Assembly: GCA_964374105.1 (NCBI GenBank)
Contig: CAYJXI010000001.1
Location: forward strand, 7,743-71,742
Length of the DNA stretch: 64,000 bases
Reading direction: 5' to 3'
From: an uncultured Planctomycetales bacterium
GTDB lineage: Bacteria; Omnitrophota; Gorgyraeia; Zapsychrales; JANLHA01
Part shown: positions 1 to 64,000 of the stretch, piece after piece
Position numbering within the stretch: the stretch's first letter is position 1
Layout of the letters: the number at the start of each line of letters is the position of its first letter
The notes under the pieces: generated by a model
What the model was told of the DNA's origin: nothing
Databases searched by the model: none
What the model saw: only the letters and a program-made list of their open reading frames with translations
Program-made: the position numbers and the translations under genes

Positions 1-1
1 T

Positions 2-660
2 GGGAAGGTCGCTGTGGAGACTGCCGTCATCATCGCCGGGCTAATGCTGGTCAACAAACATCTGCACAATAGATATGCTTTACAATTCATTTCGCTCGCC
101 GCCTTGACGCTGGCCATCTCCTTGATCCTGCACGGCGGTAATGTGATAATTCAGTTTGGTCAATTTGGGGATGTGTTGATTTGGAGAGTCCTTTCCGTCT
201 TTACCGGCACATTGATTTCCAGCCTGCTTTATGAGAAAGACAAGACTTTAGGTCAAAAGATTCTCTCCTCAATCCGCTGGACAGCGGCCATCAGCATTTT
301 GAGCGGGTACTACTTGTACTTTACATTTATTCCGTTCATTGGCGAGAGCTTCTCTGTGGAACGTTTCGGGGCAATCGCTTCCTACCTCAAATCGGCCTTC
401 GACCTGACGATCGGAAGTTTATTAACGATTCCGTTACAGGTCGCCTTTGGCGCGGCTTTGGGTGAGAAAAAGAATATTGTGACCCAGTGGGAAGAATTCA
501 AGACAACCGTCATAACGATTTATCCCATCAACTTCCTCTTCTGGTATCCGATGATGGTCATTGGTTGGTCCTTGTTCCCGGATGCATTCATTTTCAAGAA
601 TTATCATGCGGTTTTGGTGACCTTCTGGATGGGCATCCTTTCCCGCATTGTTAAGGTGTC
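2..660 (+). other. Cluster of ~6-7 predicted transmembrane helices
   Basis: Hydrophobic stretches such as VAVETAVIIAGLMLV, LQFISLAALTLAISLIL, VLIWRVLSVFTGTLISSLL, AAISILSGYYLYFTFIPFIG, ITIYPINFLFWYPMMVIGWSLF, AVLVTFWMGIL. Confidence 0.6.
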
Positions 661-3600
661 ATTCGGACAGCTTAATATTCGCGGTTCTTCGGACAGAACA
701 AGGCATTCCCAGCCGGCGCCGTACAAACCGCTGGCAGAGCTTACCGCGGCTTATCGAGGCAAAGTCTTCGAGGGCCGAGCCGTTATTAAGGACAACGATG
801 TTGAGCTCATGATGGTGAAAGGCGTCAAGACCGCCGAACAAGAAAAGGCATTAAAAGACCTTTTTGCAAAGGTCGGGTATCTTTCCAAAGCCCCGCCGGT
901 TGTGGTCACTGCCGATTTCAAGAAGACTCAAGGTTCTATCGCTGCTTATAACGCCAAGACAAAAGTCCTTTACATCCACCTCGCTGTTCTCGACCAGCTC
1001 GCCCGAATCGCCAAGCTTGCCAATAACGAAAAAGAAATTTACCTTTTATTCCTCAAGGCTGTATTTGAGGGGCATGAAGAATTCCATATCCAGGGTGCCA
1101 ACGAAAAAGAGGCCCGTCAACGGACCTTAGAGTACCTTAGAAATTATGCCTTTACCCATGCGTCAGTCCTCAACCCATTCGATGCCACTCTGATTGTCTT
1201 GTCTAATCCGCAAATTTACGGCATCAAAGCTGAAAAGACATTTGCGAAGTCAATGTTGTCCATGGCTGGCCTCAAATCCCTCGAACCGGCTGAGTATATT
1301 AGAGAATTTGTCCAATACCTGTCGTGGTTACGGTTAAAGAAAGGCGGCGATAGTGCGGCTGCGATTCTGGGCAACTGGCTTAACTTTATCGATGAAGATA
1401 AACACAACCGACCGCCGGAAGCCCTAATCCATACCTTAAGACAGATTTTTGGTTTAAGCCAAGAGGTGATCGATAGTCTCATTGACCTATCCAAGGCGCA
1501 GTATCAGTTACCGGTGGTCGAAGGAATTAGCCCGCGCGGTCCGCCGTCTTATGAAGAACAGCTCTTAACAAGAAATATCTACGGTCAGCGAGATTCGAAA
1601 CACATTGAGCTCTATTTATCAAGGATCAAGACAATCAATGTTGCTGAACTTAAAAATTGGCTTACCAAGATGCTAAGGCAAAAGACCAAGGGCCGGGGAA
1701 AAGTCCTTAGCATTGTTATTTACGGCAGTTATCCTTACGGATTCCGCGTCAGTCCTTCTGACCTCGATATCGTTGCGGTCGTGGATGCGCCGTTAGCAAA
1801 AGAGACAAAGGACGCCTTGCCGACAACCTACCGCAACATTCCTCAGAAAATATTTAGTTCTGCTTATGCCCGCGATACTAAACATGCGGACGTGGTCTTT
1901 ATGACACCAGAGACGTTAAAACAGAGCGCCATGATAGGAACAAAGATTGCCCATGTCGGCATTGTCTTGCAGGGAGAAGGGCTCTTCGATATCGATATTC
2001 ATCGGCATTCGCTGGTCAATCGTTTGAGCTGGATTAAGTCCCTGCTAGAAAACGCAAGTTTCATGATCTCAGTGCGAGGTGCCAAGAACAAAAAGGGCGA
2101 GGAGATTAAAGACGAATATTTCTTAAGCAAGGCCATGCGCCGGATCCTTGAGGCCAACCTCCTTATCAAAGATATTGATGTGACTAAGGCTGTGCCGGAA
2201 AAGATTATCGATGAATACGTTGAAAATCTTGCCTATTACTTAGAAGGCGGCCTTGAGACCGAGGCCATGAGAAATCTGCTTCTAGGATTACAGGAAAGGA
2301 TAAGGGAAGCTTATCAGCAAGCGAGGATCACGGTCCTTAAGATCATTCTGGCGAACAAAGAGCGTCAGGAAAAACCAAAGGCGTCGTCCGCAAAACAAAC
2401 GACCAAGATAGTCTGGGATTATGAATTTAGAGGACAGATTACCCGGGATGATTTAGAGGATCAAAGCTATGCCTTCCGGAGAAGCGGGGCCGTTGATATT
2501 AAACTTGAGCGAATTACCCACGAGATCTTCTCAAGATTCAGAGAATTAGGTTTTGAATCTATTTACCTTAAAGAAACTACTTTTGAAGATAAGAGACCCA
2601 CTCTTATTATGGGCAATCATTGGTACGGCGTTTTAGAGTTTATATACCGGGAATTGAGAAAGAATATCGCTCATGCCTTTGCCAAAAAGGCGGAAAGTAT
2701 AGTGTTGCGTGTAGCCGTAAGAAGTATTAAGACACAGGATGAACAAGGACTTGAATTCGTTTTCGAAGACAATGGTGTGGGTTACAAACTGGATGAATCG
2801 ATCTTTAAGAAGAGCAAACGTCTAGGCAGGGGCTTTGGCCTGTTCTTAAGCAAATCTCTGATTTTAGCCAATGATATGGGTTCCTTCACCATCGAATCCC
2901 GCGGGAAGAGATATACGTTTGATTCAAGAAGGCCTGCTGAAACAGTTGAGGGAGATCTCACCGAAAGTGATTTTGTCAGCGGGATGCGGTTTACGCTGCG
3001 TCTCGTTAAACGCACCCTTCATGAACAAAAGGTGACTGTCCGTCTTCGTCCCGCAGACATTATGCGGGACTCCGCCGGACTATCCGCCGAAGCTAAAGAA
3101 GAAAGTCCTTTAGCGAAGGCGGATGTCGCCAATCCCGCCCGGGTGTCTTGGGAGAATATCCGCGCTGAATTAGAGACGCTTCATCCGGGAATCGCGGGGG
3201 TGAAGGAAGGGTATTTTGCCAGACTCTACCAGACCTTAAAAGAAACCTTGGCCTCGCTGGCTCAAAAGATCGATCAAGGAATCATTCATCCCGATCTCCT
3301 CATAAATACATCGGTCGGCGCAACCGAAAAGACCAAGATCACCGACCGACCCATCCGCGTCTTATTGCAGGGCTTCTCGGCCAATCCGATTCACTTAAGC
3401 CACATCGCCTTTGTCCTGATGGCCATGAATGCGCTTAACGCTGATTTAGCCGTGTATCTGGTGCATGGCGAGATCAAACACAAGACCTTGAAGGAAGATG
3501 AAATCGTTTTGGTTTCTGACCGCCACCAGATGGTTAAGGATTCAATTGAGGATATTCCCCTCATTCATTACACGGATGTTGGCTTAGATAACGCCGATGT

Positions 3601-6600
3601 CAGCGAATACAACATTCATCGATTACTGAACCTCAATCCGGATCAGAGAATTGAACTCATTGTCCTCTACAGCAGTGAAACAAAGACAAGGGCAGAATTC
3701 ATTGTAAGAAGCCTCTTAGAAGGGGCAAGACAATATAACTTTGGTGTCAATCCCCATCACCAGATTCATTTGGCGATGGTGCCGGTGGGGACATTTGGTA
3801 AAGAGGAGTTGACTGACGAGGTGCTGGCGAAGATGGTTGAAAAAGAATCCCTCCCCACCGATACATTCAAGATCACCTCATCTGTCATTCTCAAAGATTA
3901 TGCCCTCGAGGCCCATTCGGTTCAATATCGTCAGGGCAATCGTATGTTGGTCAGAAAAGTCGTGGATGATTTTGCCAAGGCCAAAGGCTATTACGGTTAT
4001 CCCAAAGAACGAAATGACAAGTCACAAGTTAACGGTACGATTCAACCGGAAAATCTGTCTGACGGACAGACAGGCCTTCCTTATCCCGCCATCCTTCCAA
4101 CAAGCAATGAACCTGATAGATCACCAATAAAAGAAGAATTAGAAACAATCCTCCCTGCCCTTGGCGGGCAAAAGGCCTTGGCCAAAAAGGGCCTAAGGAT
4201 GACAGATGATAATATCGTGATCAGCCCATCCTTAGCCGCACCGGCGGAGGTCAAGAACCGCATCCTCTTTGTCAATCCCAACATCCTGCGCGGCCCGCCG
4301 GTAGAGTTAAGAATTATCTTCGAAGGCCACGAACTCTTCCATCTCTTGGGCCATGACGAACAAGAAGCCCGCCGCCTGACCATTCGCTATCTTAAAGTTC
4401 ATAAACTTTTAGTTAGCCATATTGGATTCTTGGAGAACAACCGATTAGGCTTGATTGCCGACAAGGCATGGATTGACATATTGAAACAAACAGCGCAAAA
4501 GTCGATCGCCGTCATTCAAACGAATAGGCACGTCTCTGCCATTTATAACCGTTTCTTCGCCTCATTCCTAGAGTCGCCTTTTGCTCTCATTGTCGGACTT
4601 GTTTCCGGCCTTGTCATTCCCTATGGCATGACGTTCACTATGAGAAGGGTGTTTAGCAGTAAAAACGTATTTATGTGGGTTGCCGAGGGATTGGCTATTT
4701 TGACGTTTATTGCCTTGAATCTTTTCATCGTGTATTTGGTTAGTGCCAGCCTCTTTGATTTCATTCAAAACAAATTGCATAAGAAAATCTACAGCAAATA
4801 CGAGTCGAAATTCGATTTGGTAAGGGAGGGAATCACTTTGATGGCCTTGACCAGTGGCCTGTTGTTGACCATTGAGATTTTATACGGTGTACCTTTCTGG
4901 TTCTTAATTCTCACGGGTGTTTGGGGAATCCCGGTACTCATCTGGCAGCACCGCCGCGTTCTCTTGGAAATTATCAAGCAGGAAACGCCTCTAAGTCCGG
5001 TTCCTGCCCGCAGTCAAATCAAAGGCTTTGATTTAATTGAGCTTGTCATCGAAGATTTGCAAAACAAGAGAATCAGCGAAGAAGGGGCGGTGGAAGAACT
5101 GATGAGGATTGGCAGGGAGTTTGGCAAAGATGATCAAACCGTATGGGGTATGATTTCCATCCTGATGTTCGACCGTGGTTATCAGGTTGACTCGGAGTCG
5201 GTGCATTTGGCGGCGGTCAAGATTTTGGCCGGTCGCTTAACACCCGTGGCTAAAGAGGAAAGACAAGAGACGTTGATCATCCGCGGGCTCATCTCCGGAT
5301 ATCTCTTGAGTCCTTACATCAGCGTTCCTATGGCCATTGCCATGGCCTTAAATGCGATTCAAGACGATGAACTCATTAAGCAGGCGGTCAGGGAGGAGAA
5401 CGAAATCAAGAATATCGCTCGTCCCCCGCAGCATCGCTGGTTGATAAAGTTGAAAGAGAAGTTGATTCAGATTATCGATACCGGGTCGCAAGGGGTGAGG
5501 ACTTCCTTTGAATTATCCCAGGCCGTTCGGCTATTGGGATTAGTCGGTGAGCTTTTACGGTCAGTGAATTTGGCTGAGCCAGCGGGCGAGGTTCTATTAC
5601 AGCTAAAAGAATACCGCACCACAACGGCTGTCCGTTTAGGAAACGATTTTACGCAGAGCTTAGAACGGGAAATTCAAAAGTTGTCTGCTGAAAATTCACA
5701 AAAGAGGGAAGAGGCAGGCGACACCTATCCCGCCACCATGCCGGTAAGCAATGAACCTGATCGGGCGCCGACTCAGAAAGAGTTCGAACAGATTATTGCC
5801 TCGCTGGGCGGGCAAAAGGCCTTGGTCGAGAAGGGCATTACGATGGTTGTCAGCCATATCGTGATCAGCCCCTCCTTAGCCGCGCCGGCCGAGGTCAAGA
5901 ACGGCATCCTCTTTGTCAACCTCAACATCCTGCGCGGCCCGCCGTCCCAGAATCAAAAATCAAAAGAAGAATATGAGAAACAACTTAAAGTCATCTTCGA
6001 AGGCCACGAACTCTTCCATCTCTTAGGTCACAATGAAGCAGAAGCCCGCGACCTCACCGTTCAGTATCTTTTGACCCATTATCGGTTAACAGAGCATATC
6101 GAATTCCTAAAGAACAATAACCTTGGTTTGGTAGCCGAACAATCCTGGTTGTCTTTATTAGAGAAGGCCGTTTCTTATCCGAACCGCTCATTTGTCAACA
6201 AACTTATTGTTGTCTTAGTGTGGAGCTTACTGGGAGCAGGATTAATTGTGGGAGTTTACTTAACTGGTTATCTGAATTGGTACATTGCCTTGAAGCAATC
6301 TTTATTAGGGAAGACATTGTTGAGTTTACCTGTGGCTGGTTTGGATATATTAACCGGGGCTATCATCTGGGGAGTTGCTGATATCATCGGTCAATACTTA
6401 GCCAAACAAACATCCCGTATTGATTGGAGACAGACAGCCTTAGTGGCAGTGTTTGGTATTCTGGGTGGACTCGGAACACATATTCTGCTCAATATTCCTG
6501 ACGCCTTGTTGCCTGTCTTACAAAACAAATTACTTAATCAAATCTTCCGTGCCTTCGTGGTTCTTGTGGGTGGTTTGGCCTTAACGCTTGTGTTTACGAA

Positions 6601-9600
6601 GGCGGAATCACTCGCGCGAAAGCTCTTCCATATCGAAACCTTTCAAGTGAGAACAGAGAGGCTTAAGACAGCGGATGTGTTGTTTGTGAAACTGCTTTTG
6701 GCTCCATTAAAAACATTTGTGGTGATCAATCTCCTGCCTGTTGCCGCAAGAGTTATTGCCGAACAACTCTGGGATTACTTTATGACAATGTTTTCCGCTT
6801 ATTTTATGAATCGTGATCGGTCAATACTCTTAGAACCAATTAACAAATTTATTCAATCATTTTTGAAGGAAAGAAATGAATCCAAAGGAAATCAACCCGC
6901 ACCTTACCTGCCTACCAAGGAACAAAAGGCCAAATACGAAGGCAGGGTTTATTCCGGCAAAGTGGTTGTTGAGGGTAAGGAAGTTAAAATTGTCAAACAA
7001 ACCGGCGTTCGACTCAATGTCCAACAGAAGAAGGCCTTGAAGGATCTCTACGCGGTTGTTCCTTACTTAGCCCAGGCACCGCCGGTGGTCGTGACCTCGG
7101 ATTTTGGTAAGACCGAAGGGTCGATTACCGCTTACAATCCTGCCGAAGGCATTCTCTACATTCACCTCTTTGTGCTCGATAAACTCGTTGAATTCGCCAA
7201 AGGTGACAGTCACCAAAAGGTGACAGTCACCTTTGTAAACTTCCTCAGAGGCGTCATCGAAGGTCATGAACGATTCCATGTTGAGGGTGCCAACGAAGCA
7301 GATGCCCGCCTAAAAACGATTGAATATCTTCAGGGGAATTTGGAAGTCTTACAGGCGACTAGGCAAATCCTTTCCTATCCAGATATCTTTGGAATCACAG
7401 CCGAGTCCCAGTTCGCTAAAATCCTCAATCAAGAAAAAGAATTCTTCAACGTAACAAGAAAAGAAGATGTTGAAACACAACCAACAGAATCTGGCCTTCA
7501 AGAGGAAGACTTAAGATCCCTTGATCAAATCACTGGCTTACGAGTTCGGATAGCGCATACGGTGACACCTTACGCGGCCAAATATCGTCAAGAATCCATG
7601 GAGCAGAGAAGGCGTCTCACCGGCCAGATGACCTATGATGAATTATTCTTCAACAAGATCTTACCCAGATTTATTGAACGCTATATCCGATACATCTCCT
7701 CTGATCAGCCGCAAGGCCTCATTGATATGCTTCTTATTTCCGGTGAGGGTGGTGGTGGCAAGTCTAGTATTACCGAAGAATTTGTCAGCAAGACAGGGGA
7801 GGTCATAGAGGACTTAAGTCTCAAACTTGGCAAGCCGTTAAGACAGATTATCCTTGCGATTATTTTTGATGATTATATTTTGCAAAAGAGCGACCGTGTG
7901 ATTGATCCCAAGACCCGAAAGACTACAGAGAATCCGCTTTTGAAATTCCAAGTTGAACGCTTTGTCAGTGATATGAAGAAGCTCCTGGAAGGCAAGACGA
8001 TCTATAAACCAATCTTTGATTCATTGACAAGGGGTCGAATCAAGATCGGGCTTGACAAAAATGATCGTCTGGCGGTTATTGCCGGTGGCCATTCAGTTCC
8101 CATTGAGATGGATGCGGCATCCGGCCAACCCTTTATCGTAGTGGAAAAATTGAAAGTCTCAGAGTTTACTTTGGGTAAAACAGCGATTTCTGTGTCGGCC
8201 AACCCAGCCGGCGGAATCCTCCTTAAGATAAGAAATACAGCTCATCACCTGACAAGAGATAAAGATCAAAATTGGGTCTTACACGTTCCGCAGAAAGGTG
8301 AGGTTGCGGTCTCTGATCAACCCATCGAGGCTTGGGAAGAGATCAATCCCAATGGCAAGATTATTATCGTGGAAGGGATATTGACCTTGTTTGATGAGAA
8401 TTTAGCGAAAGATGAAAGGGTGATCTCGATGTTTGTGGATGCCCATTTTGAGGCCAGGCTCCTCAGGATGCTGATTCGCTTCCAGGCTGAGGCTGCGGCG
8501 CGTGGGGAATCGGCCGCGGAATTTGAAGCAAGACGGAGATTGCTCAGATTGGAGGAAGAGGTTCCTTATATTTTACCGACCCGCCAAAACGCCCAATACA
8601 TTGTCACAAGCTTAAGCCGTTCTGAGATGATTTATGTTCTCTACTTACGGGGGAGATTGTTTAGTTCTCTTAAAGAGGTAAGAAGAACGATAACAGAACT
8701 GAAGATCAATCCGGTTGAATTGATCCGCCGTTTGAATAGGATTCCTAGAATAGTCATCATGGAAAGATTAGCCGGGACCAATAATATTATTCATCACATC
8801 CAAGGGACTTCCTTTGTGACCTTCTATGGCGAGGAATCCGGCCAGATTGTTTACAAGGCACCTCGGGAGAACTTTAAGAATTACTTTGAAACGAAGTTTA
8901 TTGAGTTTTATCGAACGGTCTTAAAGAAACGGCTGGGAGGCCTCATGGTGCCGAGTGGACTATTCAATCTTAAGACAATGGGATTAGAAATTTATCGCAG
9001 TATTGACAAGAGGCTGGTTCGATTGAGTAAGGTCCTTATCCAGAATCGAGTTGAAACATTAAAGGAGAGATTGAATAAACTGATTAAAGAAGGAGAAATC
9101 GAGAAGGCTAAGAGATGGATTGATCAATACTTTGAGATCCAAAAAGCCCTTTGGAGTGTTGGAGTCATCGATATGGATCCTAAGATGCTTGAGAAGTATG
9201 GGATTATGGTCATGGAGGATGGGCGAGAAAAGGTGGTTGTTATTGGCATTGATCGATTGTTTGCTACTCAAGAACGATTCGAGCGGGCCGTTTATCTCAA
9301 AGAGGGAGTCCGACCAAGTCAACAGGATCTTCCGAAAGAATTCGTGGATTATTACGATCAAAAGGTCGATGAGGAGATCCCTGATTTTGAGGGATTCCTC
9401 AAGATTTTTGGAAGCAGGATCCCTGAAGCCCACGGGGTGGCTAACATCGCTGATACAGAGATTCGTAGAAAACAAATGGAAACAATCGTCAAAGAAGTCA
9501 TAACCGCCACGATGTTCAGACTGGGTCAATTCTTAAACCAGATGATGAGAGAAAACAAGGAGGTTGTTGATTTTCCGTTTATCTATTGGCTGGCCCTTTA

Positions 9601-12600
9601 TCGCGAAACCATTCATACTTACGCGACTTTGCAGTACACATTGGTTGACCATGTCTATCAGCGGGTTATCAATGATCAAGAGGTTTACCGAAGATTGAGG
9701 GACCTCAGCCAAAAGAAAGATCGATTTGAGGACTTTAATCAAGAGATCATTAAACTCGTTCATGAGGTGGTCAAGGAACTGAAATTAGGGATCACAAAGC
9801 GTGAGATTTACAATATCGCGGAAGATCTCTTCAGCTACGAAACGTATATGAGAAGAGAAAAAGGCCGCACTGATTCTGGAGCGAACCCCGCCCCATTTGA
9901 ACCAACACAAGACGAGAAGTCTAGGTATGAACCTTTAAGATTTTCCATGAAAGTCATTGATGGGGAAAAAGGCGAGGTCTCAGTTATAGAAGACGTTGTC
10001 CGATATTGGACACAAAAACATGCGGATGTCTTAAAAGACCTTTATGAACGAGTCGCTTATCTCGCCTTGGCTCCACCGGTTATTATTACCTCTGACTTTG
10101 ATAAGACAAGAGGTTCAATTGCCGCCTATAATTCCGCCGAAGGTGTCCTCTATATTCATCTTTTTGTCTTCGATAAGCTGGTTTCCATTAAGCATCTCAA
10201 CCTTATCGGTCGGTTTGGTCAACTCAATCATGAATATAAATCCGCCTTCTTAATGTTTTTAAAAGGAGTTATTGAAGGCCACGAGCGGTTCCATATCGAG
10301 GGCATTTTAGACGAAGGGTTAACCCGGCAAAAGACCATTCAATATCTCAGTCAATGGGAACATCGAGAGGTTCTTTTGGCCACTCGTCAAATTTTAATGG
10401 CTAAGAATATCTTTGGTGTTGAGACACAGGAAGATTTCTTTGTTACTATTCATGAGCTGGATGATTTCAGCCTTACCCGTCTGACGATTTTCGATAGTAC
10501 TCTAAGCGACTCCATCCACTGGGATTTCAGTCTGGAACTCCTGGCACAGAGAGAAGGCATCCCGGTTACCCATCTTAAGCAGAGGCTTAATGGCAAGACC
10601 ATAATGCTGGTTGGTATTAATAGTAACAGCATGATTGTTAACTTGGCGCGTCTATTGCCAGCGAGCTCAATCATTGTTGTCAACCCCGACAGCTCAATTA
10701 TTTCTGGTGAGGTCGCAAACGTCCGGTATATTCATGATGGCGTTGAAAACATCGCCCGGTACTCAGTTAACGGGGTTGATCTCATCTTCTCCTCCGGGCT
10801 CTTTAATGAGGATTATCCCGGGATCAAGCCGCAGCAATATCCGGCCTTTGCAAAGGCTATGAAGGAAAGTCTTGCTGCTAAGGGACTCATGCTCATTGGC
10901 ACTGGTCTTACGGGTAATGAAGTATTTGAGAAAGTTTTACGGACAGAAGATTTATTCGTAGAAAAATTATCTGAGATAGGAAGCTGGATATATCTGGTTA
11001 CAAAGCAAGATACAAGTGACAGTCACTCCCGCCAAGGCGGGATGACTGTCCTGCCTGCCGGCAGGCAGGTCACTTCTGGAACTCGAGTGGCATTTAAATT
11101 TATTAAAGGGCTGTTGCAGGCTTCGCTTGCTGTCATGCATGTTTTGGGGCAAGCGGTTCAACCAATGCGTCACCTACCGTGGCTGGTGAGGCGCATTGTC
11201 AAGAGTTATTCTGTAACAGCCCTTCCATCTATATTTAAGTTCTTAGCCAAGATGGCGGGTGTATTAGCCATACAAATAGTTGGCATGGGCGGCGGGAATA
11301 TCGGGGTGGTTTTGGTTATTACCACGCTGACATTCATTGTGCTTTGGGGAGGCTATAAAATTTCCAAGAATGTTAAACAATTCGTTGATCAGGAACGCCA
11401 ATACTTAACCAGACTCAAAGAATTGGCTGAAAGACTGAAAGAAATTGGTCAACGGATTCCTGAACTGGAAGAAAAAGCCAAGCGATTGTCCCCGGAAGCC
11501 CGAGATGCGGTGAAACAAGGACAGGAGAAAGTCTTAGCGGCCGTTGCCGGCGATCATTTTGAAGAGGCGTATGAGCTTCTTGAGCATTTATGGCAGACAA
11601 TCGAAGGTTATATGAACAATCTCATCGGCATTCCGGATGAATTGAAATATTTATTAAAGGAGCAGGAAGCGATTAACCAAAAAGGCAAGGCTATTGAGAA
11701 ACAACTTGTTTCCTTACGTAGCAGGGTTTCACGGTTCGTTGAATTCCTCTCTAGTCGCCTCCATAAACAACTGCGCCAGGAAGAGTCTGACCTTATTGTC
11801 AGCTGTTGTTATGCAACACTAACTTTTGATTTCGCGGTCCATGAAGCGGAATATCAAGCCGAAAGTACTTTGCGTGATATGACCTATGTTTTGAATTATC
11901 TTATCAGCGAATACACCCATGTCTTGAGAGAGAAAATGGAAGAAAGGAATGAGGTCGCTGTACTTTCCCCTGAGCAGATTGCACTCTATCACGAGCAGTA
12001 TATCGAGAAAAATATAAGACCAAAGATTGCCAGAGAAATCACGAGAGAAAAAATCAGTCCACAGAAGATTGACCAGCTTTTGGCCTATTTGAATGAATCG
12101 GCCGATCATATGGTCGAGGTTATGCCTCGAGGGGCGCCGGAAGAGGTACTTAAGAAAGCCAAAGAATTAAAGGCCAAGAGGAGCGCCATAGACAATTACA
12201 CATTAGAGGAAATTGCCCGAAGATTCGATTTCTGTAAGGCCTGCGCCCCCAATCAGGTTTATGGAAGGATCATCGCGGCGTCAGAACGGGTGGGTCAGTT
12301 TGAGAGAATTGTTCGCTTCAACCAGAGACTCTATGACTTAAGCGAAAAGATTGAATATATCGGCACAAAGGTCGGTGTTGATGTAAACCTTAAGCGTGGT
12401 TTTTCCAATCTTGAGCATACCTTCGGTTTGACGTCACCCCTGGAAGGCCTGGCCCGAGAAATTCTTTCCATAGATGATATTAAGCGCTGGAGGATTGTCA
12501 GAGACAGCGAACTGGCCAAGAAACGTTTTGGCGGGGAATTTTTAAGTCAAGTCAACGAGGCTTTGTTTAAGTTAATTGTCCATGACATCTTTGCCGAATC

Positions 12601-15600
12601 CGGCCACGATTCCTGGGAAAAGACCGCACGGGTAAGCCACTTGGGCGATTTACAGCATCCGGAGAGTATCGGTGCGTTATATTTGGTTTCCCTGCAGGGC
12701 GGGCACACCGCGGCCCACGCCATGGGGGTGTTATATGACCTATTAAGGGATGAGGAGTTCTTAAAAGTCCTGCCGGTGGCCATAAAAGAAAAGGTTCAGC
12801 CTTTGATCGATCGTTTTGCTCAAGCCGAACCGTTAGACCATTTTGACTTCTATACGATTGGCTGGAAGTATTTTGGTCTTGCCGAGGCGGCAGTTGTGCA
12901 GGGCTTAAGAAGCGATGACGCTAACTACCGTAAGCAGGCGATCGGCGCGGCTGAGGTTGCCCCGTATGAAGCTGATCTGCCTGAGCTCTTGAGTGAGGTT
13001 CGACGTCTTTTAAAGGAAGGATATGTTACCGATTTGACAAGATTCTTAGAGGATCGGATGGCTTCTCCCGTGGGTCCTGTGGTTGACATTGTTCGTCATT
13101 ATGTTCGTGATCAAAATGAGTTTAATGTCCATATTAGGCAGATCATTGAGATTGTGGCCTCGGCGGTCAACCGCTTCCGGGACACGCTCGAAAATCATCC
13201 CGAGATTCATAAGATGCACTTGGAAGAAAAACCAGACTATGTTGGTGTCATTGAGGAAAGAGAACAATTACAGAAAGAGTTAAACAAATATGTACCAGCT
13301 GTCATCAATCTTACTCCAGAACAGGCAGTGGTCCTTGATTTATCTTATGAGGAGGTTATGAAGACAACCGCTTCACTTCTTGTTTTGGGCAACGATGAGC
13401 GCTGCCGCAGTTGTCTTTTCGCCAACCTTGAATCAGGGGACTTATTTAAGAAAGAGGCCGCGGCCAAGGCGGTTGTGATGCCCCATAACCGAAAGATTGT
13501 TGGGCCAAAGGCCATGCTCCCGATCTTGAGAATTAAAGGTCAGACACAGGATCTTGAATTAGAGGGAGATATCCGTCTCTATCTGTCTGATGTCATCGAA
13601 GAGAACGAAGATTTTGCTCAAGAAGCAAGGCGTTATCTTAAAGAGACATATTTTGCCGGTTATCCGCCAGTGGCTGGATTTATCAATGCACTTGAAAATA
13701 GAAAGGCCTTAGTGAGGATCCTCGATGTCTTAGAAACGATGGGCGCGGAATCGTTCGTACAAATGGCTCTCAACCAAGAGAGGCTGGTGGAATGGTTGAG
13801 TCAGCAACTGGATTTATGGCTCGGGTTAATGGAGTTCAACACGATTTTGGGTGTCGTTTTGGGTAAGGAGGCGGCCTTAAATATCATTGAAGATATTATC
13901 AATGATATGAGGACATTTGCCGTTACCAGCTTGAAAGAAGTTCCTTATCGTCTGTTTATTATCCGTGAAGACAGACCGAATTTCTTTGTCTCGCTCATTG
14001 ACTATATCAGGGTGAGATTAACCCCGCGTAATCAAATAGTCGTGTTAAGAGAGCTAGGCCGATCGGCAGAGATGGTGATTAACATGGATACGACACCTGA
14101 TCAGCAGATTGTTCGCCAGAACTTTCATTTGGCGATTGTTATTTCTAAGATGTCAGCTTTGGCGTTTGGTGCCCAGTTTGTAGTGAATAGTGTCAAGGAG
14201 GCCACCGAACCCTTAGAGCGCTTGTTTGGTAAGGATGAAAAAGCCTCTCTGGTTGAATTACTGAAGGTCCTGCGTGAGATCCTGGAGAGATTGGATAAGG
14301 GAATCTATGCGGCTATCAATGAATTCATAGCCGATGTCCAAAGAGCGGTAGAGATTAGAGATGGTCTGTTGAAAGCCATTCAAGAATTACCCGCTGTGCG
14401 TGCGGCCCAGCAGCGCCGCAAGACCCTCGGCCAAGAGATCGGTCAACTGCGTAAGAGAATGAAAGAATTAAAAGAAGAAGGCCAGAAGCAAGAGTTAGAA
14501 AAGCAAATGGCTGGTTTGATTGACGAGCAGCGTTCCCATCAGGAAATTACCGATCAAGTAAATGCTGTCAATAAGGCTATAGATTTGACTTACCTTAGTT
14601 CTTTGAGTAATCAGCTGAAACAGAAATCTTCGTCGCTCGCCCAACAGGTTGAAAAAGAAGGTGTCTTAAGCATTAAGGGACGATTAGAGCAATATTTTGA
14701 ACTCTATCAAACCGAGGTCTTATTAAAAGAGTTGAGGGACGTCAATAGAAAGGTCATTACAACCTTCTTAAGTGAAGGGCAAGCAATACCTGTTGAATTA
14801 CCAAAAGATTATATCATCACCAATGAACTGAATAATCTGATTTTTGGCGCTTACCGGGCCAGAGAGGCCGAGGTCATTAGAGGAATCGTCCGGCCGATGG
14901 TGTGGACTTATATCTTTGAAGGACCGGCGGCCGTAGCAGAAAAGCTTTATTCACCACAAACCTTGGCACAACTTAAGGCTCTGGGTTATCAGAATCCGGA
15001 AGTCCTCAAAGAAGGATTAAGGATAAGAGGCGAGGTTGAGCCACCGGCTGATTTGTTGGCCGTCCGTCAGCACCGTTTGAATCTGGAAAAAGAAGAACTC
15101 CGTACACTTTTTGCCCAACTGCCGGTAGAGCTTGTCGAGTTGGCGAAAGAGGCTGGTGTAGAACTGGCTGAAGGCGAGGGAGTGGATCACTTTGCCCAGT
15201 TAGAGAGTGGTAGCTTGGAAAAGATTTATGCGGTTCTTAAGCCGTCAGAATTTACCGATTCTTACCAAGATGTCTTAGCTGATATTGAGACCCATATCGA
15301 GGCCATGAAACGCATCGAGGCAGAAATCGGTACGGCCACAGAAACCCGGCAGCCAGTGGATGTTATCGTTAGCAGCGATGTGGTGGAGAAGGTTAACATG
15401 GGTGTTGGGTTTGCTTCGTGTCTGTGCGTCTTAACCGGCGGCAACCGCCACAGCGCCTTTGTCAATGCCTTTGAACCCAATAAACTGGTCTTTTATGCAG
15501 TCAATAATAAGGGAACAAGGATCGGCCGGCTCTTAGTGATTCTCACCGATCAAGGATTGCTTGTCCACCGCGAATATAAGAGCACCACCTTGAATCTGGG

Positions 15601-18600
15601 ACCGGTCTGGTTTGAATTACTTACTCTCTTGGCGCAGAGATTGGGCAAGCAGGTATTGATCCCTGTTAAGGTGGCAGGCATGATCTTTGGTATAACAGAA
15701 AGTTTACAGGCTCAGCATATTCGGCCAATTGAATTGCCTGCTGAATTAAGCGTACTGCGTGTAGAGATGTTTAGATTTCCATCCAGGCTCTGGTATGACG
15801 ATCTTGGATTTACAAAGATTGATCTAGCTCAATCGTTTGAGCTGGAAGTATCCGGACAATTCTATATCTTCCCAGCGAAAAGGGATGATCAGCGCGAAGA
15901 TAATCCTGTGACTCCTGAGCCCACCGCCACAAGGTCGGGTGAACCGCTTTCAACAGAACAAGAAGACAAACTTCGGGAATACCTTAAACTCAAGGTAGGG
16001 CAGTTCAGCAGTTATGCGGACATTAAGGTAGACCAGATTGAGGCAACCATCAAGGCCTTGCGTGAGGCGGGCTTGAAAGCCTTGGCGAAGCGGCTGGAAG
16101 AACTCAAAGAAGCTCGTAAAATCCGCGCTGGGCCCAATGATGTTTTTGAGGAATTAAAGAATTTCGGCATTGATCTCTTGGCCTTCAACTTTAAAGACTG
16201 GATCATCATCCATCCGGAATTAGTAGAAACCCCCCATCGCATTCGCTTGCATCAAATCCTCACCCATGAGACAGCAGCAGTCCTTGGCTTCTCACATAAG
16301 ATTAACCTCATGTTTGAGAAGGTCATCACCAAAGAATTCACACAACAAGAACCAGGGTTTATTGATTTAGGTGAAAGAGAAAAGGTGTCTATCCCCGTTT
16401 CTGTAGTTGACAAAGTCGAGACTATCACTTTTAGAACTCAACCAGTTGGTTATCAAATCAAGAACAGACAGGTCATTCGGTTAGAGAATAGATTAAACCC
16501 GGATTTTGCATTGGCAAAATCCGCCCGAAGGGCCGCTACGGCATCCCGCCATGGCGGGACGCCTAGCGGGGTTAACCCCGCCAAAGGCGGCCGAAGGCAA
16601 AATTTGCAAAGCACTTTTCTGTATAGAAACAATCAACGAGGTCAAAGTCCTATTGCAAATTTTGGGTTAAAAGGCGATATGGCTAATGCTGTTCTCGGCA
16701 GAGGCAAGGGAGTCACTTTGTGGGAGGGCGGGGCTATCCAATGCAATTATTGTGTAATTTGGGATAGTTCAAGACGACAAGGGGCGATCATCCACACGAA
16801 TTATCTCCAATCCAAAGACATGATGGTGTCTTTCTTGAGAAATATTTTAGAGATATTAGGAATTCCATTAGAGGATAAGAGCTATTTAAGAGATCACGTT
16901 TTGACAATGATAGCTAATGCTCCTCACCAATCGGTCTTTGTCAGTGAGATGTCAAAGAGAATCGAAACCGTGCTGGCTGACAGCTTGGATGAATTAGGAT
17001 TGCCTCGGCTTAGGACGGATACCAGCGTTGCCTGGTATGTTACTCATATTCAATTTTTCGTAGATAAAGGAATAATACGATCAAGCTATAAGATTAACGA
17101 AAGGCAATTTTATCAAGTGGACTTAAAAGAATTGTCTAGATTGCGAAAAATGGGAAAAATGGGGACTGTCCCCATTTTTGAAGCCTCCGCGCCAATCTTC
17201 CGTGCCCTGCCTGCCGGCATAACAGGACCGCTTGAAGCCTTCGCTCCAATCTCCCGTGGCTCCCTGTACCACGTAGGGTACAGGGCCATGAACCCAACGT
17301 GGTTCATGGGGGTCATGAGAATTGTTTCCCAAACGACAGCGGCCCTTTTAAAATCTTCCGTGGCAGGCCCCGTAGAGAAACTTTACGGGGCAGGGAGGTC
17401 GCCGCAGATACCACTTGCACAAATCAAGGGACCGGTTATGCCTCACCATCCGTGGCAGGTGACGAGCATTCACCAGGGCCCATCTGCGGCGGCCTCTTCT
17501 TATCACAAGTCACAAGACATCCTTCGACTTCGCTTGGGACAAGCAAGTCAGCCCGCCCTGGTCTTCGCAACTGGCGGGCCAGGGAGGTCAGCCCGCCCCG
17601 GTCTTCGCAACTGGCGGGCCGGGGAGGTCAGCCCGCCCCGGTCTTCGCAACTGGCGGGCCGGGGAAGTCAGAAGACCCAAGATTCAGGACGCACAACGCA
17701 GAACACAGAACCCAAGACTCTGAACTCATTTGCACCTATCGTGATTGTGGGTTTAGGGATTGCAACGGTTGTCATCATCATGACGATCAAGGCTAAGAAT
17801 CGACTCATGAAGATAACCAAAGACTTTTTAAGTATTGCGACATTGATGGCCGTTGTTGGAAGTCTTTGGACGATTTGGATAAATCGTGAAAAAGAAGTTG
17901 AAGTGATTCCAAATACTCTTGATTCCCTCCCCCTTGTGGGGAGGGTTAGGGAGGGGGTGAGGTTACAGTCTTCACCCTCCCCTAGCCCCTCCCATCAATG
18001 GAGGGGAAATACAGGATTGGGAGAACAGGACGATTCAGCAAGAATTGTTTCGAGTGTCGGCCCAGAATTCTACAGAAGTGTCAGTGCCATACTCAACAAT
18101 TGGTTAGAGGAGAGAATGAAATATATTGTGATTGAATTAGCACCCAGAATGAGTCAAGAACAAACACGGAACCTCTTTCATCTCCTGAGGGCCATGCAGG
18201 AGGTCACAGAAACAAGTGGCTTGAATACACCTCTGCTGGGTGTAGATCGTATGGCCGTTGGCTTCCACGAAAGTGATCGTTTCAAAGCGAATCGTCAGTA
18301 TCGAGGGCCTGCCCGCGGGTGGCTGCAGGTGGAGAAGAATACCATTAAGCATGTGGTGGAAAATTTAATGCCTCGATATCCAACTCTTATTCCCATCGTT
18401 GTGAAAGAAGCCGCAGATTATCATAAGAGGGCAATGACCTTTAAAGATATTCAAAGATTAACGCCAGATGAACTCGGGGTGTTAGTCAGACAAAGGATTA
18501 AATTTGATGTGGCGGTTCATCTTGCTTACTTTATAGAGGAAATGAGTTTAGGTGTCAGGAGGTTAGCCACTCAACATGGTCTTCTCTTGGATCGAGAAAA

Positions 18601-21600
18601 TATTCCTGATTTCGAGGAAGGGTTGATCGAACGAGAAATCCGACAGTTAGTTAATGATAGCAACAATCCGCAAATCATAGACAAGATCTTGGAGGAAATG
18701 ACTAACCTGTGGCTTAACCAATGGAATCGAAAGCCGGGCGTCTTACAAAATCGGATTAATGAACAATCTCGATTGTCTCAAGAGATCCCATCTCTCAAAG
18801 AGAAGTTGGCAGATACGTTGAAAGACAAAAAAGATTTATTGATGCTTCGACCAGGCTCAGCATCAATCCTGAGCGAAGTCGAAGGATTGAGACTCTTTAA
18901 GACTCAAGCAACAAGCCCGAAAGAATTCTTATCATTCGCTGAACAGTTAATTCAACTGACTAAGGCTTCGGATGAACGTATTTCCCAATTACCCAGTGCG
19001 ATTAAGAAAGCCATCCGAACGATCATTAAAAAGGAAGAACGATTGAGCGAATTACCTGCCGAAATGGAAGAACTGAGAACCGAGATTAAGGCCTCCCAAG
19101 AGAAGTTTAGAAAAGAGATGAATGAACTTAAGCCGATCTTTAGATACATCTACATCGCGATGAGATTGCAGGTGATTTACAGCAAAGCTGTCCTTGCCTT
19201 GGAGAAGGATTCTCATCAATCCAATGCTACAAGCCAGGAGAAAAAGTCAGATAGCATCATTAGAGAAAAAATAAAATCTCAACCTAAGCCAGTTACAAAG
19301 AAAACCAATCGAAAAGGAAGATCATCCCTGAAGGCCATAAGTGAGGTTTATGGTCTAGTGCTTGTCGTAGGGCTTGTGATTTTAGGTGTGATAGAGCTCA
19401 TGCGACAAATCCAAGAGTCGCAATGGACCTTGGGTGAGCGGTTAAGACAAGTTCATCAAACAATAAAGAGACTCTTGCCTTTCCGTTGGATGGAAGTTGC
19501 AGGTTCAGGTGGCCTTTCTTTCCCGATGTTTATGGAAGGTATTTTAAACAGAGGAATAGGTGATAATCCATTTTTGATTCATGGCCGAGATGAACGATTA
19601 ATGCTGCCGGTATTTGAACAAATGGCGGATGCGCTTGAAGAACAATTGCTGGTAGCAAGTACAGATTTTCAATATTTGATTCACATTGTACAGAATGGGA
19701 AGAATAAAGAGAACCGTTTAAGGGCCTTAAAGACCTTGATTAAGATCCTGCTTGATCCCAACAAAGAACCTGCTTTGTTAAAGGCTGAGGGTCATCTCAA
19801 TGATAATGACAAACAAGCCTTAATCTCCACAAGGATTCATCAGGCCCTCTTTACTGTTATCAATACTGAAACTGATAAGGAAATTCAAAGATTGGCTTTG
19901 GAGGCGTGGGTTATTAATTCAATTGAATTGCTTGTGGAAAATCGTCATCAGGGGGATTCAGGGATTGTTCTCAATAGAATGTTACGCGAGGTCCTTGCCT
20001 TGAAGGTCGCCCGTTCTCAACAAGCCAATCTTGTCATGGAAGTCCTTGATGCCAAGATAAAACAATCCCCAGATAAGGACTCTCAAGAAGTTATTGAAAT
20101 GATGGATTGGCTAGAGAAGATCATCGAAAGAATCGATGATCTAGAAGAAGATGATGATATTGAATATCGAGGGTCATCGGGACTTAAGGCTTTTGGAACT
20201 GTCAGTATGATCATCCTTTTGGTGGGTTTAGGGACAATTTGGATTTACAAGAAATTTGCCCAAAACAAACACCCGGTGTTTGGCGGTGAACAAAACATAA
20301 GAGGTGAAGAAGTTTCTCGGAGAAAGGTATTCAAATGGATAGGATTAACCGCGGTAGCCATTGTTCTCAACTGCACAGGATGTTCACTAATCTGGCCACC
20401 CAAAGCACAGGATTTTGTACTTGTTAATTATGCGGTTGAGCCTCTCAACTGGGCTAAGATTACGGGGGATGCCCGAGTTGTCTTTTTGGGAGAGACCGAG
20501 CACTTTTCTTCAACCGATAAATATCTTGTTGCCAGATCTCTCAAAGAATTGAAGACATTAGGAATCACCCATTTGGCTCTGGAGAATTTGGAAGTTCATA
20601 CTCAGGATATTGTTGATGCGTATTTAAGAAAGGAAATTCCGTTATCCGAAATGGAGGAAAGGATCAGATCAAACCGGCTCCAAAGACCTAATGGGGAAAT
20701 TGTTTTACCGGCGATTTATCTGCCAGGATACAGAGAGATCTTCCAAAATGCCCAAGCATTAGGGATTAAAGTCATTGCCTTAGATAAACCTAAATATGAA
20801 GAACACACTATCCGGGAGCGTAATCTTCAGTGGGTAGAAATTATTTTGTCTATCCTTAAGAATGACAATAAGGCCAGGCTTTTAGTCATTAACGGCAATG
20901 CCCATTCGAATTATCAATATAGATTCCTAAGAAGAACAAACGCCTTTTATGCCATCCCCCAAGAGTTAACGCCAGTTGTCCCCGAGGCCATTCAAAACGA
21001 AGGCTTCCCAGTGGTCGTAACACAAATGGCAGGTATTGACGGCTCGGACCTCCCAAGCTATAGACATCTTATTATTGAGGCGGTAAAGAGATATGCTCAA
21101 GATGATAAGCGAGTAAAACTTGACCAGCCGCAGATGATGATTCCCCGCGAAGGGTTTGTTGATGAAATTTGCGATTGTTACATTTACGCCCCAGCCGTAA
21201 CGACTCTTAAAGCCTTTGACCCGGTGATCGGTTTGATTATGTTCCTTGGTATTGCCGGGTTGAGTTTATTGAAGAGGTCAAAGGTGAGGTCAAAGGTGAC
21301 TGTCACCTTTGGTGACAGTCACCTTTGGGCAAGGCGCTCGTTCCTAAGGACAGTCTTCGGGCTAGGGACAGCTTTAGGATTAATGCCATTTGCTCCAAAG
21401 AAAGCTCACGCAGAATTAACCGTTGATCAAAACCTGCCACCTGATCTGCGCCAGTTGTTTGAAATGGTAATCCCGATCGCACAAATCATGTTGACTAGGG
21501 AAATAAAAACAGAGGACCAGGAACTTAAAGAGCTCTCGAGAATTTCCCATCGATTCCTCTTAGAACCCGGCGTCAAGGTGACCTTTACCGTAGGTGATCT

Positions 21601-24600
21601 TAACCAAATCATCGCTAGTCAATCGAAAAACGAAGACGATGAGTATAGAAGAGAACTCATGAACCGACCCGATGCTGCCGCGCGGGCCATGGTGACCAGC
21701 TTAGGGGCCAATCGTTATGTTGTGACCTACGACTTTAGGATGATCAAGGCAGGGATGGCAGCCTTGATTACCGGGCTTGCTCATGAACTTATTGCTCACA
21801 CTTATATCATGGAGAATATGAAAGAAAAATTATCACCTCTGGAAGAGGAGAGACTCGCTTTTGCTTTGGAGATCAAATATATTGAGGTGCTGTTAGCCGA
21901 CCGCGATCTGGTTGAACAGATTACCTTGGGCGGCAGGAATTTAACGATCTACAACGATTTTAGAAATCTATTGGAATTTGAAAAAGCCACCCTGGCTTGG
22001 ATTGAAAAGGAAATAAAACAACAGAAGGCCGCGCAATTAAAGAAGACAATCGCCATCATTGGTGCAACAGCACTGACAGCGGGAGCAGGCGTCTTAGGGA
22101 CTTTACAGGTCATCAAGTTAAGAAGATTCAAGCGCGTTCGTCTCGTCTTTGATGCAATCAAGGGTCAAGGGGCATTTGCTCAATTGGATAAGCTTTTACG
22201 AAAACAATTAGTCGCCCAGTTTACAAAAGGTAATCGTTTCGAACGTGCGACCTTAAAGCAGGCCGGGCTGTCCACAACCCAGAGAGAAGAATTTAAAAAG
22301 AATTTATCCCGGATGATGAGTGAAGAGGAGGAAGACGAAGGGAATGAAGGCGGAGTGATGCTGGGAAGCGGGAGAGGCTTAAGTGCAGTGCAGGAGAAGA
22401 TGGTGAATCAGGCGCTGGTAGAGAGCGAGGTGAAGGAGGTCAGTGAGGAGGAGTACCGAACATTGGATGCGGGAGGCGAACTAAAGTCCGAAGGGGTGGT
22501 GATCCATAAGGTGAGCGGGTTGAATGCGAAGATCGAAGAGATCGGGCAAAGAGAACATACGATGTTTGGGGATGAGGTGGTGACGTATGCGAAGGTGAAG
22601 GAAGATGGGAGCAAGCATTTGTACTTGGATGAGCGGGAGATGTATGTGGTGATGAATCTGAGTGAGAGGTTAAGGAGGCAGTGGGGAAGTCATGAGTTAT
22701 TGCACTTAAAGCAGCCGATGCTGAGTGAAGAGCTGGTGCAGTTGCAGGTGCCAGTGGATGAGGTGTTAGAGGCGAGGGCGAAGTATCTGGGGTATGAGAC
22801 AGGAGAGGTGAAGGCCTTGGCTATAGTGAGGAAGGAAGGGGTGAAGGAGAAGGAAGTGAGTAGTGCGATGGCGGTGGCGAAGGAATATGGGGTAGTGCCA
22901 TCAAAGGTATTGGCGTTATCGAAGAAGCATGGACTGCCGGTGGTATTGACGGGCGAGGCGATGGGGCTTGCACAGAGGTATAAGACGACGATGAGTCAAG
23001 TAGCGTTGTGGGGCAAGAAGTATGTGGGGATTTTGAATAAGGCGGGGTTGAGCCGGGAAGAGATCGATGAGATCTGGCGGACGTTAGGGTATGAGCAGAA
23101 GGAAGAGGTGTTAGATGCGATCGAGAAGATATTAGAGATTCATCAGGAGATCGAAGAGAGTGAAGTAAAGTTTTCGATGAGTGTGATAGAGCTGGTGCGA
23201 GCGTATCGGGTGGTAGGGGATATGGATGAGCTGCGGGAGCTGGTGCGGATTGCGATCGAGCATCCGATGAGCGGGCGGGGATATGGGCAGGTAAAGCAGC
23301 GGTTCCCCGAGTATGCGAGATTTAAGAAGCTCTTGGAGATATGGGAGGAGTATGTGGAAGCGGGTCATCCGATCAGTGCCGAGATCATAGAACAGATGTT
23401 TGATAAGAAAGGGCGATCGCGGTGGGTGAGTGAGGAGGAGGAAGGTGAGGAAGAGGAATGGCATGAGGGCGGGGTGATGCTGGGAAGCGGGAGAGGCTTA
23501 AGTGCAGTGCAGGAGAAGATGGTGATGCAGGCGCTGGTAGAGAGCGAGGTGAAAGAGGTCAGTGAAGAGGAGTATGCTGCGTTGGATGTGGGAGGAGAGT
23601 TGAAGTCCGAAGGAGTGGTGATCCATAAGGTGAGCGGGTTGAATGCGAAGATCGAAGAGGTTGCCCAAAGGGAATGGACATCGTTTGGAGATCGGTTGAT
23701 CACGTATGCAAGAGTAGAAAAGGATGGCAGTAAGCACCTGTACCTGGATGAACGAGAACTGAACGTGATTATGTATTTACCATCCCGCATCCGTCAGCAA
23801 TGGGGCAAACATGAAATGGGTCATCTTAATCAACCATCTTTACCTGAAGAAAGGATACAGAAGGACGCTCCCATTGAGGAAGTCCTTAATTCACTAATCC
23901 ATCCAACTGAACCTATTGTCAAAGTATATGATGAACTCGGCGGGTTGAAGATATCAAGGAAAGATCAACTCTTTAAAGATAAAGAAGGAAAGAAGAGGCC
24001 GTATACCCGCAAGGGCCAGGTGTTACACACCTTCCATCTTGCTGTCCAAGAAGATTTGAAAGCAGTTATTGATCAGAAGATTCTACCTGCTCTCACTACA
24101 AAGAAAGCAAAAGCGAAGATAGAAGAAAATCTTCAGCTGATATTTAGACAGACCGGGGAATTTGGGAATATTAAAACGATCAGTATTTCCAACGGGATGT
24201 TGACCCCACTTTTCTTTGAAGAAGACCGCACTTACGTAGATGTGAGCCTGTTATTGATGCCTTCCGCTCCCTTTAAGGAATTATTGAGATTGGGTTCTGC
24301 CCATGCCTTTGAGAAGAGCCGAATATATCGGGTTCAGACGAGTAAAGGAAGCTTTATTGATGAGTATAAGGCCGATAGTGTGAGTGTGTTTGAAGTGGCT
24401 TTAAGTCTTCTAGCGGCGGATGAAAAAGTGCTTAAGCAACTGGAAGAGGCATTCAAGAATTTAAGCAAAGCTAATTGGGAACTTTCAGTTTATCAAGAGC
24501 TTATCGATGCCCTGCGGTATTTAAGAAGCCGCTTTGTCGTACAAAAGTATTTGTTAAAGGCACATAACATTTATGACATTTACGATTGGGAAATAGATCC

Positions 24601-27600
24601 ATTTCGGGATCGGTATGTGTTGAGTCAACAAAGAAAAGAGATATTAACCCGGGCGATCAAACTAAGAGAATCCTTACGAGATATTGTCGTAAGAAGAAAG
24701 AACATTATTTTGAGATTATTAGCCAATGATCCAAGATACATTGAAAAGAACAAAGAGAAAGAGAAAAAGAAAGAAAAAGAAAAGCGAAAAGCCATCAAAG
24801 AGCTTGCCCGCAGGAAATTCCTCTTACCCAGAAAAGCCGAGGTTGACCGGATAGCTCATCTGTGGGAAAGGCCGTATGAACAAATCGGCCAGGCCTTGAT
24901 TTCCTCAAGAAATCATCATTACTTGCAAATTATCCGATTAGTGCCCGCAGAGTTCATGCGGCTTTTGGGCATTCTTATCGATGCACGTTCTTTATCCAGT
25001 CATCTTCTTAAGAGCGGTTATACAAGGAAAGAGTTAAGCCAAGGATTTGGGATCTTCTTTAACCAAGTTGGAACAAGTCATGTCTCCATTGAAAGTCGGT
25101 ATAACGAGATGATGGCAGCCCTCATTTTATATCGCGGGGCTTTTAGCGAAGATCTCTTTAAGGAAATCTTTGCCCAACTGGAGGTTGCCGAAAGAAAGCA
25201 ATTGACGTCTTATTTAGGAGAACAGGTTTCGCGGGTCATTAACTATGAGAGAACTTATATGGGAATCATCAAATATCTTGCGATGTTCCCAGGAGCAACG
25301 GTAAAAGATTTGAAGGCTCAAGGATTATTTGCGGAATTGTTCGATCTGTTTATTAAGATTCACACAATGACCGTCCAGAAAGAAGAAGTCATTGAGCTGA
25401 CAGTCAAGGAAATGCGAATCAAGGCAAAGAAAGTCTTGATGACAAGACTTCTCTCCCGTTATGGTTGGGCCTTAGGGTTATTTTTAGCTCCGGGATCAAG
25501 GGTTGATAGAAACCAAGTGATCTCTTTTATTGGATATTACAAAGAACAAATTCACAGGATTGTCGATTTTTATCTTGACGGAACATTAGTGATGGATGAA
25601 ATGGTTTTAGAATCCATCAGTCATTTATTGCCTTACCTAGCCCTGGAAGGTTATGACAAGCGATTAGGGGTGGTGAGAAAGAAAGTCAAAGATTTTGGAT
25701 CACTTGAACGATTGTTTAGCGTGCCGTTGGAGTCCCCAAGTGAAACTTTAGCTGTAGAAAGGGCAGCGGTAAAAGCCATGTTAACCGCAGGGGATGAAGA
25801 GACGTTACGAAGGGTATTTAATGACTTGAAGAACTTCTATCAGACCCAGCGTAAACCAAAAGAAATCATTGCTGATTCCGCCATCGATTATGCCTTGGCC
25901 CTTATTCAGGGGGTACAAAAACTTTTACAAAAACCTGTCACTCAAGAACAACGGCAAATGGTCGCATCGATGGTAAAGGAGATTGCCTCTCATCTGATTC
26001 ATAAAGAGTTAACGATTACTTCAATACAAACTTCCATGGAAGAAAAGGCCAAACGGATCATCACCTCCATTCAGAATCTCCCTCAAGAGATTTTAACGGA
26101 AGCGCTGAAAGTGTTGACCGATCATACCATTCTTGATTTTATATTTTTCCGTGATGAAATGGCGGTTATCCGAACCGATGTGCTTAAAGTTGTTGATGCA
26201 GAAACCTTAAGTAATTATTTTTCAACCAAGAGCGAACGGGAGGTGACTTCAAGTCTTGCTCCTATCAAAGATAATATCTTGAAAAAGAAGGTTTTGGCTG
26301 CCATGAAGGCTACAGAAGTGGGTAAGATGCCCGCGATGGCCAAACATGTTTTAAGACGGGAAATTTACCTCAGGGAGACTATTCATTTACCCAAAGAGCT
26401 GACCGCTTATTCAGGGGAGGCTGTCCCGAATTATTACGCTATCTTAGGAGTTCCCATGAAAGCCACACCTTTGATGATAGACCGATCATTCAAGGCGCTT
26501 TCCTTCTTGTATCATCCTGACCGGGCTCAACCTTCTGAGAAGGCCAAGGCCGAAGAGGAGTTCAAACGGATCAATGAGGCTTACCAAGCGCTCTCTGATC
26601 CGCAGAGAAGGAAGGAATACGATGAGAGTATACCCAAGTATGCTTACTACTATCCGTCCAAGCCATGGTTAGAGTCGGATGTGGATCTGGATGCTCTCAT
26701 AGCCGAATCCGTGGTTTCGGAAAAGAAAGAAAAAGAAACGCCAAGCGAAGGTCAATACAAAACCAGTCCGTATCTTCCAGTCCGCTTGAGTGATCTTAAA
26801 AAATGGTCGAAAGCCTTGAGTGAAGATTTAGAAAAAGAAACTGGAGAAGCAAAAGAGCCCAAGAAAAACGAACCCCAAGGTCAAGGAGGGGCGATCCTTG
26901 CTTCAGGAAAGAGTTTGAGTGCTAAACAAGACTCGATTATCCGCAGGGTATTGAAGGAAGCTGAAATTGAGGGTACCGATATCATCGCATTTCGTATCCT
27001 TATTACCGAAAGTCCATTATCTGGAATGAATGTCAGAATCCAGGCCATCAAAGATTTCAATCTTAAGATCCGCCAATTGGCTGAGGAAGAGCAAGTGCCA
27101 TTTAAGGACAGAGTCGTGACCTACGCTTATGTAGATAAGTCAGGCGTAAAATATCTCTATTTAGATAAAATGGAGAGGGAGATGATCATTCATCTTCCTA
27201 AACATTTGCGTGATCAATGGGCAGAGCATGAAATGCTGCATCTTGAAAACCCAAGATTAACGGAAGAAGCAGTGCAAAAACGAGCTCCTATTGAAGAATT
27301 CTTGCGCGCCCTCTATCCTCCCGAAGAACCTACCATTAAAGTTTATGATCAGTTGGGAGGGTTGAAAATCACAAAGGTGTCATCGACGTTTACTGATATT
27401 GAAGGTGTAACGAAGGATGTTTCCTTCAAGGGTGAGGAGATCAGCACTTATCATGTTTCCTTAAGGCCAGATGATGCGAGGCATTTAACGAGAGACTTTG
27501 AGAAGATTTTACATCGTCGAATTAATAAACCCAGTTCGGAGAAGATAGGATGGAATTTTAATTTCTTGACGGGGGAGATCAGCCGGTTTGGTGCGATAGA

Positions 27601-30600
27601 CAATATCACAATCGCTTACGGAATGAAAACTCCGTTCTATTTGGAAGAAAGTCATATTTATATTGATTTTAGTGTGCTCTTTCTTACATCGGCAAATCTT
27701 AAGGCATTGTTCAGATGGTCTTGGCTTCATGCCTTTGAGAAAGCCCAAGTCTTCACCCAAGATGAATATTGGGCTGATGCGGTTGGTATCTTTGAGACTG
27801 CCTTAAAGCTCCTACAGGAAGAAAAATTAGAATCGTTAACATTCATAAAGCGGGCTCTCCGTGAATTGAAGATGATGGGCTGGGAGGTCACTGCCTATCA
27901 AAAATTATTTAGGGCGATTACTAATTTGAGAAAACGGGAAGATATCAAACAATACCTGTCCCTCCCCGCACATTTCAATCTCGGGGAATTGATCCCGCTT
28001 AATTTGTACCAATTGGCAAAGATTGAGAGGGCGAGTAGGTCCCAAGGAGAGCCTATTGTTCGAGCCGATAATTTAAGGAAAGCGTTAAACGAGATCCTGA
28101 AGAAACAAAATATCCTGTTGCCCTTGCTGGATCAGGATCCCAGATACACCAAGAGACCGCTCGAAGAAAAGGAGAAGATTTTAGGCCAACTCGCCGAACG
28201 GAAATTCCTGTGGCCTCGCAAGGCGGAAGGTTATTATCTATCTTCCCTTTTGGATCGGCCTTACGCAGAAACAGGACGAGCCTTGACCGCCACGGTTAAC
28301 ATCAACGTTCTTTGGACTGTCCGGATGGTTCCTTTAGAGTATCTGCGTCTGGGAGTTCATTTAAGAGAGGGTTCCCAAGTCGGCCAAGAACTCGTCAAAA
28401 TCAGTTCTACTCGATATGAGATTAACCAGTTCTTAAAAATTTTCTTTGTTGAGTCTAGTAAAAATTATCTGGTTTTCCCCGGGCATCACCGTTTTCATAT
28501 GAATAGTTTGGTGTTATTGAAGTCGGCGTTTGGAGAGGATATTGTGGATGAAATATTCGCCAAAAGAGATTTGAAACAGAGAATGGATTTACTCAAATTC
28601 TTTGAAGAATATCTTTTCATGATGCTTGTTGGCGATGAGAAGAAATACCTTAAGATCTTGCTTTATCTGTATGACAATCCGGGCATTGAATTTAAATATC
28701 TTCTAACGATTTTTGATGGGCGTCTAACACTTAAGTCATTGTTTGAACTCTTCAGTAGGCTTAACAATTCCGCTTTATCAACCGAATTTTCAACGGGAGG
28801 AAGTATCATCGCAACCGCAAGCCGCATTTTATTAAACAGGCTTATTTTCCGATACGGTTTAATTTTTAGTCATTATCTGACTACGGATATTGAGGTGGAT
28901 AAAAATGAGCTCAAGTTCATCTTGAGGAAAAACATTCCAGAATTCCGGCAGCTTCTTGAGTATTACCTTACAATGACAACTAGGGAGGACGAGACGACTA
29001 GGGAGGCCGTCAACAAGTTAGTGAACCTCTTATTGATCGAACCGGATTCATGGCTATTGGAAGAAGTGCGAGGAAGACTCAAACAGACACTGGATTTCAC
29101 CTCTGACTTTAGCCGAGTGTTTGCCATTTCCCTTGAAAGTACGGAACCGTTTTTAGGTTCTGAAAGGGCAGCGATCAAAACTCTGTTGGAGCTGGGAGAT
29201 TATGAAATGATAGTCACGATGTCAAGCAGATTGGAGAATTTTTACAGCATTCATCGACAGACAGCTCAACGTATTTCCGATCATGCAATTGATTATGCCC
29301 TCGCCCTTGTGGTGGGAGCTGTTCAATTGCTTAAGATTACAAAAGATAAGGCAAGGCGGTTAGTTGTCGAAGAAATCTTAAAACAAACAGTTTTGAATTT
29401 GGTGAATTATGAACTGAGCGAAGAAACAGTTTATGGACAAATAGCAGAGCGGGCTCAACGAATCATTAGAATTTTACAATTCATACCAGAAAAGGTATTC
29501 CAAGAAGCCCTCAAGGCATTGGCCCAGATGAGGATCTTAGATGTGATTTTCTTCCGTAAGGAAATGGCATCAGTCAGGGCCGATGTGCTTCGCATTTTAG
29601 ACGCGCAAGTCTTAAGCGCTTATTTCAGTCAAAAGAGCGAGAGGGAGGTTTATGCCAGCCTTACCGAGGTTAAAGATGCTCAATTAAAGCAGCGGGTATT
29701 GGCAGCGATGAGAAAGACAACGGGGGGAGGCATAAAGACCATGACCACTCATGTGCTAAGAAGAGAGATCTATATTAAGGCGATGATCGGCTTACCCAGA
29801 GAAATCACTAATTATTTTGGGGAAAAAGTTCCAAACTATTATGTTATTTTGGGTGTCCCGAGGCAAGCCACTTCAAAAGACATTGATCGATCTTTCAAGG
29901 CATTGGCCATGCTCTATCATCCTGACCGCGCCCCGGAACCGGAAAGGGCCCAGGCTCATCAGGAATTTAAAGTCATTAACGAGGCCTATCAAGTCCTATC
30001 TGATGCAGAGAAAAGACAGGATTATGAAAATAGCATACCCAAGTACGCCCATAGGTATCCCGCCAGTCCTTGGCTATCCGCGGATGTTGATTTGGACGCC
30101 ATTCTAGCCGAGGCAGAAGCTCTCATTAAACCCAAAGAGAAACCCGCTGAAGTTCAAAAAGAAAAGATAGAACAAAAGCCAATCGAGTATCCTCTTGTCT
30201 TAAGAAGCGATTTTTTAAGATGGCAAGACAGTTTGCGTTTCCTTAAAGAGGAAAAAGAAGAAAAGAAAGAAAAAGATACCGAAAACCAGACGCCGGGCCT
30301 ACCCGCAGGACAGGCAGGCACCAAGGGGACACAAAAAGGTGATCTGCCTGCCTCGAATAAGGCTGCGCCATTTACCGGGCCTGCCGGCCAGCAGGAAAGT
30401 CATCGAAAAGATGATTCTACCGCCACCCGCAGCGGTGAGCCGATGAGTGAAGAACAAGAAGGGAACTTCCGAAAATATCTTTCCGCAAAGGTCAAGGGAT
30501 TTAGCGGCTATAAAATTGTTGAGGAAGGTCACATTGAGGCAGTGATCAAGGCCCTGGCCGATGTTAGGCTGGAAGTCTTAGCCGATCGGTTAGGGCAGCT

Positions 30601-33600
30601 CAAAGAAACCCGAAAGATCCGCGCCGGGCCAGTTGAGATCTTTGTTGATCTTAAATCCCAAGGAATTGATTTACTGGCCTTTAATTATGAAGGCTGGATC
30701 GTTATCCATCCGGAATTGATTGAGGCCCCAGACCACCTCTACTTGGACCAAGTCCTCATTCACGAGACAGGTGCCGTCTATGGCCTTAAGCATAACATCA
30801 ATCTCATTTTACAGAAAGTCGTCACTGAGAGACTGACGGAAGAAGAATTCCAAATGATCGATAAGGCCATTAAAGAAAAAGAGAAAAAAGGTACTGACTA
30901 CGAGGGGGTTGCAAATCAAGATTATGCCAGGATGGCCCAGCAACTTAAGATGGCTCGGAATTCCTTAACCGCTCAGTTCCCCGAAGAATTCAAAGTAACG
31001 ATTCCGGGACTCAATGTCCAAGAAAGAGAAGCCTTCTATTCTAAGGCCCGCAGTAAGACATACGATGGATTTAGATATCTTACGCACGGGTTAACATGGA
31101 TAACCTTTGAACATGAACAATTCCCGCATCTTCTCTTTCATGTCTATAAGACAGATTATAATCTCGCCTTTATCTCTTCCATTCTTCGAATTAAACTAGC
31201 CCTTTATCTTTTAGGACAAAGGCAGGTTAAGGTTGACGGGATTGAGATGTTAGAGTTTACTGGCGAAGACTATCAATATGCTTTCTTCGATCAAGTGGTA
31301 ATAACGAAAAAACCAAGCACTATCGGTGACTTTGGAGAAGGGGTTACCGATTATGTGTCTTTGAAGCCGATTATCGATAATTTCCTGAAGGCTGCTGAGG
31401 CAAGGATGTTAAGAAAAATTGAGCCTCTGATGTTCGATGAGGCGGCAATCCGTAAAGTATTAGAAGACTATTTTGAGGTGAATTTCCCCGATACGAGTTC
31501 ATTGTATTTTGTTCTTCCAGCGGTCTATCAACAAGCGAAGGAAAACTGGGAAACCGAGGAAGAGGCTTTATTAAAGGTCTTAATGGCGGAGAAGTATCTG
31601 CAAGAGCAAAGTAAGAGACTCTATGTTCCATCCATCGATGAATCTGAAGCCGTCGCTAGTGAAGGAGAAACAGCAGAAAACGAAGAACATTTACCAAAGA
31701 TAGAAGAAGCCGTTCAACAGGAAATCGATCGGATGGATATTGAGAAAGGATTAAGTGAACAAGAGGCACAGAGATTGGTGGAAATTTTAAGGCAGTATCA
31801 CCATATCTCTATTAAGGCAGCAGAAAATGAGTTGGTTACATTCGGTTATTATGAAGATAAAGAAAAAAGTGGATTGAGGTTGGTGCGCACGATTATATCC
31901 CTTCAAGGACGCAGGGTAGGAGTTATCGATTTTATGATCGATCATGATGGAAGTCTTGCCAAAGCCGATTATGGATTCAAGCCACATTTTAAGAAGATGG
32001 AGCGGGATATGAGGCTTGAGGAGGTTCCGGAAAATCAGGATCTTGCTATTTATGTTGAACCAAGGTATCAAGGTTTAGGCATTGGCCGCACTCTGATGGG
32101 TCTGGCTTTAAGGATAGCGAGGCAATTAGGGGTTAAGGAATTCTCGTTACGAGATGTGTCCGTAGGTTTCGAGCCGAAAGCCGAGAAAATGGGTTTCAAG
32201 AAAAATGAACATTCGGGTCGTCTCAACGAATATTTCTGGCCTTTTGAAGAAAGAGAACTGCCTAGGATTCAGATGAAAATAAGCGGCAGGTCCCAGGCCC
32301 AGGGATTTGAGCCCAAGGGATCTATTCGCTCAAAACATCGCGGGGAAGTGGATTTAAGTGAAGAAGAGATGTCGAGGATCATGGCTAACCCACAGACTAA
32401 GGTCACCCAGAGATATAACAGAGAGTGGATTTTAAGAGTCATGGGTGCCTTGGAGGCCTTTGGCGGACAAACAACAGTTAACGGGGAACAGTTATTGAAT
32501 CGGATAAAGAAACGTATCGAAGAGGCGATACTGTTCTATGAGAAAGAGCGAGATCAATGGCAGAGGCAGTATGAGGCTACGATGGATCGAAGACAACGGG
32601 GATTGTATTTTAAGTATATGACAACCGCGGAAGGGATGATCAAAGAGCAAAGGGAACAAAAAGAGTTGTTAAAAGGCTTGTTTGCTGATGTCAGGAGTAT
32701 TTATCAAGTGGTCATCGACACCATTGGGAAGTTTAAGATTCATTCGGTGATATTACCGGAATCGGAACAATCTAAATTGATTAAAGGTCTTGATAGATAC
32801 ATCGTCATGTGGGTGAATCCTGGGGAAGATTCTATCGCTGAAATAGCCGGCCTTTTGGATTATTTAAGAACTCAGCCCCAGGGGATCCTGCTTGTCAGTG
32901 CAGCCTTAGGGCATGAGGCATTAGAATTTTATTTAAGAAAACAAGGGATCGAGGCTGATTTAGCCCATGCCTTGGCGGAAGATTTTGAGCGTATGATTCT
33001 TAAGGAAGACCTAGATACCCCCAAGAGTCAGTATGATTTGGCCATTGAAAGATTTTTGAATGAGAAAATATTGGGTGTTGTTGAGGTAGGGGCACGGCAT
33101 GCCGTGCCCCTACCTTTGACCAAGTCTGTAATTGCTGGGGATAGCTCGCCTCGTGCCGAGGACATCGGCGCTGTCATCGAACCAAAGACAGCCGAAGGTG
33201 AAGTAGTTATTGTGGAACCAGTTACTGCGGAAACGAAAATTGAAGAGAGGCCAAAGGAAGAAGCCGTTGAACAAAAGGCCTTAGAGGCAGAAGCAATTGA
33301 AGAACGAATTGAAAAGCCGGCTGTTACTGTTGAAGCCCCAACTCAAGAGCCAATCAAACCAAGTCATCAGCGCAAAGGGATTACTGAGGAGAGATTCTTA
33401 GAGGTTGCCTTGAATCATTTGGAGGATGAGAATCCGCGCGAGACCATTGCTCTTGAACTCGGGATTAATATTCAAACAGTTTCTTATTGGTTAAAGAAGC
33501 TGGGATTAGCTGGGGAAGTTATTGCAAAACGATTCAAGAAATCTGTAGCCGAGAAGGGAGAGAAGAAAGAACAGAAGAAGGAAGACCAGAAGGAAGGGGC

Positions 33601-36600
33601 GGCGATCCCTGAAGTTAAGGAAGAGGCAGCGACCGGTGAGGTCGTGAAAGAAATTTCGATACTAGCTTTTGAAGAAGTTAAGATCAAAGCGCCAAGCGTG
33701 ACTGAAGAACAGAAAGAGTTAACCGCGGAAGAATTGTTTGATTCCGTAATTCAAGAAATGGTTGAGAATATGCAAGTTTATATTGAATTAGAAGCTGATT
33801 TTGATGATTTCTGGACCGAAGTGACATCTGGGAAAAAGATTTCTTCTGAGGTGGCGCAAGCTGTCCGCCGGCGGTTGATTAAGGAGTTTGACGTGCATGA
33901 TCCTCAGCAATTTTTCAGTGTACTTATGGCCAGTCATGGCAAAAAGTATGGTTCTTATAAAGAGTTGTTTGAAGCCACAAATGTAAAGACAAAGGTGATA
34001 CGAAGAATTGATCGTGCTTATAAGCGCTTAACGGGCTTAAGTTTGATTGAAGCGACACAAGGTGGGGCAGAGGGAGAGGATCAAGAAGAGCAAACCCAAG
34101 AGCGACTTCCCAATTACTATCATCTTATTGGTATGAATACCCGAGGCCGCGCTGAGGCGCCGACACAGGGCGATGTTCATCGGTTCCTCTTAGGCAAGAA
34201 GCGGCTGACAGGTGAGTTAAAGGGACTAGCCAAATGGCTCGAAGGTCATCTTCCGACTTATCAAGGCGATACATTAGAAGATTATCGCAGAGAATGGACC
34301 AGGGTTTACGGTAAAGAAAAAGGTTCACCCAATCGTTCTGAACCAACCGCCACCCGTTCGGGTGAGCCGTTGAGTGAAGAGCAGAAGCGTCAGCTGAGGG
34401 AATATCTTAAACTCAAGGTTGGGCAATTCAGCAGTTATGCGGTTGTCGAAGACACGGCCATTGATACAACTATTAAAGCCCTAGGTGAGGTTGCCTTTGA
34501 AGTCTTGGCGAGTCGCTTAGAGCAACTCAAAGAAACCCGTAAAATCCGCGCCGGGCCGAATGAGATCTTTAGTGAACTTCAAGCTCTCGGCATTGCCTTG
34601 TTAGCATTCAATTATGAAGAATACGTCATTGTCCATCCGGAATTACTCGCCGCAGAAAAGCAAACCCGTCTAAGGCAGATTCTTGCTCATGAAACTGGTG
34701 CGATTTATGGTCTGGAACATCAAACCAATCGATTATTAGAAAAAGTCATCACTCAAGAATTGACGGCTGAAGAAAGGGAAGCGATCCACAACGAAATTGT
34801 TAGTTTGGCTCAGCCAGAGGAAGAACAGTTAAGATCCTTCCGCGAGCTTATCTTAACGAAGATCACCAGTGACGCCATTAGGCAAAAGGCAAAGCAGATA
34901 TTAACCAAGGCGCGATTAAGGGCCCTCTTACAGCCATCAGCTAAGCATTACACCAATGAATTTAAGCCCATTAAAGATATTTTTGAAAATTCACGATACG
35001 GAGAAACTATTAGATTAGTCAAAGAGGATACTAAAGCTATTGTTGAGGCCGTCAAAGAGATGAAACACATCTTGGCAGTTAATCCACAGAGCCATCTGTT
35101 TGACATCGAACAATGGGATGAAAGGGTCTATGCTCCTTCCATGAGAGGAATGTTCGATCAATTTGAGAAGAAATCACTGACCATTGAGGGACTTAAAAGA
35201 CAGATGCAGAAAATAGTAGAGCCATTTAGTGTAGCCTTTGATCTTACGGAATTCATTAAAGAAAGCGAGGAGCTCGAATTCTATCATTTGGTTGAGATCG
35301 GCGCTTGGGTTTTAGCCAAGATCATTATTCCGCATGGGTTGGTGATTCAGGTTTCTCCATTTGAATCCAACAAGCTGATTAAGGGCCGGGTCCTTAAGGA
35401 TCGAACCGAATTGATTACAACACATGGGGCAGGATTCTCAAGGCAGATTCCGGTTTATACCGTTGATGCTAAGATTTCCGAATTTGGTTCAGGTATTGCT
35501 AGGCCAGATTACATTGTCATGCCATTGAATCTCCAGCATGAAGAACCCCTTATTCATTATCAAAAGCTCTTTAAGGCCTATAGGGAAGGCCGTTATCGTC
35601 CTAAACCGTTTGATATTGACCCGCACGGCTTTTTGCTGGATTGGGTGATGATCAACCTGGTTGGATCCAAGACGACAAGTGAGGTACAGCAACTGCTTAG
35701 AAAAGAGGCACTTCAAGAAGAGATCGCCCATTCCGATACCTTTGCCTTTGTGGAAACCCTCTGGGACAGGAAATATCATTACTTTATGAGGAGTGAAACT
35801 ATCCAATTTGTCCATACGATTTTAGAACCCTCGGGCTGGTTAAGAGAGATGTTCAATCAGCATAAAGAGAAGCCTGCTCTTCACTCACTCACTGCTGATG
35901 CGATTATTGAAGTAGAGGCCAAATTGCAATCTTTGATGAAATCACCTTACCCAGCCCATACGGTCTTGGAGTTCTTGTTAGCCAGTCTCTTCCCTGAAAC
36001 TGCCAAACTTGAAAAGCCCCAATACAAGGTTGCCTATAACACGCTGACTGTTTTGTTGGCCGTCGAACTTTTGAATAAGCCAACCATTGAACTTAAAGAC
36101 TGGTTTGATTTCCTCAAAGAGGTTTACCGGGATCTTGATTTGTTCAACAAACTCCTACCGGAAACTGCAAAGGAAATTTACGAACGGCATTTCTACAGTC
36201 AAGAAGAACGAGTAGCAATTCTAAAAGGAAAAGGTAACAGTCACAAAGAAGCTGGCAGGTCCCTTAAGGATTCTAAGGAAGGGCCGCAGACACTCGCCGC
36301 GTTTGAACCGCTGACATTCATTGCCTTGTTAGCGGGTTTTGGGATTTTAGGAGTTTATATGACCAGATGGGTTGCCGGCAGATTCAAGATCAAAGGGTCT
36401 GATCAACAACACATGCACCGGCGTGGATTTATAAAATTAAGTTTAGGAACTATGGGCTTGGCGGCATTCGCTCCGTTATTGACATGCTGCTCTTTAATTC
36501 CAGGTTCATCGCCGCGTAAAATTAACTCAGATCATTTGATTCTCATCGGTATGGAACACAATGTGTTCGGGGATCCGCAACATCCCGCGAGTGTCTTGCA

Positions 36601-39600
36601 GAGACAGCTTGCTATGGCAGCCAGCCAAGGCGAAATCGTCTTAGGAATTGAGGAAGTTGTCCGAAACGATGCCTTTGAAGAAGAATTTATTAAAGGCCAG
36701 TACGGCTTCAAGAAAGGATTGATCTTTGGATTCGATGAGGAATTCCCTAAGCATTATATTCACACACTCCTCAACTTCGGTCTCCTAGCTATTGGTACGG
36801 GGGGAACGGCAACGGATGAATCTGAAAAAATCATTTTAAGAAGAATAACAACCTCGGCGAGGGTGTATTTACCAATTTTTATAAAGACAAGCTCAGTCGT
36901 TAGAGAATTCTGGAAAGAGCTACCCCGCCAGTTACCGAAAGATGAGGACGGTTCGCTCATAAGAGAATTATATGAAAAGATTGATCGTTTTGTGGCCTCT
37001 GAGAAGGATTCCAACCTTAGAGATTTTCAGACAAAGGCCTTTAAGGAGTTTGAAACTTTTGGTTCCAATATCCTTTGGTCTCGAATTTATAAGATTATGG
37101 CTTCTGCCATGACCGAGGAGGCTATGAAGCATTACAAAGAAATCCACTATCTTAAGGAAAAAATAAATGATTTCCTCAAGAATCCTGTTGAAGAGGAGAA
37201 CCAACGAATTATCATGGAAGAGTTAAATCACTACTGGCGTGAATCCTTTATTATCAAAAATATGAAGGCCATCGCGGATATCGCTATTGAAAAAAGGCTC
37301 CCTGTCTATTTCCTCATCGGATTTAATCATGTTAAGAAAATTGAGGAAGCTTTAGGGCAAAATTATCGGAATCTGAAGATTTTAACTTTTGAACATTTTG
37401 AACAATTCCCACAAAGGCTTTTACCCAGAATCCCAGAACGTGTTTCGGATGCGTTAAACAAACACCGGGTGTTTGGAGAATCATCCGGGCCTCAAGATGC
37501 CAACGAAAACGGCTTGCCGCGAGAGGTTGTTGATTTAGCGGTGTTGTTGACAGAAAGGATCACTAAGCAGCCGATTCAAGACTGGGCCGCAGTTAAGGTT
37601 GATTCTAAGAAAGTCCGACAGGCCATGGTCCTCTTAGGGAATGAAAATAAATTAAGACAGCGGTTGGCTGAAAGCGGGGTTCATTTTGTCCGCGCTCCTC
37701 CCAAGGTTAACATCCTTTGGGATGCTGTTGGGGTAGCAAACTACCGAGATCCCTCTGGCCGTCTTTTTGTCATTCTCCCGCAGAAGACAACCACCGAGGC
37801 GATTGCCCATGATCTTTGGGCGGTTATGAATCCTTCCCTGCCTCACTCCATCAATCCGATCAAGATTTCAAAAGAAGAATTAGACACAGAGACACTTGTT
37901 GAACTGATTGTTGAGACGACCCAAGATACCAAGGATATCTTAAGCCTGCTTGAACATCCGGGCCTGTCGGTTGAAGGCAAGGCCTATATGCTTATCGCCC
38001 TAATTCGCATTGGCCTACAGAATTCTATGCAAACCATCAGCCTCCAATTAGAAAACGAACCCTCCTCACCACAGGACTTGCTGGGTATGCTTGCAAATGT
38101 GCTGGGCCCGGTCTTAGCAAATCTCTTGAGCGGATCCTCCACATCCTTGCTGGAGAAAATCGAAAAGGATTTGGCTAATAGAGGGGACCAGATCATTCCT
38201 GTCTTTGAACGCGCCTTGGAGCTTTTTAAGACGGTGGAAGACCAACGGCAGCGGTGGTTTATTTACAGCGTCTTGAGTGAGATGAAAGAAAAGGGTCTCG
38301 CCGAGCTCATGCGCTATTTTGATAATCCGCCTAACCCTGCCGACCAGGAGTTCATTGTCTACGAGATCACTCAAATGGGTCCGCCTACGTCCATTGAGTT
38401 TGCTCAAAGTCATAAGTTGAAGGACTCGTATGAAACCGTCTTGAACTTTATTATTCAAGCCTTCACCCGATTTGTGCCGCCGATGTTAATGAGATACATA
38501 TTGCTTATGATAGCTAATGAAGGCGAGAAAGAGATTGTCGCTGATATCGTGCGTAAGATGGCGGAAAGCGATAAATCGTATTTTAATAAAATTTTGGAAT
38601 TCCTTAAGGCACAAGGCTCTCCTGATGTTGTGGAAAAATTAAACAAATATCTAGCCAAGGCTGAGGAGACGGGAGAGCAGGAATTCCACTTACCTAAGCT
38701 CAACGTGAATGAACTTAAGATAAGTGCATTTAAGAGTAGGGTAAAGAGGACGATTAAGGGAATCAAGGGCCTTGAGGATCTCCACACCCGGTTTGAGGAA
38801 GGGTTATTGGTGGCCAACGGTGAGCTCAATGATCTTAAGCGCGTGGTTATTCACGGAAAATATGCCGAAAATCGAAAAGCCGCAATTAAGGCTATTGAGG
38901 AAATCCTTCAAGTTGTAGCTAAGACCAAGTTGGCGGGAGGGCAAGTGAGGGTTAAGGGACAAATGATCACCAATGAGGAAGTGTTCCTGCTTCTCATGAC
39001 CCTTTTCCAAGTTCTTGATGAAGATCCAGAAGAAGTTGTTTATAAGGAATCGGCAAGGGCAGCGGTTGCGGTCATCCTCTTATTTATCACGATTGAGGAT
39101 GAGGATTTCCGCTGGGGTTATAAAGAGCGCTATCAATCGTATTTGGATAAACTGCTTAAGTCGCCGCGTATTGATTCGGTAATTGATGCCTTGATTGCCA
39201 TCCGCACCGATAAAGAAAAGGATGACAGGGTCTTGAAGGCTGCAAGGGCTATGCTTACCGATATTGTCAAGGCCCGCGGTCAGGGACCGGATAGCCTCAA
39301 GAAGAATAGGGAAAATGGAGACAGCGCCCAATTCCCTGAAGATTCTACCGCCACTCGTTCGGGTGAACCGTTGACAGAGGAAAAAGAACGGCAATTGAGG
39401 CAATACCTCAAACTGAAAGTTAAAGACTTCTCTGGTTATGGGGTGGTTAATGATACCGCGGTGGATAAAGTCATCACGGCCCTGGGTGAGTCCGGATTTG
39501 AGGTACTGGCGAAGCGGCTGGAAGAACTCAAAGAAACCCTCAAGGTCCGTGCTGGACCGAAGGCGATTTTCGATGAACTCAAGGCCCAAGGCATTGACCT

Positions 39601-42600
39601 GTTGGCCTTCAATTTCGATGTATGGTTGGTTGTCCATCCAGAGTTGCTTAACCCCGCCGAGCAAACCAAACTTCAAGAGATTCTTGCCCACGAGACCGGT
39701 GCGATTTTCGGTTTACCACACGAAGTCAATCGACTTCTAGAAAAAGTCACGACCCAACAACTCACTCAAGAAGAAATCCAGGATCTTTTTGATGCCGCCC
39801 AGGAGATCCTTAAATCACAAAAGATGACTCCCAGAAGTCCTGCTGGCCGACAGGAAAACGGAGCCTATCCTGCCTCAGAGAAGATCGCAAAAGAAGATAT
39901 CATCATCTCAGTGCCGTTGTTCTTCCTGGAAGGGACGGCGTACAATTCCATCCGGAAGTACTCTCTTCGACTAGAGAAGCTCAGAGGGATTGGTCCTCTC
40001 ATAAGAAGTGGACGATTCTTTATCTCTAAGTACTTCCTGCCAGAACTTATTGGTGTGGCTAGAAAATTACAAGAGCGGAAGGCGAATGCCATTCATTTTG
40101 ATGTTCAACAAAAAGAGGGAATACAAAGATTGGGAGTCCTCGGACAGGATATCACTAGGATCTATAATCCCAAATTAATCCGGCGGTTACGCCAAAACGG
40201 CGTGACCCTTCCCATCGAGGTACATCTTATGTATTGGCAACCCTCTTCCCGGTATTTGAGGGCTTACAGGCAAGCGGGGTTAGGTTCCCAAGATACCATT
40301 TTCATTCATCATAACGCTTACGAAGATCCTAAGGAATTAGTTGAAAAATTGGCGCTGATCCGCACCCTGGGGATAAGAGCGGGTATTGCCTTGAGTCTCC
40401 AATACGGCACTGAGGAATTGACCGAAGAGATGTTGATTTCTGCTGATGCCATTCTCTTGTCGGCGGTAATGGAAGGAACACGTGGAGGGACATTTGATTC
40501 CCTGGTGGCTCAGAAGTCGAAAGAAATTTTATCTAGAAATTTCCAGGGAAGGATCCACATCCAAGGCGGGATTAATAAAGAGACTATTGGAATTGCTGCC
40601 TCAGGTGGGGCAACGGCTTTCGTCTCCGGTACGTTTGTGACCCAATCACCGGATATGACAAAGGCCATGGGGATCTTAAGAGAAGAGGCAAGGAAAGGAT
40701 ACAAACAAATAACTGCCGGATACCAGGCTGTGCGTAGCGAGGGGATGGATAAGGTGTCTAGTCTTAATTTTGAGGTTCTGGCGGGCAAGACTGTCTTAGT
40801 AACAGGGGGCGCTGGCTATATCGCCGCTGGTGTTATCCATGATCTATTGAAGGTGAATACCGAGGTGGTCATTTACGACAACTCTATGCGGGATCGGGAA
40901 GAAATCACCAAAATGCAAGGTATCACGATAGTGGAAGGGGATTTGAGCGATCAGACATTACTTGAAAGAACGCTTAAGGAGCAAAGAGTTGCGGCTGTTG
41001 TCCACTTGGGGGCCTATATTGCCGCAGGGAACTCTGTGAAGAATCCTGGGAAATATTTCTTTAATAATGTTGTCAACACCCTGACCCTGTTGGATAGCAT
41101 GGACAGGGCAGGGGTCAAATACCTTGTGTTTGCCTCCAGCGCCGGTGTCTATAGCGGAACCCTATTCAATGAATCAGGATTATTGGATGAGAACATTACC
41201 CCGGATCCGCAGAATCCTTACGGTGAAACCAAATATCTGATGGAACGCCTGATGCAGGATTATACAACAAAGAAAGGGATCCGGTTTGTGGCTTTGCGTT
41301 TCTTCAACGTCGCCGGGGCGTTTGAGTGGCAAGGAAGATGGTTCGGCGAAAACCATGAAGGGCCTGAGACTCATCTTATCCCACGGGCGATTAAATCTTA
41401 TTTATATGGGAATGAATTGATCCCATTTGAGCTTTTTGGTACAGATTACCAGACACGTGACGGGACGACAATCCGAGACTACATTCATCTTTTGGATTTG
41501 GCTGATGCCCATATCCGGGCTTTGATTCATCTTTTTAATGGGGGATTGAGTTTCATATTGAATCTAGGGACTGGTCAAGGGTCGACTGTTCGGGAAGTCG
41601 TTGAGGGGGTAGCTAAGATTATTAAACTGGAAGAAAACAAGGAGTTCCGAGTTAAAGAGGGGCCACGGCGTGCAGGAGACCCGCCCATCTTGCAGGCCAG
41701 TAGCCAGAAGGCCTTAAAGCAGTTGGGCTGGCAGGTTAAGAGAGATTTACAACAAATTTTGGAGGATGCCTGGGTTTTCCATAATCTAGAGAAACAACAC
41801 GGCTGGTGGAATTTGAAGACCATCGCCCCCGAAGATCGCCTGACCACAACTGAGGCTGAGTTTAGAACAATGGTGACTAAGGAGTTGAAAGCGAATGCGG
41901 TCATCACACCGCAAACCCGGTTTGAAATTCTCTTTAGGTTGTTGATTGATTCGCTGGTTGAAGGAGTTAACGATTCTACATTTAAGTCTTCAGCACAATC
42001 CAGGGCGTTAGTCGAAGGAGCCAGAGGACTCAAATCCCAGCCGGGCGAGTTGATGGAAGTCATCCACAGCAACGAGAAATTCTTTGCTGATTTTGAGAAG
42101 TTCTTAGAATCCCAATTTGTTTCAACGGATCCCTCCCGCCTAGAAATCATATCTCAACTTAAAGAAGACCTTTCCTCAACAACTCTTGGCGGGGAATCCA
42201 ATCTAGCGGACGTGAGCGGTCATCGTGGAAGCCCAATCCCCAGCCGATTGGCCGAGATGAGGAAGAAAGGGAAGGGAAAAGAGGATCATCATCCTGAAAG
42301 AAAGATAGATCCGAGGGAAGGGCCCAATGGTCTTTCTGCGTATGAACCGTTAGTTATGCTTGTCTTGTTGGCGGGAGTGGGAATCTTAGGAATTTATAAG
42401 AAAAGGTGGTTTGCCAAGAGATCGGCTATCTTTGAAGGGCGTGTTGATCATCAAAGAGAATTTGAGATTATCGATCGGATTTATTCTTATGTCTTATCTG
42501 GTATTGCTCGATTCCAAACCACGTCAGTACTATTATTAACAATAACAACATTCCTAGTGCCATTTCCAACATTTTACTTGTCTCCATTGTTCTTGCCAGG

Positions 42601-45600
42601 CTGGATGATGATGCCCGCGATAATCATCCCTGTGGCTATCGTTACAATAATCAATTTTCTGGCTACAGTGAGCTTGAATATTTCTGATGTTCCTAGGGCG
42701 CCAAATGCGAGAATTGATAGATTAGAAAATATTTTTGCTAAATATTCCCTACGAGAATTATTCCAGAAGATGACTTCTTTCATCGTTAGTATACCCCTTT
42801 CCTTTAGAGAATTCAATGTCAGATTTAGCTGGGGTAGAAAATTTGAAGGGAATAGAAAAGGGAAACCAGAGGTTTCAGAAAAACAGACGAATTATAACAC
42901 GGCCCGTAATGTTCCATCAAGATTAACGAGCCAAGGCGAAAGAGGTGACAGTGATCTCTTTAGCTTTGATCAAGACGAGCGCCTTGGCAAAAATTATCCT
43001 GGGAGTCTTTTGATATCCAAGGAACTAAGACGAAAAGCAAAAGACAAGATTCGGCTATTAAAGGAATATGTTCAGAATGCCTTTAGGTCCTTAGATTTGA
43101 TTCAGCACGACTTGCATGTTCATTACGAAGATCGTAAAGGGAACACAGTTGCCGAATATCTGGGAGAAAGAAGAATTGCGCTTGATCTTGGGCTAGCGGC
43201 CGTAGCTCCATTATTGGATTCAGATATTACCTCGGTCCTTCGCTTCCAATCCTTGATCAGTGACATCATCCGTCATGAATCCAATCATTGGAGGAATGAA
43301 TATCAGAGGCTCGATGAGGGCTGGGATGAAATGCAGGTGCGGCTTTCTACTTATATGGAATTAGAAAAACCAGAGAATCAAGAGGAGTTGGTTGAGATCA
43401 TGGAGGCCTTCAAACAATTCCATATCATCGTAGACTCCTCCTATCTAGCGGGGTTAAGTACAAAATACAGGATTACCGTACCAAAACGATCAGAATTAGA
43501 TAGAAGCCTCGATCTTCTTAAGTCACCCCATGCCTGGCAGCGCCAGATTGCCGCAAGGGCCTTAAGGGTCATGGAACTGCCGCTTGAGAATACCGGCAAG
43601 ATAATCTTCATTATTGATTCCCTCTCTACCCGCGTAAAGAACTGGGAGGAAAAGGATGAAGATGTCCGTCTCTCTAGTATTGAATCGCTCGGCCGGATCG
43701 TTGAGAAGCTTGTCGTAACCAAAGGTATTCATGAAATTTATAACGCTTTGATTGCTGTCACAGCAGAACTAGGGATGGCCCTAAGGGTTGGGGGGAAAAC
43801 TAAGAACCGTCTGGCTATTGTCAGGACCTTGAGTGTTATTGGGGTTAAGACAGATTTTCTCATTCACGTTTTGCCTAGTCTCATTTATGCCCTTATTGAA
43901 GATACCGGAGTTGATGTCCGTCGCGAGGCATTGAAAGGTATCTTGGTAATCTTACGTCATCGACCTAAGGCGGTTAAGGAGGCCGTTAAATATATTGATG
44001 CAACTGGACAGGTGAGAACAACCTTTATGCACATTGCCTTTGATATGGGTAAATTTAAGGAACTGCGCAGTGTTCGGCAAAAGCTATTTGTCTATTGGAT
44101 GTTAGGGTTATCCCAAGATCAAAATATCAGAAAGGCCGGACTTAACGAAACGAATCGTAAATTTGCTCAAGGACAATTGGATAATCCCGATGAAGAAATC
44201 AAATGGCTGGCCAACGAATTCTTGAAATTGTTTGAGAATCAATCCAACCACAAACCTGAAGAAAAGTCAGGGGCGATCGGCGAAGGAAAGGCCTTTAAAG
44301 AGCGCGGTGAGATCAACGTAACTGGTTTAGATGAAAGGGAGCTTAAGATTGCCCGAAAGGGGATTAAAGAACTTAAAAAGAGAATTGAGTCGAGGAAGGA
44401 GCGGTTGTCAGCCGAAGATTACACCCAAGCCCAGGCGGTTGTAGCGACATTGATTAAGACTATCAACGAACCTTTTGGATTCAGGGCGTTTGCGGCCATT
44501 GTCAACGACGAACACGATTACCTCTTGGCCTTTAGCGATCTGGGCTTCATTGTTCTCACGGACGCGGTGTTTACAAAAGAAATGAGACCCTATTTAACTC
44601 GGATCCTTTTCCACGAAGGGTATGTGGCAACCTTTGGCGAAGGGTCATTGACTGATGAGGCGGTGCGCTTAAAGGCCCATAACGAGATTGTCCACGGTAT
44701 TGAAGACAGGATTTTTGGCGAGACAGAGAAGTATATCGCCAAACTTGAGGATTATATCCGCCGGCATATTTCTGCCATAGCTCCGTTTACGGATGGAGAA
44801 GAGAAACAAGAAGATCTTGAGGTGATTTTTGAGGACGATGATGAGTTGTTAGAAGGTTTAGGAAAATTTGCTGTAGAACCAGTTATGTCAGAAAGGCAAG
44901 CTAAACAAATCATTCCGCAGAAGATCACGAGTAGCAGCGACATCGGCGGCCGGCCAGAACAGCAGGATCGCTATGGGATTATTCCAATGAATTTAGAAGG
45001 CATTCCAAACGGCCGCGGCCTGCTTATGGCGATTGCCGATGGGCATGGGAAGCGGGGCGCTGAAATAGCCAAAAAAGTCATCAATAACCTGCCGGTTTAT
45101 TTTGCCGAAGCCTTGATCCAGCAGGGCGGCGATGTCAAGGAGGCCTTCCTCGATGCCTTTATTGACTTTGTTGAAGATACAAAAGATGAAGATAAAGGTG
45201 GAACAACATTATCAGTTGCCTATATCTCAGAGGGCGAGGAAAAGGTTTACGCGGCCTTTATCGGGGATTCTCTCATCTGGATTAGAAACCGCGATGGCGT
45301 GGTGGTAAGAAGACTCGGACACAGCGTAGGTGAAAATATTAAAGAGCGTGAGGCAGCCATTGCCCGCGGCGCGGTTTATAAAGAGTACGAAGGTGTTGGT
45401 TATATCAGACCATCGGATAAGACGAAAGTTGGGGAACTCATGATGAGCCGTTCCTTGGGAGATAAGAATTTTGATTCGATTCTTGACCGCATCCCAGAGA
45501 TATTCGAAGAATTTTTAAATGAAGAGAGCTTTATGGTGGTGGGCAGTGACGGCATTATACCGTTTACGATTAAAGCAGAAGAGGAAAAGGATCAGTACAT

Positions 45601-48600
45601 AGCAGAAAAGGTTTCAGCCGGTCTCAATGCTGAGGATATTGTCAATGACACCACAACCAGCGCCGAAGTTGCGGCTCTGGCTTTTAGCAAACACCCGTGG
45701 ATTGTCGATAATGTTACCGCCATTGTCTGGCGTGCCAGCAGAAAACAAAGAAAAGAGCATGTCCTCAATACAAGGCCACAACTCCTGTTAGAGGCACCGC
45801 CACAGCGAAAACTCTTGCCACGACCGGCACCGAGAGGGCTAAACGAAAAACGCATTTTTGAAGAATTAGAAAAATTAAAGGTGACTGTCACCCAAGGCGA
45901 TAATCACCTTTTTGTGGAACGATTGCAAAATGCAGAAGATAATGCCGATCGCATCAAGATATTGTTAGAAGCATATCCACTGGAAGGCGTCAACATCGAG
46001 GTTGCCTCACCCAGAGGATTTTTAAGTTTTAGGGGAGTCGGTCGAACCGAAAGAAAAGGTCCACATCATTATCAGATCACCTTGATAGGGGTATCAGGAG
46101 ATGTCGAGATTTATCTTCTGTTCCATGAATTTTTGCATGTGTACTTAGAAGAAAAAGGCTTGACCTTTAATCCGGTCGTTGAAGATGAATCCTTAAGTCA
46201 GTATCTCTTTAAGTTAAAGAACTTGATTAACGATTATATTATTGAGAAAGAAAACAAGAGACGATTTGGCAATCGTTTTGTTCATATCACCCGAGATTTA
46301 CGAGATCGAGATGTCAGAGGTAATCTTATGGGTATGGGGTTGGGCACAAATCTGGAAATCTTTATGCTTGCGTTAACTGCCAAAGTGACAACTTCCCTGT
46401 ATCCCGAACTAGCCGACTCCTTCTCTCAACAATTTATTGGCAAGGCGGTTGAGTACAAACCTCTAGATAACGTCCTCAAAGAGCTTCAAGGTGTCTCTAT
46501 CGCAAGTAGCCCAGAGGAATACAGAAGAACAATCACAAGACTCCAGGAGTTAATGACGAAAAGTTCTCTTACCTTTGAAAATGATCGGCCAGTTGTTTCT
46601 CTTAAGGAAACTAAGAAATTCATCGAAGAGATTGAAGCAGATATCCGCAGATTAATGAACTTAATTAGCGGTCAAGAGAGAGGCACGGCAAGTGAGGAGA
46701 AATTGAACACTTATTCCGAATTGCCCGTAACAGCAGAAGATCATAAACGGGCGGTTGATCAGTATTCTTTAGGTCAACAAAAAGAAATTGTTCATACCCA
46801 ATTGGCTTTGACTGAGGAAGGTCTTCAACTCGAAGTTGTTTCTGGTTCATTAATAAGTGATGGGGAGAAAACACTCAAACAGGATCTTAACAAACTTCTT
46901 GAGGAGATCCGTGGGCCGCCCGAGGTACTGAAGGACATCATTGATGTGAAACTTGTGATCACCACCCAACCCACCCAGTTAAGAGACGGCAATAGATACA
47001 CTATCTACATTTCCTCTGTCAATATCATTCGAAGGACAGTTTATCTCCATCCACAGTACTTCTCAATCAGTGATCAGAGATTAAGGCTGGATATTCTTTA
47101 TCATGAATTGGTCAGTCATCTCTTTAAACGCATCAGAGACGAACAGATGGCGATGGCTGATACCAAGGCCTTCCGGCAAAGACTGATTCAGAAAATCCAA
47201 GAAGATCTGGCCGTGTATCCTAGGATCTTCTTACATGAAATCACTAGAAACCTCAAACAAAAATTGGATCAGCAAATCTTTTCTATGGCAAGAACCCTCA
47301 ACCAAGGATTAGCGGAATATCCATTTATCAAGATCATTGACAGTATGAATGAATTCTTATCACAGATTGCGGAGAGATTAACTCATCCGGATGAAAAGAT
47401 GAGGATTTATCCTAAGGTGGTTGTCAGGACTCATGAAACCGATGCCCGTCATACCGAAGTTCCCATCACTCACCGCCAGGCGAGAGTGGCGGTCTTCCCA
47501 GTGGCGGGCAATCCCTTGCACTGGGCGCATATTTTGATCGGACTTAAAGTCATAGCCCAATTTGGCATCGACAGAGTTATTTATCGTATTCAGGGTTTAG
47601 ATGATCGCAAACCTGATCTTGAAATCAATGAGAAACTCCGCCATCACATTGATGAACAAATGATGAAAGTCTTTGCCCCGCTTTTTGACTATTCCCCATC
47701 CGGAAAAGGTTCCACCTTTGACGGCGAGACTGATTTTGACCGATACTATGGCTTTAATGCGGGGGTGAAACTGGATCTGTATTATGTGGTTGGTGCTGAT
47801 CATTATCACCGTGAGGTCAACGGTAAGGTAGATACCATAGGCAAGTTGGAAAATTTTGCTGTCAAGGCCGGTCGGGAAATCCAGGATACCTTTGTCATCT
47901 TTATTAAGCGAGGCGAGCTAAAGCACAAGGTTGAGACAGAGCTTAACGTCAATTTTGTGGATGAGATCACCTTTGAGGCCTCCTCGTCCATGGCGAGATC
48001 CGGCAATGTCGCTATCATTCCGTACCTGATTTATCGATATGCACAGAAACATCACCTCTGGTGGTTTACTCAATTTTCTACGCATACCATGACTGAGAAA
48101 ATTAAAAGATCGCTCAGATATGAGATTCATAAAATTGCAAAGGTGCTTAACCGCGGTTTAGAAGATCATCCATTTAATAAAATGTTACCAACAATTGATA
48201 AACTGTCTGCCAAGATCGCCACCCGATTGCACAATGACAATATCAATCCTCAGGTTGTGATCCGAACCCACGAAAAGGATGAACGAGAAATCAATTTATT
48301 CGGCAAACAAAGAATAAGGATTGCTGTCTTCCCGATCTCAGGGAATCCAATCAGTTTAGGCGATCTCATTGTCGCCTTAGGAGCCATGGCTGATTGGGGG
48401 GCAGATAAAGTCATCTTTGTTCCGGCCGGGCAAGAAAAGGACAAGGATTTTGTGGTCGCAGAAGAATACCGACATAGAATCGCAGAAGAGCTTTTGAAGA
48501 GATTGGCTCCCTTCTTTGAATATTCCCCGATTGCCAAGGGAACAACGGATGATGGTGAGACACTTTTCTTAAAATTCTTTAAGTTGAATCAAGGACAGAC

Positions 48601-51600
48601 CATTGAGTTTATGTATATCGCTGGAGCAGAGCATTACAATCGTGAAAAAGATGGAGAATTAGACACTATTGGTAAACTCGAGAAATTCCTTCCCGAGGCT
48701 GGGGTCGATTTTAAATTTGTCAAGGCCATCTTCCATCAGATGGAAGAATACCCAGTCACCCAAAAAATAGAAAAGATTCTGAGGGTCATGTTTATGCCAG
48801 CCTTTGAATTTCTGGCCTCCGCTCGACAGGCTAGAAAAGGAGATTTAAGCGCCGTTCCATTTACAGTTTATCGATTTGCTAAAGAAAATCAATTGAATTG
48901 GTTTGGATTAGAAAAACCGCAAGCTATCTCCACCTCACCTAAGGTTTCTGACATGGCGGGCAGTACTCAGCCGACAGCTACCCCACCGGTTATACCACCG
49001 GCAACCGAGGCCCCCCGCAGCGATAACAGCATCCGCAATGGACAAGGCGGCGGAGAAGATCAGCAAAAAGATCCCAGACGTAGTGTGCCGGGAGAATCGG
49101 TATTATCAGCCGAGGAGGTCAAAGGCGAAGTGGAAGATCGATTAAAAGAAGTCGAGGGAGATATCACCCGCTTCAAAGATATCCGCTCACTCAATCCCGG
49201 TGCTGTTCAATTAGCCTTGAATTCATTACCGATGGTGGAATCGGGGAAACCCGGCCAGATGATGGCCGGTCTCTTGGAGGTGTTCATTAAAGCCGGACGT
49301 GTCCGGGCCGGGCCTTTCAAAGAATTTTTAGCAACAGCCTATAAACACACCGATCAACAAGCCCGCCTGCCCCGTACAAGTTCCTCCGGGACTCTACGGG
49401 GCCTGCCGGACGGGCAGGAATATATCCTTCTTTCCACCCTTTATCCGGAGTACTTCAACAAACTGCAAATCGCTGCTTCCCTCATCCACGAAATTGGCGC
49501 TGTGTCCACATTCAATAAGTCAGAAGATGAAAATATCAAACGCCATGAGGCTTTCTTAAAACTTTCTGATAACCTCATGCGATATTCAGGTCCAATTGTT
49601 TTGGATCAACGCTTGTTTGAAATGTTAAGCCGCATGCAGTCCACCGGGAAACCGGTCATTACCGATCTTTCCTTAGAGGCCTTCTTACCCGAATTGAAAG
49701 GCGAAGCGCAAATGAGTCTTGCCAGTGGTGGGTTAGGCTTCCTCACCGGTGAGACCTGGGGTGCCTACCATCATTTAGAACAATTCCATGGAATAGGGGT
49801 GATGCCGCTTTATGCCCATTACTTCAATTCCTCAGGACAGTGGGTGAAGATTGATTGGCTAAATACCGAAGGGATTAAACCGGTCATGGTTAGAGATGCA
49901 CAAGGTAACGAAAAGATCCTTAGTTTCGATGTGGTTTATAATCGTCATCATTCCTATAAAGTGGAAATCTTCTGGATCAATCGAAATGGGATTCCGGTCT
50001 TCTTGATTTACGCTCCCCCAATTTTTAATCGTCTGTATCCGGGGGATGATCATCAGATCACCCAATTTACTTTCTTTGCCAGAACCTATGTCGAATTGAT
50101 GAAGAGACTGGGAATCCATCCGGATGTCGTGAGATTAAATGAACCCCAGCTTGTATTCGTGGCTTCCGCTATCAAGAACGATATTGATTGGTTCAATGAA
50201 TATCGAAAACAATCCCAGAGGGAAATCTACAGTAACTTTGAAGGTTCGCTCATTGTTACTACCATTCATACTCCCGAAAACGTGGCTATTCCCAGATGGT
50301 CGGCGGATTGGCTGAAAAATCATATTGGAGAGGATCTGGTGAGAGACTGGGACGGCGCTCGCGAGGCAATTGTCTATGAAGACTGGATAAAGAAAGTCCA
50401 TTCGGCGGTAGGGGTGGCGCGAGTCTCGGAGATCATCAATGCCGTCTCAGAGGAACATGCAGAAGTCACCAGGCTCGTTGTCCTGCCGCAATATAGAGAT
50501 AAGATTGTAGGGATTCAAAACGGCTCTGATCCAAGGTTGTGGTACTCACCGCAATTACAAGCAAAGGTTGATTCAGTGATCTCGCAGGAAGACATTACCG
50601 GAAAAGAATTATTTGACATTGGTCAGGCTCAGAAGGTTGCCCTCAATGAATATCTAGAAAAGAAATTTGGACCAGAGTTTAAATTCAGTGATTTACAAAG
50701 ACCATTGATTGGCCTGGTCAGACGGCTCGTGGCTTATAAGGAACAGAATATTTTGATTCCACTTATTCATTGGATTGTGGGTGATCGAAATCAATCCTAT
50801 GAAACTCCGTGGGGATTGCAGAATGGTCTGGAGGCTAATTTACTCATTGGCGGACATGCCCGGGATAGTTTTGGTGGTGAGTGGGTCAAAATATTTAAGG
50901 AATTGATGTATGACCAAAGAGTGAAAGGTAAATTCATCTTTGTCAATGATACCGGTATTGAATTGATGCGCTATGCCACCTCGGCCTCGGATATCTGGGT
51001 GAGTATCCCAAGAGCGACCCGTGAGGCCTCAGGCACAAGTGATCAGCGCGCCGCCCTCAATGGCCATTACAATATCGCCACCGCCACCGGCGGGCCGTTG
51101 GCTTATATTCAACACGGAGTAACAGGTTGGTTCATCGATGCCTTTAAAGACTGGAATTTTGAGGAAGTTGTTTATCGCTTTGACCGATTCGATCCGCAGA
51201 TTATTCAAATCTTCCAGCAGCAGGCGGCATTGCAGTTACATCTGTATTTAAAGGAGGCCGTGCAAAGATATTATGCCTATGTTGAAAACAGTGATCAAGC
51301 CTGGCTTGAGGGGATGCGGCAGGCCTTCCTCATGGCTCACCAAGAAGTGGCGATCAAGGTCATGATCGAAAAGTATGGATTGCTTTTTGAAAGCGCCTTA
51401 GATCAAACCGGGGCTCAGGGGTATCTTAAAAAGTACGATATATGGAAGAGGTTAAAGTCACAAGTCACAAGTCAGAAGTCATCCCTCGCTATCGCTCCCC
51501 GGCCCGCCAATCACAAGAGCCGGGGCGGGCAGGACAGGCAAGTCACAGGTCACATGTCAGATGACATCCCTCGACAAGGCTCGGGACAGGCAAGCCACCC

Positions 51601-54600
51601 CGGCCCGACAGAGCCGCAAGGCGGGGCGGGCATGCCACATGACACAAAGGAGGGTGACAGTCACCTTCCTTCGGCCATTGGCAAGGGAAGGGCGGTGGAA
51701 GAAGCCAAGAGTATCGCTCTTGAACCGCTTAAAGACCAATACCTTGAGGCCATTAATCGGGCAAGGAATGTCTTAGAAAGATTGGCGAAAGATCAAACGA
51801 TTCCTTTGGATGACCGGGAGTTTCTCATTCGCCTCCTTGGTTATCTTGAGGCCATGGGGCTGTTGTTAAATCAGGGAATCGTCACTATTGGGACATTTAA
51901 GGCGATCATTCGAGCGGTTGATGATTATCTGTTAGGATTCGGCGAACACCAGCCCATGCGGGTGACATTATCCATTGAGGTATTGGATGCAATCTTGAAG
52001 GATTCTTCTTTAAATCCAGAGCACATGGATCTTTTGATTGCCGAATATCTCTTCCATGAGGTTTATGCCTCCTTTGCACCGGAAGTGGATACCAAAGGTC
52101 AGCGTGATGAAGAGGAACACAAACGACGTTACGAAGGGATTCAGCGCCGGCTCTTTGGCAAAGAAAATATATTGGCTAAGTATTTGCGGGGTGTCCTTGA
52201 AAGTCATCTTTCACAGCCTGAAGTGGTTTCAAAAGCCCTCGATTCCCTCCCCCTTGTGGGGAGGGTTAGGGAGGGGGTGGAATCACAGTCTTCACCCTCC
52301 CCTAGCCCCTCCCATCAAGGGAGGGGAAGTGAAGAAGAAGCTGTAGAGAAAGTTACTAAGCCATTGACACGTGAAGGAGAGGATGAGCTGGCGGGATCAA
52401 ATATCCTGGATGTCATGAAGGAAGAAATCGAAAAGTTGCAAAATCATGTGATAACCCAGCGTCTTAAGAAAATGGAACTCCCGAAAGAGATTTTAGGATT
52501 TATTGGGGAAATAGATCAGTTATTGATGAAACTTAAGACCTCCACACGTAAAAATAAATTCAGTTTGATTCTCCAAATTTTGATTGCCATGAGCCGATTG
52601 CTTAAGGATATATCGCTAGGTGGAATGGACTTGGAAAAGAGACTTGTTGGATCAGAGTTTACTAATGAGCTAATGGGGCAATTTGAACGCCTTGGGATCA
52701 AAGGAAATCTGCAAATCATAGGCCTTGGTGATTTTTCTAGTGCCGGTAAAATCAACGAGGCCGTGGGATATATAAAGGCTTATGTCACCCTTCTTCAGAT
52801 AACCACCCGAGTTATCTCCCTTAAGGCCATGCGCTCTGGGCTAGAATTTGTCCTCAAAGGACCAGAAACCGATCAATTCTTTTTTACTCCCCTCTTTGGC
52901 CCCTCGAAACAAATTCGGGAAAAAGTGACCTGGAAACAAACAGGGGAGATCAGGCCATTATCGGATGTGGATTTGTTTGTTGAACAGTTGCGGTCATTGT
53001 TAAAGCGTCTCAATGAATTAGAAGCCATCCATGATAAAGCGGATCGGGAAACGATTGGGGAGATCTACCGTGATCTTCTCAAAGAAGGGGAAGATTTGCT
53101 TTCTCAAGAGAAGGGATACAAGGCTCCCACAGCCGATGGCAAGGCAGGATTGACCGGTGAGTTTAGGACTCAATTAGAAATATTCTTCCTTAAGATGACA
53201 ACAACGATCAATTGGGATATCCAGGTATTTTCAGATAGGTATTCGCAAACGTTTAAGTCAAGTATGTTTAAGTCGCTGGGCTTTGTTCAGCATTATTTTG
53301 GGAACATCATAAGACTCATGGGGATTGAGGAAGTAAGGGTATCAAAACTATTTAGTAATTTTGAGTTTAGAGCGGAATTAGCTAAAGAACCAGGAATGAT
53401 CACTCTGGATAAGGAAGAATCATTCGTGTTTGAGATGCAAACCTTGTCTTCCTTTGTTGAGGACAAATTAAGAAGACGTCCCGAGGCCCGTAAATATTTT
53501 GATTTTATGAATCAATTGAGTAAGAAATTCAAGGGTCAACTATCAAAAGTTCTATTTGAAGTAACGGTTTCGGCGATATCGATCAATGTCCTCTCAGAAG
53601 TACTCAAACTCTATTATTCCACAACAAAGATTAAAGACCAACAAAGCCAGCTGAAGCAATCATTAACCAAGTTCTTTGATAATTCGAGGATTCTAAGTGA
53701 GAAGACCGATGCGAAAGAAAAGGATCAATTGAGGGAGACCTTAGTCGATTTGATAAATCTTTTTGATCGAGTTGGGAGTGATGATGAGATAAGAGAGATC
53801 TTCATCAAGATGGCCCAATTCCGAGGCATTATGGATGCCTTAAGTTTTGATGAAACAAAAGCTCCAAAGATAGATCTGCCGGTTAATCAGCACTTGACTG
53901 ATCCTAACATAGATCAAATGGAGTATGTGATCCTTCAGCCCGGGATTGAGGCCTCCTTATACCTTCCCACAATAAAGGCCTTAAAGAAACGCAAGTTTAC
54001 GATTGTAGAAAATGATTTGTTCGCAAGGGAGTACTTAAAGAAGCTCATCGAGGTCATGGGTCTTGAATCAAGGGTAAAGATCAAAGAGATGGATTTAACT
54101 CGCCTTAAGGATGAATTTAAAGAAGAGAGCATCTCTACCTTAAGAATCAAAGAGGACGCGATTGCCTGGGATGAACTCCCAGAGGAGTGGTTTAAGACAT
54201 TGCCTTCCCTTATTGCCAAAGGCGGCGATATTCAGATTGCCCTCAAACCGCAAGGGTCAGAATCCAAAGTGATTCAATTGAAGGAAGTCCTGGAATCAGA
54301 AAAGGATAGACCTGAGGTTAAATTGATCCAGATGCTTTATCAGCACTTGGTTATTGAAAACAAATGGTCATTAGAATTTGGTCGCATGGGTAAGGGTAAA
54401 TTAGCCACGATGAAGACTGGCTTTGAGCGGAATGATATATATTTCGAGACGTTATTTATCTTTACCAAACCATACCCCGTTAAAAAGGAAGAGGCGAAAG
54501 CAGCAGAAGAAGTTGAATCTCAAGAACCCGAAGAAAGCGAGGAGCCAACTCTGCCGCAAGAAGAGACCATAAAACCAGACACAATCGTCTTGCCGGCAGA

Positions 54601-57600
54601 TCATGCAAAGTATGACGAAAGACTTTTTGCCGGGGACGCCAAGGCAGCGGAAGATATTTTCTTTGAGATCATCAGCGAAATATTGATCCAGAGAGAAGAA
54701 GCGAAAGAACTGCGGTCTGTTGTCATCAGGGCGAAAGTCAACAACGAAGGTGTGAGAGGCGCCTTTATGAGGCTGGGGATGATTGAGGTCAGGGAAGATG
54801 AAGACCGAGGCCTTTCCTTTGAAGAACTCCTCTTATCCTTAATCAAGCAGCAGGCAATCAGTTCAATAGAAGGCAAGAAAGTCAATGGCATCATTCACTT
54901 GATAGTGACGTGGGAGGAGCCAATTAAGGGAATTGAAAAAACCACCTTTCGTTTAGACCCGACTTACAAATTCAGTGAAACCTTCCGGTCCTTATGGAAA
55001 GAAGAAGGCGATTCTGTTGTCATCAATCCAAAGGCCGTAAGATCAAATAGGGTCGCAGAGACTTTTGTCCAATACTTGAGGAATGGCCTGCTGATATTGG
55101 ATGAGTTAAACCCGATCCCAGAAATGACCTTTGGCTTTACAACACAACTGGTCAATAAATTCCTCGATCAATTCAACGAACCTGCTTGGCTTGATCGGTG
55201 GTGGCCTGAAGAACACTATGAAGAATATCAAAAAGAGTTAAGACAGAGAGCGGTTGTCAAAGCTCAAGAAGACCAAGAGGCCAGAAAAGAAAAACTAAAA
55301 AAGAAAGAAAAGAAACCCGAAGGTGAACCCGAACATTACCCATTATCCCGGCAACTCAAAGAAATCTTTGCAAAGGAAATAGAAAAATTACAAAACCATC
55401 ATCTGGTCAAAATCCTTAAGACGTTGCCTCAACCGGAAGAGATTAGAAGGCACTTAAAAGAGGTTGAGGAAGTTATCAATGAGATCAACCAACTAAGCCG
55501 ACATGCCTTGCCTAAGAGATACCAGGGTATCCTTCAAAAACTGGGAACACTCATTAGTCAACTGGCCATGTCCGCCGTAAAAGCGGCTGTTGGTACGTGG
55601 ATGGAAGCTAAATTTAGCCAGTCGATGGGGTATATCAACAGTTACGTTATCGTCTTAACCAATACTTATCGTTCTATCAATATTAGAAGTAAACGAGCAG
55701 GCCTTGATATTGAATTAATAGTCTCTGAAGAAATTTTGGGACTTTTGAAAATTGATTCCCTGATTTTTGCTAGCGAACGGTTAGCTATTGAAGACTTAAC
55801 TCAATATTTTGGTTACCTTATGGAAATTTTGGATATCCTTGAATCCGTCAATGACCATTACAAAGAACTTCCTGAATTAAGGGAGACCTATGCAGAAAAT
55901 CTTAAAGATCTCATTGAGGAAGGGAAGGAAATGTCTCATCAAGCCATGCTTATTTTGCAAGATCAAACCAGCCCAACCGATTCAATCTTGGACCTGAAAT
56001 CTGAACATTTGATCCAATTGGAAATTTTTATCGCTCATCTAGTGAGTCTTTTAACCTTGACGCATGAATTGGTTTGGCCGGTCAGCCGTGAGAAACGCAT
56101 CAAACATCGTTTGGAATCATTTGGTCAATTGCAACAGAAGCTGATGGCTCTCTTGAAGGCCATAGGCGAGAAGGATCTTAATTCCAATAGGATTTTTGGT
56201 TATGACTATCGAGAATTTGCTCTTGCCTTGCCCGGCGCAGTCATGACAAGTCAGGATGAACATATTCTGGTTGAGAAAATTAATTTGATTCAAGAAATCC
56301 TTCAGAAATTTGAAACGCAGGCCGAAACAAAGAGGTTCCTTGATTTCTTTAGGAATCTAATAACGCAACTGATTGACTGGGGGATCTATGACGCCCTGGA
56401 AAGTTATCCTGCCAGGGATTTAGTTACCTTGATGGCGGCTGACTTCTTGAAGCGATTCTATTCAACGCCTCAGACCGCATCACTAAGGGAGCGAATTTTA
56501 ACGGCCTATCAAGCTCATCTCGAGGCCAATACAGATCAGATGGCAGTGATTCTTTTCTCGCGCGGTCAGCCGCCCCTTAATGAATACACGGTGCTGGTGA
56601 ATCTTGCCCAGAACGCTCAGAACGATCCATCGGCCGCCGGCCTCATAAGTTTATTAGCCAAATATCAACTCATAGTTGATTTATTAAAATTGCATAGAAC
56701 AAAGTATCAAACGAGACCCATGCCAGACAAGATTGATCCCAAGAATCCTAACGTCAATCAGTTCCCTTATGTCGATTTGGAAACAGGATTTGACGGTCTT
56801 TATAATCTCGTAGAACTTGAAAAAATAAAGGAGCGTCAGTTTATCTTGACCGATAATCCTTTGTTTGTCACTGAGTATCTTAAGAAGGCCGTTGAAATTC
56901 ATGGGTTAACCGGTCATGTCAAAGTGAAGAGTGTGGATGTTTTCGCTATTCAAAATGCCTTTGAGAAAGAGAGTATTGGCTCTTTAAGGATCCGCAGGCG
57001 AGTCCTTGAAAAGTCATCAATAAAAATTCAGAGTCCAGTCCTCCAAGAGATGACCGGGCTAAAAGAGGCAGTGACACTGCCTACCGATTGGTATTTGAGA
57101 TTGGCAGAACTCCTTGTAGAAGGCGGTCAGATGATCATTGATTTTAGTATACCAATGACCCAATCTAATACTCTTCTTGAAGTCCTCTCGAAATCAGGGG
57201 TTAGCTATCAAGACCATCCTTTAGTTCAAAAGATCGGGGTACTAATCATTAAATTCATAAGGCAGATTTATCAAGACTTGGTTACTCATCGGGGATGGGA
57301 ATTCCATGTCAAATTTGGCGGCTATAACAAAGAGGGAGAGTTTGTTAGTTTCACGGAACTTAAGGAGTCCAGCGAAACCCAGGAACAAGTTGTTATTATT
57401 ACCTTCACTAAACTCTCTAAGGGTGGTGAGCCCAAAGAGCCGCCTCAAGAAACTAAATCCAAAGAAGAAAAGCCCCTCACCCTTGAGGAACTCCTTAAAG
57501 TTAACCTTCTTTCTCGATTCAAAGACCAGTTGCGGAAATTAGAAGAACATCCTATCGTTAAACGCCTACAACGTGAACGCTTGAAACAATTTGAAGTCTA

Positions 57601-60600
57601 TAGGAAACCTCTGGAAGCCATAACACAAAAGATTCAGGCGGTGTCAGGGAGTGAAATCAAAGATGAGGTCTTTGCGGTGGTCCTAAAGAAACTGGAAGAG
57701 ACCGTTAATAAGATAATGAAAGAAGCCCGTGAGGCAGATGATTCCTTGAGATCTTATGCAGTCTTGTTGTTGTTGGCTTACTTGGATCTTTCTGTTCGAA
57801 CGTTGAGAGCTGGCATGGGATTTGAACTTTCCCGCGACTACATTCCTTTCTTTGGTCAGTCGATAAATGGTCAATGGAAGATCGATGATCGAAAAACACC
57901 GCTTAAATTTGGCGTTGAACAGTTTAAGAAAGATTTCACAGGATTAAGAAATGCCTTGGCGGATTATGAAAAGGAACAACACCTGCATAAAGCTTCCAAT
58001 GAAACTTTGGGCGAGAGGATAAGAGACATTTTAAAAGAAGCGGATTCCTTCATGGCGGATGAATCCCGTTACAAGGATGGATTGATCCCTGACTTTAGGA
58101 CTGACATGGAAAGCCTGATTCTGCGTTATGCCGAACTCATCAATTGGGATAAAGAAAAACTCTTTACGGAATCAACCAAACGCTTGAACCTTCAGGTCCG
58201 GGCTTGGATCAGCCATTACACCGGAAATATCTTAAGGAATATGGGTGTGGAGAGGATCACCATCCGGCAGCTGTTTAGGTATAACGATTTAAGAGACCAA
58301 TTGTTCAAAGAAAAGGATTTAGATATCTTAGATGAGGACGAACAGCTTATATTCGATCAAAAGCGGCTCGCGCGGACAATTGTTAAACAGATGGAACAGC
58401 TGGATGAGTTTAAGGAATTGATTCGTTTTATTGATCGAATGAGCGAAAAAATGAAACAAAGGGCAGAAGAAGCGGATTATCCAGTTGTTCTCTTAGGTGG
58501 CCTGGAAGCTATCAAAGAAGATTCTATCGTGAATTCAGCCGCCGGCCTCCTTAAAGGTTATTTCAATAGCTCGGAGAGTGACATCAGGGCAAAACGAGTT
58601 GGGGAAGCGATTGCAATAGCCGCTTCCGTAAAGAGTGGTGCCTTTCACCTTATAGATAGAGGAAGTGATCCAGGAAAGCCTACGCAAGAAGTCCTTGACT
58701 CGGTGGATGCGGTCTTACCTGTCATCGAATTGGCAGAAAGGTATACCTCTTTGGATGATTCTTCGGATCCGAGGGCCGTGATTCTAAGAAACCTCGCTGA
58801 TTATCAGGCCATGGAGGATAACAAGCCTATCTATTCTCAGTGGAAGAGACATGAGTCCATGCTTATCATTAAACACAGAGATTATCCTAAGATTGATGAG
58901 AAGCCATATTTAGAAATTGCCTCTGGGTTTTATAACGCCTTGTACTTACCCACGCTCCTTAAATCCGATGAACGTAACATTATCTTTGTCGAGAAACATG
59001 CCTTTGTTCGAAGATACTTATCGAGGTTGATTGAGCTTTACAGTCTTCAAGATCGCCTCCAAGTCCATCATCCGGAAGTGGAGTATGGACCCGAGGCCAT
59101 AAGGACGTTTAGATTAAAAGAAGTCATTGGCAAAATGGGAGGGGTTCTACCCAACTGGCATCTGCAATTGGCTCGGGTACTTGCTTCTGGCGGAGAGATT
59201 ATCTTAGGGCTTGAACCTTGGGGCGAGAGAGAAGAACGATTGGCTCTCAAAGAGATTTACCGTCAATTGGGCGATAAACCAGAGGCGAAATTTATTAGAA
59301 CCATGTTTGAAGATCTGGTCAAGAAAGGGAACTTCACCTTAGAGATGGGGCATATGGATGAGAGGGGTGAGTTTGTTTCAACGATGTCAGGATATAAACG
59401 AGATGGTTTGCTGGATATAGAAACACTGCTTATCTTCCGAAAGCCCTATGTGAAGAAAGAGGCGACTCAAATTCCTCCTCAGAAAGGCTATTTTATTAAG
59501 GACGATCAATTGCAAGATGAGTTAAAGAAGATCTTCTCAGAGGAATTGACTTGGGTCCTTGAGCACAAGATCACCCAGCGTGTTAAAGAGAGAGTTCCGG
59601 TGAAAGAAATTGGGGAACTGCTGGGTAAGATTAATAAAGTTATTGAAAAATTAGAAACCATGCCTTCGAAGGCTGACCCCTCTGAAGCTTTTGAAGGGCT
59701 TCTCCTAATCATTACCGATTTATTTGCAAGACTCATAACAATGGGAGAGGGCTTAGAGACGCAAATCAGGCAGAAAGATTTGGTGAATGCTTTACTCACC
59801 CAGCCGGGCGGATTTGAGGGATTTAAAGTCACATTAGAGGATATTCAAGGAGAAAAAGTGAAGCGATATGAAGATCTTCTGTCAGAAGAAGACAGGAAGG
59901 TCTTAAGCAGTCCAGAAAATATCGAATACTTCAAAGGCCTGGCCCTGGTCATAGATATCGCCATGAATCTCATCAAGTTAAGAGGTCTAAGGGCAGGTTA
60001 TAAAACCCATTTCAATCAATATGAGGTGATGCTCGTCTTTGATTCGAAACAAAAAGATCACCGCTTAACCGATGAAACCCGCAATATCCCGCAACTAGAA
60101 ATCTTTAAGAAAGAAATGCAGGCGTTGCGAGATCGGTTGCAGGAGAAGATTGATCAATATCAAAAAATTCTTACCCTTGATGAAACGATTCATGAGATCT
60201 ACGGAGAGCTGATTGTTGAGATTAACACAATTTTGGCCTCGGTTGAATCTCTTAAGGAAGGTCAATCAGAAATCCTGACCCCTGCCTTAAGACTTAAAGT
60301 AGAGATCTTAATCAACCAACTTTCGATTGCAAACGGATGGGATATGACGATAATCTCCGAGAAACATCCCCAAGTCTCTAAATTTTATCTTAAGAGAAAT
60401 ACCGGATGGATTCATCATCACGTGGCGAATATCATCCGGGCGTTAGGGATTGAAGATCTTCGCCTTGCCCATCTTTTTGGCGGGCATGATGAACGGTCCT
60501 ACGTGGAATACGAAGAGAAAGAAACGCTAGCCCTCGATCCCGAAGTTTCCCTGATCATCCGCTTAAGAGGTCTTCATAAAGAGATTGTGCAACTGATGCA

Positions 60601-63600
60601 GGATATCGATGAAACAAAACAGATCGACGCATTTTTTACCAGCAGATTCAAATATAAAGATGACTCTCCTGATAAACCCTATGAAAAAGAATTGCAGGAA
60701 GAGAACATTGTGAAATTATTTACACACTTTGTCAAAGCCTATTTGAGTGTATTCCCTGACCGCAAAAGACAATCTTTTGAAGATGTTAATAGAAAATTAG
60801 CCTCACATGATCCCGCATACTTAACTGATCCAAAGGCCCTAGAGACTGACCAGATTGTGAGGAAAATCGGTTCCACCCAAATGAACCTCATCGGCTTGAT
60901 CGACAAGTACGAGACCGATCCTAAGGTAAGGGTCTTATTGAATAAGATGGCAGAGTACCTGGGCTTAAAGGACGGTTTGAGCCAAGGATTGCTGGAAAAA
61001 CACAAGCAGTTGATCTCGCTGAATTTTTATCCTGAACGACCGGAATTCAGCGACTATCCTTATGTTGAACTGATAGCAGGAATAAAGACAGTCCATTATC
61101 TCTTTTATCTTTTCAATATCCCAGAACTCTTAAAGATCAAGACTCGAAAGATTATCTTAAATCATCCTCATCGATTTGTAAGAATCTATCTTCAAGAAGC
61201 GATCAAGGCGATGAATAAACAAAACGAAGTTGAAATTACCTCCTTCTCCATAAATGAGTTCATCGAAAAATTCAAGTCTGAGTCCATCTCGACCTTAGTC
61301 ATGCGAGAAGGCTTAGAAAGATTGGGCGAGGTTCCACCGAATTTGCATCATATATTAAGCCAAATGATGATTCCGGGTGGTGAGATCATGGTGGCCGTGC
61401 ATTTAGATTACGCAAAACCCACCCCCATTCGGATGAAAGACATCTTAACTTCCGATGCATCCAAACAGGAAATAAGACTGATTCAGAATCTCCTCCATGA
61501 TTATGTCAAGGCAACCAATCCTTGGGAATTAGAATTCGGGTTTATGGATATTGAGAAAGAGGAATTTATCAAAGAACAATCCGGATATTCCCCTGGTCCC
61601 GACCTTGAATTATCCACTTGGGTGATCTTAAGGAAACCCTACCTCAAGAAAGAGATGCCCATTAAGGCCGAGGTCAAGGCTGAGGAACGCCTGAAGACAG
61701 AATTAAAAGCTATTTTTGAAGAAGAACTTACTGGGTTTCAAGAACATAAGATCACCAAACATCTCAAGATCATGGAAGTCCCGCCAGCGATCGTAAATCT
61801 GATAAAGCAGGTGAATCGGCTCATTGATCAAGTCATTCATCTTTCCGTTGAGAAAGCCCAACCTCAAACCTTTGTCGATATTATTTTTGAATTAATAAGT
61901 TTACAAGAGGAAATCGTTAAACAAGGGAAGAAATTTGAAAGACCTACGAAGGAATTAACCGGTGAGGCGAGAAAGAGAGCCTTGAAAGCCGCTGGCAAGG
62001 CAGAACAAAAGGGCAAGATCATGATAGTGGGAGAAAAGGAACCGTTTGTGGATTATCTGAAAGGGTATACCCTGCTTTTGACTGTTGTGTATCGCACCAT
62101 GATTTTAAGAAGTTTACGAGAAGGGTTAACCATACCTTCTCTCGGCCAAGACATTGTAACCATTCTCTGGCCATCTCAGCCGGTGCCTGCGGGAATTATC
62201 CCCTTAACGAGTCTGGTTGACTTTGAGAGAGAAATGAAGGCTTTACTTGAACATCTTAAGGCTCTAGAAGCCCGTCACCAGGAAAATGAAAGCCTCAATA
62301 AAACTATCGGCGAGGTCTATCGCGATCTTATGGGGGAAATAGAAAGATTGATTTCTGATCGAGAAGGATACGCAAACGGCTTAACTGCCAGTTATCAGAC
62401 CGAGCTAGAAATATTTCTCAACCGATTGGCTACCACGGTCAGATGGGATTATAACTCGTTCTCAAATTCTCATACGATTATCAGAAATCTGAAGGAGTAC
62501 AAGGCCCTGGCATGGATCCAGCATGATGTCGGCAATATCTTAAAGGTCATAGGAACAAAAGATCTGAGGATTTCCTTGTTCTTTATAATGTCCGATATGC
62601 GAGGCGCCTTATCTAAGGAGACAGGTCTTGTTTCCTTAGATAGAGAAGAGAGGTATTTCTTTGAGACGAGACAATTACAAGGAGAGATTGTTAAACTTTT
62701 GAGAAAACGACCTGAGGCACAAGGCTATCTTAATTATACCAATGAACACTTTAGAAAACATGAAGAATTCTCCTTTAGTGAGGAGGAAATGGAAGAGATC
62801 ATTTCAGAAATCCAGGTGGCGACTTTGGGTGATTTCCTTAAACTGTACGATTCCCAGGTCAAGAAACCTGATCAAGCTCAATTTATTCAATCTCATATGA
62901 GGATTCTCGCTGACAAAATAGGGCCTTGGGTGATGGGAACCTTAGAACCGGATATAGATTTATTTATTAAAGCGATGAAAGAATTATTGAATCTGCTTGA
63001 TCATCTTCAGTCCATTGAGGAGGCCAAACAACTGATAAAGCTTTTAGCCCGATACCAGGGGATTGTAGACATCTATGATGGTTATATTCCCAATGTGCCG
63101 CGGCGAATCATTCCTGCCATCGTTCATCATCCTCAGGTGCAGGCGTTCCCGATTGTCGAAATCGCTCCCGGGGTAGAGGGGATTTCATATCTGGTTTCCA
63201 TGAAGGCATTACAGAACCGAAAGTTCATCCTGATTCAAAACAATCTATTTGTGAGGGAGTATCTTAAGACAGCCGTTGAGGTCTTAGAGATGGAATCCCA
63301 AGTCGAAGTCAAAGAGACCGAACTTAAAGATCTTACCAAAGACTTTGAGAAAGAAAGTATTTCAACGGTAAGAATCAAAGAAGGGGCGTTGGATTATAGC
63401 CAGTTGCCAGAAGATTGGTATAAGTCATTGACAGAACTTGTTACTAAAAACGGTCATATCCAGATTGCCTTTAAACCCAGAGATCAAGGGGCTAAGCATA
63501 TTCAATTATCTCATCTGGCTTCTATCTTTGGGAATATTCCGGAAGTCCAATTGGTTTTGAAACTTCACCGCGATCTAGTGAAAGTCAAACAATGGAAGTT

Positions 63601-64000
63601 TATGTATGGCCGCCTGGACCGCGATCAAGGATTTGTCCATGAGAAGATGGGGATTGTGAAAGAAGGATGGCCGTATTTAGAGACATTGTTTATCTTTATC
63701 AAACCAGAACAAGAAAAAGAACAAGTAAAAGCATCCGAAGAAGTTGAAGAAAGGGCTGAAGAAGAAGCGCAAGAGCAAGAAGAAATTATCAAGCCTCTGA
63801 TCCTGACAATTCCTATCTCTGAATTGAATTATCCAGCAGAGATTCTCAAAGGCGATAAAGATGCCCTCTCTTTAGGACTTTTTGAATTTTTAAGTGTTCA
63901 GTTTAATAAGATCAAAGAAACGGATGAAGAAAGCAAAGTCGTCGTTAGATTAAAGGCCAATAAGAAAGGTCCCATGATCGCCGCAGAAACCCTCGGCTTA
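2..64000 (+). CDS. Internal fragment of a single giant ORF (>=21,333 codons, partial at both ends) encoding a membrane-anchored multidomain megaprotein
   Basis: Manual codon-by-codon translation in the phase starting at nt 2 found no stop codon across the window. Recognisable protein motifs stay in this phase throughout (GalE, J-domain, PP2C, Udk and others). The supplied ORF track lists no + strand ORF in this phase, which is the expected result if the phase is never interrupted. Every listed track ORF is antisense or out of phase. Confidence 0.85.
758..1140 (+). other. HExxH zincin-like module, family A copy 1 (…APPVVVTADFKKTQGSIAAYN…LYIHLAVLD…FEGHEEFHIQG…EARQRTLEYL)
   Basis: HEEFH encoded at 1073-1087. 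The same module architecture recurs at 6947-7330 and 9953-10345. Confidence 0.5.
1680..2050 (+). other. Pol-beta-type (minimal) nucleotidyltransferase-like domain
   Basis: Motif VIYGSYPYGFRVSPSDLDIVAVVD (G-S at 1724-1729, then 10 residues, then D-L-D at 1760-1768) fits the hG[GS]x9-13Dh[DE]h signature. Confidence 0.45.
2500..2935 (+). other. GHKL / histidine-kinase-like ATPase (HATPase_c-like) domain
   Basis: FEDNGVGY (2764-2784) followed by GRGFGLFLSKSLI and GSFTIES…G.RYTF resembles the N, G1 and G2 boxes of HATPase_c. Confidence 0.45.
3350..3990 (+). other. HxGH nucleotidyltransferase-like (NadD/cytidylyltransferase-like) domain, copy 0
   Basis: RVLLQGFSANPIHLSHIAFVL aligns to the GGTFDPxHxGHL motif. 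Its architecture parallels the domains at 47470-48075 and 48305-48900. Confidence 0.4.
4140..4400 (+). other. HExxH zincin-like module, family A' copy 1 (…VISPSLAAPAEVKNRILFVNPNILRGPP…IFEGHELFHLLGHDEQEARRLTIRYL)
   Basis: HELFH encoded at 4327-4341. Near-identical peptide and DNA copy at 5795-6080. Confidence 0.5.
4577..4960 (+). other. Cluster of ~4 transmembrane helices
   Basis: FALIVGLVSGLVIPYGMTF, FMWVAEGLAILTFIALNLFIVYLVSASLF, ITLMALTSGLLLTIEILYGVPFWFLILTGVWGIPVLIW. Confidence 0.6.
5795..6080 (+). other. HExxH zincin-like module, family A' copy 2
   Basis: ASLGGQKALVEKG…VISPSLAAPAEVKNGILFVNLNILRGPP…VIFEGHELFHLLGHNEAEARDLTVQYL, with HELFH encoded at 6005-6019. Confidence 0.5.
6180..6800 (+). 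other. Cluster of ~6 transmembrane helices
   Basis: LIVVLVWSLLGAGLIVGVYLTGYL, LPVAGLDILTGAIIWGVADIIG, ALVAVFGILGGLGTHILL, IFRAFVVLVGGLALTLVF, LLAPLKTFVVINLLPVAARVI. Confidence 0.6.
6947..7330 (+). other. HExxH zincin-like module, family A copy 2
   Basis: …APPVVVTSDFGKTEGSITAYNPAEGILYIHLFVLDKL…VIEGHERFHVEGANEADARLKTIEYL, with HERFH encoded at 7265-7279. Confidence 0.5.
7199..7234. repeat. Two tandem copies of the 13-bp palindrome GGTGACAGTCACC (7202-7214 and 7219-7231), flanked by AAA…TTT
   Basis: Directly read: aaaGGTGACAGTCACCaaaaGGTGACAGTCACCttt. Copy 1 is translated as G-D-S-H and copy 2 as V-T-V-T, so the same DNA word is used in two codon phases. Confidence 0.9.
7720..8560 (+). other. 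Uridine kinase / phosphoribulokinase-family P-loop kinase-like domain
   Basis: Walker A ISGEGGGGKSS (7742-7765). IIFDDYIL aligns to the Udk D.YY motif. IIIVEGILTLFDENLAKDERVISMFVDAHFEARLLRMLIRF matches the Udk core VIILEGILLL…FVD…RL.RRI.RD. Confidence 0.55.
9953..10345 (+). other. HExxH zincin-like module, family A copy 3
   Basis: …APPVIITSDFDKTRGSIAAYNSAEGVLYIHLFVFDKL…VIEGHERFHIEG…QKTIQYL, with HERFH encoded at 10280-10294. Confidence 0.5.
10560..10960 (+). other. Possible Rossmann-fold (class I methyltransferase-like) domain
   Basis: GKTIMLVGINSN (beta1 plus loop), IIVVNPD (acidic end of beta2), VDLIFSSGLFNE (post-II motif). Confidence 0.3.
11015..11073. repeat. Cluster of three GC-rich palindromes in a G/P/R-rich linker
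   Basis: AGTGACAGTCACT (11015-11027), CCCGCCaaGGCGGG (11028-11041), and a perfect 20-bp palindrome CCTGCCTGCCGGCAGGCAGG (11050-11069). Confidence 0.85.
11218..11355 (+). other. Two transmembrane helices
   Basis: ALPSIFKFLAKMAGVLAIQIVGMGGGNIGVVLVITTLTFIVLWGG. Confidence 0.55.
15921..16340 (+). other. Family B module, copy 1 (PTATRSGEPLS…LREYLKLKVGQFSSYA…RKIRAGPN…GIDLLAFN…IIHPEL…HETAAVLGFSH)
   Basis: Conserved ~145-aa module present four times (here, 30415, 34341 and 39343). Motif HETAAVLGFSH encoded at 16265-16297. Confidence 0.5.
16545..16590. repeat. Three adjacent GC-rich palindromes
   Basis: CCCGCCATGGCGGG (16545-16558, perfect 14-mer), GCGGGGTTAACCCCGC (16566-16581, perfect 16-mer), CCGCCaaaGGCGG (16578-16590). 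Confidence 0.85.
17160..17700. repeat. GC-rich repetitive insert encoding a P/G/A/R-rich low-complexity linker
   Basis: ~29-bp direct repeats ttgaagcctccgcgccaatcttccgtgcc and ttgaagccttcgctccaatctcccgtggc. Inverted repeats ccatgaacc…ggttcatgg and ccccgta…tacgggg. The cacaagtcacaag motif. Local GC far above the flanking sequence. Confidence 0.8.
17547..17670. repeat. Tandem direct repeat of three 40-bp units (gtcaGCCCGCCccggtcttcgcaactGGCGGGCcggggag), each with an internal 7-bp inverted repeat
   Basis: Units at 17547-17586, 17587-17626 and 17627-17666, with 2-3 mismatches between units. The unit length is not a multiple of 3, so each copy is translated in a different phase (SQPALVFATGGPGR / SARPGLRNWRAGEV / SPPRSSQLAGRGS) without a stop. 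Confidence 0.9.
17710..17890 (+). other. Pair of transmembrane helices; the first has a PEP-CTERM-like layout (FAP, hydrophobic helix, KAKNR)
   Basis: SFAPIVIVGLGIATVVIIMTIKAKNRL and FLSIATLMAVVGSLWTIWI. Confidence 0.5.
17917..18009. repeat. ~90-bp triple-hairpin element, copy 1
   Basis: ccctcccccttgtggggaggg (8-bp stem); gggagggggtga…tcaccctcccc; cccctccatcaatggagggg. Second copy at 52237-52329 in the same codon phase, translated LDSLPLVGRVREGV…QSSPSPSPSHQ. Confidence 0.85.
20412..20930 (+). other. Possible ChaN / TraB / Tiki-superfamily domain
   Basis: VVFLGETEHFSSTDKYLVARSLKELKTLGITHLALE resembles the ChaN vLLGEqHdn motif. The C-terminal LLVINGNAHSNYQ resembles the GnaH motif. Confidence 0.3.
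21275..21326. repeat. 12-bp tandem duplication (aggtcaaaggtg x2) followed by the palindromes GGTGACTGTCACC (21295-21307) and GGTGACAGTCACC (21311-21323)
   Basis: Directly read. Translated …KVRSKVTVTFGDSHLW. The two copies of the palindrome are used in two phases (VTVT, then GDSH). Confidence 0.9.
22343..23460 (+). repeat. Partial upstream copy (R1) of the ~3.4-kb repeat unit; strongly purine-rich segment with G-ending codons; contains an HExxH (HELLH at 22691-22705)
   Basis: 22346-22670 is ~85-90% identical to 23467-23790 at the DNA level (EGGVMLGSGRGLSAVQEKMV…KHLYLDERE…). The plus strand here is almost entirely G/A-rich, which explains the long antisense ORFs in the track. Confidence 0.8.
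23461..26880 (+). repeat. ~3.4-kb repeat unit R2: an HExxH module (HEMGH at 23810-23824) through to a C-terminal J-domain
   Basis: Co-linear with R3 at the protein level along its whole length (…HEMxHL.NP…GGLKI…RKFLLPRKAE…DHAIDYALAL…VLRREIY…NYYAILGV…YHPDR…). Confidence 0.8.
26429..26630 (+). other. J-domain (DnaJ N-terminal domain-like), copy 1
   Basis: NYYAILGVPMKATPLMIDRSFKALSFLYHPDRAQPSEKAKAEEEFKRINEAYQALSDPQRRKEYDE has the HPD tripeptide and the canonical spacing. E. coli DnaJ itself reads YHPDRN. Confidence 0.75.
26881..30290 (+). repeat. ~3.4-kb repeat unit R3: an HExxH module (HEMLH at 27227-27241) through to a C-terminal J-domain
   Basis: Protein-level co-linearity with R2. The DNA has diverged, so this is not a recent duplication. 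Confidence 0.8.
29835..30030 (+). other. J-domain, copy 2
   Basis: NYYVILGVPRQATSKDIDRSFKALAMLYHPDRAPEPERAQAHQEFKVINEAYQVLSDAEKRQDYEN. Confidence 0.75.
30415..30860 (+). other. Family B module, copy 2
   Basis: STATRSGEPMSEEQ…RKIRAGPVEIF…GIDLLAFNYEGWIVIHPEL…LIHETGAVYGLKH (encoded at 30761-30793). Confidence 0.5.
31800..32250 (+). other. GNAT-fold N-acetyltransferase-like domain
   Basis: …LAIYVEPRYQGLGIGRTLMGLALRIARQLGVKEFSL… The R/Q.xGxG/A motif A with a downstream helix is typical of GNAT. Confidence 0.45.
33084..33115. repeat. Perfect 32-bp palindrome AGGTAGGGGCACGGCATGCCGTGCCCCTACCT
   Basis: Directly read and reverse-complemented. It lies in frame and encodes VEVGARHAVPLPLT. Confidence 0.9.
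33372..33510 (+). other. Helix-turn-helix motif resembling the IS3-family transposase N-terminal HTH (HTH_Tnp_1-like)
   Basis: RKGITEERFLEVALNHLEDENPRETIALELGINIQTVSYWLKKLGL, compared with the PF01527 pattern …EEFK.EAV.L…G.SV.EVARELGVS.STLYRWVK…. Confidence 0.4.
34341..34790 (+). other. Family B module, copy 3
   Basis: PTATRSGEPLSEEQKRQLREYLKLKVGQFSSYA…ILAHETGAIYGLEH (encoded at 34688-34720). The DNA is ~80% identical to copy 1 over the N-terminal ~100 nt. Confidence 0.5.
36302..36510 (+). other. Two transmembrane helices; the first is a PEP-CTERM-like anchor (FEPL, then a hydrophobic helix, then TRW)
   Basis: AAFEPLTFIALLAGFGILGVYMTRW and LGTMGLAAFAPLLTCCSLIPG. Confidence 0.5.
36530..37360 (+). 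other. Possible TraB / Tiki / ChaN-superfamily domain, second copy
   Basis: N-terminal LILIGMEHN… and C-terminal YFLIGFNHVKKIEEALG resemble the paired G.aH motifs of TraB/PrgY. Confidence 0.3.
39343..39790 (+). other. Family B module, copy 4
   Basis: STATRSGEPLTEEKERQLRQYLKLKVKDFSGYG…ILAHETGAIFGLPH (encoded at 39689-39721). Confidence 0.5.
39890..40700 (+). other. Ribulose-phosphate 3-epimerase family (TIM-barrel) -like domain
   Basis: NAIHFDVQQKEG (compare HvDvMDG), PIEVHLMYWQP (compare ldvHLMvenP), LIRTLGIRAGIALSL (compare lIkelGakaGvvlNP), ADAILLSAVMEGTRGGTFDS (compare vDlVLlMsVnPGFgGQkF), IHIQGGINKETIGIAASGGATAFVSGTFV (compare ieVDGGin.e.i.elaeAGAdvfVaGSaiF). Confidence 0.65.
40778..41815 (+). 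other. galE-like: UDP-glucose 4-epimerase (GalE) / NAD-dependent epimerase-dehydratase-like domain
   Basis: VLVTGGAGYIAAGVIHDLL (GxxGxxG Rossmann), VFASSAGVYSG, NPYGETKYLMERL (catalytic YxxxK), FVALRFFNVAGA, IRDYIHLLDLADAH. Co-linear with E. coli GalE over ~330 aa. Confidence 0.8.
42330..42700 (+). other. PEP-CTERM-like anchor (YEPL, hydrophobic helix, KKRW) plus a further ~3 transmembrane helices
   Basis: YEPLVMLVLLAGVGILGIYKKRWFAKR; VLLLTITTFLVPFPTFYLSPLFLPGWMMMPAIIIPVAIVTIINFLATVSL. Confidence 0.5.
43480..44000 (+). other. Possible HEAT / PBS-lyase-like alpha-helical repeats
   Basis: Repeated ~30-aa units with DxDVR..A…LG motifs (DEDVRLSSIESLGRI; DVRREALKGILVIL). Confidence 0.25.
44950..45735 (+). 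other. PP2C-family Ser/Thr protein phosphatase-like domain
   Basis: AIADGHGKRGAE (motif 1 DGHGG), GGTTLSVAYI, AAFIGDSLIWIRNRDG (GDSR), MMSRSLGDKNF, FMVVGSDGI. Confidence 0.65.
45880..45907. repeat. GGTGACTGTCACC palindrome (45880-45892) followed by a degenerate second copy GGCGATAATCACC, flanked by AAA…TTTTT
   Basis: Directly read; translated KVTVTQGDNHLF. Confidence 0.85.
45950..46200 (+). other. HExxH zincin-like module (HEFLH at 46124-46138)
   Basis: …HHYQITLIGVSGDVEIYLLFHEFLHVYLEE… follows the same aromatic…LY.h…HExxH layout as family A. Confidence 0.35.
47470..48075 (+). other. HxGH nucleotidyltransferase (NadD / NMNAT-like) domain, copy 1
   Basis: VAVFPVAGNPLHWAHILIG (compare FGGTFDPVHYGHL), VVGADHY (compare IIGxDsl), ASSSMARSGN (compare ISATIIRERL.NG). 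Confidence 0.5.
48305..48900 (+). other. HxGH nucleotidyltransferase-like domain, copy 2 (H-motif degenerate: NPISLGDL)
   Basis: IAVFPISGNPISLGDLIVALG…YIAGAEHY…ASARQARKGD is co-linear with copy 1 but has lost both motif histidines. Confidence 0.45.
49660..51420 (+). other. GT35 alpha-glucan / glycogen phosphorylase-like domain
   Basis: N-terminal LSLEAFLPELKGEAQMSLASGGLGFLTGETW (compare FSMEyGL…YSGGLGvLAGDhlKSA). C-terminal TREASGTSDQRAALNGHYNIATATGGPLAYI (compare EASGTSNMKfaLNGALTIGT.DGANVE). The expected PLP-binding Lys position reads Arg. Confidence 0.55.
51440..51670. repeat. GC-rich repetitive linker: (aagtcac)n heptamer run, gcccgcc…ggcgggc hairpins, and GGTGACAGTCACC at 51653-51665
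   Basis: aagtcacaagtcacaagtcagaagtca; ccggcccgccaatcacaagagccggggcgggc; translated KSQVTSQKSS…PRPANHKSRGGQDRQVTGHMSDD…EGDSHLPS. Confidence 0.85.
52237..52329. repeat. ~90-bp triple-hairpin element, copy 2
   Basis: Near-identical to 17917-18009 (about 5 mismatches) and in the same codon phase. Confidence 0.85.
53930..54480 (+). other. Rossmann / class I methyltransferase-like module of repeat unit 1
   Basis: ILQPGIEAS (motif I-like), FTIVEND (acidic end of beta2), ESISTLRI, LIAKGGDIQIAL (motif III LkpGG-like), LFIFTKPYP. Confidence 0.35.
56760..57440 (+). other. Rossmann / methyltransferase-like module of repeat unit 2
   Basis: YVDLETGFDGL, FILTDNPLFVTEYLKK, ESIGSLRIRR, LVEGGQMIIDF, VVIITFTK. 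Confidence 0.35.
58890..59460 (+). other. Rossmann / methyltransferase-like module of repeat unit 3
   Basis: YLEIASGFYNAL, IIFVEKHAFVRRYL, LASGGEIILGL, LLIFRKPYVKKE. Confidence 0.35.
61060..61650 (+). other. Rossmann / methyltransferase-like module of repeat unit 4
   Basis: YVELIAGIKT, IILNHPHRFVRIYL, ESISTLVMRE, MIPGGEIMVAV, WVILRKPYLKKE. Confidence 0.35.
63150..63720 (+). other. Rossmann / methyltransferase-like module of repeat unit 5
   Basis: IVEIAPGVEGISYL, FILIQNNLFVREYLK, ESISTVRIKE, VTKNGHIQIAF, LFIFIKPEQEKE. Confidence 0.35.

Follow-up and report, generated by a model that had tools for sequence, protein, structure and literature searches.

The window, that is, the whole 64,000-nt stretch of DNA analysed, is taken up by a single giant open reading frame (ORF) that contains no stop codon from base 2 onward; the remaining five frames carry 893–1653 stops each. 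Pfam domains along the ORF are of the cytidylyltransferase-like, PRK, ChaN, DnaJ, GNAT, Rpe, GalE-type epimerase, PP2C and glycogen synthase/phosphorylase-like types, a multi-enzyme architecture in agreement with previously reported giant genes (bioRxiv 10.1101/2023.11.21.568195 and 10.64898/2026.06.07.730766). Like the giant genes of Omnitrophota (Archaeovorin/"multi-enzyme" class), it is a very long ORF, open over tens of kb, in which transmembrane segments are numerous and domains for sugar metabolism, kinases and transferases lie scattered; SecA_DEAD was absent from the scanned parts. Signal-peptide-like segments inside the ORF come after other spacers.

One spacer of this ORF (Table 1) looks like intergenic DNA, with non-coding codon usage and many differing hairpin modules. 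Three of the nine lowest codon-usage scores of the window fall in it (16433–16930, 17327–17767 and 17858–18151), as do four of the ten strongest local folds and a set of inverted repeats (n = 16). Between 16400 and 18100 the ORF frame has no stops, compared with 36 and 26 in the remaining two forward frames. Searching word-indexed protein collections with the spacer and the sequence on either side gave no matches, and an exhaustive HMMER search returned distant matches only, to the flanking modules (nt 15908–16350 and 16650–17145), a single 87-aa fragment at nt 16485–16620, and nothing at the array described below; nt ~17145–19200 had no protein homologue by either approach. The segment at nt 16485–16620 is similar to the C-terminus of a small, separate ORF on a JGI contig, where a stop and another gene follow. 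A tRNA/tmRNA search found none. Because the spacer is shaped at the nucleotide level and is nevertheless stop-free where ~30 stops are expected, we take it as direct sequence evidence that selection probably acts on the continuity of translation rather than on the peptide. The spacer itself would be translated.

Anatomy of the tandem array

Within the spacer we identified a tandem array of 40-nt units by Tandem Repeats Finder (period 40, 3.1 copies, 96% matches, score 229), as a preliminary description of this locus had claimed, along with its position inside a frame of more than 60 kb. The units (17547–17586, 17587–17626 and 17627–17666) differ at unit positions 13, 35 and 40 only, and each consists of a 33/34-nt hairpin core and a 6/7-nt inter-core spacer, (G)AGGTCA. 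A CRISPR array was rejected as a candidate, since the units abut with a constant 6-nt spacer and there are no unique spacers.

The units start at codon positions 2, 3 and 1, giving three decoding phases. That none of them introduces a stop, a point stressed in the preliminary description, is true but not remarkable, as the lack of a stop trinucleotide in every forward phase is shared by 59% of composition-matched shuffles. The warning that a change in copy number would shift the frame held up: the ORF stays open with 0, 3 or 6 copies only, and 1, 2, 4, 5 or 7 copies lead to a stop 55 or 128 nt past the array, either shortly ahead of the next transmembrane segment or inside it. A predicted helix (FAPIVIVGLGIATVVIIMTI) starts ~20 codons 3′ of the array. 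Near-identical tandem repeats are open to mis-assembly, but a collapsed or expanded repeat is very improbable here: the array is just 125 nt, copy 1 of the core has two private substitutions, and the >46 kb downstream is in frame with the 17.5 kb upstream, which is possible for 0, 3, 6... copies only.

Table 1. Coordinates of the features in the window.
Feature	Position (nt)	Strand	Description
Giant ORF	2–64000	+	Off both window ends; 0 stops in 21,333 codons
Spacer	16433–18151	+	Non-coding-like, hairpin-dense, in-frame open, houses the array (codon usage, folds)
Companion hairpin motif CCTTCGACTTCGCTTGGGACA	17521–17541	+	9 nt 5′ of first core
Tandem array	17547–17671	+	40 nt x 3.1 (Tandem Repeats Finder)
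Core copy 1	17551–17584	+	GCCCGCCCTGG-TCTTCGCAACT-GGCGGGCCAGGG; U-A variant of covarying pair; read as QPALVFATGGPG
Core copy 2	17591–17624	+	Read as ARPGLRNWRAGE
Core copy 3	17631–17664	+	Read as SPPRSSQLAGRG
Predicted transmembrane helix	17729–17788	+	Putative; read directly from the translation
110-nt G/C hairpin element (family D6)	17899–18008	+	Second dispersed palindromic module of spacers
AAGTCAC heptamer array	51455–51481	+	Flanks 51.5-kb cores; shorter version at 17507–17519
Core copy 4	51497–51530	-	Arms exact, loop differs; 52.7 bits (covariance model); ORF reads PRPANHKSRGGQ
Companion motif copy 2 (CCCTCGACAAGGCTCGGGACA)	51568–51588	+	Directly upstream of core 5
Core copy 5	51598–51631	-	Arm mismatches, n = 2; 42.9 bits (covariance model); read as HPGPTEPQGGAG

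The hairpin core and its family

The 34-nt core (GCCCGCCCYGG-N11-GGCGGGCCRGGG) occurs in the window five times (three forward copies in the array, two reverse-strand copies at 51.5 kb; 0 expected), and a covariance model recovered the same five cores and no others. A 29-nt core pattern matched at the three array sites only (0 expected). Copies 2 and 3 are identical, and copy 1 differs from them by its private substitutions. The core is thus not confined to the array site, a point beyond the preliminary description. The 110-nt hairpin has a second copy too, at 52219–52328 (90% identity).

The five window cores encode five peptides unrelated to one another, in line with the earlier proposal of a hairpin-forming DNA element that is tolerated in frame. 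The location of the array in an ORF and its Gly/Pro/Ser/Ala/Arg-rich product of 40 residues might suggest a repeat at the protein level, or a linker peptide under selection. This explanation is effectively refuted: three units give three peptides and the two antisense copies two more, the region is without a protein homologue and its codon usage is non-coding-like.

Folded in silico, a check that the preliminary description had proposed for the mRNA, each array unit reaches -18 to -20 kcal/mol. Compared with dinucleotide shuffles, the z-scores are only -0.9 to -1.4, so the fold energy alone is no better than G+C content gives. The core can form a 34-nt stem-loop with a stem of 7–11 bp in two alternative registers. 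The 7-bp GCCCGCC/GGCGGGC inverted repeat reported earlier is present, but covariation backs an overlapping register instead (CCCYGGUC/GGCCRGGG plus CGC/GCG). Core positions 9/31 are CG in 94, UA in 5, UG in 3 and CA in 0 copies across the family (Fisher p = 6.7e-7), and the two positions at which window copy 1 departs internally are those of this covarying pair. The pair is Watson-Crick on either strand, which leaves RNA and DNA structure indistinguishable. The register that RNAalifold proposed for copies chosen by their arms carries no information, as those arms are fixed by the search pattern. Rfam 15 had no match at gathering score in the whole window, and permissive E-values over 16400–18100 gave generic miRNA-type hairpin matches only, on the 110-nt element.

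The family can be written as a model (R1) or as the pattern GCCCGCCCYGS-N11-GKCGGGCCRGGG. Searching public genome contigs with a degenerate pattern of the arms, we found the same arms at at least 117 loci, mainly in MAGs of Omnitrophota, "Planctomycetales" and Anaerolineales; exact arms were required, so this census is biased, and some matches in high-GC Actinobacteria are probably due to chance. One MAG alone (CAYJTP) has ~25 core copies among the matches listed. The exact 40-nt unit was absent from the public genome and metagenome contigs scanned, and therefore the array has no public close relative among them. In metagenome contigs the subfamily pattern matched at a menE locus only, and the arms-only pattern was absent from viral contigs. 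In the literature, a search on the arms led to work on the human VEGF G-quadruplex and nothing else. The hairpin family, whose arms are the same in MAGs of Omnitrophota, of Planctomycetes-like bacteria and of Chloroflexi, appears to be undescribed so far.

Elsewhere the core is mostly intergenic, sometimes within other giant open frames and once in frame in menE. In lower-GC relatives, cores lie in gaps separating long ORFs, in both orientations relative to the flanking genes. At three loci (L005, L080 and L114) the core lies within a fully open 8-kb frame, in L114 between glycosyltransferase and hydrolase domains. The menE copy (L061) is antisense and in frame, and at that point the protein has ~28 residues extra relative to E. 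coli MenE. As the copies are mostly intergenic and encode differing peptides, the core is conserved at the nucleic-acid level. Inheritance of the hairpin through homology of the giant genes was rejected: a tblastn search of the window protein against the other core-bearing loci gave a single similarity, and other giant ORFs match the window ORF at this GalE domain only. The composite of companion motif and core also occurs at two loci of Omnitrophota MAGs (L103 and L063), and a 20-nt palindrome of the window spacer also adjoins the core at an intergenic locus (L036).

The flanks of the core have a 7-nt periodicity throughout the family. The 6 nt before the core equal the 6 nt after it (≥5/6 matching) in 16/86 copies, where ~1 is expected, and cores are embedded in 7-nt direct repeats specific to each locus; hence the period of 33 + 7 = 40 in the window. 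Same-orientation tandem arrays are rare in the family, in which solitary copies are the majority, and L114 also has a tandem core pair (34 + 6).

Origin and role of the array

Palindromic repeats inside genes are known from both REPs and RPEs, including repeat clusters that encode 43–82 residues (Di Nocera et al. 2013, PMC3733652). The core resembles these intragenic repeats as a short palindromic family that is mostly extragenic and has some in-frame copies, which add a tolerated loop or linker peptide; in-frame copies lie in menE and in the giant ORFs of the window, L005, L080 and L114. The RPE of Rickettsia, reportedly presented by Ogata et al. in 2000 as selfish DNA in protein-coding genes, measures ~100–150 bp against 34 nt for the core, differs in sequence and resides in Rickettsiales rather than in PVC and Chloroflexi MAGs. 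Further differences from intragenic REPs and RPEs are that the core arms are common to several phyla, that the phase in which a copy is read varies, as does its orientation, and that a same-orientation tandem triple stands here in a >64-kb gene.

Like BIMEs and REPINs, the cores are G+C-rich imperfect palindromes of 20–40 nt that are present in many copies, sometimes clustered, with conserved stems and variable loops. Their dispersal also follows the REP pattern of many mainly intergenic copies, given the number of loci found in other genomes and the five copies in the source genome, which was examined over 64 kb. In contrast to the array, the RAYT-mobilised BIMEs and REPINs are typically inverted pairs in extragenic DNA. 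The arrays of 7-nt direct repeats around the cores are not a REP feature, and the unpaired GTAG/CGTC tag that ends the stem-loop in classical REP superfamilies (PMC3733652) was seen in at most 3/91 copies in the 6-nt flanks and in 0 window copies. No Y1 transposase domain was among the Pfam matches of the window (nt 2–60001). Compared with MITEs, the core is below the typical size, its arms are inverted but register-shifted, and its abutting direct repeats, in those 16/86 copies, are often multi-copy heptamer arrays. These heptamer arrays are unexplained by simple target-site duplication.

We lean, with moderate confidence, towards reading the array as a REP-like palindromic element in a translated, non-coding-like spacer, tripled by slippage between flanking direct repeats. 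The element would consist of a G+C hairpin core of 34 nt with a 6–7-nt direct repeat at its borders, here in three head-to-tail copies, from a dispersed family that is normally extragenic (Omnitrophota, Planctomycetes-like, Chloroflexi) and may settle in permissive intragenic places too. One such place would be this spacer between protein modules of a >64-kb gene, translated through and presumably selected for two things only, freedom from stops and a total length divisible by three. As the arms consist of G and C only, they cannot make stops in any phase on either strand, which explains why copies in three phases and either orientation are tolerated. The A[A/G]GTCA repeats flanking the hairpins most likely gave rise to the triplication, through slipped-strand mispairing or through unequal exchange. 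A total of 40 x 3 = 120 keeps the frame, which may be why the array is fixed at three copies. Its 40 encoded residues would be an incidental linker just ahead of the transmembrane helix.

The preliminary description had already suggested a mobile or slippage-generated element; short direct repeats able to mediate slippage do bound it, and a slippage origin, like the neutrality or selfishness of the element, is a plausible reading of the sequence. No empty site, no transposase and no polymorphism was found, so mobility and slippage are what we infer. Between one copy and three lie stages that are out of frame, so either the gene would have to tolerate these or one event would have added 80/120 nt. 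REP families are normally lineage-specific, and the identical 23-nt arms across several phyla could point to a conserved function over selfish spread.

The spacer could instead be the relic of a gene fusion, a former intergenic region captured together with its hairpins, with no later insertion. We hold this as a tentative alternative, suggested by the intergenic-type modules of the spacer (core, companion motif, 110-nt hairpin and 20-nt palindrome), by the likeness of nt 16485–16620 to the end of a separate small ORF on the JGI contig and by the internal signal-peptide-like segments. The identity of copies 2 and 3, however, points to an event within the ORF itself, a recent duplication or gene conversion, and a fusion is compatible with a REP-like element tripled by slippage rather than exclusive of it.

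A rather unlikely explanation is that the hairpins are functional RNA punctuation, selected features of the giant mRNA. They might serve as a 3′-5′ exonuclease barrier, an RNase processing site between modules, a ribosome pause site or a latent terminator that fires when translation and transcription uncouple, the triple copy giving a stronger signal. REPs are known to stabilise upstream mRNA (reviewed in PMC3733652), and the conserved arms with one covarying stem pair, their identity across phyla and the location of hairpins where modules meet, both in the window and in L114, are consistent with such a role. However, copies point either way relative to the ORF and flanking genes, the menE copy being antisense; the covarying pair does not separate RNA from DNA structure; fold z-scores are unremarkable; and there is no Rfam family. 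A terminator/promoter scan found nothing at the array, where AGGTCAG follows each stem in place of a U-tract; an intrinsic terminator was rejected as a candidate on the same grounds.

A broader and more speculative proposal, which we think improbable, is that Omnitrophota-like giant ORFs are in effect stop-free operons whose enzyme and membrane modules are joined by translated, formerly intergenic spacers that retain REP-like hairpins, with hairpin clusters as punctuation for pausing, processing or uncoupling-sensitive termination. If so, conservation across phyla of a hairpin with two registers and heptamer flanks would point to a conserved binding or processing factor. The question bears on how giant bacterial ORFs are built and on whether each yields one continuous polypeptide, and the spacer offers concrete test objects for read-through and for slippage or RNA processing. 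A term search of the two giant-gene reports (bioRxiv 10.1101/2023.11.21.568195 and 10.64898/2026.06.07.730766) found hairpins, palindromes and intergenic-like spacers in ORFs unmentioned.

The array also invites comparison with simple-sequence contingency loci, in which an in-ORF tandem repeat has a unit that is not a multiple of three and a gain or loss of one unit shifts the frame. As a phase-variation switch, it would turn off the giant gene past 17.7 kb and yield a truncated protein at some frequency. The indivisible unit length, the near-identical copies with flanking direct repeats and the early stops at 1, 2, 4, 5 or 7 copies all fit this idea. We nevertheless consider it quite improbable. 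Known phase-variation switches have 1–9-nt units in long runs, in contrast to three copies of a 40-nt unit, and a family of mostly solitary, extragenic cores is not specialised for switching. The mycobacterial MIRU-VNTR loci, reportedly described by Supply et al. in 1997, have no hairpin cores, contain stop/start overlaps instead of uninterrupted read-through and bear no sequence relation to the array. Like it, MIRUs are tandem units (40–100 bp) in inter-cistron spacers where continuity of frame matters; their copy number varies by strain.

The tandem array and its reading frame

Tandem Repeats Finder reports a single strong array in the window (period 40, 3.1 copies, 96% matches, score 229), whose three units differ from one another at only 3 positions. 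The frame from base 2 of the + strand contains 0 stops in 64,000 bases (21,333 codons), compared with 893–1653 stops in each of the five remaining frames. This places the array within an ORF extending past both window ends, in agreement with the gene of more than 60 kb proposed in the preliminary description. The first bases of the units fall at codon positions 2, 3 and 1, so that each 40-nt unit is decoded in another phase, as described. The unit indeed contains no stop trinucleotide on the + strand, but this is not distinctive, as 59% of composition-matched shuffles are likewise stop-free.

The ORF stays open at simulated array copy numbers 0, 3 and 6, whereas 1, 2, 4, 5 or 7 copies lead to a stop 55 or 128 nt past the array, bearing out the expectation that a change in unit number would break the giant frame. 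This restriction explains why the array has three units and speaks against an assembly error in their number; an assembly artefact is very unlikely. A phase-variation switch based on the array is quite improbable. A 165-aa ORF in the + strand frame entered after a one-unit slip overlaps the array and is probably a by-product of stop-poor G+C-rich sequence.

Scattered along the giant ORF are cytidylyltransferase-like, PRK, ChaN, DnaJ, GNAT, ribulose-phosphate epimerase, GalE-type epimerase, PP2C and glycogen synthase/phosphorylase-like domains, together with numerous hydrophobic segments and internally repeated modules. In this make-up the ORF matches the multi-enzyme giant genes of Omnitrophota (bioRxiv 10.1101/2023.11.21.568195; 10.64898/2026.06.07.730766); a term search of these two papers returned nothing on hairpins, palindromes or intergenic-like spacers. 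One ~100-aa module starting TATRSGEPL occurs in 4 copies (62–72% nucleotide identity), and a 300-nt pair is 83% identical. A recurrent metalloprotease-like module (..RGPP..(I/V)FEGHE.FH..G..E.EAR..T..YL), usually followed shortly by hydrophobic stretches, could be an embedded processing protease. Mid-ORF segments resembling twin-arginine or lipoprotein signal peptides (RRSFLRTVFGLGTALGLMPFAPKKAHA; RRGFIKLSLGTMGLAAFAPLLTCCS) directly follow spacers of low coding score and look like N-termini of once-separate proteins.

Positions of features in the window
Feature	Position	Strand	Remarks
Tandem array, core copies 1–3	17547-17671	+	array by Tandem Repeats Finder, cores by arms-only search
Core copy 4	51497-51530	-	exact arms, loop different
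Core copy 5	51598-51631	-	arms-only search, ≤3 mismatches
Long hairpin, 110 nt, G/C-rich	17899-18008; 52219-52328		90% identity
Least coding-like stretches near array	16433-16930; 17327-17767; 17858-18151
Hairpin cluster	16485-16665		four perfect hairpins of 8–12 bp
165-aa ORF	17299-17796	+	frame other than giant ORF's
TATRSGEPL module	15914-16222; 30410-30718; 34337-34645; 39338-39646
300-nt pair	22322-22621; 23441-23740
Metalloprotease-like module	1061-1138; 4316-4393; 5993-6070; 7253-7330; ~10250
Signal-peptide-like segments	~20300-20400; ~21300-21400; ~36400-36480
Palindrome AAAGGTGACAGTCACCTTT	7199-7231; 21274-21328; 45877-45911; 51655-51668		tandem pair at 21.3 kb
Palindromes TCCCGCCAAGGCGGGA, then CCTGCCTGCCGGCAGGCAGG	11013-11075		perfect
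Palindrome AGGTAGGGGCACGGCATGCCGTGCCCCTACCT	33084-33115		32 nt, perfect

The core hairpin and its companions

An arms-only search (GCCCGCCCCGG-N11-GGCGGGCCGGGG, ≤3 mismatches) for the core, the 34-nt G+C hairpin within each unit, found 5 copies in the window against 0 expected by chance, and a covariance model built later returned the same five and no others. The ORF reads these copies as QPALVFATGGPG, ARPGLRNWRAGE, SPPRSSQLAGRG, PRPANHKSRGGQ and HPGPTEPQGGAG; the core is conserved as nucleic acid and not as peptide, and a protein repeat is extremely unlikely.

Each unit is predicted to fold at −18 to −20 kcal/mol, consistent with the hairpin first proposed, but z is only about −1 against dinucleotide shuffles. 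Two overlapping stem registers are possible in the core. Register A (positions 1–7 with 23–29) is the 7-bp stem of the preliminary description, and its pairs show no variation in any copy; register B (positions 6–13 with 27–34, plus CGC/GCG) is the minimum-energy fold of the + strand. Across the family, loops are semi-conserved (C-N-N-T-C-G-C-R-A-N-N) and arms invariant under a search pattern leaving only arm positions 9 and 31 free to vary. This pair is CG in 94, UA in 5, UG in 3 and CA in 0 of the copies listed, which are related (Fisher p = 6.7e-7), and the two internal differences of window core copy 1 are precisely 9 and 31. Such covariation supports register B, equally for RNA or DNA and on either strand. 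A selected role at the RNA level (stabilisation, processing, pausing or uncoupling-sensitive termination) is unlikely.

Both core sites (17.5 kb and 51.5 kb) share a companion hairpin (CCYTCGAC..GGGACA), AAGTCAC heptamers and, 230–700 nt downstream, the 110-nt hairpin, for which Rfam gave only sub-threshold generic hairpin matches. The two long hairpins share one reading frame (..DSLPLVGRVREGV..SSPSPSPSHQ..). Palindrome AAAGGTGACAGTCACCTTT (core GGTGACAGTCACC; translation KVTVTF) is absent from all fetched loci of other genomes, and a 20-nt palindrome from the 11-kb and 33-kb set also adjoins the core in an intergenic locus, L036.

The family in other genomes

None of the public genome, metagenome or viral collections searched contained the exact 40-nt unit; in contigs representing one genome per species, a degenerate arm pattern matched at least 117 loci. 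The matches listed come mainly from Candidatus Omnitrophota MAGs, from MAGs named 'uncultured Planctomycetales', one of which accounts for about 25 of the core copies listed, and from Anaerolineales/Chloroflexia; a minority, in high-GC Actinobacteria, are probably chance matches. Lower-GC relatives carry the core in gaps between long ORFs, without orientation bias.

In MAGs labelled Planctomycetales/Planctomycetia (loci L005, L080 and L114), the core lies inside 8-kb stretches open from end to end. A three-hairpin cluster in L114 (CAYJTP010000002.1, ~3130-3280), between GT4/GT1 glycosyltransferase and alpha/beta-hydrolase domains, contains a same-orientation core pair (34+6) with the 40-nt period of the window. 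Apart from a GalE match, the window ORF has no protein similarity to these giant ORFs, so the hairpin is shared independently of the proteins. In loci L061, L118 and L119 the core is antisense and in frame inside menE, which has about 28 residues more than E. coli MenE at the core position. The gene (L118, 1142-2701; the same in L061 and L119) is an ordinary 2-succinylbenzoate-CoA ligase; its extra ~28 residues lie upstream of the P-loop motif, and its core has an extra 14-bp outer inverted repeat.

The 6 nt 5′ and 3′ of the core match at 5 or more of 6 positions in 16 of 86 copies (about 1 expected), flank periodicity at shift 7 is 0.34 and 0.39 versus 0.27 in the control, and cores often lie midway within heptamer arrays of locus-specific sequence. 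Given these direct-repeat, 7-nt-periodic flanks, the 40-nt window unit resolves into 33 + 7, (G)AGGTCA plus hairpin. The heptamer arrays could stem from target-site duplication, core insertion into microsatellites or hairpin-induced slippage. A GTAG or CGTC tag is not a feature of the family in the flanks checked, which places it outside both tagged REP superfamilies (PMC3733652). In-frame translation of palindromic repeats has established precedents in REPs inside genes and in Rickettsia palindromic elements (RPEs) (PMC3733652). Unlike these, the core family lacks their tags, has arms common to several phyla and is set within heptamer repeats, and the window element is a tandem triple in a gene longer than 64 kb; the core is also far shorter than RPEs.

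The array spacer and the origin of the array

Three stretches near the array are within the nine least coding-like of the ORF in a codon-usage log-likelihood scan, and the 1.6-kb array spacer holds 16 inverted repeats and 4 of the 10 strongest local folds of the window. From 16400 to 18100 the ORF frame has 0 in-frame stops, versus 36 and 26 in the other two + frames. Protein searches found no homologue of the array-bearing part and distant homologues only for two modules upstream of it. The spacer is thus non-coding-like and hairpin-dense yet stop-free, and the array sits in intergenic-looking DNA kept open. That it is the relic of a captured intergenic region is somewhat unlikely, though compatible with the reading we modestly favor, in which a REP-like palindromic element resides in a translated, otherwise unconstrained spacer. 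Its amplification to three copies would most likely have occurred by slippage or unequal exchange between the direct repeats beside the hairpin. Arms of G and C alone make stops impossible in any phase or orientation, which explains the tolerance of copies inside giant ORFs.

Translated, the hairpin cluster upstream of the array matches the C-terminus of an 87-aa ORF (P0020) on a 1-kb JGI contig at 67% identity; on that contig the ORF ends in a stop, and a response-regulator gene comes next.

Follow-up and report, generated by a model that had tools for sequence, protein, structure and literature searches.

BoxC/PIT/TMECO repeats have been known since the 1990s, and were earlier described as intergenic sequences, chiefly proteobacterial or cyanobacterial. 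To our knowledge, neither a function nor a copying mechanism has been assigned to them, and we know of no published link to a transposase.

The TMECO pattern was given by Holder (2015) as 5'-CCCTCNCCC N3-6 GGGNGAGGG N3 GGGNGAGGG, and formation of a triplex by a single strand of this type was demonstrated by CD and NMR (PMC4666352). The E. coli units occur in inverted pairs, where TTA is the type A second loop and CCG is the loop of the partner; they were reported to be always intergenic, and in vivo formation of the triplex was undetected in E. coli (PMC4666352). Earlier descriptions of BoxC/PIT, as cited in the same paper, are those of Hoyne et al. (2000) and Hoyne and Maher (2002).

In this work, we analyzed two copies of a GC-rich repeat in a stretch of DNA of 64,000 nucleotides, which as a whole is referred to below as the window. 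By a six-frame scan, one frame of the + strand is stop-free through the entire 64-kb window, i.e. over at least 21,333 codons, and is open at both ends; it contains 0 stops in 64,000 bases, versus 893-1653 in the other five frames. The Pfam domains of the host frame, namely PRK, DnaJ, ChaN-like, epimerase, Ribul_P_3_epim, GNAT, and glycosyltransferase, are scattered among long stretches without detected homologues, and the glycosyltransferase part shows 40-60% identity to proteins most of which are named Omnitrophota. The window is probably part of one giant (>64 kb) Omnitrophota-like bacterial gene. The host protein also contains genuine internal repeats.

Both copies lie inside this frame (Table 1), and each is, with good though not complete confidence, an inverted pair of 37-nt BoxC/PIT/TMECO units that was acquired secondarily and in which the triplex motif is conserved. 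The initial annotation had described two copies of a ~90-bp element, 34.3 kb apart, with about five differences, placed in the same codon phase and encoding the peptide SLPLVGRVREGV..QSSPSPSPSHQ.RG. These observations were reproduced in full: the 86-nt cores have five differences (94% identity; by blastn, 94.3% over 88 nt, E = 4e-35), the same orientation, codon phase, and peptide, and a spacing of 34,320 nt, which equals 3 x 11,440, or 11,440 codons. The element is also, as had been noted, more GC-rich than its surroundings (62% G+C versus 44.5% in the window). Within the window, the motif CCCTCCCC-N3-8-GGGGAGGG is confined to these two places, versus 0 occurrences in 100 shuffles.

Table 1. 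Positions of the host reading frame and of the parts of both copies in the window.
Feature	Positions	Strand	Basis
Host ORF, domains scattered among long stretches without detected homologues	2-64000	+	stop scan, Pfam
Copy A, 86-nt element, TTCCC...GGGAA	17923-18008		
Copy A left extension TGAAGTGATTCCAAATACTCTTGA, common to copy B	17899-17922	+	18/24 identical
Copy A left triplex unit	17923-17959	+	class II purine-motif, 8 triads, 0 bad
Copy A left unit, Y arm CCCTCCCC	17925-17932	+	
Copy A left unit, loop	17933-17937	+	
Copy A left unit, R arm GGGGAGGG	17938-17945	+	
Copy A left unit, TTA linker	17946-17948	+	
Copy A left unit, third-strand (mirror) block GGGAGGGGG	17949-17957	+	
Copy A left unit, terminal TG	17958-17959	+	
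Copy A variable 13-nt spacer AGGTTACAGTCTT between units	17960-17972	.	
Copy A right triplex unit: CCCCTCC, ATTGAT, GGGAGGGG, CTA, GGGGAGGG, TG	17973-18008	-	
Copy B, 86-nt element, TTCCC...GGGAA	52243-52328		
Copy B left extension TGAAGTGGTTTCAAAAGCCCTCGA	52219-52242	+	
Copy B left triplex unit, same sequence as in copy A	52243-52279	+	0 bad triads, at 52245
Copy B 13-nt spacer GAATCACAGTCTT	52280-52292	.	
Copy B right triplex unit: CCCCTCCC, TTGAT, GGGAGGGG, CTA, GGGGAGGG, TG	52293-52328	-	

Four of the five differences between the copies fall in the 13-nt spacer, and the remaining one, in the right unit, is a T at position 17999 of copy A that is a G in copy B. Counted by structural role, the copies differ at 0 of 48 block positions and at 1 of 73 structured positions, versus 10 of 37 in the spacer and the left extension (Fisher P = 6e-5); the differences spare the structure-forming bases and do not follow codon positions. 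The likeness between the copies continues for 24 nt to the left of the element (18 of 24 identical, chance P about 5e-7), and there is none in the 24 nt to its right (11 of 24 identical). The left extension of copy A is absent from the copies in other genomes, and the copies in a Chlamydiae MAG have different flanks. The shared extension means that more than the canonical pair was copied, and could equally reflect copying or conversion between the two sites as opposed to two independent insertions.

In alignment, the window element is colinear with the BoxC pair between gabT and gabP of E. coli (locus L123, positions 396-492). Of 5426 E. coli genomes, 3729 have units that align with those of the window at 80-87% over about 40 nt. 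Each window unit is composed of a pyrimidine arm (CCCTCCCC), a loop of 5 nt (6 nt in the right unit of copy A), a purine arm (GGGGAGGG), a linker (TTA in the + units and CTA in the - units), and a mirror purine block (GGGAGGGG). This order is shared with BoxC/PIT/TMECO repeats, where a C-rich arm, a 3-6-nt loop, a complementary G-rich arm, a 3-nt TTA loop, and a G-rich mirror block follow one another; also shared are the unit length of 34-37 nt, the lower conservation of loops than of blocks, and the arrangement in inverted pairs around a short spacer with TTA in one unit. The pair combines TTA and CTA linkers in the window, and TTA and CCA (the - reading of TGG) in the E. coli pair.

The literal TMECO pattern is absent from the window, which reads CCCTCCCC / GGGGAGGG / GGGAGGGGG with the A displaced in the third block. 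Unlike in the described repeats, the A is off-centre (G4AG3 / G3AG5 and G3AG4 / G4AG3), the linker of the second unit is CTA, not CCG, and both copies are intragenic, lying inside a stop-free frame of an Omnitrophota-like host and being read through in frame, whereas the E. coli TMECO are intergenic. Given the displaced A on the one hand and the alignment with E. coli units on the other, we file the window units as a sequence variant of the class and not as TMECO in the strict sense. Literature searches by exact sequence, or by CCCTCCCC/GGGGAGGG together with 'palindromic', returned nothing relevant.

The potential for triplex formation was assessed by scanning the whole window and 50 shuffles with ITxF-like rules for G/C-rich class II units of at least 8 triads. 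Exactly four such units were found in the window, at + 17925, + 52245, - 52326, and - 18006, and none in the 50 shuffles; the first three contain no bad triad and the fourth contains one, due to the T at 17999. The two arms, which in this class pair over about 8-9 nt, are complementary in the units CCCTCCCC cttgt GGGGAGGG (+ strand, 17925 and 52245) and CCCCTCCC ttgat GGGAGGGG (- strand, 52326), and have one mismatch in the - unit at 18006; in all four units the third block mirrors the purine arm with at most one bad triad. Relaxing the threshold to 6-7 triads adds an A/T-rich match at - 18600 (7 triads, one mismatch), which is unrelated to the element.

The same mirror rule is followed by variant units of other genomes, which were compared by direct rule-based scans, the left arms having been shifted against one another in MAFFT alignments by the variation in loop length. 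In these variants G3AG4 is paired with G4AG3, AAAGGGGGG with GGGGGGATT, AAGAGGGG with GGGGAGAT, and GGGGAAGG with GGATGGGG. Perfect fits among the units of other genomes number 86 for the mirror rule versus 18 for a direct-repeat rule, and while 94 units pass with their own tails, swapping of tails between units lowers this number to 60 on average and to 73 at most. Based on these sequence rules and on the published biophysics of a related sequence, we infer that the units can form an intrastrand triplex. In single-stranded DNA, the first two blocks would form a hairpin, and the third block would fold back antiparallel onto the purine arm via G*G-C and A*A-T (or T*A-T) triads.

The purine-rich half of the unit suggests another structure, a conserved G-quadruplex that would compete with the hairpin and act as a switch in DNA or RNA. 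In GGGG-A-GGG-TTA-GGG-A-GGGGG, four G tracts are separated by loops of 1, 3, and 1 nt, and the G3+N1-7 x4 rule is satisfied by the window units as well as by the canonical 22-mer. However, some variants retain the hairpin and the mirror block with only two G tracts (AAAGGGGGG...GGGGGGATT), and in others the tracts are broken (GGGGGAAGG TTA GGATGGGGG). When the purine arm changes, the pyrimidine arm and the mirrored site in the third block change to match, as expected of a triplex and not of a quadruplex, and the CD and NMR data published for the E. coli unit indicate a triplex (PMC4666352). A quadruplex as the conserved feature is accordingly judged quite improbable.

Computed folds, which cover Watson-Crick pairing only, bear on the description of the element in the initial annotation as three consecutive hairpins. 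With DNA parameters, the minimum-energy fold does consist of three hairpins (-26 and -27.4 kcal/mol, z -3.7 and -4.0), so that this part of the description stands. The conserved unit is a different one, a hairpin plus a mirror-repeat third block, and the middle hairpin is made of the two third-strand blocks, which pair only with one G.T and one A.C mismatch: each half of the element holds its own mirror relation at the cost of pairing between the third-strand blocks. With RNA parameters, the element forms a single long hairpin with imperfect pairing (-59.4 and -61.2 kcal/mol, z -4.7 and -4.1), which is lower in energy than every shuffle.

Such stability could point to a role at the RNA level, where a hairpin in the giant mRNA would pause the ribosome or RNA polymerase or mark a processing site, or where the element would be a small RNA similar to Whalefall-1 (RF01762). 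The Whalefall-1 consensus, CUCUCC, UUGG, GGAGAG ... GGGUGAGG, follows the same logic of a pyrimidine arm, a purine arm, and a G-rich tail, and each half of the element matches the model weakly. These matches (20.0 and 15.7 bits) remain below the gathering threshold of 37 bits, and the model, which was described as RNA, has an extra 23-nt hairpin between arm and tail that is lacking in the window element. Rfam gave no match at gathering thresholds, either for the window or for the element of 18 related loci; apart from the weak Whalefall-1 match, E-value thresholds yielded generic models of miRNA hairpins only. No terminator-like or promoter-like site is present at the element, and PIT elements had neither promoter nor terminator activity according to Hoyne and Maher (2002), as cited in PMC4666352. 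Moreover, an RNA hairpin leaves the mirror block without a role, and RNA does not support triplexes of the purine motif (PMC4666352). Overall, an RNA-level role appears highly improbable, and the BoxC/PIT/TMECO-type repeat family is best read as a DNA structure.

In a genome scan, the core 22-mer contained in the left unit of copy A was found as exact matches in at least 119 loci from about 12 phyla. At eight of the nine inspected loci of 37-45% G+C it is located between long open frames, and the occurrence of the same DNA between such frames in unrelated phyla bears out the initial reading of a dispersed palindromic DNA repeat that lies inside an ORF in the window. A clear inverted partner within 250 nt was found for 13 of 118 family members, most being single 37-nt units, and the spacer between the halves varies elsewhere from 8 to more than 100 nt. 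The 22-mer is present in two IMG/VR contigs only, and a metagenome scan with the strict full-pair pattern recovered one locus, GC-rich, where the element apparently lies between genes. An origin as a cyanobacterial MITE was considered and dropped, given the many phyla, the lack of any cyanobacterium among the 119 loci listed, and the Omnitrophota-like glycosyltransferase of the host.

Units inside real genes were identified in at least 8 of the 119 loci. This count is limited to loci with a G+C content of no more than 57% and with support from PDB or Pfam; in GC-rich loci, where long spurious frames are to be expected, open frames spanning units were left out. In PepP (L096), MurE (L056), and LeuS (L021), the units are in frame and the solved homologues lack the extra residues, and five further unit-bearing genes were confirmed as real by Pfam.

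Rickettsia palindromic elements (RPEs), to which the initial annotation had compared the repeat, are about 150 bp long and occur in Rickettsia species in frame inside genes and also between genes (PMC10969869). The comparison is apt for the behavior of the repeat: both are dispersed palindromic sequences that lie in frame inside protein-coding genes and add a short peptide, other members of both are found between genes, and conserved enzymes (PepP, MurE, LeuS) carry the extra segment. It does not extend to the family, which is BoxC/PIT/TMECO, with 37-nt G/C-rich triplex units in ~12 phyla; the published size and host of RPEs speak against the repeat being one of them. The in-frame insertions that conserved genes carry in other bacteria, like those described for RPEs (PMC10969869), the dispersal of the family in many genomes, and the overall inverted repeat of two near-identical copies would suit a classical MITE or an RPE-type element, i.e. 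a ~90-bp unit pasted into genes by a distant transposase that recognizes its terminal inverted repeats. Such an origin is nevertheless unlikely. Since most members elsewhere are single 37-nt units, the conserved unit is the half and not a whole bounded by terminal inverted repeats, and the distance between halves is variable. In E. coli, TMECO were found to have no link to transposons, phages, or plasmids (PMC4666352), and the IMG/VR contigs with the 22-mer number only two. Target-site duplications, which had been suggested as a check, are absent at both copies: the flanks ...CTCTTGA | element | ATACAGG (copy A) and ...CCCTCGA | element | GTGAAGA (copy B) contain no abutting direct repeat. The non-abutting 6-mers AAATAC (copy A) and GAAGTG (copy B), with inconsistent offsets, were judged to be due to chance.

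The lack of a target duplication and a structure that forms on single strands would fit a REPIN, that is, two inverted REPs mobilized as single-stranded DNA by a single-copy RAYT; two inverted hairpin units around a short spacer also agree with the REPIN definition (PMC3337134), and in some hosts there are many copies per genome. The GTAG and CGTC tags, which mark the two large REP superfamilies (PMC3733652), and their complements are absent from the 86-nt element. REP-RAYT pairs have been described as lineage-specific and vertically inherited, whereas the 22-mer is identical in ~12 phyla. Nor do REPs feature a mirror-repeat third block. We know of no RAYT association for BoxC/PIT/TMECO-type units and regard a REPIN as decidedly unlikely.

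Preservation of the frame, as suggested in the initial annotation, is not a property of the element itself: five of the six frames through copy A contain stops, and two of six are stop-free through copy B. With five frames through copy A closed, only the present orientation and phase would be survivable in an essential open frame; the shared phase reflects which insertions survive and not a frame-keeping mechanism.

A common frame would also be expected if selection in the giant protein acted on the peptide itself (LDSLPLVGRVREGV..SPSPSPSHQ.RG) as a repeat, with the palindrome being incidental, and the genuine internal repeats of the host protein agree with this. However, a search of 5.8 billion proteins found none that has as many as three 5-residue words in common with the encoded peptide, and the contrary outcome envisaged in the initial annotation, a conserved protein motif, was not found in this set. 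In other phyla, the conserved DNA is found between long open frames, and other genes read it in other frames and on the other strand, as NTPSLTLPPRGGG or HPLPNPPP. The differences between the window copies, in addition, spare structure-forming bases and are not codon-patterned. The selected-peptide reading is hardly conceivable in view of these data and is effectively refuted; the element is a dispersed DNA repeat, not a protein motif.

The protein context of both sites was examined by homologue searches. No homologues were found for a 1000-aa query around copy A, and the matches around copy B are confined to the upstream glycosyltransferase domain. In an exhaustive HMMER search of 1.84 billion representatives, a conserved ~175-aa domain ends 6 residues ahead of copy B, nothing spans the copy B site, and the linkers that follow this domain in other proteins lack the copy B peptide. 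Because no orthologue with an empty site was found for copy A or copy B in these protein searches, insertion at the two window sites is only inferred. Both copies are likely secondary acquisitions in non-conserved linkers of a giant, probably Omnitrophota, gene, and would persist by sitting in the stop-free orientation and phase; their translation would give a Pro/Ser/Gly/Arg peptide of low complexity. Most likely, the element is tolerated in the protein as a passenger and is not one of its functional parts.

By analogy with published work on the family, a transient hairpin or triplex on single strands may stall polymerases and raise local instability, and recombination between the in-phase direct copies would delete or duplicate 11,440 codons with the frame intact. 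A far-reaching extension, which we consider doubtful, is that BoxC-type units are active pan-bacterial mobile DNA, spreading by single-stranded, structure-guided copying (without target duplication or a nearby transposase) and landing in genes, and that in-phase copies serve as recombination points in giant Omnitrophota genes. If this is true, blocks of ~10,000 codons could be lost or duplicated in frame, aiding the growth and reshuffling of giant genes. The near-identical in-phase 86-nt copies 11,440 codons apart are a ready substrate for in-frame rearrangement. The 22-mer in ~12 phyla, the in-frame units in conserved enzymes, and the giant-gene pair suggest that the family moves and crosses phyla, and that proteins can take up its units, like RPEs, as linker peptides. 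Giant genes would offer long non-conserved linkers that accept foreign repeats. For annotation, this implies that translation of a DNA repeat can account for G/P/S/R-rich inserts of 'low complexity' in bacterial proteins.

Other GC-rich clusters are located upstream of both copies. They share short motifs, including TCACAAGTCACAAG, but the distance from this motif to the element is 414 nt for copy A and 779 nt for copy B, and the clusters are oppositely oriented. They were accordingly read as separate elements, and a single composite insertion comprising them and the element was rejected.

Two copies of the repeat element, A and B, were found in the window at a spacing of 34,320 nt, or 11,440 codons, and their alignment contains five differing positions. 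With blastn, the two neighbourhoods match over 88 nt (94.3% identity, E = 4e-35). A 24-nt left extension is common to both copies (18/24 identical, chance P ~5e-7), and no similarity continues rightward beyond the 86-nt copies (11/24 identical). Outside the two copies, the pattern CCCTCCCC-N3-8-GGGGAGGG is absent from the window, and it appears in 0 of 100 shuffles. The G+C content is 62% in the element versus 44.5% in the window. The initial annotation, which described two GC-rich, near-identical copies with about five differences, 34.3 kb apart, translated in the same codon phase into the same peptide, thus agrees with alignment, composition and translation.

Coordinates of the repeat element and of other features in the window and in loci of other genomes
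Feature	Position	Strand	Remark
Copy A	17923-18008		86 nt, TTCCC to GGGAA; best-bounded element
Copy B	52243-52328		86 nt, TTCCC to GGGAA; best-bounded element
Left extension, copy A	17899-17922
Left extension, copy B	52219-52242
Class II unit	17925	+	ITxF-like scan
Class II unit	18006	-	ITxF-like scan
Class II unit	52245	+	ITxF-like scan
Class II unit	52326	-	ITxF-like scan
First GC-rich cluster	17150-17680		~530 nt
Tandem 40-nt units	17547-17671		three units, GTCAGCCCGCCCCGGTCTTCGCAACTGGCGGGCCGGGGAG
Second GC-rich cluster	51455-51670		upstream of copy B
TCACAAGTCACAAG	17503-17516, 51458-51471		common to both clusters
GGTGAC-N-GTCACC palindromes (AAAGGTGACTGTCACCTTT)	7199-7231, 21292-21328, 45877-45911, 51653-51665		sometimes tandem
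Protein-level repeats	22322-22621, 23441-23740		83% DNA identity
Protein-level repeats	15914-16222, 30410-30718, 34337-34645, 39338-39646		62-72% DNA identity
Xaa-Pro dipeptidase (PepP), Patescibacteria MAG (as labelled)	L096 9-707		vs 1wn1_A, ~40 extra residues at triplex-unit cluster
MurE, Nitrospirae MAG (as labelled)	L056		vs 8f5d_A, ~30 extra residues (NTPSLTLPPRGGGQGWGG)
LeuS, Gallionella MAG (as labelled)	L021		vs 6q89_A, two inserts

As predicted from sequence, both A and B consist of two class II triplex units in inverted arrangement, members of a repeat family that spans phyla, with conservation at the structure-forming bases of the units. When the 22-mer GGGGAGGGTTAGGGAGGGGGTG was scanned against one genome per species, at least 119 loci were found, representing, by record labels, about a dozen phyla among the matches listed. 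The listed matches include Alpha-, Beta-, Gamma- and Deltaproteobacteria, Bdellovibrionota, Chloroflexota, Nitrospirota, Planctomycetota, Chlamydiota, Armatimonadota, Bacteroidota, Actinomycetota, Patescibacteria and a Gastranaerophilales MAG, as well as the isolates Limnoglobus roseus, Pseudomonas citronellolis and Bradyrhizobium niftali. The complementary C-rich arm and a variable loop precede the 22-mer in every listed instance inspected, and an inverted partner lies nearby at only a minority of the loci among the matches listed; therefore, the conserved unit is half of the window element, ~37 nt.

The G-rich block after each hairpin mirrors the purine arm instead of repeating or complementing it, with T allowed in place of A. 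This rule was derived from all pyrimidine-arm/purine-arm hairpins in the at least 119 loci: the arm G3AG4 is followed by G4AG3, AGGGAAGG by GGAAGGG, AAAGGGGGG by GGGGGGATT, AAGGAGGGG by GGGGAGGTT, AAGAGGGG by GGGGAGAT, GGGGAAGG by GGATGGGG, and GGGGGAGAG by GAGAGGGGG. Among 289 distinct hairpins, about half of which are necessarily wrong-strand readings, perfect agreement with the mirror rule was seen in 86 and agreement with the direct-repeat rule in 18; when tails were swapped between units, a mean of 60 passed instead of 94 (maximum 73, 200 permutations). The implied G*G-C, A*A-T and T*A-T triads, in which the third block runs antiparallel to the purine arm, are the signature of a putative purine-motif triple helix. 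Conservation of a G-quadruplex instead would be compatible with the canonical sequence but not with the variants that have two G tracts or with the coordinated three-way changes. An ITxF-like scan of the window (at least 8 triads) returned exactly four G/C-rich class II units and none in shuffles; relaxed rules added one unrelated A/T-rich match of 7 triads, with one mismatch allowed.

The three consecutive hairpins of the initial annotation were recovered as the minimum-energy fold with DNA parameters, whereas RNA parameters give a single long imperfect hairpin (~-60 kcal/mol); each fold beats 200/200 shuffles. The middle hairpin is not retained as a constrained feature. Its arms are the two third-strand blocks, which pair only with a G.T and an A.C mismatch because each half keeps its own mirror relation, and this mismatched pairing supports the triplex unit as the constrained feature.

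Several variants of the unit were observed. At four loci from Rickettsiales and Dehalococcoidia MAGs (L009, L041, L047 and L076), the usual hairpin and TTA/CTA linker are present and the mirror block is replaced by GGGCCTGYCCT; these units look like chimeric junctions with another repeat family. The genomes concerned carry many units per 8 kb, e.g., at loci L104 and L070 of OY762444.1. In the viral collection (IMG/VR) the 22-mer occurs in two contigs only. One of them, L120, has a single hairpin with a mirror block on both sides (2870-2925: CACCCCCTCCC TAA CCCTCCCCCC tcga GGGGGGAGGG AA GGGTGGGGGG), and therefore a full unit on both strands around one hairpin.

The element belongs to a known family, the BoxC/PIT/TMECO triplex repeats, although it behaves like a Rickettsia palindromic element (RPE). 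BoxC, a palindromic E. coli repeat described in the 1990s (PMC4666352), was found again as the "potential intrastrand triplex" (PIT) element by Hoyne, Maher and colleagues in 2000 and 2002 (as cited in PMC4666352), and the unit was named TMECO by Holder et al. 2015 (PMC4666352). Its pattern, 5'-CCCTCNCCC N3-6 GGGNGAGGG N3 GGGNGAGGG, specifies a class II purine-motif intrastrand triplex, which was stable by CD and NMR in the isolated strand and was not detected in vivo by DMS footprinting (PMC4666352). All 23 copies in E. coli MG1655 are intergenic, and five sites are inverted pairs of a TTA-loop and a CCG-loop unit (PMC4666352). TMECO showed no effect as promoter or terminator or in conjugation and no association with transposons, phages or plasmids, and between-strain rearrangement was greater at its sites than at control sites (PMC4666352). 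At the window element, we found no terminator-like or promoter-like site on either strand.

Half-unit matches of 80-87% identity were detected by blastn in 3729 of 5426 complete E. coli genomes. The E. coli gabT-gabP intergenic pair (locus L123, 396-492) is colinear with the window element, as are pairs from a Chlamydiae-labelled MAG, a Nitrospirae MAG and a metagenome contig. Two pairs on one Chlamydiae MAG contig (loci L004 and L107) have the window's blocks and almost all its loop bases, differing in the spacer, TAA for TAG, one base in L004, and the flanks; at the level of sequence, this near-identity points to common descent of that subfamily. In these pairs (L004 306-455, L107 2641-2790), the element is flanked by an extra inverted repeat of its own (TATCCGAAAA ... 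TTTTGGATA in L004), which suggests that each lineage wraps the triplex pair in its own larger palindrome. A third locus of this Chlamydiae-labelled groundwater MAG (42-44% G+C), L055, has a unit with similar CGAAAA flanks and a much more distant partner. In contrast to the literal TMECO pattern, the A of the window units is off-centre (G4AG3 / G3AG5 on the plus strand, G3AG4 / G4AG3 on the minus strand), and the element is intragenic and translated rather than intergenic. The family itself is already known; this variant, this location and the giant gene of an Omnitrophota-like host are new. Cross-phylum identity and recurrent in-frame or coding residence are not discussed in PMC4666352, and both bear on the long-standing question of how these repeats spread.

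A REPIN/RAYT system would fit the doublet architecture, but neither a GTAG nor a CGTC tag is present in the element, and its distribution is not lineage-specific, as far as the available descriptions of that system go. A role at the RNA level has support from neither Rfam nor the mirror block. The Rfam "Whalefall-1 RNA" consensus (RF01762: CUCUCC, UUGG, GGAGAG, 23 nt, GGGUGAGG) resembles a triplex unit in its pyrimidine arm, purine arm and mirror-like tail, and may be a member of this DNA repeat class instead of an RNA; scores against it are 20 bits for window half 17923-17964 (+) and 15.7 bits for half 17968-18009 (-) (gathering score 37).

Four of the differences between the copies fall in the spacer, one in a loop, and 0 in the 48 block positions (P = 0.014); with the left extension included, 10/37 unstructured and 1/73 structured positions differ (Fisher P = 6e-5). 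The spared blocks may reflect either purifying selection, homogenisation after copying, or different source copies with only the conserved parts in common. Six-frame translation encounters stops in five frames of copy A and four of copy B, the closing bases being TTAG and CTAG at the second loops and TGA after GGGGGTG. Therefore, a gene that has to remain open can retain the element only in the present orientation and phase. The common phase is a survivorship filter and, as most frames through the element carry stops, provides no evidence for the frame-preserving insertion proposed initially.

We infer that both copies are insertions. No homologue of the region around copy A was detected, and around copy B only the upstream glycosyltransferase domain has matches. 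An exhaustive HMMER search detected 11 other proteins that conserve a ~175-aa domain, whose end in the giant ORF is six residues ahead of copy B, and the best match (P0027) carries this domain twice, both times followed by a linker devoid of the element's peptide; therefore, copy B lies in a non-conserved linker. That the peptide is itself a conserved protein motif is excluded, since no protein in a 5.8-billion-sequence collection has three 5-residue words in common with it; such a motif was the refuting condition named in the initial annotation. The family can reside in frame in genes, as the extra residues in PepP, MurE and LeuS illustrate (see the table), and some conserved genes with triplex units carry two inserts. 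Five more unit-bearing open frames (loci L018, L025, L048, L057 and L062) are real genes according to Pfam (Nnr, a MoCF_biosynth protein, KdtA, a ThiL-like protein and MetG) and read the unit on the other strand or in another frame, so the DNA is conserved, not the peptide. The proposed likeness to RPEs holds for in-frame residence in genes and not for the family. The absence of a target-site duplication at either copy, the variable spacer lengths and the predominance of single half-units elsewhere among the matches listed make a classical MITE or RPE mechanism less likely.

The plus-strand frame from base 2 contains 0 stops in 21,333 codons (893 to 1653 in the other five frames) and exits the window at both ends (2-64000); therefore, the whole window is part of one gene of >64 kb. 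Scattered Pfam enzyme domains (PRK, cytidylyltransferase-like, DnaJ, ChaN-like, ribulose-phosphate 3-epimerase, NAD-dependent epimerase, GNAT and glycogen-synthase-like glycosyltransferase) are separated by long stretches without Pfam matches or homologues. The glycosyltransferase part is 40-60% identical to proteins mostly named Omnitrophota, a phylum with reported genes of such size and of the "multi-enzyme cluster" type (10.1101/2023.11.21.568195; 10.64898/2026.06.07.730766), which the giant ORF resembles; the host is probably an Omnitrophota-like bacterium.

The copies may have entered, or been copied between, linker regions of this gene, where they would be tolerated passengers translated into a low-complexity Pro/Ser/Gly/Arg segment. 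The left extension, which copies in other genomes lack, suggests a copied segment of ~110 nt in the source genome; two independent insertions and copying or conversion from one site to the other are equally likely. According to the literature on the family, the unit on single-stranded DNA could form a hairpin plus third strand, stall polymerase and raise local instability. Since the copies form direct repeats in a common codon phase, a recombination event joining them would delete or double 11,440 codons and leave the reading frame intact.

Other repeats were observed in the same ORF. Hydrophobic helix-like stretches directly precede copy A. The first GC-rich cluster consists of unrelated hairpins translated in frame, contains AAAATGGGGACTGTCCCCATTTT, CCCTGTACCACGTAGGGTACAGGG, CCATGAACCCAACGTGGTTCATGG and CCCCGTAGAGAAACTTTACGGGG, and has an alternative open frame of 186 codons. 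A GCCCGCCCCGG / CCGGGGCGGGC hairpin is present in both upstream clusters in opposite orientation; with these clusters, both triplex pairs lie in repeat-rich islands, at distances of 414 and 779 nt. The protein-level repeats (e.g., GGVMLGSGRGLSAVQEKMV...HLYLDERE) are internal to the giant ORF, and GC skew is unusually high (0.44) at 22-24 kb. The GGTGAC-N-GTCACC palindromes, translated as KVTVTFG or similar, look like a third repeat family embedded in the host ORF.

Follow-up and report, generated by a model that had tools for sequence, protein, structure and literature searches.

In stop-transfer/start-transfer topologies, a helix with a cytoplasmic basic tail precedes a second, signal-like one at which translocation starts again; in viral polyproteins, internal signal sequences are cut by host signal peptidase and such pairs delimit the mature proteins. 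A basic cluster after a helix whose C-terminal end is cytoplasmic is the pattern described by the positive-inside rule. The tripartite C-terminal sorting signals, that is, PEP-CTERM with exosortase, PGF-CTERM with archaeosortase, GlyGly-CTERM with rhombosortase, and MYXO-CTERM with myxosortase (Haft), consist of a motif, a transmembrane (TM) helix that follows without a spacer, and a basic cluster. Haft's attributes include a TM-length hydrophobic segment followed by a basic cluster that is mostly Arg, and carriers that are alike only in the signal, with homologs elsewhere that lack it. The giant proteins of the Omnitrophota contain many internal TM helices, as described in the available portions of two reports (10.1101/2023.11.21.568195; 10.64898/2026.06.07.730766); the available portion of the second also states that signal-peptide calls were suppressed on the non-first chunks of four split giants, where they were treated as chunking artefacts. 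Here we propose, with a probability of about 0.6, that five segments in one giant ORF are internal anchors at the joints of fused exported-protein genes, in a mosaic protein that is probably of the Omnitrophota type.

A giant reading frame and its relatives

Frame +2 contains no stop codon across the window, that is, the whole 64,000-nt stretch of DNA analyzed here, and every other frame contains hundreds. The five segments are thus truly internal to one mosaic ORF, in which enzyme-type domains, internal repeats, and about 25 hydrophobic helices are combined. Hydrophobic scans place all of these helices before aa 14228, and the Pfam/NCBIfam domains, all in the same frame, span aa 1127 to aa 17125.

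2..63998, + strand: single ORF, frame +2, more than 21,333 aa; both ends open in the window
20468..20821 (aa 6823-6940), + strand: ChaN / Cofac_haem_bdg domain (Pfam E 4.1e-9, 37.2 bits, cut-off 27.7)
40064..40639 (aa 13355-13546), + strand: ribulose-phosphate 3-epimerase-like (RPE) domain, profile match
40793..41788 (aa 13598-13929), + strand: GalE (UDP-glucose 4-epimerase) domain (TIGR01179, 311.8 bits, cut-off 262.3), 46% identical to its best match

As far as the "multi-enzyme metabolic" class of Omnitrophota giants is described in the available text (10.64898/2026.06.07.730766), the ORF shares with it a length above 10,000 aa, a TM helix roughly every 800 aa, and embedded metabolic domains, which here are GalE, RPE, uridine-kinase-like, and GT/phosphorylase-like. 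Its nearest named long homologs are Candidatus Omnitrophota MAG proteins (about 30% identity), in which the extreme Cys depletion of the ORF (only 16 Cys, or 0.08%, all as 8 pairs) is also seen. Based on its length, TM content, and Omnitrophota-named homologs, the protein is probably an Omnitrophota-type giant. It differs from those giants in that a Pfam/NCBIfam profile search found no SecA-DEAD, C39, or S8 domain in the window's ORF and, conversely, the available text of the two reports yielded no shared anchor motif, no pairing of anchor and signal, and no fossil signals at joints. Ten HExxH sites lie in repeated domains of the ORF, some of them adjoining multi-TM clusters; a family search gave these domains no identity.

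Five anchors and their shared motif

17717..17800 (aa 5906-5933), + strand: anchor 1, TLNSFAPIVIVGLGIATVVIIMTIKAKN; SFAPIV at aa 5909, nt 17726
20180..20269 (aa 6727-6756), + strand: anchor 2, GLKAFGTVSMIILLVGLGTIWIYKKFAQNK; KAFGTV at aa 6729, nt 20186
21203..21295 (aa 7068-7098), + strand: anchor 3, TLKAFDPVIGLIMFLGIAGLSLLKRSKVRSK; FDPVIG at aa 7072, nt 21215
36224..36394 (aa 12075-12131), + strand: anchor 4 module, KGKG...EGPQTLAAFEPLTFIALLAGFGILGVYMTRWVAGRFKIK; AAFEPL at aa 12099, nt 36296
42266..42430 (aa 14089-14143), + strand: anchor 5 module, KGKG...EGPNGLSAYEPLVMLVLLAGVGILGIYKKRWFAKRSAI; YEPLVM at aa 14114, nt 42341

All five peptides quoted in an earlier note on this DNA are present in frame +2, each no more than 16 nt from the positions given there (17710 for anchor 1, 36302 for anchor 4, and 42334 for anchor 5), and at least 7,190 aa still follow anchor 5, the last of the five. 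Every anchor carries [TG]-L-x-[AS]-[FY]-x-[PT]-[LIV], then a Gly-containing helix that extends 16-19 residues past the motif Pro, then a Lys/Arg cluster (3-5 per anchor in the 15 aa beyond the helix, with Lys at least as frequent as Arg). The Leu, A/S, and F/Y positions are occupied in 5/5 anchors and the Pro in 4/5. The narrower motif first proposed, (F/Y)EPL, describes the pair formed by anchors 4 and 5, and it is the wider one that holds for the other three.

This regular expression was derived post hoc, and the motif statistics rest on only 4 independent anchor copies. For these, the top-scoring ungapped block of 8 columns in an unbiased search was TLNSFAPI / GLKAFGTV / TLKAFDPV / TLAAFEPL, with a score of 113, as compared with 54 +/- 11 in zone-preserving shuffles (P about 0.0003); against random quadruples of the other TM helices of the ORF, the same test gave P about 0.004. 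The tripartite layout of motif, helix, and basic cluster noticed previously is thus real and above chance, with some remaining selection bias because the five were picked from roughly 25 hydrophobic segments. The five anchors are exactly those helices in aa 5900-14230 that have both a basic tail and the first place in a helix pair.

Anchors 4 and 5 had been called near-duplicates. They are indeed related (15/25 identical in the quoted stretch) but are, judged by their divergence, old paralogs conserved at the protein level: the modules are 50% identical over 56 aa (BLASTP E about 1e-11) with dissimilar flanks, nucleotide identity is 57%, and the third base is shared at 15/27 conserved degenerate codons. 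Among the anchors, self-BLAST of the ORF aligns only this 56-aa module, and the similarity of the others is confined to the 8-residue block and the Gly pattern. The anchor motif is absent from all 165 retrieved homologs and had no match elsewhere in an exhaustive phmmer search with a query spanning it, and the two-copy alignment of anchors 4 and 5, used as a query, found no free-standing protein with such a C-terminal signal.

Helix pairs and the probable joint at anchor 4

A second helix follows each of the five anchors at a distance of 3-60 aa. This signal-like helix, which the earlier note missed, is the most informative part of the arrangement. The helices and signal-like segments concerned are as follows.

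17807..17881 (aa 5936-5960), + strand: second helix of pair 1, MKITKDFLSIATLMAVVGSLWTIWI
19292..19402 (aa 6431-6467), + strand: signal-like segment, basic n-region KKTNRKGRSSLK and hydrophobic helix; 6 K/R upstream, 1 downstream
20312..20389 (aa 6771-6796), + strand: internal twin-arginine/lipoprotein-like signal, VSRRKVFKWIGLTAVAIVLNCTGCSL, directly upstream of the ChaN-like domain
22022..22138 (aa 7341-7379), + strand: moderately hydrophobic Ala/Gly-rich helix, basic residues on both sides, orientation ambiguous
36410..36493 (aa 12137-12164), + strand: fossil Tat/lipoprotein-type signal peptide, HMHRRGFIKLSLGTMGLAAFAPLLTCCS
42518..42685 (aa 14173-14191 and 14195-14228), + strand: two hydrophobic helices, the last strong TM candidates of the ORF

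In pair 1 the second helix has a Met start one residue past the basic tail of anchor 1, such that the tail KAKNRL directly precedes MKITKD and the helix, and it looks like an N-terminal signal-anchor. The segment at aa 6431-6467 would open the unit that anchor 2 closes. The signal at aa 6771-6796 comprises SRRKVFK, an h-region, and CTGC, thereby terminating in one of the 8 Cys pairs of the ORF; SRRKVFK (aa 6772) had no match to the Tat signal profiles PF10518 and TIGR01409, and the CTGC of aa 6771-6794 resembles FCGC in the N-terminal signal of P0157. The ChaN / Cofac_haem_bdg domain belongs to a unit of about 270 aa between this signal and anchor 3, and a CxC pair (aa 7057/7059) lies 9 aa before anchor 3. 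Like Tat/lipoprotein signal peptides, aa 12138-12163 presents Met, RRGFIK (within HRRGFIK), an h-region, and a terminal Cys pair. The consensus of Tat signals is S/T-R-R-x-F-L-K, and the best match of both Tat profiles falls on aa 12137-12160, just below the cut-offs (PF10518, 16.9 bits over the full profile, cut-off 22.7; TIGR01409, 15.2 bits, cut-off 16.7). Both segments differ from true Tat/lipoprotein signals, which are N-terminal and have a canonical lipobox: neither LLTCC nor NCTGC, the two signal Cys sites, matches [LVI][ASTVI][GAS]C. The two segments hold 4/16 of the Cys in the ORF. At the level of units, anchors 2, 3, and 5 each come after a signal-like segment (aa 6431, 6771, and 12137), which is suggestive of units opened by signals; the ORF as it stands does not show Haft's corresponding attribute.

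Homolog evidence for a fusion joint is limited to anchor 4, which lies between two domains that also exist as free-standing proteins.

35033..36253 (aa 11678-12084), + strand: domain of unknown function before anchor 4, from homolog search
36527..37426 (aa 12176-12475), + strand: ChaN/Tiki-like domain, tentative, from homolog search and AF2 model

Free-standing homologs of the upstream domain stop 0-25 aa after a conserved F[LY]SxEER, whose equivalent in the ORF is HFYSQEER (aa 12063-12070), and they lack the anchor; several have N-terminal signal peptides and are thus exported. One free-standing homolog (P0094) ends in a linker, a TM helix, and RKRSRAK. On the downstream side, aa 12176-12475 are co-linear from end to end with entire free-standing proteins about 280-300 aa in length. 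When aligned with MAFFT, these proteins have their initiator Met opposite M12138 and their signal-peptide Cys opposite C12162/12163, and only 6 residues separate M12138 from the basic tail of anchor 4. The AF2 model places the signal-like aa 12137-12164 outside the confident folded domain (pLDDT 87.5). Furthermore, two other long Omnitrophota proteins (P0072 and P0076) retain a Tat-like signal internally, ahead of this downstream domain. The suggestion that the anchors are remnants of C-termini from genes that were once separate thus has good support at anchor 4 and is plausible at anchors 1 and 3.

Fusion, sorting, and ordinary helices as explanations

Under the fusion hypothesis, every ancestral unit would have opened with a signal peptide at its N-terminus, continued with an exported domain, and closed at its C-terminus with a tail in which L-x-A/S-F/Y-x-P led into a helix containing Gly and then into a Lys/Arg cluster. 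We infer this C-terminal anchor rather than observe it with this motif, because the searches recovered the motif from no other protein. In the fused chain, the former C-terminal anchor would serve as a stop-transfer helix that crosses the membrane from outside to inside, with its basic tail remaining in the cytoplasm, an orientation predicted from the positive-inside rule. The signal peptide kept by the following unit would serve as a start-transfer helix and cross in the opposite direction, from inside to outside. Anchor and signal would then pair as a helical hairpin, holding the chain at the cytoplasmic membrane while the next unit is exported. Since topology would be unchanged, this may explain why end-to-end fusion was tolerated repeatedly. 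The anchors would mark places at which giant proteins of this kind might cross the membrane or be cleaved.

The anchors had also been likened to PEP-CTERM signals, and it could be argued that they are genuine signals of this kind served by an exosortase/archaeosortase encoded elsewhere in the genome. Their tripartite layout and Gly-rich helix are indeed like those of PEP-CTERM, and PF07589 aligns weakly with anchor 4 (12.9 bits, cut-off 20.7, E 0.13), albeit over profile positions 4-21, the helix part only. We reject this identity, which we consider highly improbable, because no anchor has P-E-P (they read FAPI, FGTV, FDPV, FEPL, and YEPL), the models stay below their cut-offs, and the position is internal; additionally, the tails are Lys-rich, not Arg-rich. 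In the whole ORF, PEP occurs 2 times (aa 5305 and 9978) versus 2.8 expected, neither at an anchor. PF07589 did not match anchor 5, TIGR02595 matched none of the 50-aa windows around the five anchors, and the NCBIfam matches on two other anchors (PEFG-CTERM and Loki-CTERM) are sub-threshold only. Profiles for the exosortase, archaeosortase, rhombosortase, and sortase families had no match in aa 1-20000 (NCBIfam) or aa 1-21332 (Pfam), and the one paper found to contain both "Omnitroph" and "exosortase" has a single mention of each and deals with a planctomycete.

Alternatively, the anchors could be ordinary TM helices of a multi-pass giant, with a motif produced by intragenic duplication and by helix-start preferences (the aromatic belt and an N-cap proline) that is unrelated to gene ends or sorting. 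Internal duplications are abundant in the ORF, a TM hairpin is duplicated in another giant too (P0081), the positive-inside rule by itself predicts the basic cluster, and the motif was both post hoc and drawn from selected helices. We nonetheless find this account rather unlikely: beyond the 8-residue block and the Gly pattern only anchors 4 and 5 are similar and the flanks are unrelated, the block stands out from the other TM helices, and the model does not predict that the anchor 4 joint lies within a few residues of homolog ends and starts. Active polyprotein processing, in which the anchors would be a new tripartite sorting signal for a membrane-embedded enzyme, signal peptidase I/II would cut the following signals, and the giant precursor would be split into surface-anchored proteins, is likewise an unlikely explanation. 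The anchors share most of Haft's attributes apart from C-terminal position: they occur in several copies on otherwise dissimilar sequence with homologs that lack the signal, the motif abuts a TM-length helix without spacer, a basic cluster follows, and units have signal-like openings. The motif is conserved here and kept in the old duplicate pair, though plain stop-transfer helices normally need none; the positions of the rare Cys pairs coincide with the ends of two signal-like helices and line up with the Cys of homologous signal peptides; some of the HExxH sites adjoin multi-TM clusters; and the available portions of both reports leave cleavage of giant proteins open (10.1101/2023.11.21.568195; 10.64898/2026.06.07.730766). 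However, neither a sorting enzyme nor a signal peptidase was found in the window, L-x-A/S-F/Y-x-P fits no described tripartite signal (all HMMs sub-cut-off), and the searches found no free-standing carrier. Moreover, the lipoboxes are noncanonical, the HExxH domains matched no family, and the described substrates of sorting enzymes carry their signals at the C-terminus, whereas the anchors are internal; the anchor tails are also Lys-rich rather than Arg-rich. Cleavage at the putative joints is possible.

The fusion hypothesis, which we favor, places the ORF beside stop-/start-transfer proteins and viral polyproteins, with which it shares a basic-tailed helix followed by a signal-like restart helix. 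It differs from viral polyproteins in being bacterial and more than 21,000 aa long, in having restart helices that are recognizable Tat/lipoprotein-type fossils, and in that cleavage is here only hypothetical. Helix orientation departs from strict alternation at aa 5942/6446, and at aa 7350 it is ambiguous. The predicted outside topology would make J-domains, GNAT, RPE, and a bona fide GalE periplasmic, an odd setting for their biochemistry; the Omnitrophota giants, in the available text of 10.64898/2026.06.07.730766, similarly have predicted localizations that are odd for such enzymes.

Five membrane anchors in a single open reading frame

Frame +2 of the window is free of stop codons across all 64,000 nt and each of the other five frames contains hundreds; thus, the window is an internal piece of a single ORF of more than 21,333 aa and is certainly coding. 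Pfam and NCBIfam domains in this frame span aa 1127 to aa 17125, and self-BLAST reveals numerous internal repeats. No tRNA genes or Rfam matches were found on either strand of the window, and the few antisense ORFs, all inside the giant gene, look incidental.

Pfam/NCBIfam domains of the ORF (frame +2)
Cytidylyltransferase-like and uridine-kinase-like domains
ChaN; two J-domains; GNAT
Ribulose-phosphate 3-epimerase (RPE)
GalE, 311.8 bits against an equivalog cut-off of 262.3
Glucan-phosphorylase/glycogen-synthase-like region

The earlier note had quoted five peptides as internal PEP-CTERM-like anchors, and all five were recovered no more than 16 nt from the positions that it gave. They are indeed internal, as frame +2 is open throughout.

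Membrane anchors of the ORF (+ strand)
Anchor 1, aa 5906-5933
Anchor 2, aa 6727-6756
Anchor 3, aa 7068-7098
Anchor 4, aa 12075-12131 (module)
Anchor 5, aa 14089-14143 (module)

The proposed (F/Y)EPL motif holds for anchors 4 and 5 but not for the other three, and the frequency of [FY]EP across the ORF (7 observed vs. 5.5 expected) shows no enrichment. What all five anchors have in common is [T/G]-L-x-[A/S]-[F/Y]-x-[P/T]-[L/I/V], with G-Phi-G at the core of the helix and three to five Lys/Arg behind it. Because this pattern was derived from the same five sequences, we used a block test that makes no use of it. Among the four independent anchors, the highest-scoring ungapped 8-column block is exactly the shared motif, with a sum-of-pairs score of 113 as against 54 ± 11 in zone-preserving shuffles (P ~0.0003) and P ~0.004 against random quadruples of the other TM helices of the ORF, statistics that apply to five anchors pre-selected in the earlier note. 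This test confirms and sharpens the tripartite layout of motif, helix, and basic cluster. Anchors 4 and 5, described as near-duplicates, are a genuine pair sharing a 56-aa module (50% identical, E ~1e-11), but their flanks are unrelated. At the DNA level the modules are 57% identical, and of the 27 conserved residues with degenerate codons, no more than 15 have the same third base. The module therefore goes back to an old duplication maintained in its protein sequence and is not a recent copy.

A GC-rich tandem repeat lies 46 nt upstream of anchor 1, at 17547-17671 (+), aa 5849-5890. It comprises 3.1 copies of a 40-nt unit (96% matching; 74% GC vs. ~45-50% in the flanks). As 40 is not a multiple of 3, the frame differs in each copy; three copies (120 nt) leave the ORF open, and the gain or loss of one unit would cause a frameshift, stopping the ORF 46 or 97 aa on, at the first anchor. 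Two complementary changes in an internal inverted repeat set unit 1 apart from units 2 and 3 (CCCTGG/CCAGGG vs. CCCCGG/CCGGGG), and the RNA fold of the repeat is no better than that of shuffles (z = -0.9). Either an inserted GC-rich repeat element or a copy-number switch is conceivable.

Helix pairs and homologue ends at the joints

The anchors are the first members of helix pairs, a pairing absent from the earlier note. Anchor 1 ends in TIKAKNRL and is directly followed by MKITKDFLSIATLMAVVGSLWTIWI; 22 aa past anchor 2, VSRRKVFKWIGLTAVAIVLNCTGCS stands directly before the ChaN domain (Pfam E 4e-9); anchor 4 ends in GRFKIK, with MHRRGFIKLSLGTMGLAAFAPLLTCCS 6 aa on; and two more helices follow anchor 5. 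Both Tat-signal models, PF10518 (16.9 bits, whole profile) and TIGR01409 (15.2 bits), match best at residues 12137-12160, each just under its cut-off, and neither a canonical lipobox nor a strict Tat-plus-h-region regex matches.

An exhaustive phmmer search with aa 11440-12639 as the query covered 1.84 billion representatives and yielded 94 matches, which resolve the joint at anchor 4. Free-standing proteins containing the upstream domain (aa 11678-12084) terminate 0-25 aa past the equivalent of HFYSQEER (aa 12063-12070), and none of them runs on into an anchor. Several of these have N-terminal signal peptides, so the family is often exported. The downstream domain (aa 12176-12475) is co-linear with entire free-standing proteins of ~280-300 aa, some of which begin directly at a conserved GxxH and others of which carry N-terminal Sec or lipoprotein signals (e.g., the retrieved homologue P0157, MKGYSKICLALIFIVFCGC). 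When 22 downstream-domain proteins were aligned with the window (MAFFT), the initiator Met of five homologues fell on M12138 and the signal-peptide Cys of the same five on C12162/12163. From the MAFFT alignment, AlphaFold2 predicts a confident fold for aa 12169-12475 (pLDDT 87.5, pTM 0.84), with the first 36 residues, that is, the basic loop and the signal-like helix, disordered. Additionally, an internal Tat-like signal precedes the downstream domain in two long Candidatus Omnitrophota proteins (P0072 and P0076) and in a further homologue, P0106, and one free-standing homologue (P0094) ends in a linker, a TM helix, and RKRSRAK. The downstream domain is tentatively ChaN/Tiki-like, based on weak Pfam matches in 4 of 23 members; neither Foldseek nor profile searches gave a PDB match.

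For the ChaN unit (aa 6760-7110), a word-indexed search and local BLAST against the retrieved proteins returned nothing, so that the evidence for the joints at anchors 2 and 3 is unit size and the Pfam match only: the signal-like helix, ~270 aa, and anchor 3 together have the size of a free-standing homologue. A query of RPE, GalE, and anchor 5 retrieved only ordinary or fused GalE proteins and no giant relative. Peptide-pattern scans (aa 11967-12233 and 12040-12330) found no close relatives of the ORF in genome, viral, or metagenome contigs, and megablast of the 24.7-kb region matched no plasmid or phage. The two-module alignment of anchors 4 and 5 had no match, even at E <= 10, in genome contigs, metagenome contigs, or an index of 5.8 billion proteins. 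The five-anchor HMM and the motif regex matched none of the 165 retrieved homologues, and module and motif are also absent from the phmmer matches. The suggestion that the anchors are relics of the C-termini of fused genes is well supported at anchor 4, where the joint matches homologue ends and starts, and plausible at anchors 1 and 3; no free-standing protein found carries the anchor motif. DNA inspection for Shine-Dalgarno or stop-codon relics at the joints gave nothing convincing; a CAA-CAA pair ahead of the ATG at nt 36413 might conceivably derive from a TAA.

Two further motif copies were noted. GLAAFAPL (aa 12153-12159, nt 36458-36478) lies within the fossil signal peptide, where the signal-like helix has its outer end, 55 aa past the TLAAFEPL of anchor 4; in both helices, the motif would thus be located at the periplasmic membrane face. 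The seventh copy of the motif, LEAFAPIS (aa 5744), is not succeeded by a helix. The homologue P0081 (5,999 aa) has two nearly identical TM-hairpin modules at aa 3550-3595 and 4324-4369 (GRPKKRRGL-IFLIPPA...-VSIGVGAAL...); duplicated hairpins are thus not unique to the giant ORF, although the motif differs.

There are just 16 Cys among the 21,333 aa of the ORF (0.08%), and all 16 are paired as CC, CxC, or CxxC, whereas under random placement the expected number of Cys having a neighbour no more than 3 residues away is 0.07.

Cysteine pairs of the ORF (+ strand)
aa 3935/36
aa 4078/81
aa 4468/71
aa 5140/42
aa 5581/84
aa 6791/94
aa 7057/59
aa 12162/63

Each of the two RR-type signal-like helices ends exactly at one of the eight pairs, and another pair lies 9 aa before anchor 3. 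No Cys occurs after aa 12163, that is, in the last 9,170 aa, GalE domain included. Other long Omnitrophota-type homologues are comparably Cys-poor (0-0.1%), and the depletion, which would suit an exported chain, may equally be a lineage trait. Possible reasons for this Cys pattern include an exported or oxidising location and metal or disulfide sites.

Origin and present role of the joints

The order at anchor 4 is the end of an exported-protein family, a linker, the motif, helix, and basic tail, six residues, and then a Met, a Tat/lipoprotein-type signal, and a whole-protein domain. An end-to-end fusion of two genes would account for this order most simply, and the same layout recurs at anchor 1, where a Met directly follows the tail, and around the ChaN unit. 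The first ancestral gene would already have encoded a C-terminal membrane anchor, and the signal peptide of the second would have been retained. Such a fusion would not alter topology: from outside, the chain would pass inward through the anchor helix, form a short basic loop in the cytoplasm, and return outside through the next helix. In contrast, a signal-bearing gene fused behind an unanchored exported domain would presumably leave the second domain stranded in the cytoplasm. At present, the pairs most plausibly serve as stop-transfer/start-transfer hairpins by which the chain is held at the membrane. We favor this combination of a fusion-joint origin and present-day hairpins, with a probability of about 0.6. 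The predicted helix orientation follows the positive-inside rule; helices do not alternate strictly at aa 5942/6446, the orientation at aa 7350 is ambiguous, and a fully consistent in/out topology is not derivable from hydrophobicity and charge alone. The implied outside location of the J-domains, GNAT, RPE, and GalE is biochemically odd; West-Roberts et al. (10.1101/2023.11.21.568195) likewise remarked on implausible localisations.

Judged by Haft's attribute list for tripartite sorting signals, the anchors resemble such signals in occurring in several copies, in a signature motif that abuts the helix without a spacer, in a hydrophobic helix and a basic (here Lys-rich) cluster, and in carriers that are otherwise dissimilar and have homologues without the signal. 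Unlike those signals, the anchors are not C-terminal, and the present ORF protein has no N-terminal signal peptide. That they are true PEP-CTERM signals, as the resemblance noted earlier implied, is hardly credible, since the defining features tested failed: there is no PEP motif, PF07589 reaches 12.9 bits (cut-off 20.7) on one copy and nothing on its paralogue, and the PEFG-CTERM and Loki-CTERM alignments of two other anchors are sub-threshold. Neither exosortase/archaeosortase, the suggested recognition partner, nor rhombosortase, sortase, or signal-peptidase families were found within the ORF (Pfam/NCBIfam).

A reading of the anchors as ordinary paralogous helices, with a motif due solely to descent and helix-capping, is unlikely and leaves unexplained the residue-level match of the anchor 4 joint to homologue ends. 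A polyprotein still processed at these sites would account for a motif conserved on an otherwise sequence-tolerant helix and for the Cys placement; it is without precedent, and the Pfam/NCBIfam searches provide no candidate enzyme in the ORF, and we consider it rather improbable. More doubtful still is the specific version in which the L-x-A/S-F/Y-x-P, helix, and basic segments form an undescribed sorting-signal class used internally, with a hypothetical membrane-embedded sorting enzyme cleaving the chain at each anchor and signal peptidase or LspA cleaving it at each fossil signal that comes next. If true, separately anchored or lipidated surface proteins would be released from a single translation product.

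Internal TM helices in Omnitrophota giant proteins are already described (West-Roberts et al. and a 2026 preprint, 10.64898/2026.06.07.730766). The latter suppressed signal-peptide calls on non-first chunks of the four giants that needed splitting, deeming them chunking artefacts, and the former is explicit that cleavage-point information for giant proteins is nonexistent. The shared motif, the pairing of anchor and fossil signal at fusion joints, and the Cys placement were not found in the searched passages of either preprint. The main interest of the joints lies in residue-level candidates for whether and where such proteins are cut or remain single chains: five motif-bearing anchors, at least two fossil signal peptides, and rare Cys aligned with the signal-peptide Cys of free-standing relatives are specific and testable. 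The fusion history further suggests a route of gene growth, in which a C-terminally anchored exported protein is fused to the next signal-bearing protein with topology kept, and signal-peptide calls inside giant proteins may in some cases be genuine rather than artefactual. Even without cutting, the hairpins mark unit boundaries, which makes structure prediction and annotation more tractable.

Putative peptidase domains and other repeats

The ORF contains ten HExxH sites, where ~1 is expected.

HExxH sites of the ORF (+ strand)
aa 358, 1443, 2002, 2422, 3427 (nt ~1073-10300)
aa 7564, 7937, 9076
aa 14425, 15375

Eight of the ten belong to two repeated domain families, FEGHExFH (five times) and WxxHE(L/M)xHL (three times), and some FEGHExFH copies adjoin multi-TM clusters (aa 1519-1650 and 2063-2254). 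These may be divergent zinc-peptidase domains able to process the protein in cis; their Pfam matches are sub-threshold only, and no PDB sequence matched. Another domain, repeated four times with 40-67% identity between copies (aa 5241-5461, 10059-10293, 11442-11591, and 13100-13258; nt ~15722-39775), conserves TATRSGEPL...IRAGP...GIDLLAFN...HPEL...HETGAxxGxxH. The last element resembles the metzincin HExxHxxGxxH with Ala in place of the second His, and Matrixin matches to this domain are sub-threshold only (13.7-21 bits). The strongest purine skew of the window, at 22001-24000 (aa ~7334-8000; GC skew 0.44, AT skew 0.19, GC 50%), lies just downstream of the aa 7350 helix and overlaps the start of the 7433-7591 / 7825-7964 / 8933-9103 repeat family.

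Follow-up and report, generated by a model that had tools for sequence, protein, structure and literature searches.

A sharply bounded, G-skewed block in a giant multi-domain bacterial gene as a candidate recombination-delimited cassette

A block of 450 codons (positions 22310 to 23659) inside one giant bacterial gene is the sole compositional outlier in the 64-kb stretch of DNA that was analysed here (the window). Its coding strand is G-skewed and C-poor, and it forms the maximal-scoring codon-usage segment of the window. Tentatively, and with a probability that we put at roughly 45%, we read this block as a mosaic cassette of strand-asymmetric composition that is delimited by recombination. 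All coordinates are those of the window, and features lie on the plus strand unless stated otherwise.

The codon log-likelihood of the block amounts to 225 nats, compared to 7.1 for the runner-up segment in the 64 kb. Third-position G is raised to 0.585 (0.247 elsewhere in the window), whereas third-position C drops to 0.089 (against 0.220) and third-position T to.15 (against.28). Across the window, G3 exceeds 0.40 in 100-codon windows in the block only. Between 22350 and 23699 all 300-nt windows have a GC skew of 0.48-0.63, while the rest of the 64 kb stays at about 0.1. Taken as a whole, the coding strand of the block shows a GC content of 0.531, a GC skew of 0.576, an AT skew of 0.182 and a purine fraction of 0.696; the corresponding background values are 0.444, 0.089, 0.076 and 0.541. 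A preliminary description of this DNA had pointed to a compositional outlier between 22.34 and 23.76 kb. Its existence is confirmed and the effect is stronger than described; the right edge, however, is located near 23660 and not at 23760-23790. Nor does the rest of the gene prefer A/T-ending codons as was suggested, since the four bases have similar shares of its third positions (A.25, C.22, G.25, T.28).

Within the block, G is by far the preferred base, followed by A, T and finally C. The bias is visible at synonymous sites, in six-fold codon choices (AGY for Ser) and in the amino-acid composition. For the pyrimidine-ending two-fold codons the T:C counts are 11:0 (Asp), 6:0 (Asn), 10:1 (His) and 13:2 (Tyr), and the four-fold sites are about 87% purine (GTT occurs once, GCT and GGT twice each, ACT and CCT never).

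The gene that holds the block covers positions 2 to 64000 with one uninterrupted frame that is open at both ends and has zero stop codons in its 21,333 codons. Its full length is thus 21,333 codons or more, with no fewer than 10 unrelated Pfam families dispersed along it: HATPase_c, cytidylyltransferase, PRK, ChaN, two DnaJ and GNAT domains, and further epimerase, ribulose-phosphate epimerase, PP2C and GT5. About 65 codons 5' of the block lies a hydrophobic, probably transmembrane stretch of normal composition (22046-22117; 19 or more hydrophobic residues in a row from aa 7349). The two DnaJ (J) domains end two repeated units, at 26429-26623 for unit 1 (Pfam PF00226, E 2e-19) and at 29834-30028 for unit 2 (PF00226, E 4e-21).

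The block itself encodes a conserved HT-M module together with the first 61 codons of the next HT copy (copy B). Here HT is an undescribed HExxH domain and M is the helical region 3' of it. HT copy A (22337-22801, aa 7446-7600; hmmsearch E 3e-84) is G-skewed over its full length. It is preceded by a linker motif, EFKKNLSRMMSEEEEDEGNEGG (22283-22354; direct repeats D2 and D3), and the left edge of the block at 22310 falls inside this motif, which in the form KK..SR..SEEEE also precedes HT copies B and C. The HELLH motif of copy A is found at 22691-22705. H119, H123 and E131 are invariant in 19 HT family members and E120 is nearly so; the zincin-type combination of HExxH and a third zinc ligand is therefore conserved across these 19 sequences. 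An AlphaFold2 model of copy A reaches a pLDDT of 95. The M region (22802-23416, approximately aa 7601-7805) is all-helical and G-skewed, is colinear with M of P0003, P0010, P0001, P0004 and P0005, and is modelled with helices throughout at a pLDDT of 84. No fold match was obtained for M and no Pfam match for the block's protein. HTH repeats in M were a visual impression that is unconfirmed, Pfam HTH matches being seen only in P0002. An acidic linker, SRWVSEEEEGEEEEWHEGG (23417-23473, G-skewed), leads into HT copy B (23456-23920, aa 7819-7973), which opens the HT-body-DnaJ unit 1 and has normal composition beyond approximately 23660. Copy C (26873-27337, aa 8958-9112) opens unit 2 and is an old paralogue of normal composition. 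The residues E, V, G, M and W make up 0.42 of copy A and 0.38 of copy B, of which the head is G-skewed, against 0.20-0.32 in all other family members, in line with a pressure that acts on the nucleotides. Despite the bias, the family-invariant residues are retained in the block's protein.

Relatives of this protein were recovered only by a full HMMER search against 1.84 billion representatives and are about 30% identical to it, the nearest homologues being found in Omnitrophota and Chlamydiota MAGs. Residues 7447-8159 and 8552-8917 are colinear with the stand-alone P0003 (E 8e-36 and 3e-24) and P0010 (E 8e-24 and 6e-13), which are distant homologues from other organisms. This colinearity indicates that the order HT-M followed by HT-body-DnaJ is ancestral. 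The HT-M copy number differs between lineages; P0001 (Candidatus Omnitrophota) carries four tandem HT-M modules, and P0013 on the same contig is annotated as J domain-containing. The DNA of the homologues (five loci and the Omnitrophota P0013 gene) shows a G3 of 0.12-0.52, a GC skew of -0.19 to +0.27 and no island. As all six are normal in G3 and skew, we reject the skew as a family-wide trait. Identity to the outgroups is 28-35% for copy A and 25-36% for copy B. Copy A is thus no further from the outgroups than copy B, which suggests that the composition changed gradually and under purifying selection.

Copies A and B form a direct repeat with an offset of 1119 nt (1110 in the acidic linker). 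The repeat had been noticed before as 22346-22670 against 23467-23790, and it is real, but the offset is not 1121 and the identity over 22346-22670 as a whole is 79% instead of 85-90%. Moreover, the identity is not uniform: it steps down from 0.90 (22343-22534) to 0.63 (22535-22670) and 0.48 (22671-22780), and the first step falls exactly where the block ends on the right. Informative sites favour grouping A with B over B with C by 40 to 0 in the first tier and 12 to 4 in the second, against 4 to 8 in the third. Likewise, the identical codons at same-residue sites between A and B go from 48/55 through 12/25 to 3/19 in successive tiers, compared to 13/22 between B and C in the last one. After codon 100, B no longer groups with A but with C. 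The stepped identity and the changing phylogenetic signal along HT together give a pattern of nested gene-conversion tracts. The recent tract covers the linker and the first 61 codons of copy B (23416-23656, about 90% identical to 22306-22537), and its 3' end, after approximately 245 nt, is the right edge of the block. A possible older tract in codons 61-100 of copy B (23657-23773) is suggested by an intermediate identity to copy A and by the small counts of the second tier (12 against 4); its composition (G3 0.36, R3 0.64) is not significantly raised, as 8-9% of the background windows reach such values. Between heads A and B, the G-ending and non-G-ending differences are balanced and no one-sided decay is seen. 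The synonymous differences cannot be polarised with copy C, as these sites are saturated.

The same observations bear on the origin proposed earlier, in which the partial N-terminal copy of the following unit is an extra one, added by a recent segmental (tandem) duplication, and the odd composition marks this expansion. The spacing of the direct repeat and the 90% identity of its first approximately 190 nt would fit such an event. Nonetheless, the order of HT-M and HT-body-DnaJ is kept in the distant homologues P0003 and P0010, the identity is stepped where a uniform level would be expected, copy B goes with C past codon 100, and duplication alone cannot alter base composition. We consider this origin highly improbable, and the extra-copy interpretation is not upheld.

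The HT-M module, then, is ancestral and placed as in the homologues, 5' of the HT-body-DnaJ unit, and the left edge of the block is set within the linker motif that recurs ahead of each HT copy. Under the mosaic-cassette reading, the HT copies would co-evolve by gene conversion, A with B in the 5' part and B with C in the 3' part, and the latest conversion from A to B may have taken G-skewed DNA 61 codons into copy B, which would have created the right boundary. The skew may have arisen or been kept up in HT-M, either in place or in exchanging G-skewed paralogues outside the window, and the block might then work like the cassette region of Borrelia vlsE. No exchanging set of cassettes is seen in the window, where the only other G-skewed copy is the 245-nt head of copy B; beyond this head (229-346 nt at 81-89% identity) no second G-skewed copy was found in the 64 kb. 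If read in this manner, repeated modules of giant bacterial genes appear to swap sequence internally, which bears on how such genes grow and on read assembly and annotation.

It might be argued that the block is an artefact: a consensus error, or a chimera made when the assembly jumped from one template to a related one where the two are conserved. Such a jump is feasible at both edges, as each lies in sequence that is repeated or homologous. Yet the frame is open across both edges, all family-invariant residues are kept, HT copy A yields the high-confidence model mentioned above and the module is positioned as in the homologues. A chimera would, in addition, still require a real template with the composition of the block. 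An artefact is therefore very improbable.

There is a minor but real chance that the block represents a one-off import. In that case, homologous recombination would have exchanged HT-M and the first part of copy B for a fragment of a related gene, taken from another lineage or from a paralogue that had acquired its composition elsewhere, and the two heads would already have been similar in the donor; the fragment would now decay passively, and its composition would have no function here. The edges are consistent with this, as both are sharp and lie within sequence homologous to the flanks with the frame kept, and tandem HT-M arrays with similar heads are known in the family (P0001). The dinucleotide signature also seems to favour an import: the distance (delta) from the block to the host background is 0.15-0.22, which exceeds that of any host window (maximum 0.11-0.12). 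However, the block is equally far from the organisms that bear homologues (0.17-0.26). Being an outlier against everything, it cannot be assigned a native or foreign origin by the dinucleotide test.

Donor searches included a word-indexed set of 5.8 billion proteins, GTDB genomes, JGI metagenomes (by exact 53-mer and by profile), viral contigs, and phages and plasmids (by tblastn). Neither in these sets nor in the 1.84 billion representatives was a donor or close relative found; relatives of the block above approximately 38% protein identity are absent from the protein, GTDB, JGI, viral, phage and plasmid collections, and so are relatives at the DNA level. Two further points count against an import. 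GATC is over-represented in the host (6.4 per kb), and it occurs 13 times in the C-poor block, where base composition would predict 3.4 sites and synonymous shuffles give 8.6-8.8; this may be a trace of time spent in this genome or one like it. Also, the one-sided decay expected of an import is not visible in the balanced differences between heads A and B. We know of no genome with a G3 near 0.58 and a C3 near 0.09, so that an import would only move the puzzle to the donor. If the block is merely a one-off import, it would be a curiosity, though one with a donor of unprecedented composition.

Several known causes of biased composition were considered and rejected. GC-biased gene conversion, which acts from AT to GC on both strands, should raise C-ending along with G-ending codons, whereas the pyrimidine-ending two-fold codons shift to T and C3 falls from.22 to.09. 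Hypermutation of the deaminase type (A to G, C to T) disagrees with the fall of T3 from.28 to.15, and the four-fold sites need pyrimidine-to-purine transversions. As to motifs for G-quadruplex or R-loop initiation, the 1.35 kb contain a single canonical G4 and two initiation sites of the G-cluster type, and G-runs are below the level of shuffles with the block's codon usage (GGG z -3.5, GGGG z -3.7). The same holds for the words expected from Shine-Dalgarno-like pausing or a CsrA-type GGA sponge (GGAGG z -2.1, GGA z -2.6 against block codon usage). Chi- or KOPS-like polar words do not apply either: in the background, the words with a strand skew are A-rich ones such as GAAAAAG, and the block lacks them. 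Apparently the skew is a property of base composition and not of motifs.

The block could also be selected for a local function of the nucleic acid, with mRNA or DNA kept purine-rich and C-poor. Options are a decoding that is slowed by G-ending codons during folding of the HExxH module, an mRNA that does not pair with itself, a Rho-proof sense RNA, or a C-rich, G-poor antisense RNA that terminates antisense transcription. In support, the bias overrides amino-acid choice at variable positions, and folding is 10-25 kcal/mol weaker than expected for the G+C content of the block. Furthermore, the antisense strand has 42% C and 11% G, which is the composition of Rho-loading sites, known to be C-rich and G-poor. 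The absolute folding energy is ordinary, however (-28 to -32 kcal/mol per 150 nt against -34.7 +/- 8.1), for which reason an island of unstructured RNA was rejected. The block shows no Rfam match, no tandem repeat and no excess of promoters or terminators, and Shine-Dalgarno-like words are under-represented given its codon usage. Paralogues B and C and all homologues manage without the bias, and the right edge is a recombination breakpoint rather than a module or structural boundary. On balance, such a function is unlikely.

On the minus strand, three open stretches (22443-22820, 22824-23321 and 23368-23793) are among the longest of the window. These are by-products and not genes. Stops in both antisense frames need a pyrimidine at the sense third position, and only 24% of the third positions in the block are pyrimidines, so the earlier suggestion that composition is the reason for the long antisense ORFs proves correct. 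Their sequence is rich in P, S, L and H and of low complexity, and no Pfam match was found for them; an antisense gene in the block is rejected on these grounds.

The block and its gene can be compared with several known systems. In its frame of more than 21,000 codons, its many unrelated enzyme domains and its hydrophobic segments, the present gene resembles the 'archaeovorins', the giant multi-enzyme proteins of Omnitrophota (bioRxiv 10.1101/2023.11.21.568195 and 10.64898/2026.06.07.730766). Term searches of both papers found neither codon usage nor purine, and the passages shown that mention skew deal with whole-genome GC skew. The likeness to archaeovorins extends to the nearest named homologue of the HT-M module, which stems from a Candidatus Omnitrophota MAG.

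The stepped identity and the topology switch between neighbouring HT copies are shared with the concerted evolution of tandem repeats by intragenic gene conversion, as is an HT-M copy number that varies between lineages. Ordinary concerted evolution homogenises sequence without creating a strand-asymmetric composition, and differs from the block in this respect. Mosaic genes that originate from recombination with diverged alleles, such as the pneumococcal pbp genes and Neisseria penA, are comparable in having sharp edges in homologous sequence, an in-frame junction and a domain of the same type as the replaced sequence. In those genes, however, the donor species is identifiable and the compositional shift is small, whereas no donor of the block was found and its composition is not known from any genome.

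The closest likeness in composition is with the vls system of Borrelia burgdorferi, in which vlsE and the silent vls cassettes form a segmental gene-conversion system for antigenic variation. The silent cassettes constitute a contiguous array, approximately 90% identical to the expressed cassette, and conversion is segmental and unidirectional and yields variants within a population. For the silent cassettes of B31 we computed a GC content of.494, a GC skew of.555 and a purine fraction of.65; in vlsE, the GC skew steps from about 0 to 0.45-0.6 at a sharp internal boundary. The published values of vls composition agree with those computed here (PMC11499132). In the same paper, raised G+C combined with a coding-strand GC skew above 0.5 is called unique to the vls cassettes of Borrelia, and a tie to their gene conversion is proposed (PMC11499132).

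The block likewise combines raised G+C with a coding-strand GC skew of 0.576 (0.555 in the B31 silent cassettes), and both have sharp compositional edges inside an ordinary gene as well as signs of gene conversion. No other described bacterial coding region compared here matches this combination of skew, G+C and sharp edges. Both regions avoid third-position C almost totally and prefer the codons AAG, GAG, CAG, TTG/CTG, AGY-Ser, GAT and AAT, and the fraction of G in runs of at least three is similar (.25-.27 in vls,.22 in the block). Differences are found at the third positions, which are rich in G and T in vls (T3.47) but rich in G and poor in T in the block (T3.15). A silent cassette array is part of the vls system and none is visible within the 64-kb window. 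VlsE is a Vmp-like surface lipoprotein to which the HT-M protein is unrelated; the host differs as well, and a single sequence such as the present one cannot reveal ongoing exchange. In vls, G residues are clustered in runs of 3-5, which gives G-quadruplex potential; G-runs and G4 motifs in the block are below the prediction from codon usage, and the mechanism usually proposed for vls finds no clear support here.

A stronger version of the parallel would regard the block as the expressed cassette of a programmed, vls-like recombination system in a giant protein, probably of an Omnitrophota or other PVC host. G-skewed HT-M cassettes at other places in the genome would then pass segments to this site by gene conversion and so vary the metalloprotease-like module, and the skew would be a selected hallmark of recombination proficiency. 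We regard this version as a long shot; if true, it would mean a second, independent origin of the vls design. In any case, the block provides a second and unrelated case of raised G+C with a coding-strand GC skew above 0.5, located at a gene-conversion breakpoint. Its G-runs are fewer than its codon usage predicts and it lacks the T-enrichment of vls; if the link with recombination holds, the block would therefore narrow the role of the skew to base composition as such and not to G-quadruplex motifs.

A single stop-free frame fills the window (nt 2-64000, + strand; 21,333 codons, open at both ends), and no other frame contains an open run of more than 210 codons. At least ten unrelated Pfam enzyme families are dispersed along it; the domains found are HATPase_c, cytidylyltransferase, PRK, ChaN, DnaJ (twice), GNAT, NAD-epimerase, ribulose-phosphate epimerase, PP2C and GT5. 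This agrees with published giant multi-enzyme proteins of Omnitrophota (bioRxiv 10.1101/2023.11.21.568195, 10.64898/2026.06.07.730766). Cysteine makes up only 16 of the 21,333 residues (0.075%). Further diverged internal repeat families (22-68% identity) are present at aa 197-416, 2289-2486 and 3249-3493, at aa 1356-1497 and 1904-2056, and at aa 5241-5461, 10059-10293, 11439-11599 and 13100-13305; some of these repeats carry HE[LR]FH motifs (aa 1443, 2002, 2422 and 3427). The final ~4,000 residues (aa 17445-21323) consist of consecutive 700-residue units that resemble one another weakly. At nt 17250-17850 the G+C content rises to 0.56-0.63 (typically ~0.44) with no strand skew. This stretch encodes a low-complexity linker rich in P, G, S, A and R, directly upstream of a hydrophobic segment, and opens an alternative-frame ORF at 17299-17796 (+).

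Within this gene we find a compositional anomaly that is real, sharply bounded and unique in the window. A log-likelihood scan compared core codon usage with the background, and its maximal-scoring segment, taken as the block, covers nt 22310-23659 (+; 450 codons) at 225 nats, against 7.1 for the runner-up. GC skew is 0.48-0.63 in each 300-nt window over 22350-23699 and ~0.1 elsewhere, and the block alone within the gene exceeds a third-position G (G3) of 0.40 in 100-codon windows. Compared with the background, G3 is 0.585 against 0.247, third-position C 0.089 against 0.220, G+C 0.531 against 0.444, GC skew 0.576 against 0.089, AT skew 0.182 against 0.076 and purine content 0.696 against 0.541. 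The left edge is abrupt (22310), the right edge tapers over ~100 nt past 23660. The composition given for this segment in the preliminary description is thus confirmed, with corrected coordinates: sliding skew, third positions and codon scan all bear out a purine-rich, G-ending outlier, but it stops near 23660 rather than at 23760-23790, and third positions in the rest of the gene, described as A/T-ending, are nearly even.

At four-fold sites the order in the block is G >> A > T > C. G-ending shares are high (GCG 21/28, GTG 39/51, GGG 20/40) and T-ending four-fold codons are scarce (GTT 1, GCT 2, GGT 2, ACT 0, CCT 0). Purine-ending pairs favour G (AAG 33 against AAA 2, CAG 14 against CAA 2, GAG 51 against GAA 22), pyrimidine-ending pairs favour T (T:C ratios of 11:0 for Asp, 6:0 for Asn, 10:1 for His and 13:2 for Tyr), and AGY accounts for 79% of serine codons. 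GC-biased gene conversion should also raise C and is ruled out, because the pyrimidine-ending pairs move to T. One-strand deaminase-type mutation (A-to-G with C-to-T) is ruled out as well: it should raise T, yet third-position T drops from 0.28 to 0.15.

The pressure extends to amino-acid content: Glu, Val, Gly, Met and Trp are increased, whereas Thr, Pro, Phe, Asn and Ile are decreased. The bias is composition-level, not motif-level. G-runs are rarer than in synonymous shuffles of the block (GGG z -3.5, GGGG z -3.7), as are Shine-Dalgarno-like words (GGAGG z -2.1, GGA z -2.6). The block contains one canonical G-quadruplex motif, no Rfam match and no tandem repeats of note, and it is not enriched in promoter-like or terminator-like sites; as RNA it folds with an unremarkable absolute energy, yet one weaker than its G+C predicts. 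Three antisense open stretches in this region rank among the longest of the window. The preliminary description rightly attributed them to the aberrant composition: in both antisense frames concerned each stop codon demands a pyrimidine at the sense third position, and the frames stay open because 76% of these positions are purines. The antisense products are of low complexity, rich in P, S, L and H, and gave no family matches.

A word-indexed protein search with the block product returned no match. A full HMMER search against 1.84 billion representatives yielded 12 relatives at ~30% identity, most of them aligning to the first ~150 residues, an HExxH domain that we call HT. Domain searches place three copies in the window, all on the + strand: copy A (nt 22337-22801, aa 7446-7600), copy B (nt 23456-23920, aa 7819-7973) and copy C (nt 26873-27337, aa 8958-9112); single homologues have up to five. 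In the family (19 sequences) H119, H123 and E131 are invariant and E120 nearly so, giving an HExxH...E motif. A conserved G-G-x-x-x-S-G-x-G-L segment lies upstream of every copy. Pfam and PDB sequences gave no match to HT; its predicted model (pLDDT 95) is structurally closest to a minigluzincin (selecase, E 0.08) and Ste24, neither match being significant. HT probably represents an undescribed family of zincin-like metallopeptidases and may be a polyprotein-processing protease. It recurs in multi-domain proteins from Omnitrophota and Chlamydiota MAGs.

The remaining ~205 residues of the block product, the M region, are colinear with matching regions of the homologous proteins P0001, P0003, P0004, P0005 and P0010; the predicted model is all-helical (pLDDT 84) and a fold search with it returned no match. 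Copy A retains all conserved positions of the family, and its identity to outgroups (28-35%) lies no lower than that of copy B (25-36%), which argues that the recoding was gradual while purifying selection acted on the protein. Glu, Val, Gly, Met and Trp together make up 0.42 of the residues in copy A and 0.38 in copy B (which has a G-skewed head of its own), compared with 0.20-0.32 in all other members, even where the source organism has 56-60% G+C. A 2,773-residue homologue with five HT domains (JGI 3300000571 contig, gene 1897-10218) has repeated XRE-type HTH Pfam matches on record, which may sit in the spacers between its HT domains. If so, the partner region of HT would be exchangeable between lineages, and the pairing would presumably recall metalloprotease and XRE pairs such as ImmA/ImmR.

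The direct repeat noted in the preliminary description exists (spacing 1110 nt within the linker, 1119 nt beyond), but its reading as a recent partial extra copy is contradicted by colinear homologues and stepped identity. P0010 is colinear with aa 7447-8159 (E 8e-24) and 8552-8917 (E 6e-13), and P0003 with aa 7449-7957 (E 8e-36) and 8552-8917 (E 3e-24). The order HT-M followed by HT, unit body and DnaJ domain is therefore ancestral, which speaks against a recent duplication adding a partial copy. The two units at 23477-26893 and 26894-30301 are old paralogues (~1,140 residues each, 30-47% identical) with HT first and DnaJ last, a layout shared by the stand-alone P0003 and P0010. P0001 (Omnitrophota) has four tandem HT-M modules, and the J domain-containing P0013 is encoded on the same contig. 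This contig (JBHPKB010000008.1; 35 kb, Candidatus Omnitrophota MAG; loci L001 and L007) repeats one set of upstream genes and the opening ~1,800 codons of an HT-M array gene at both ends, in inverted orientation (P0001 and P0013); the palindrome is either an artefact of assembly or a genuine inverted duplication.

Identity between copies A and B falls in steps, from 0.90 (22343-22534) to 0.63 (22535-22670) and 0.48 (22671-22780), and same-residue sites with identical codons number 48/55, 12/25 and 3/19 in successive tiers. Informative residues unite A with B against B with C by 40 to 0 in codons 0-61, 12 to 4 in codons 61-100 and 4 to 8 in codons 100-145; between B and C, identical codons reach 13/22 in codons 100-145 and 5/17 and 5/18 further upstream. 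The stepped identity and shifting groupings are the signature of nested gene-conversion tracts between neighbouring HT copies, the putative partners being A with B in the 5' part and B with C in the 3' part. What looks like a second such tract links units 1 and 2 in DNA of normal composition (23774-23908 and 27191-27325). The youngest A/B tract ends at 23656, at the right edge of the block (23659), and the left edge lies in a linker motif (KK..SR..SEEEE) found before all three HT copies; both edges are therefore at sites where inter-repeat recombination is expected. Over a possible older tract, copy B has a composition between the two extremes (G3 0.36, third-position purines 0.64). Some 8-9% of background windows score as high, and copy C resembles B there; the fit to an ancient A-to-B conversion, since decayed while A stayed G-rich, is suggestive at most. 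The best-supported account is that the block is a mosaic cassette delimited by recombination: an ancestral HExxH and helical module bears the extreme strand-asymmetric, composition-level bias, and gene conversion would have carried it 61 codons into copy B.

The skew is not a family-wide trait, as the homologue genes (loci L001-L005 and L007) have ordinary values (G3 0.12-0.52, GC skew -0.19 to +0.27) and no island. Possibly it entered once, from a donor, but none was found in any protein, genome, metagenome, viral, phage or plasmid collection searched. We know of no genome with such codon usage, so that import only shifts the problem to the donor. In dinucleotide signature the block stands apart from the host and from the hosts of homologues alike, so this measure does not discriminate. 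It is also possible that the skew is kept up in place, or is common to unseen paralogous cassettes. GATC occurs 6.4 times per kb in the window, where base composition predicts ~3.7. The C-poor block holds 13 sites; base composition alone would give 3.4 and synonymous shuffles 8.6-8.8. Most Ile ATC codons of the block lie within GATC. Dam-type methylation, or selection on the GATC word, may underlie the excess. At synonymous sites the two G-skewed heads differ in a balanced way, with no one-sided loss of G; together with the GATC excess, this weakly hints that the block is resident in this or a similar genome.

The closest known counterpart of the proposed recombination-delimited cassette is the vls system of Borrelia. 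According to a 2024 meta-analysis, G+C content is ~49% in vls cassettes and 28.6% in the chromosome, with coding-strand GC skews of ~0.52 and 0.18, respectively; its authors describe the combination as found only in vls and as likely to matter for gene conversion of vlsE (PMC11499132). Recomputed here on B31 lp28-1, the silent cassettes have a G+C of 0.494, a GC skew of 0.555 and 0.65 purines, with third positions of G.385, T.475, A.12 and C.02; within vlsE the skew steps from near 0 to 0.45-0.6. The block differs in being T-poor at third positions, its protein is unrelated and, unlike for vls, no donor cassette array is visible within the 64-kb window; it is therefore not classed as vls-type. 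Both favour AAG, GAG, CAG, TTG/CTG, AGY-Ser, GAT and AAT, and runs of at least three contain 25-27% of all G in the silent cassettes and 22% in the block. The block resembles vls in its skew, its avoidance of C, its sharp edges within the gene and its association with gene conversion, and by analogy it may work like a vls-type system.

Follow-up and report, generated by a model that had tools for sequence, protein, structure and literature searches.

The 64,000-nucleotide stretch of DNA analyzed here (the window) is spanned by a single ORF, which runs from nt 2 to nt 64000 on the + strand and is open at both window ends. This frame has no stops in 21,333 codons, whereas the other five frames of the window have 893–1,653, indicating that the window lies inside a gene of >64 kb. 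The ORF has the Pfam content ChaN, GNAT, RPE, NAD-epimerase, PRK, cytidylyltransferase and GT5/GT1, with PF08323, PF00534, PF00583 and PF01370 among the families present, and it contains ∼30 TM-like hydrophobic segments. A length of at least 10 kaa, many TM helices and a repertoire of sugar-metabolism, GNAT and GT families are the features of Omnitrophota giant proteins, and all are found here; the ORF (>21,333 aa) is a multi-pass membrane, multi-enzyme protein of the type described for that phylum. It resembles the ‘multi-enzyme metabolic cluster’ giants (Nielsen & Lui 2026, 10.64898/2026.06.07.730766) and the Archaeovorins (West-Roberts 2023, 10.1101/2023.11.21.568195) in exceeding 10 kaa, in its many TM helices, in the presence of PF08323, PF00534 and PF00583, in its diverged internal repeats and in the unsettled topology of its enzyme domains; topology predictions are called unreliable in both preprints. 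Neither mentions DnaJ or J-domains in its text or accessible supplement.

Two tandem units, R2 (nt 23393–26782, aa 7798–8927) and R3 (nt 26783–30235, aa 8928–10078), lie on the + strand within this ORF, and each consists of an HExxH module, a helical body and an extended J-domain. The initial annotation had described a pair of ∼3.4-kb units, co-linear over ∼1,130 aa, at nt 23461–30290 (aa 7820–10097), and with the boundaries redrawn as above this description holds. Self-BLASTP aligns aa 7798–8939 with aa 8928–10078 at an offset of ∼1,130–1,139 aa (E-values of 1e-50 to 7e-102 per 400-aa chunk), MAFFT gives 40% identity over ∼1,130 aa, and 3,405 nt separate the two HPD motifs. The same annotation had each unit run from an HExxH module to a J-domain within a membrane megaprotein; this too was borne out, with an HExxH motif near the N-terminus of each unit, PF00226 near both C-termini and TM-like segments over the ORF, although the hydrophobicity survey found none that is convincing within R2–R3. 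A partial unit, R1 (nt 22298–22801, aa 7433–7600, + strand), stands before R2 and comprises only the HExxH module (HExxH at nt 22691–22705). It aligns to the N-terminal modules of R2 and R3, and nt 22322–22621 of R1 share 83% DNA identity with nt 23441–23740 of R2 over 300 nt. R2 and R3 go back to an ancient in-frame duplication of a self-contained module of ∼1,130 aa. Their identity is 65% in the J-domain and 38% in the remainder, with 4-fold synonymous sites saturated at 0.31. Because the J-domains are the best-conserved part despite this saturation, both copies are under selection.

The HExxH modules are located on the + strand at nt 23468–23926 in R2 (aa 7823–7975; HEMGH at nt 23810–23824, aa 7937) and at nt 26873–27346 in R3 (aa 8958–9115; HEMLH at nt 27227–27241, aa 9076). 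In an alignment of 12 copies of the module, H118, E119 and H122 are at least 90% conserved, and the AF2 model of the R2 module has a pLDDT of 84.9. No Pfam or PDB family was matched. The module is an orphan domain and not a demonstrable protease.

The extended J-modules occupy nt 26339–26701 in R2 (aa 8780–8900; Pfam J-domain at nt 26429–26623 between subfamily-conserved flanks) and nt 29744–30106 in R3 (aa 9915–10035; Pfam J-domain at nt 29834–30028), both on the + strand. PF00226 matches aa 8810–8874 of R2 with 67.1 bits and aa 9945–10009 of R3 with 73.5–75.2 bits (cutoff 27.8), in each case over model positions 1–63 of 63. The HPD motif of the helix II/III loop is intact at aa 8838–8840 (nt 26513–26521) and aa 9973–9975 (nt 29918–29926), and is invariant in 14 of the 14 extended-J subfamily members aligned. 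The AF2 model of the R3 extended J-module (pLDDT 91.3) has the four-helix J fold and superposes on the DnaK-bound E. coli J-domain (5nro_B) with a TM of 0.90 and an rmsd of 1.7 Å in Foldseek; the best PDB sequence matches of the J-domains are bacterial DnaJ J-domains (E = 2e-16). These results, together with the NCBIfam matches, establish the J-domain assignment made in the initial annotation. The NCBIfam DnaJ and CbpA models match R2 and R3 at positions 1–64/68 only, far below their cutoffs, and by these models the J-modules lack a G/F region, a zinc finger and a client-binding domain. Since the J part alone of the DnaJ, CbpA and TopJ models is matched, the two domains are, by their sequence, genuine class-C J-domains. 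The AtcJ model NF050028 was also matched. The J-domain of Shewanella AtcJ (PMC6715715), like that of the units, has a conserved, short (∼20 aa) C-terminal extension, but AtcJ is a 94-aa cytoplasmic protein and the tail of the units (IP..YP..W..LP) is unrelated to its extension.

Both J copies keep HPD, R36, F47, K48 and K26, as well as Y25F. In the E. coli J-domain, R22, K26, R27, K48 and K51 contact the NBD/SBD of Hsp70 (PMC8215388). Two of these five basic residues, K26 and K48, are kept in both copies, where R22 is replaced by D, R27 by A and K51 by N; the relatives retain more of the five than R2 and R3 do. On sequence grounds, the R2 and R3 J-domains may have a low affinity for DnaK of the E. 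coli type.

The unit also occurs outside the giant protein, which carries a fused copy of a protein family with free-standing members. Relatives occur in Candidatus Omnitrophota, Planctomycetia and metagenomes, those closest to the units coming from a Ca. Omnitrophota MAG, and homologues are present in Planctomycetia and Verrucomicrobiota MAGs as well. Their common order is one or more HExxH modules, a body and an extended J-domain, the flanks of which are conserved, as seen in P0151 (Ca. Omnitrophota, 3,599 aa), P0002, P0007, L005 and others. In Omnitrophota, Planctomycetia and related bacteria the module is a separate protein of 1–5 kaa. P0151, a ‘J domain-containing protein’ (MFC1570573.1; GCA_042567115.1) with the module order of the units, is encoded by a free-standing gene, has one J-domain, four HExxH modules and, when read from an in-frame Met farther upstream, an N-terminal signal peptide, and is 34–35% identical to the units over the J region including its flanks. 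The window, in contrast, has two complete units fused within the giant ORF. These proteins define a previously undescribed J-protein family of the PVC group, characterized by an HExxH module, a helical body and an extended J-domain.

The larger members of this family carry secretion signals, which is unusual among bacterial J-proteins. As scored by a heuristic rather than SignalP, a Sec-type signal peptide is present at the start of 8/8 unit-type relatives (those whose similarity to the unit extends beyond the J-domain), compared with 0/11 J-only relatives and 8/127 other J proteins. The unit-type relatives mostly have no TM segment between the signal peptide and the J-domain, so that their J-domains should end up extracytoplasmic. 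The extended-J subfamily also has short members of ∼240 aa and ∼1,000 aa that lack a signal, and their existence argues that this type of J-domain does work in the producer's cytoplasm.

Within the ORF, a TM-like segment at aa 7349–7368 (nt 22046–22105, + strand; KD 1.81; flank charges +5 and +6) lies ∼80 aa upstream of R1, in the signal-peptide position of the free-standing homologues. The basic cluster KLRRFKRVR just past it favors a cytoplasmic C-side. At aa 7069–7131 (nt 21206–21394, + strand), a type-A TM (AFDP..., then a basic cluster) is joined to an RR-signal-like segment (RRSFLR...PFA) with sub-threshold Loki-CTERM and PEP-CTERM matches, and the next hairpin downstream of the units (aa 12098–12171, nt 36293–36514, + strand) pairs a type-A TM (AFEPL...) with a Tat/lipobox-like RRGFIK...LLTCCS that scores 14.3 bits against TAT_signal_seq (cutoff 16.7). 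By the positive-inside rule, three hairpins in the window composed of a type-A TM, a basic loop and an RR-signal-like TM would place the large soluble blocks outside the cytoplasm. Together with the Sec signals of the homologues, these signal- and sorting-signal-like hairpins make an extracytoplasmic location of the units plausible. The topology inference from the window is, however, internally inconsistent.

A J-domain is a useful marker of compartment because it works only beside an ATP-driven Hsp70. No Hsp70 is encoded in the 64-kb window ORF and none was found beside 22 related loci (212 kb in all), although a canonical-locus control does find DnaK. The absence of an Hsp70 from the ORF and from the neighborhood of its relatives points to a housekeeping Hsp70 as the partner. 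The reading we consider likeliest, with confidence that falls a little short of even, is that the producing cell's DnaK is drawn to the giant chain by the J-domains, either ahead of its insertion or export or while these take place. ATP-bound Hsp70 would bind the J-domains at helix II/III and the HPD loop, be stimulated by them to hydrolyze its ATP and then clamp unfolded polypeptide next to them. DnaK would act while the unit is still cytoplasmic, be it in the course of the very lengthy synthesis, as the chain enters the membrane or ahead of its export, with the J-domains serving as built-in co-chaperone sites that keep neighboring segments soluble and competent for insertion or export. The C-terminal J-domain of each unit would be its last part to leave the cytoplasm. 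The GNAT, RPE and NAD-epimerase domains in the blocks that hold or adjoin the J units normally need cytoplasmic cofactors, which favors this reading, but a J-domain that is C-terminal and thus synthesized last would be of limited use in co-translational chaperoning.

Class-C JDPs bring Hsp70 to where its clients appear, for example at ribosomes and translocation pores, and E. coli DjlA and other membrane-anchored members of the class have a J-domain tethered to the inner membrane, lack the client-binding domains of DnaJ and use the housekeeping DnaK (PMC8215388). Unlike the ORF, DjlA is a small protein that has just one TM and one J-domain, and no match to the DjlA family was found in R2 or R3 with NCBIfam. 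In eukaryotes, Sec63/ERdj, the Pam18-type translocon J-proteins, sacsin and DNAJC13/RME-8 have J-domains within large or membrane proteins and, as proposed for the ORF, place Hsp70 at a translocation site or on a giant scaffold, with Hsp70 and ATP on the same side of the membrane. We know of no sequence relationship between these proteins and the units past the J-domain. The units bear on two questions about giant Omnitrophota proteins, namely the folding and insertion of chains of 20,000–150,000 residues and the membrane side occupied by their enzyme-like domains.

The signal peptides of the unit-type homologues raise the alternative that the units are displayed on the outer face of the membrane or released, and that their J-domains relocalize or exhaust the Hsp70 of an attached prey or host cell. 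We consider such an effector role doubtful but a serious rival, with several observations on its side. The hairpins described above would put the big blocks outside, the segment at aa 7349–7368 matches the signal peptide of the homologues in its position relative to the first HExxH module, and the exported homologues, too, have kept HPD and must therefore meet some Hsp70. A non-self Hsp70 as partner could account for the divergent basic patch. West-Roberts et al. associate Omnitrophota giants with predation and predict an extracellular position for most of their domains. There is also precedent in Pseudomonas syringae HopI1, whose J-domain, C-terminal like that of the units, stimulates host Hsp70 (PMC8150971), and in exported Plasmodium Hsp40s such as PFA0660w (PDB 6rzy), which likewise engage the Hsp70 of another cell. 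HopI1, however, travels by type III secretion, whereas the unit homologues have Sec signals with no known injection route, and the ORF offers no evident path of delivery into a target cytoplasm. Homologues are found in Planctomycetia and Verrucomicrobiota MAGs not known to belong to predators, and the cofactor-dependent, cytoplasm-type enzymes in the same blocks also speak against an external location. The supporting signal-peptide counts come from a heuristic, the topology inferred from the window is self-contradictory and the published predictions are admittedly unreliable. It is somewhat more doubtful still that the J-domains act on prey or host Hsp70 outside the producer's cytoplasm as part of an ORF in which secretory precursors with host-manipulating modules form either a chain anchored in the membrane or a polyprotein that is processed; if true, this family would be the first in bacteria to consist of Sec-exported J-domain effectors. 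The identity of the Hsp70 that is activated and the location of the J-domains would separate a built-in co-chaperone for giant-protein biogenesis from an exported, Hsp70-hijacking module, two functions that the initial annotation had already put forward.

It is unlikely, but consistent with the junctions in the window, that the ORF strings together what were once secretory precursors, each with a signal peptide, a passenger and a C-terminal sorting signal, and that cleavage by signal peptidase, by a sortase-like enzyme or by the HExxH domains of the ORF itself releases the R1–R3 block as an ordinary secreted or surface J-protein. At three or four junctions, [FY][ED]P–TM–basic cluster motifs visible by eye stand directly before an RR-type signal-like segment, and the top NCBIfam matches of these short segments are C-terminal sorting domains and the Tat signal model. 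All of these matches are below cutoff (PEFG-CTERM 13.5/25, Loki-CTERM 11.9/19.9 and PEP_CTERM 8.6/16, score/cutoff, in addition to TAT_signal_seq). The free-standing homologues end 3–6 aa past the YP..W tail, exactly where the unit ends, and in L004 the homologous J-protein has a gene of its own, located in a same-strand array of genes of 13,098, 2,331, 1,823 and 3,411 aa. Between R2 and R3, however, there is neither signal nor TM, just an acidic/basic linker, and the HExxH module is a putative protease only. Finally, the loss of three of five basic DnaK contacts from both copies and the lack of a nearby Hsp70 gene would fit J-domains that are leftovers from a gene fusion and have ceased to interact with any Hsp70, but this is very improbable given a confident, canonical fold, an HPD invariant across 14 family members and a J-domain that is the most conserved part of two copies with saturated synonymous sites.

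One further TM candidate, at aa 11763–11782 (nt 35288–35347, + strand), is weak (KD 1.45–1.71) and contains E, K and H; the topology parity of the J units turns on whether it is a true TM segment.

Self-comparison of the giant ORF aligned aa 7798-8939 co-linearly with aa 8928-10078 (chunk E-values of 1e-50 to 7e-102), and a MAFFT alignment gave 40% identity over ~1,130 aa. These two tandem units, R2 (nt 23393-26782, + strand) and R3 (nt 26783-30235, + strand), each carry an HExxH-containing module at the start and a J-domain at the end, with 3,405 nt separating the HPD motif of R2 from that of R3. The initial annotation had proposed two tandem J-domain units, and self-comparison, MAFFT and Pfam place them at essentially the same coordinates. 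Upstream of R2 lies a partial unit, R1 (aa 7433-7600, + strand), which has the HExxH module only. The R1 and R2 N-terminal modules share 83% DNA identity over 300 nt (nt 22322-22621 versus 23441-23740), indicating a more recent partial duplication or local gene conversion. No DNA-level repeat was found between R2 and R3, and saturation has been reached at their four-fold synonymous sites (0.31 identity), so this duplication is old and a recent tandem expansion can be rejected. Purine/G skew is also extreme around the R1 and R2 modules (GC skew of 0.44 at nt 22001-24000), owing to Glu/Gly-rich linkers.

Both J-domains match Pfam PF00226 over its full length (63 of 63 model positions): the R2 match lies at aa 8810-8874 (+ strand, 67.1 bits) and the R3 match at aa 9945-10009 (+ strand, 73.5-75.2 bits), above the cutoff of 27.8 bits. 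The assignment initially made from the sequence alone is thereby confirmed, and comparison with E. coli DnaJ shows the HPD of the helix II/III loop to be intact in both copies. A profile derived from R2 and R3 found no third or degenerate J-domain in the giant ORF. Their closest sequences in the PDB are bacterial DnaJ J-domains, with Thermus DnaJ2 at E=2e-16, and the matches also include E. coli DnaJ, among them the DnaK-bound chain 5nro_B. AlphaFold2 gave a confident model for the J-module plus flanks (pLDDT 91.3, pTM 0.84), which superposes on solved J-domains, including 5nro_B, with a TM-score of 0.90 and an rmsd of 1.7 Å. The DnaJ, CbpA and TopJ models of NCBIfam match the J portion alone (positions 1-64), which rejects a class A/B DnaJ identity; by the same models the G/F region, zinc finger and client-binding domain are absent from R2 and R3, and these are therefore class-C J-domains. 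J-domains of this class are already familiar from large multidomain or membrane proteins such as DjlA, Sec63, sacsin and TopJ.

Residues kept in both copies relative to E. coli DnaJ are Y6/Y7, L10, G11, K26, H33-P34-D35, R36, F47, K48, Y54, L57, D59, R63 and Y66. The basic residues of DnaJ that contact DnaK in the co-crystal are R22, K26, R27, K48 and K51 (PMC8215388), and only K26 and K48 of these five remain in R2 and R3; the other three carry the same changes in both copies (R22D, R27A and K51N). Identity between R2 and R3 is 65% in the J-domain and 38% in the remainder of the unit. With synonymous sites saturated, this difference shows that, in both copies, constraint is strongest on the J-domain.

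Used as an exhaustive HMMER query, the R2/R3 alignment returned 72,411 matches, just 5 of them at E<=1e-30, and relatives of the whole unit were sorted from these matches by local re-analysis. The related protein P0151 (3,599 aa, Candidatus Omnitrophota, GCA_042567115.1), which carries the automatic NCBI label 'J domain-containing protein', combines four HExxH modules, body segments and a J-domain, and a 2,395-aa metagenomic ORF at locus L005 has two HExxH modules and a J-domain. In P0002/P0152 and P0007 the HExxH module lies ~55 aa from the N-terminus and the J-domain ~1,300 aa further on. P0005, P0010 (5,237 aa, from a Planctomycetia MAG) and P0019 have the body and the J-domain, and P0001 and P0004/P0153 have 4-5 HExxH modules without a J-domain.

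The HExxH module itself has no Pfam family, no sequence relative in the PDB and no significant Foldseek match to its model (pLDDT 84.9); the top match, the minimal metallopeptidase selecase, has E=0.053 and a low TM-score. Alignment of 12 copies shows conservation of S10-G11, H118, E119 and H122, among other positions. The module is treated here as an orphan domain with a putative metallopeptidase-like site.

The J-bearing relatives share an extended J-domain that runs from an N-flank (..REVY....LP..) through PN[HY]Y[AV][IV]LGVP and the HPD, invariant across the alignment, to a tail (IPN...YP...W..LP). AlphaFold2 models the N-flank as an additional helix plus a beta-hairpin, with the tail ordered as far as the conserved Trp. 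Hosts are MAGs of Planctomycetia, Verrucomicrobiota, Bdellovibrionota and Omnitrophota. The extended J-domain also stands at the C-terminus of many proteins of ~940-1,140 aa and ~240 aa, always 3-6 residues before the stop. Within the window, a charged linker comes after the tail and leads into the next unit. Because this domain elsewhere ends proteins, R2 and R3 look, from their sequences, like complete former genes joined head to tail. On a 104-kb metagenomic contig (L004, Logan SRR23592399), the homologous J-protein is a gene of its own, the 2,331-aa member of a run of same-strand genes (13,098, 2,331, 1,823 and 3,411 aa). With intergenic gaps of just 112-211 nt, this array resembles either a fragmented giant gene or the non-fused form of such genes. 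Several loci (L025, L046, L054, L058, L068, L095, L110 and others) encode proteins of ~225-245 aa that begin with a strongly basic segment (MAKKK..) and have the extended J-domain at their very end, those at L095 and L110 coming from Planctomycetia MAGs. They appear to form an uncharacterised family of cytoplasmic JDPs.

The role of a J-domain whose HPD is intact is to trigger ATP hydrolysis by Hsp70, and class-C JDPs bring Hsp70 to where clients appear, for example at ribosomes and translocation pores (PMC8215388). R2 and R3 can thus be read as built-in Hsp70-loading sites. No Hsp70 was found within the giant ORF in the 64-kb window (blastp, phmmer --max), and no DnaK gene lies near the extended J-domain at any of 22 loci (212 kb); the same scans retrieved DnaK at four canonical CbpA-like J loci, which served as a control. 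The interpretation that we tentatively prefer from these analyses is that the J-domains may engage the DnaK of the producing cell when the unit faces the cytoplasm, either permanently or before or during insertion or export. Such engagement would maintain the solubility and translocation competence of the adjacent chain, and the C-terminal J-domain of each unit or protein would leave the cytoplasm last. Engagement of the cell's own DnaK would account for the strong constraint on the J-domain, the absence of a dedicated Hsp70 and the C-terminal position of the J-domain.

The side of the membrane on which the units reside is pivotal to this interpretation. The units may be cytoplasmic: a GNAT domain (aa ~10675-10733, + strand) lies in the same block, and ribulose-phosphate 3-epimerase (aa 13355-13546, + strand) and NAD-dependent epimerase (aa 13598-13922, + strand) domains lie in the next. 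The KLRRFKRVR cluster after the TM at aa 7349-7368, just 5' of R1, favors a cytoplasmic C-side, and the same extended J-domain occurs in short proteins without a signal peptide. Alternatively, the units may be extracytoplasmic. A Sec-type signal peptide opens every homologue whose similarity to the unit extends beyond the J-domain, for example MHKPFLRNISAVLVVSFMLQDISWA/A in P0010, ...LAVLMLADTAAWA/A in P0019 and, read from an upstream Met, MYRTARKLVSLCIVICFIFTQTEYAFA/L at L001. By a simple heuristic, 7/7 unit-type homologues pass as signal peptide-bearing (8/8 counting P0153), compared with 0/11 J-only relatives and 8/127 other J-domain matches. Exported units could act on the Hsp70 of prey or host in the manner of HopI1, which acts on host Hsp70 (PMC8150971); this is the main rival reading, and on our analysis we consider it unlikely.

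The window also contains three to four recurring hairpins in which a type-A TM, a hydrophobic segment with (G)L.A[FY][ED]P before it and a K/R cluster after it, resembles a C-terminal PEP-CTERM-type sorting signal. It is followed ~20-30 aa later by a twin-arginine/lipobox-like signal segment (RRKVFK..LNCTGCS, RRSFLR..PFA, RRGFIK..LLTCCS). These junctions, located by their motifs, lie at nt 20189-20401, 21206-21394, 36293-36514 and 42332-42397 (+ strand), and NCBIfam gives sub-threshold matches only, specifically to TAT_signal_seq and to the models for PEFG-, Loki- and PEP-CTERM. Under the positive-inside rule, the short hairpin loops would be cytoplasmic and the big blocks outside, again favoring extracytoplasmic units. 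The junction grammar suggests that the giant ORF could be a chain of secretory precursors or a polyprotein that undergoes processing; this polyprotein or processing model, a compatible one, seems rather improbable. A reading of the two J-domains as relics is highly improbable.

Applied to the ORF, the positive-inside rule gives contradictory parities that vary with the TM status of aa 6449-6467, 7113-7131, 7349-7368 and 11763-11782, and the parity of the J units hinges on whether two weak segments, aa 7113-7131 and aa 11763-11782, truly are TMs. The same difficulty has been met before in Omnitrophota giants: most domains, even glycolytic enzymes, were predicted to be extracellular, a prediction that the authors distrusted (West-Roberts, 10.1101/2023.11.21.568195), and Nielsen and Lui call their own giant-protein topologies predictions only (10.64898/2026.06.07.730766). 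The J-domains turn the topology and biogenesis of giant proteins into a testable question. Neither DnaJ nor PF00226 is mentioned in the texts of the Omnitrophota giant-protein preprints or in one supplement. As far as we have checked, J-domains within Omnitrophota giant ORFs, the family defined by HExxH module, body and extended J-domain, and the Sec signal peptides on its members are undescribed.

A six-frame stop count over the whole window found no stop in the 21,333 codons of the + strand frame from nt 2 and 893-1,653 stops in the remaining five frames; the giant gene extends past both window ends. Cys makes up 0.1% of its residues, and a hydropathy scan gave ~30 clustered TM-like segments. 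Other enzyme-type domains dispersed along the ORF (Pfam, + strand) are ChaN/Tiki (aa ~6823-6940) and PRK, cytidylyltransferase and starch-synthase/GT1/phosphorylase-like domains. In this respect it is like the inner-membrane-anchored giants of the Omnitrophota 'multi-enzyme metabolic cluster' (PF08323, PF00534, PF00583; 10.64898/2026.06.07.730766).

Further repeats were observed along the ORF. A second, distinct HExxH module, with the motif (I/V)FEGHE.FH..G..E.EAR, occurs in five copies (nt 1073, 4328, 6005, 7265 and 10280; aa 358, 1443, 2002, 2422 and 3427) that share 37-49% identity over 150-240 aa. Pfam finds no match in the ~5-6 diverged tandem units of ~700 aa each (22-39% identity) that occupy the 3' end of the window (nt ~52334-64000; aa 17445-21333). 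A tandem pair of ~265 aa (aa 15736-15999 versus 16019-16278, 37-39% identity) distantly resembles the cytidylyltransferase-like region at aa 1059-1230 near the N-terminus; the 'HPD' strings found at aa 1096 and 15795 fall within these regions and do not mark J-domains. Finally, a module of ~160-240 aa is present in four copies with 41-59% identity (aa 5241-5461, 10059-10293, 11442-11599 and 13100-13308), one of which starts directly after the R3 J-domain tail.
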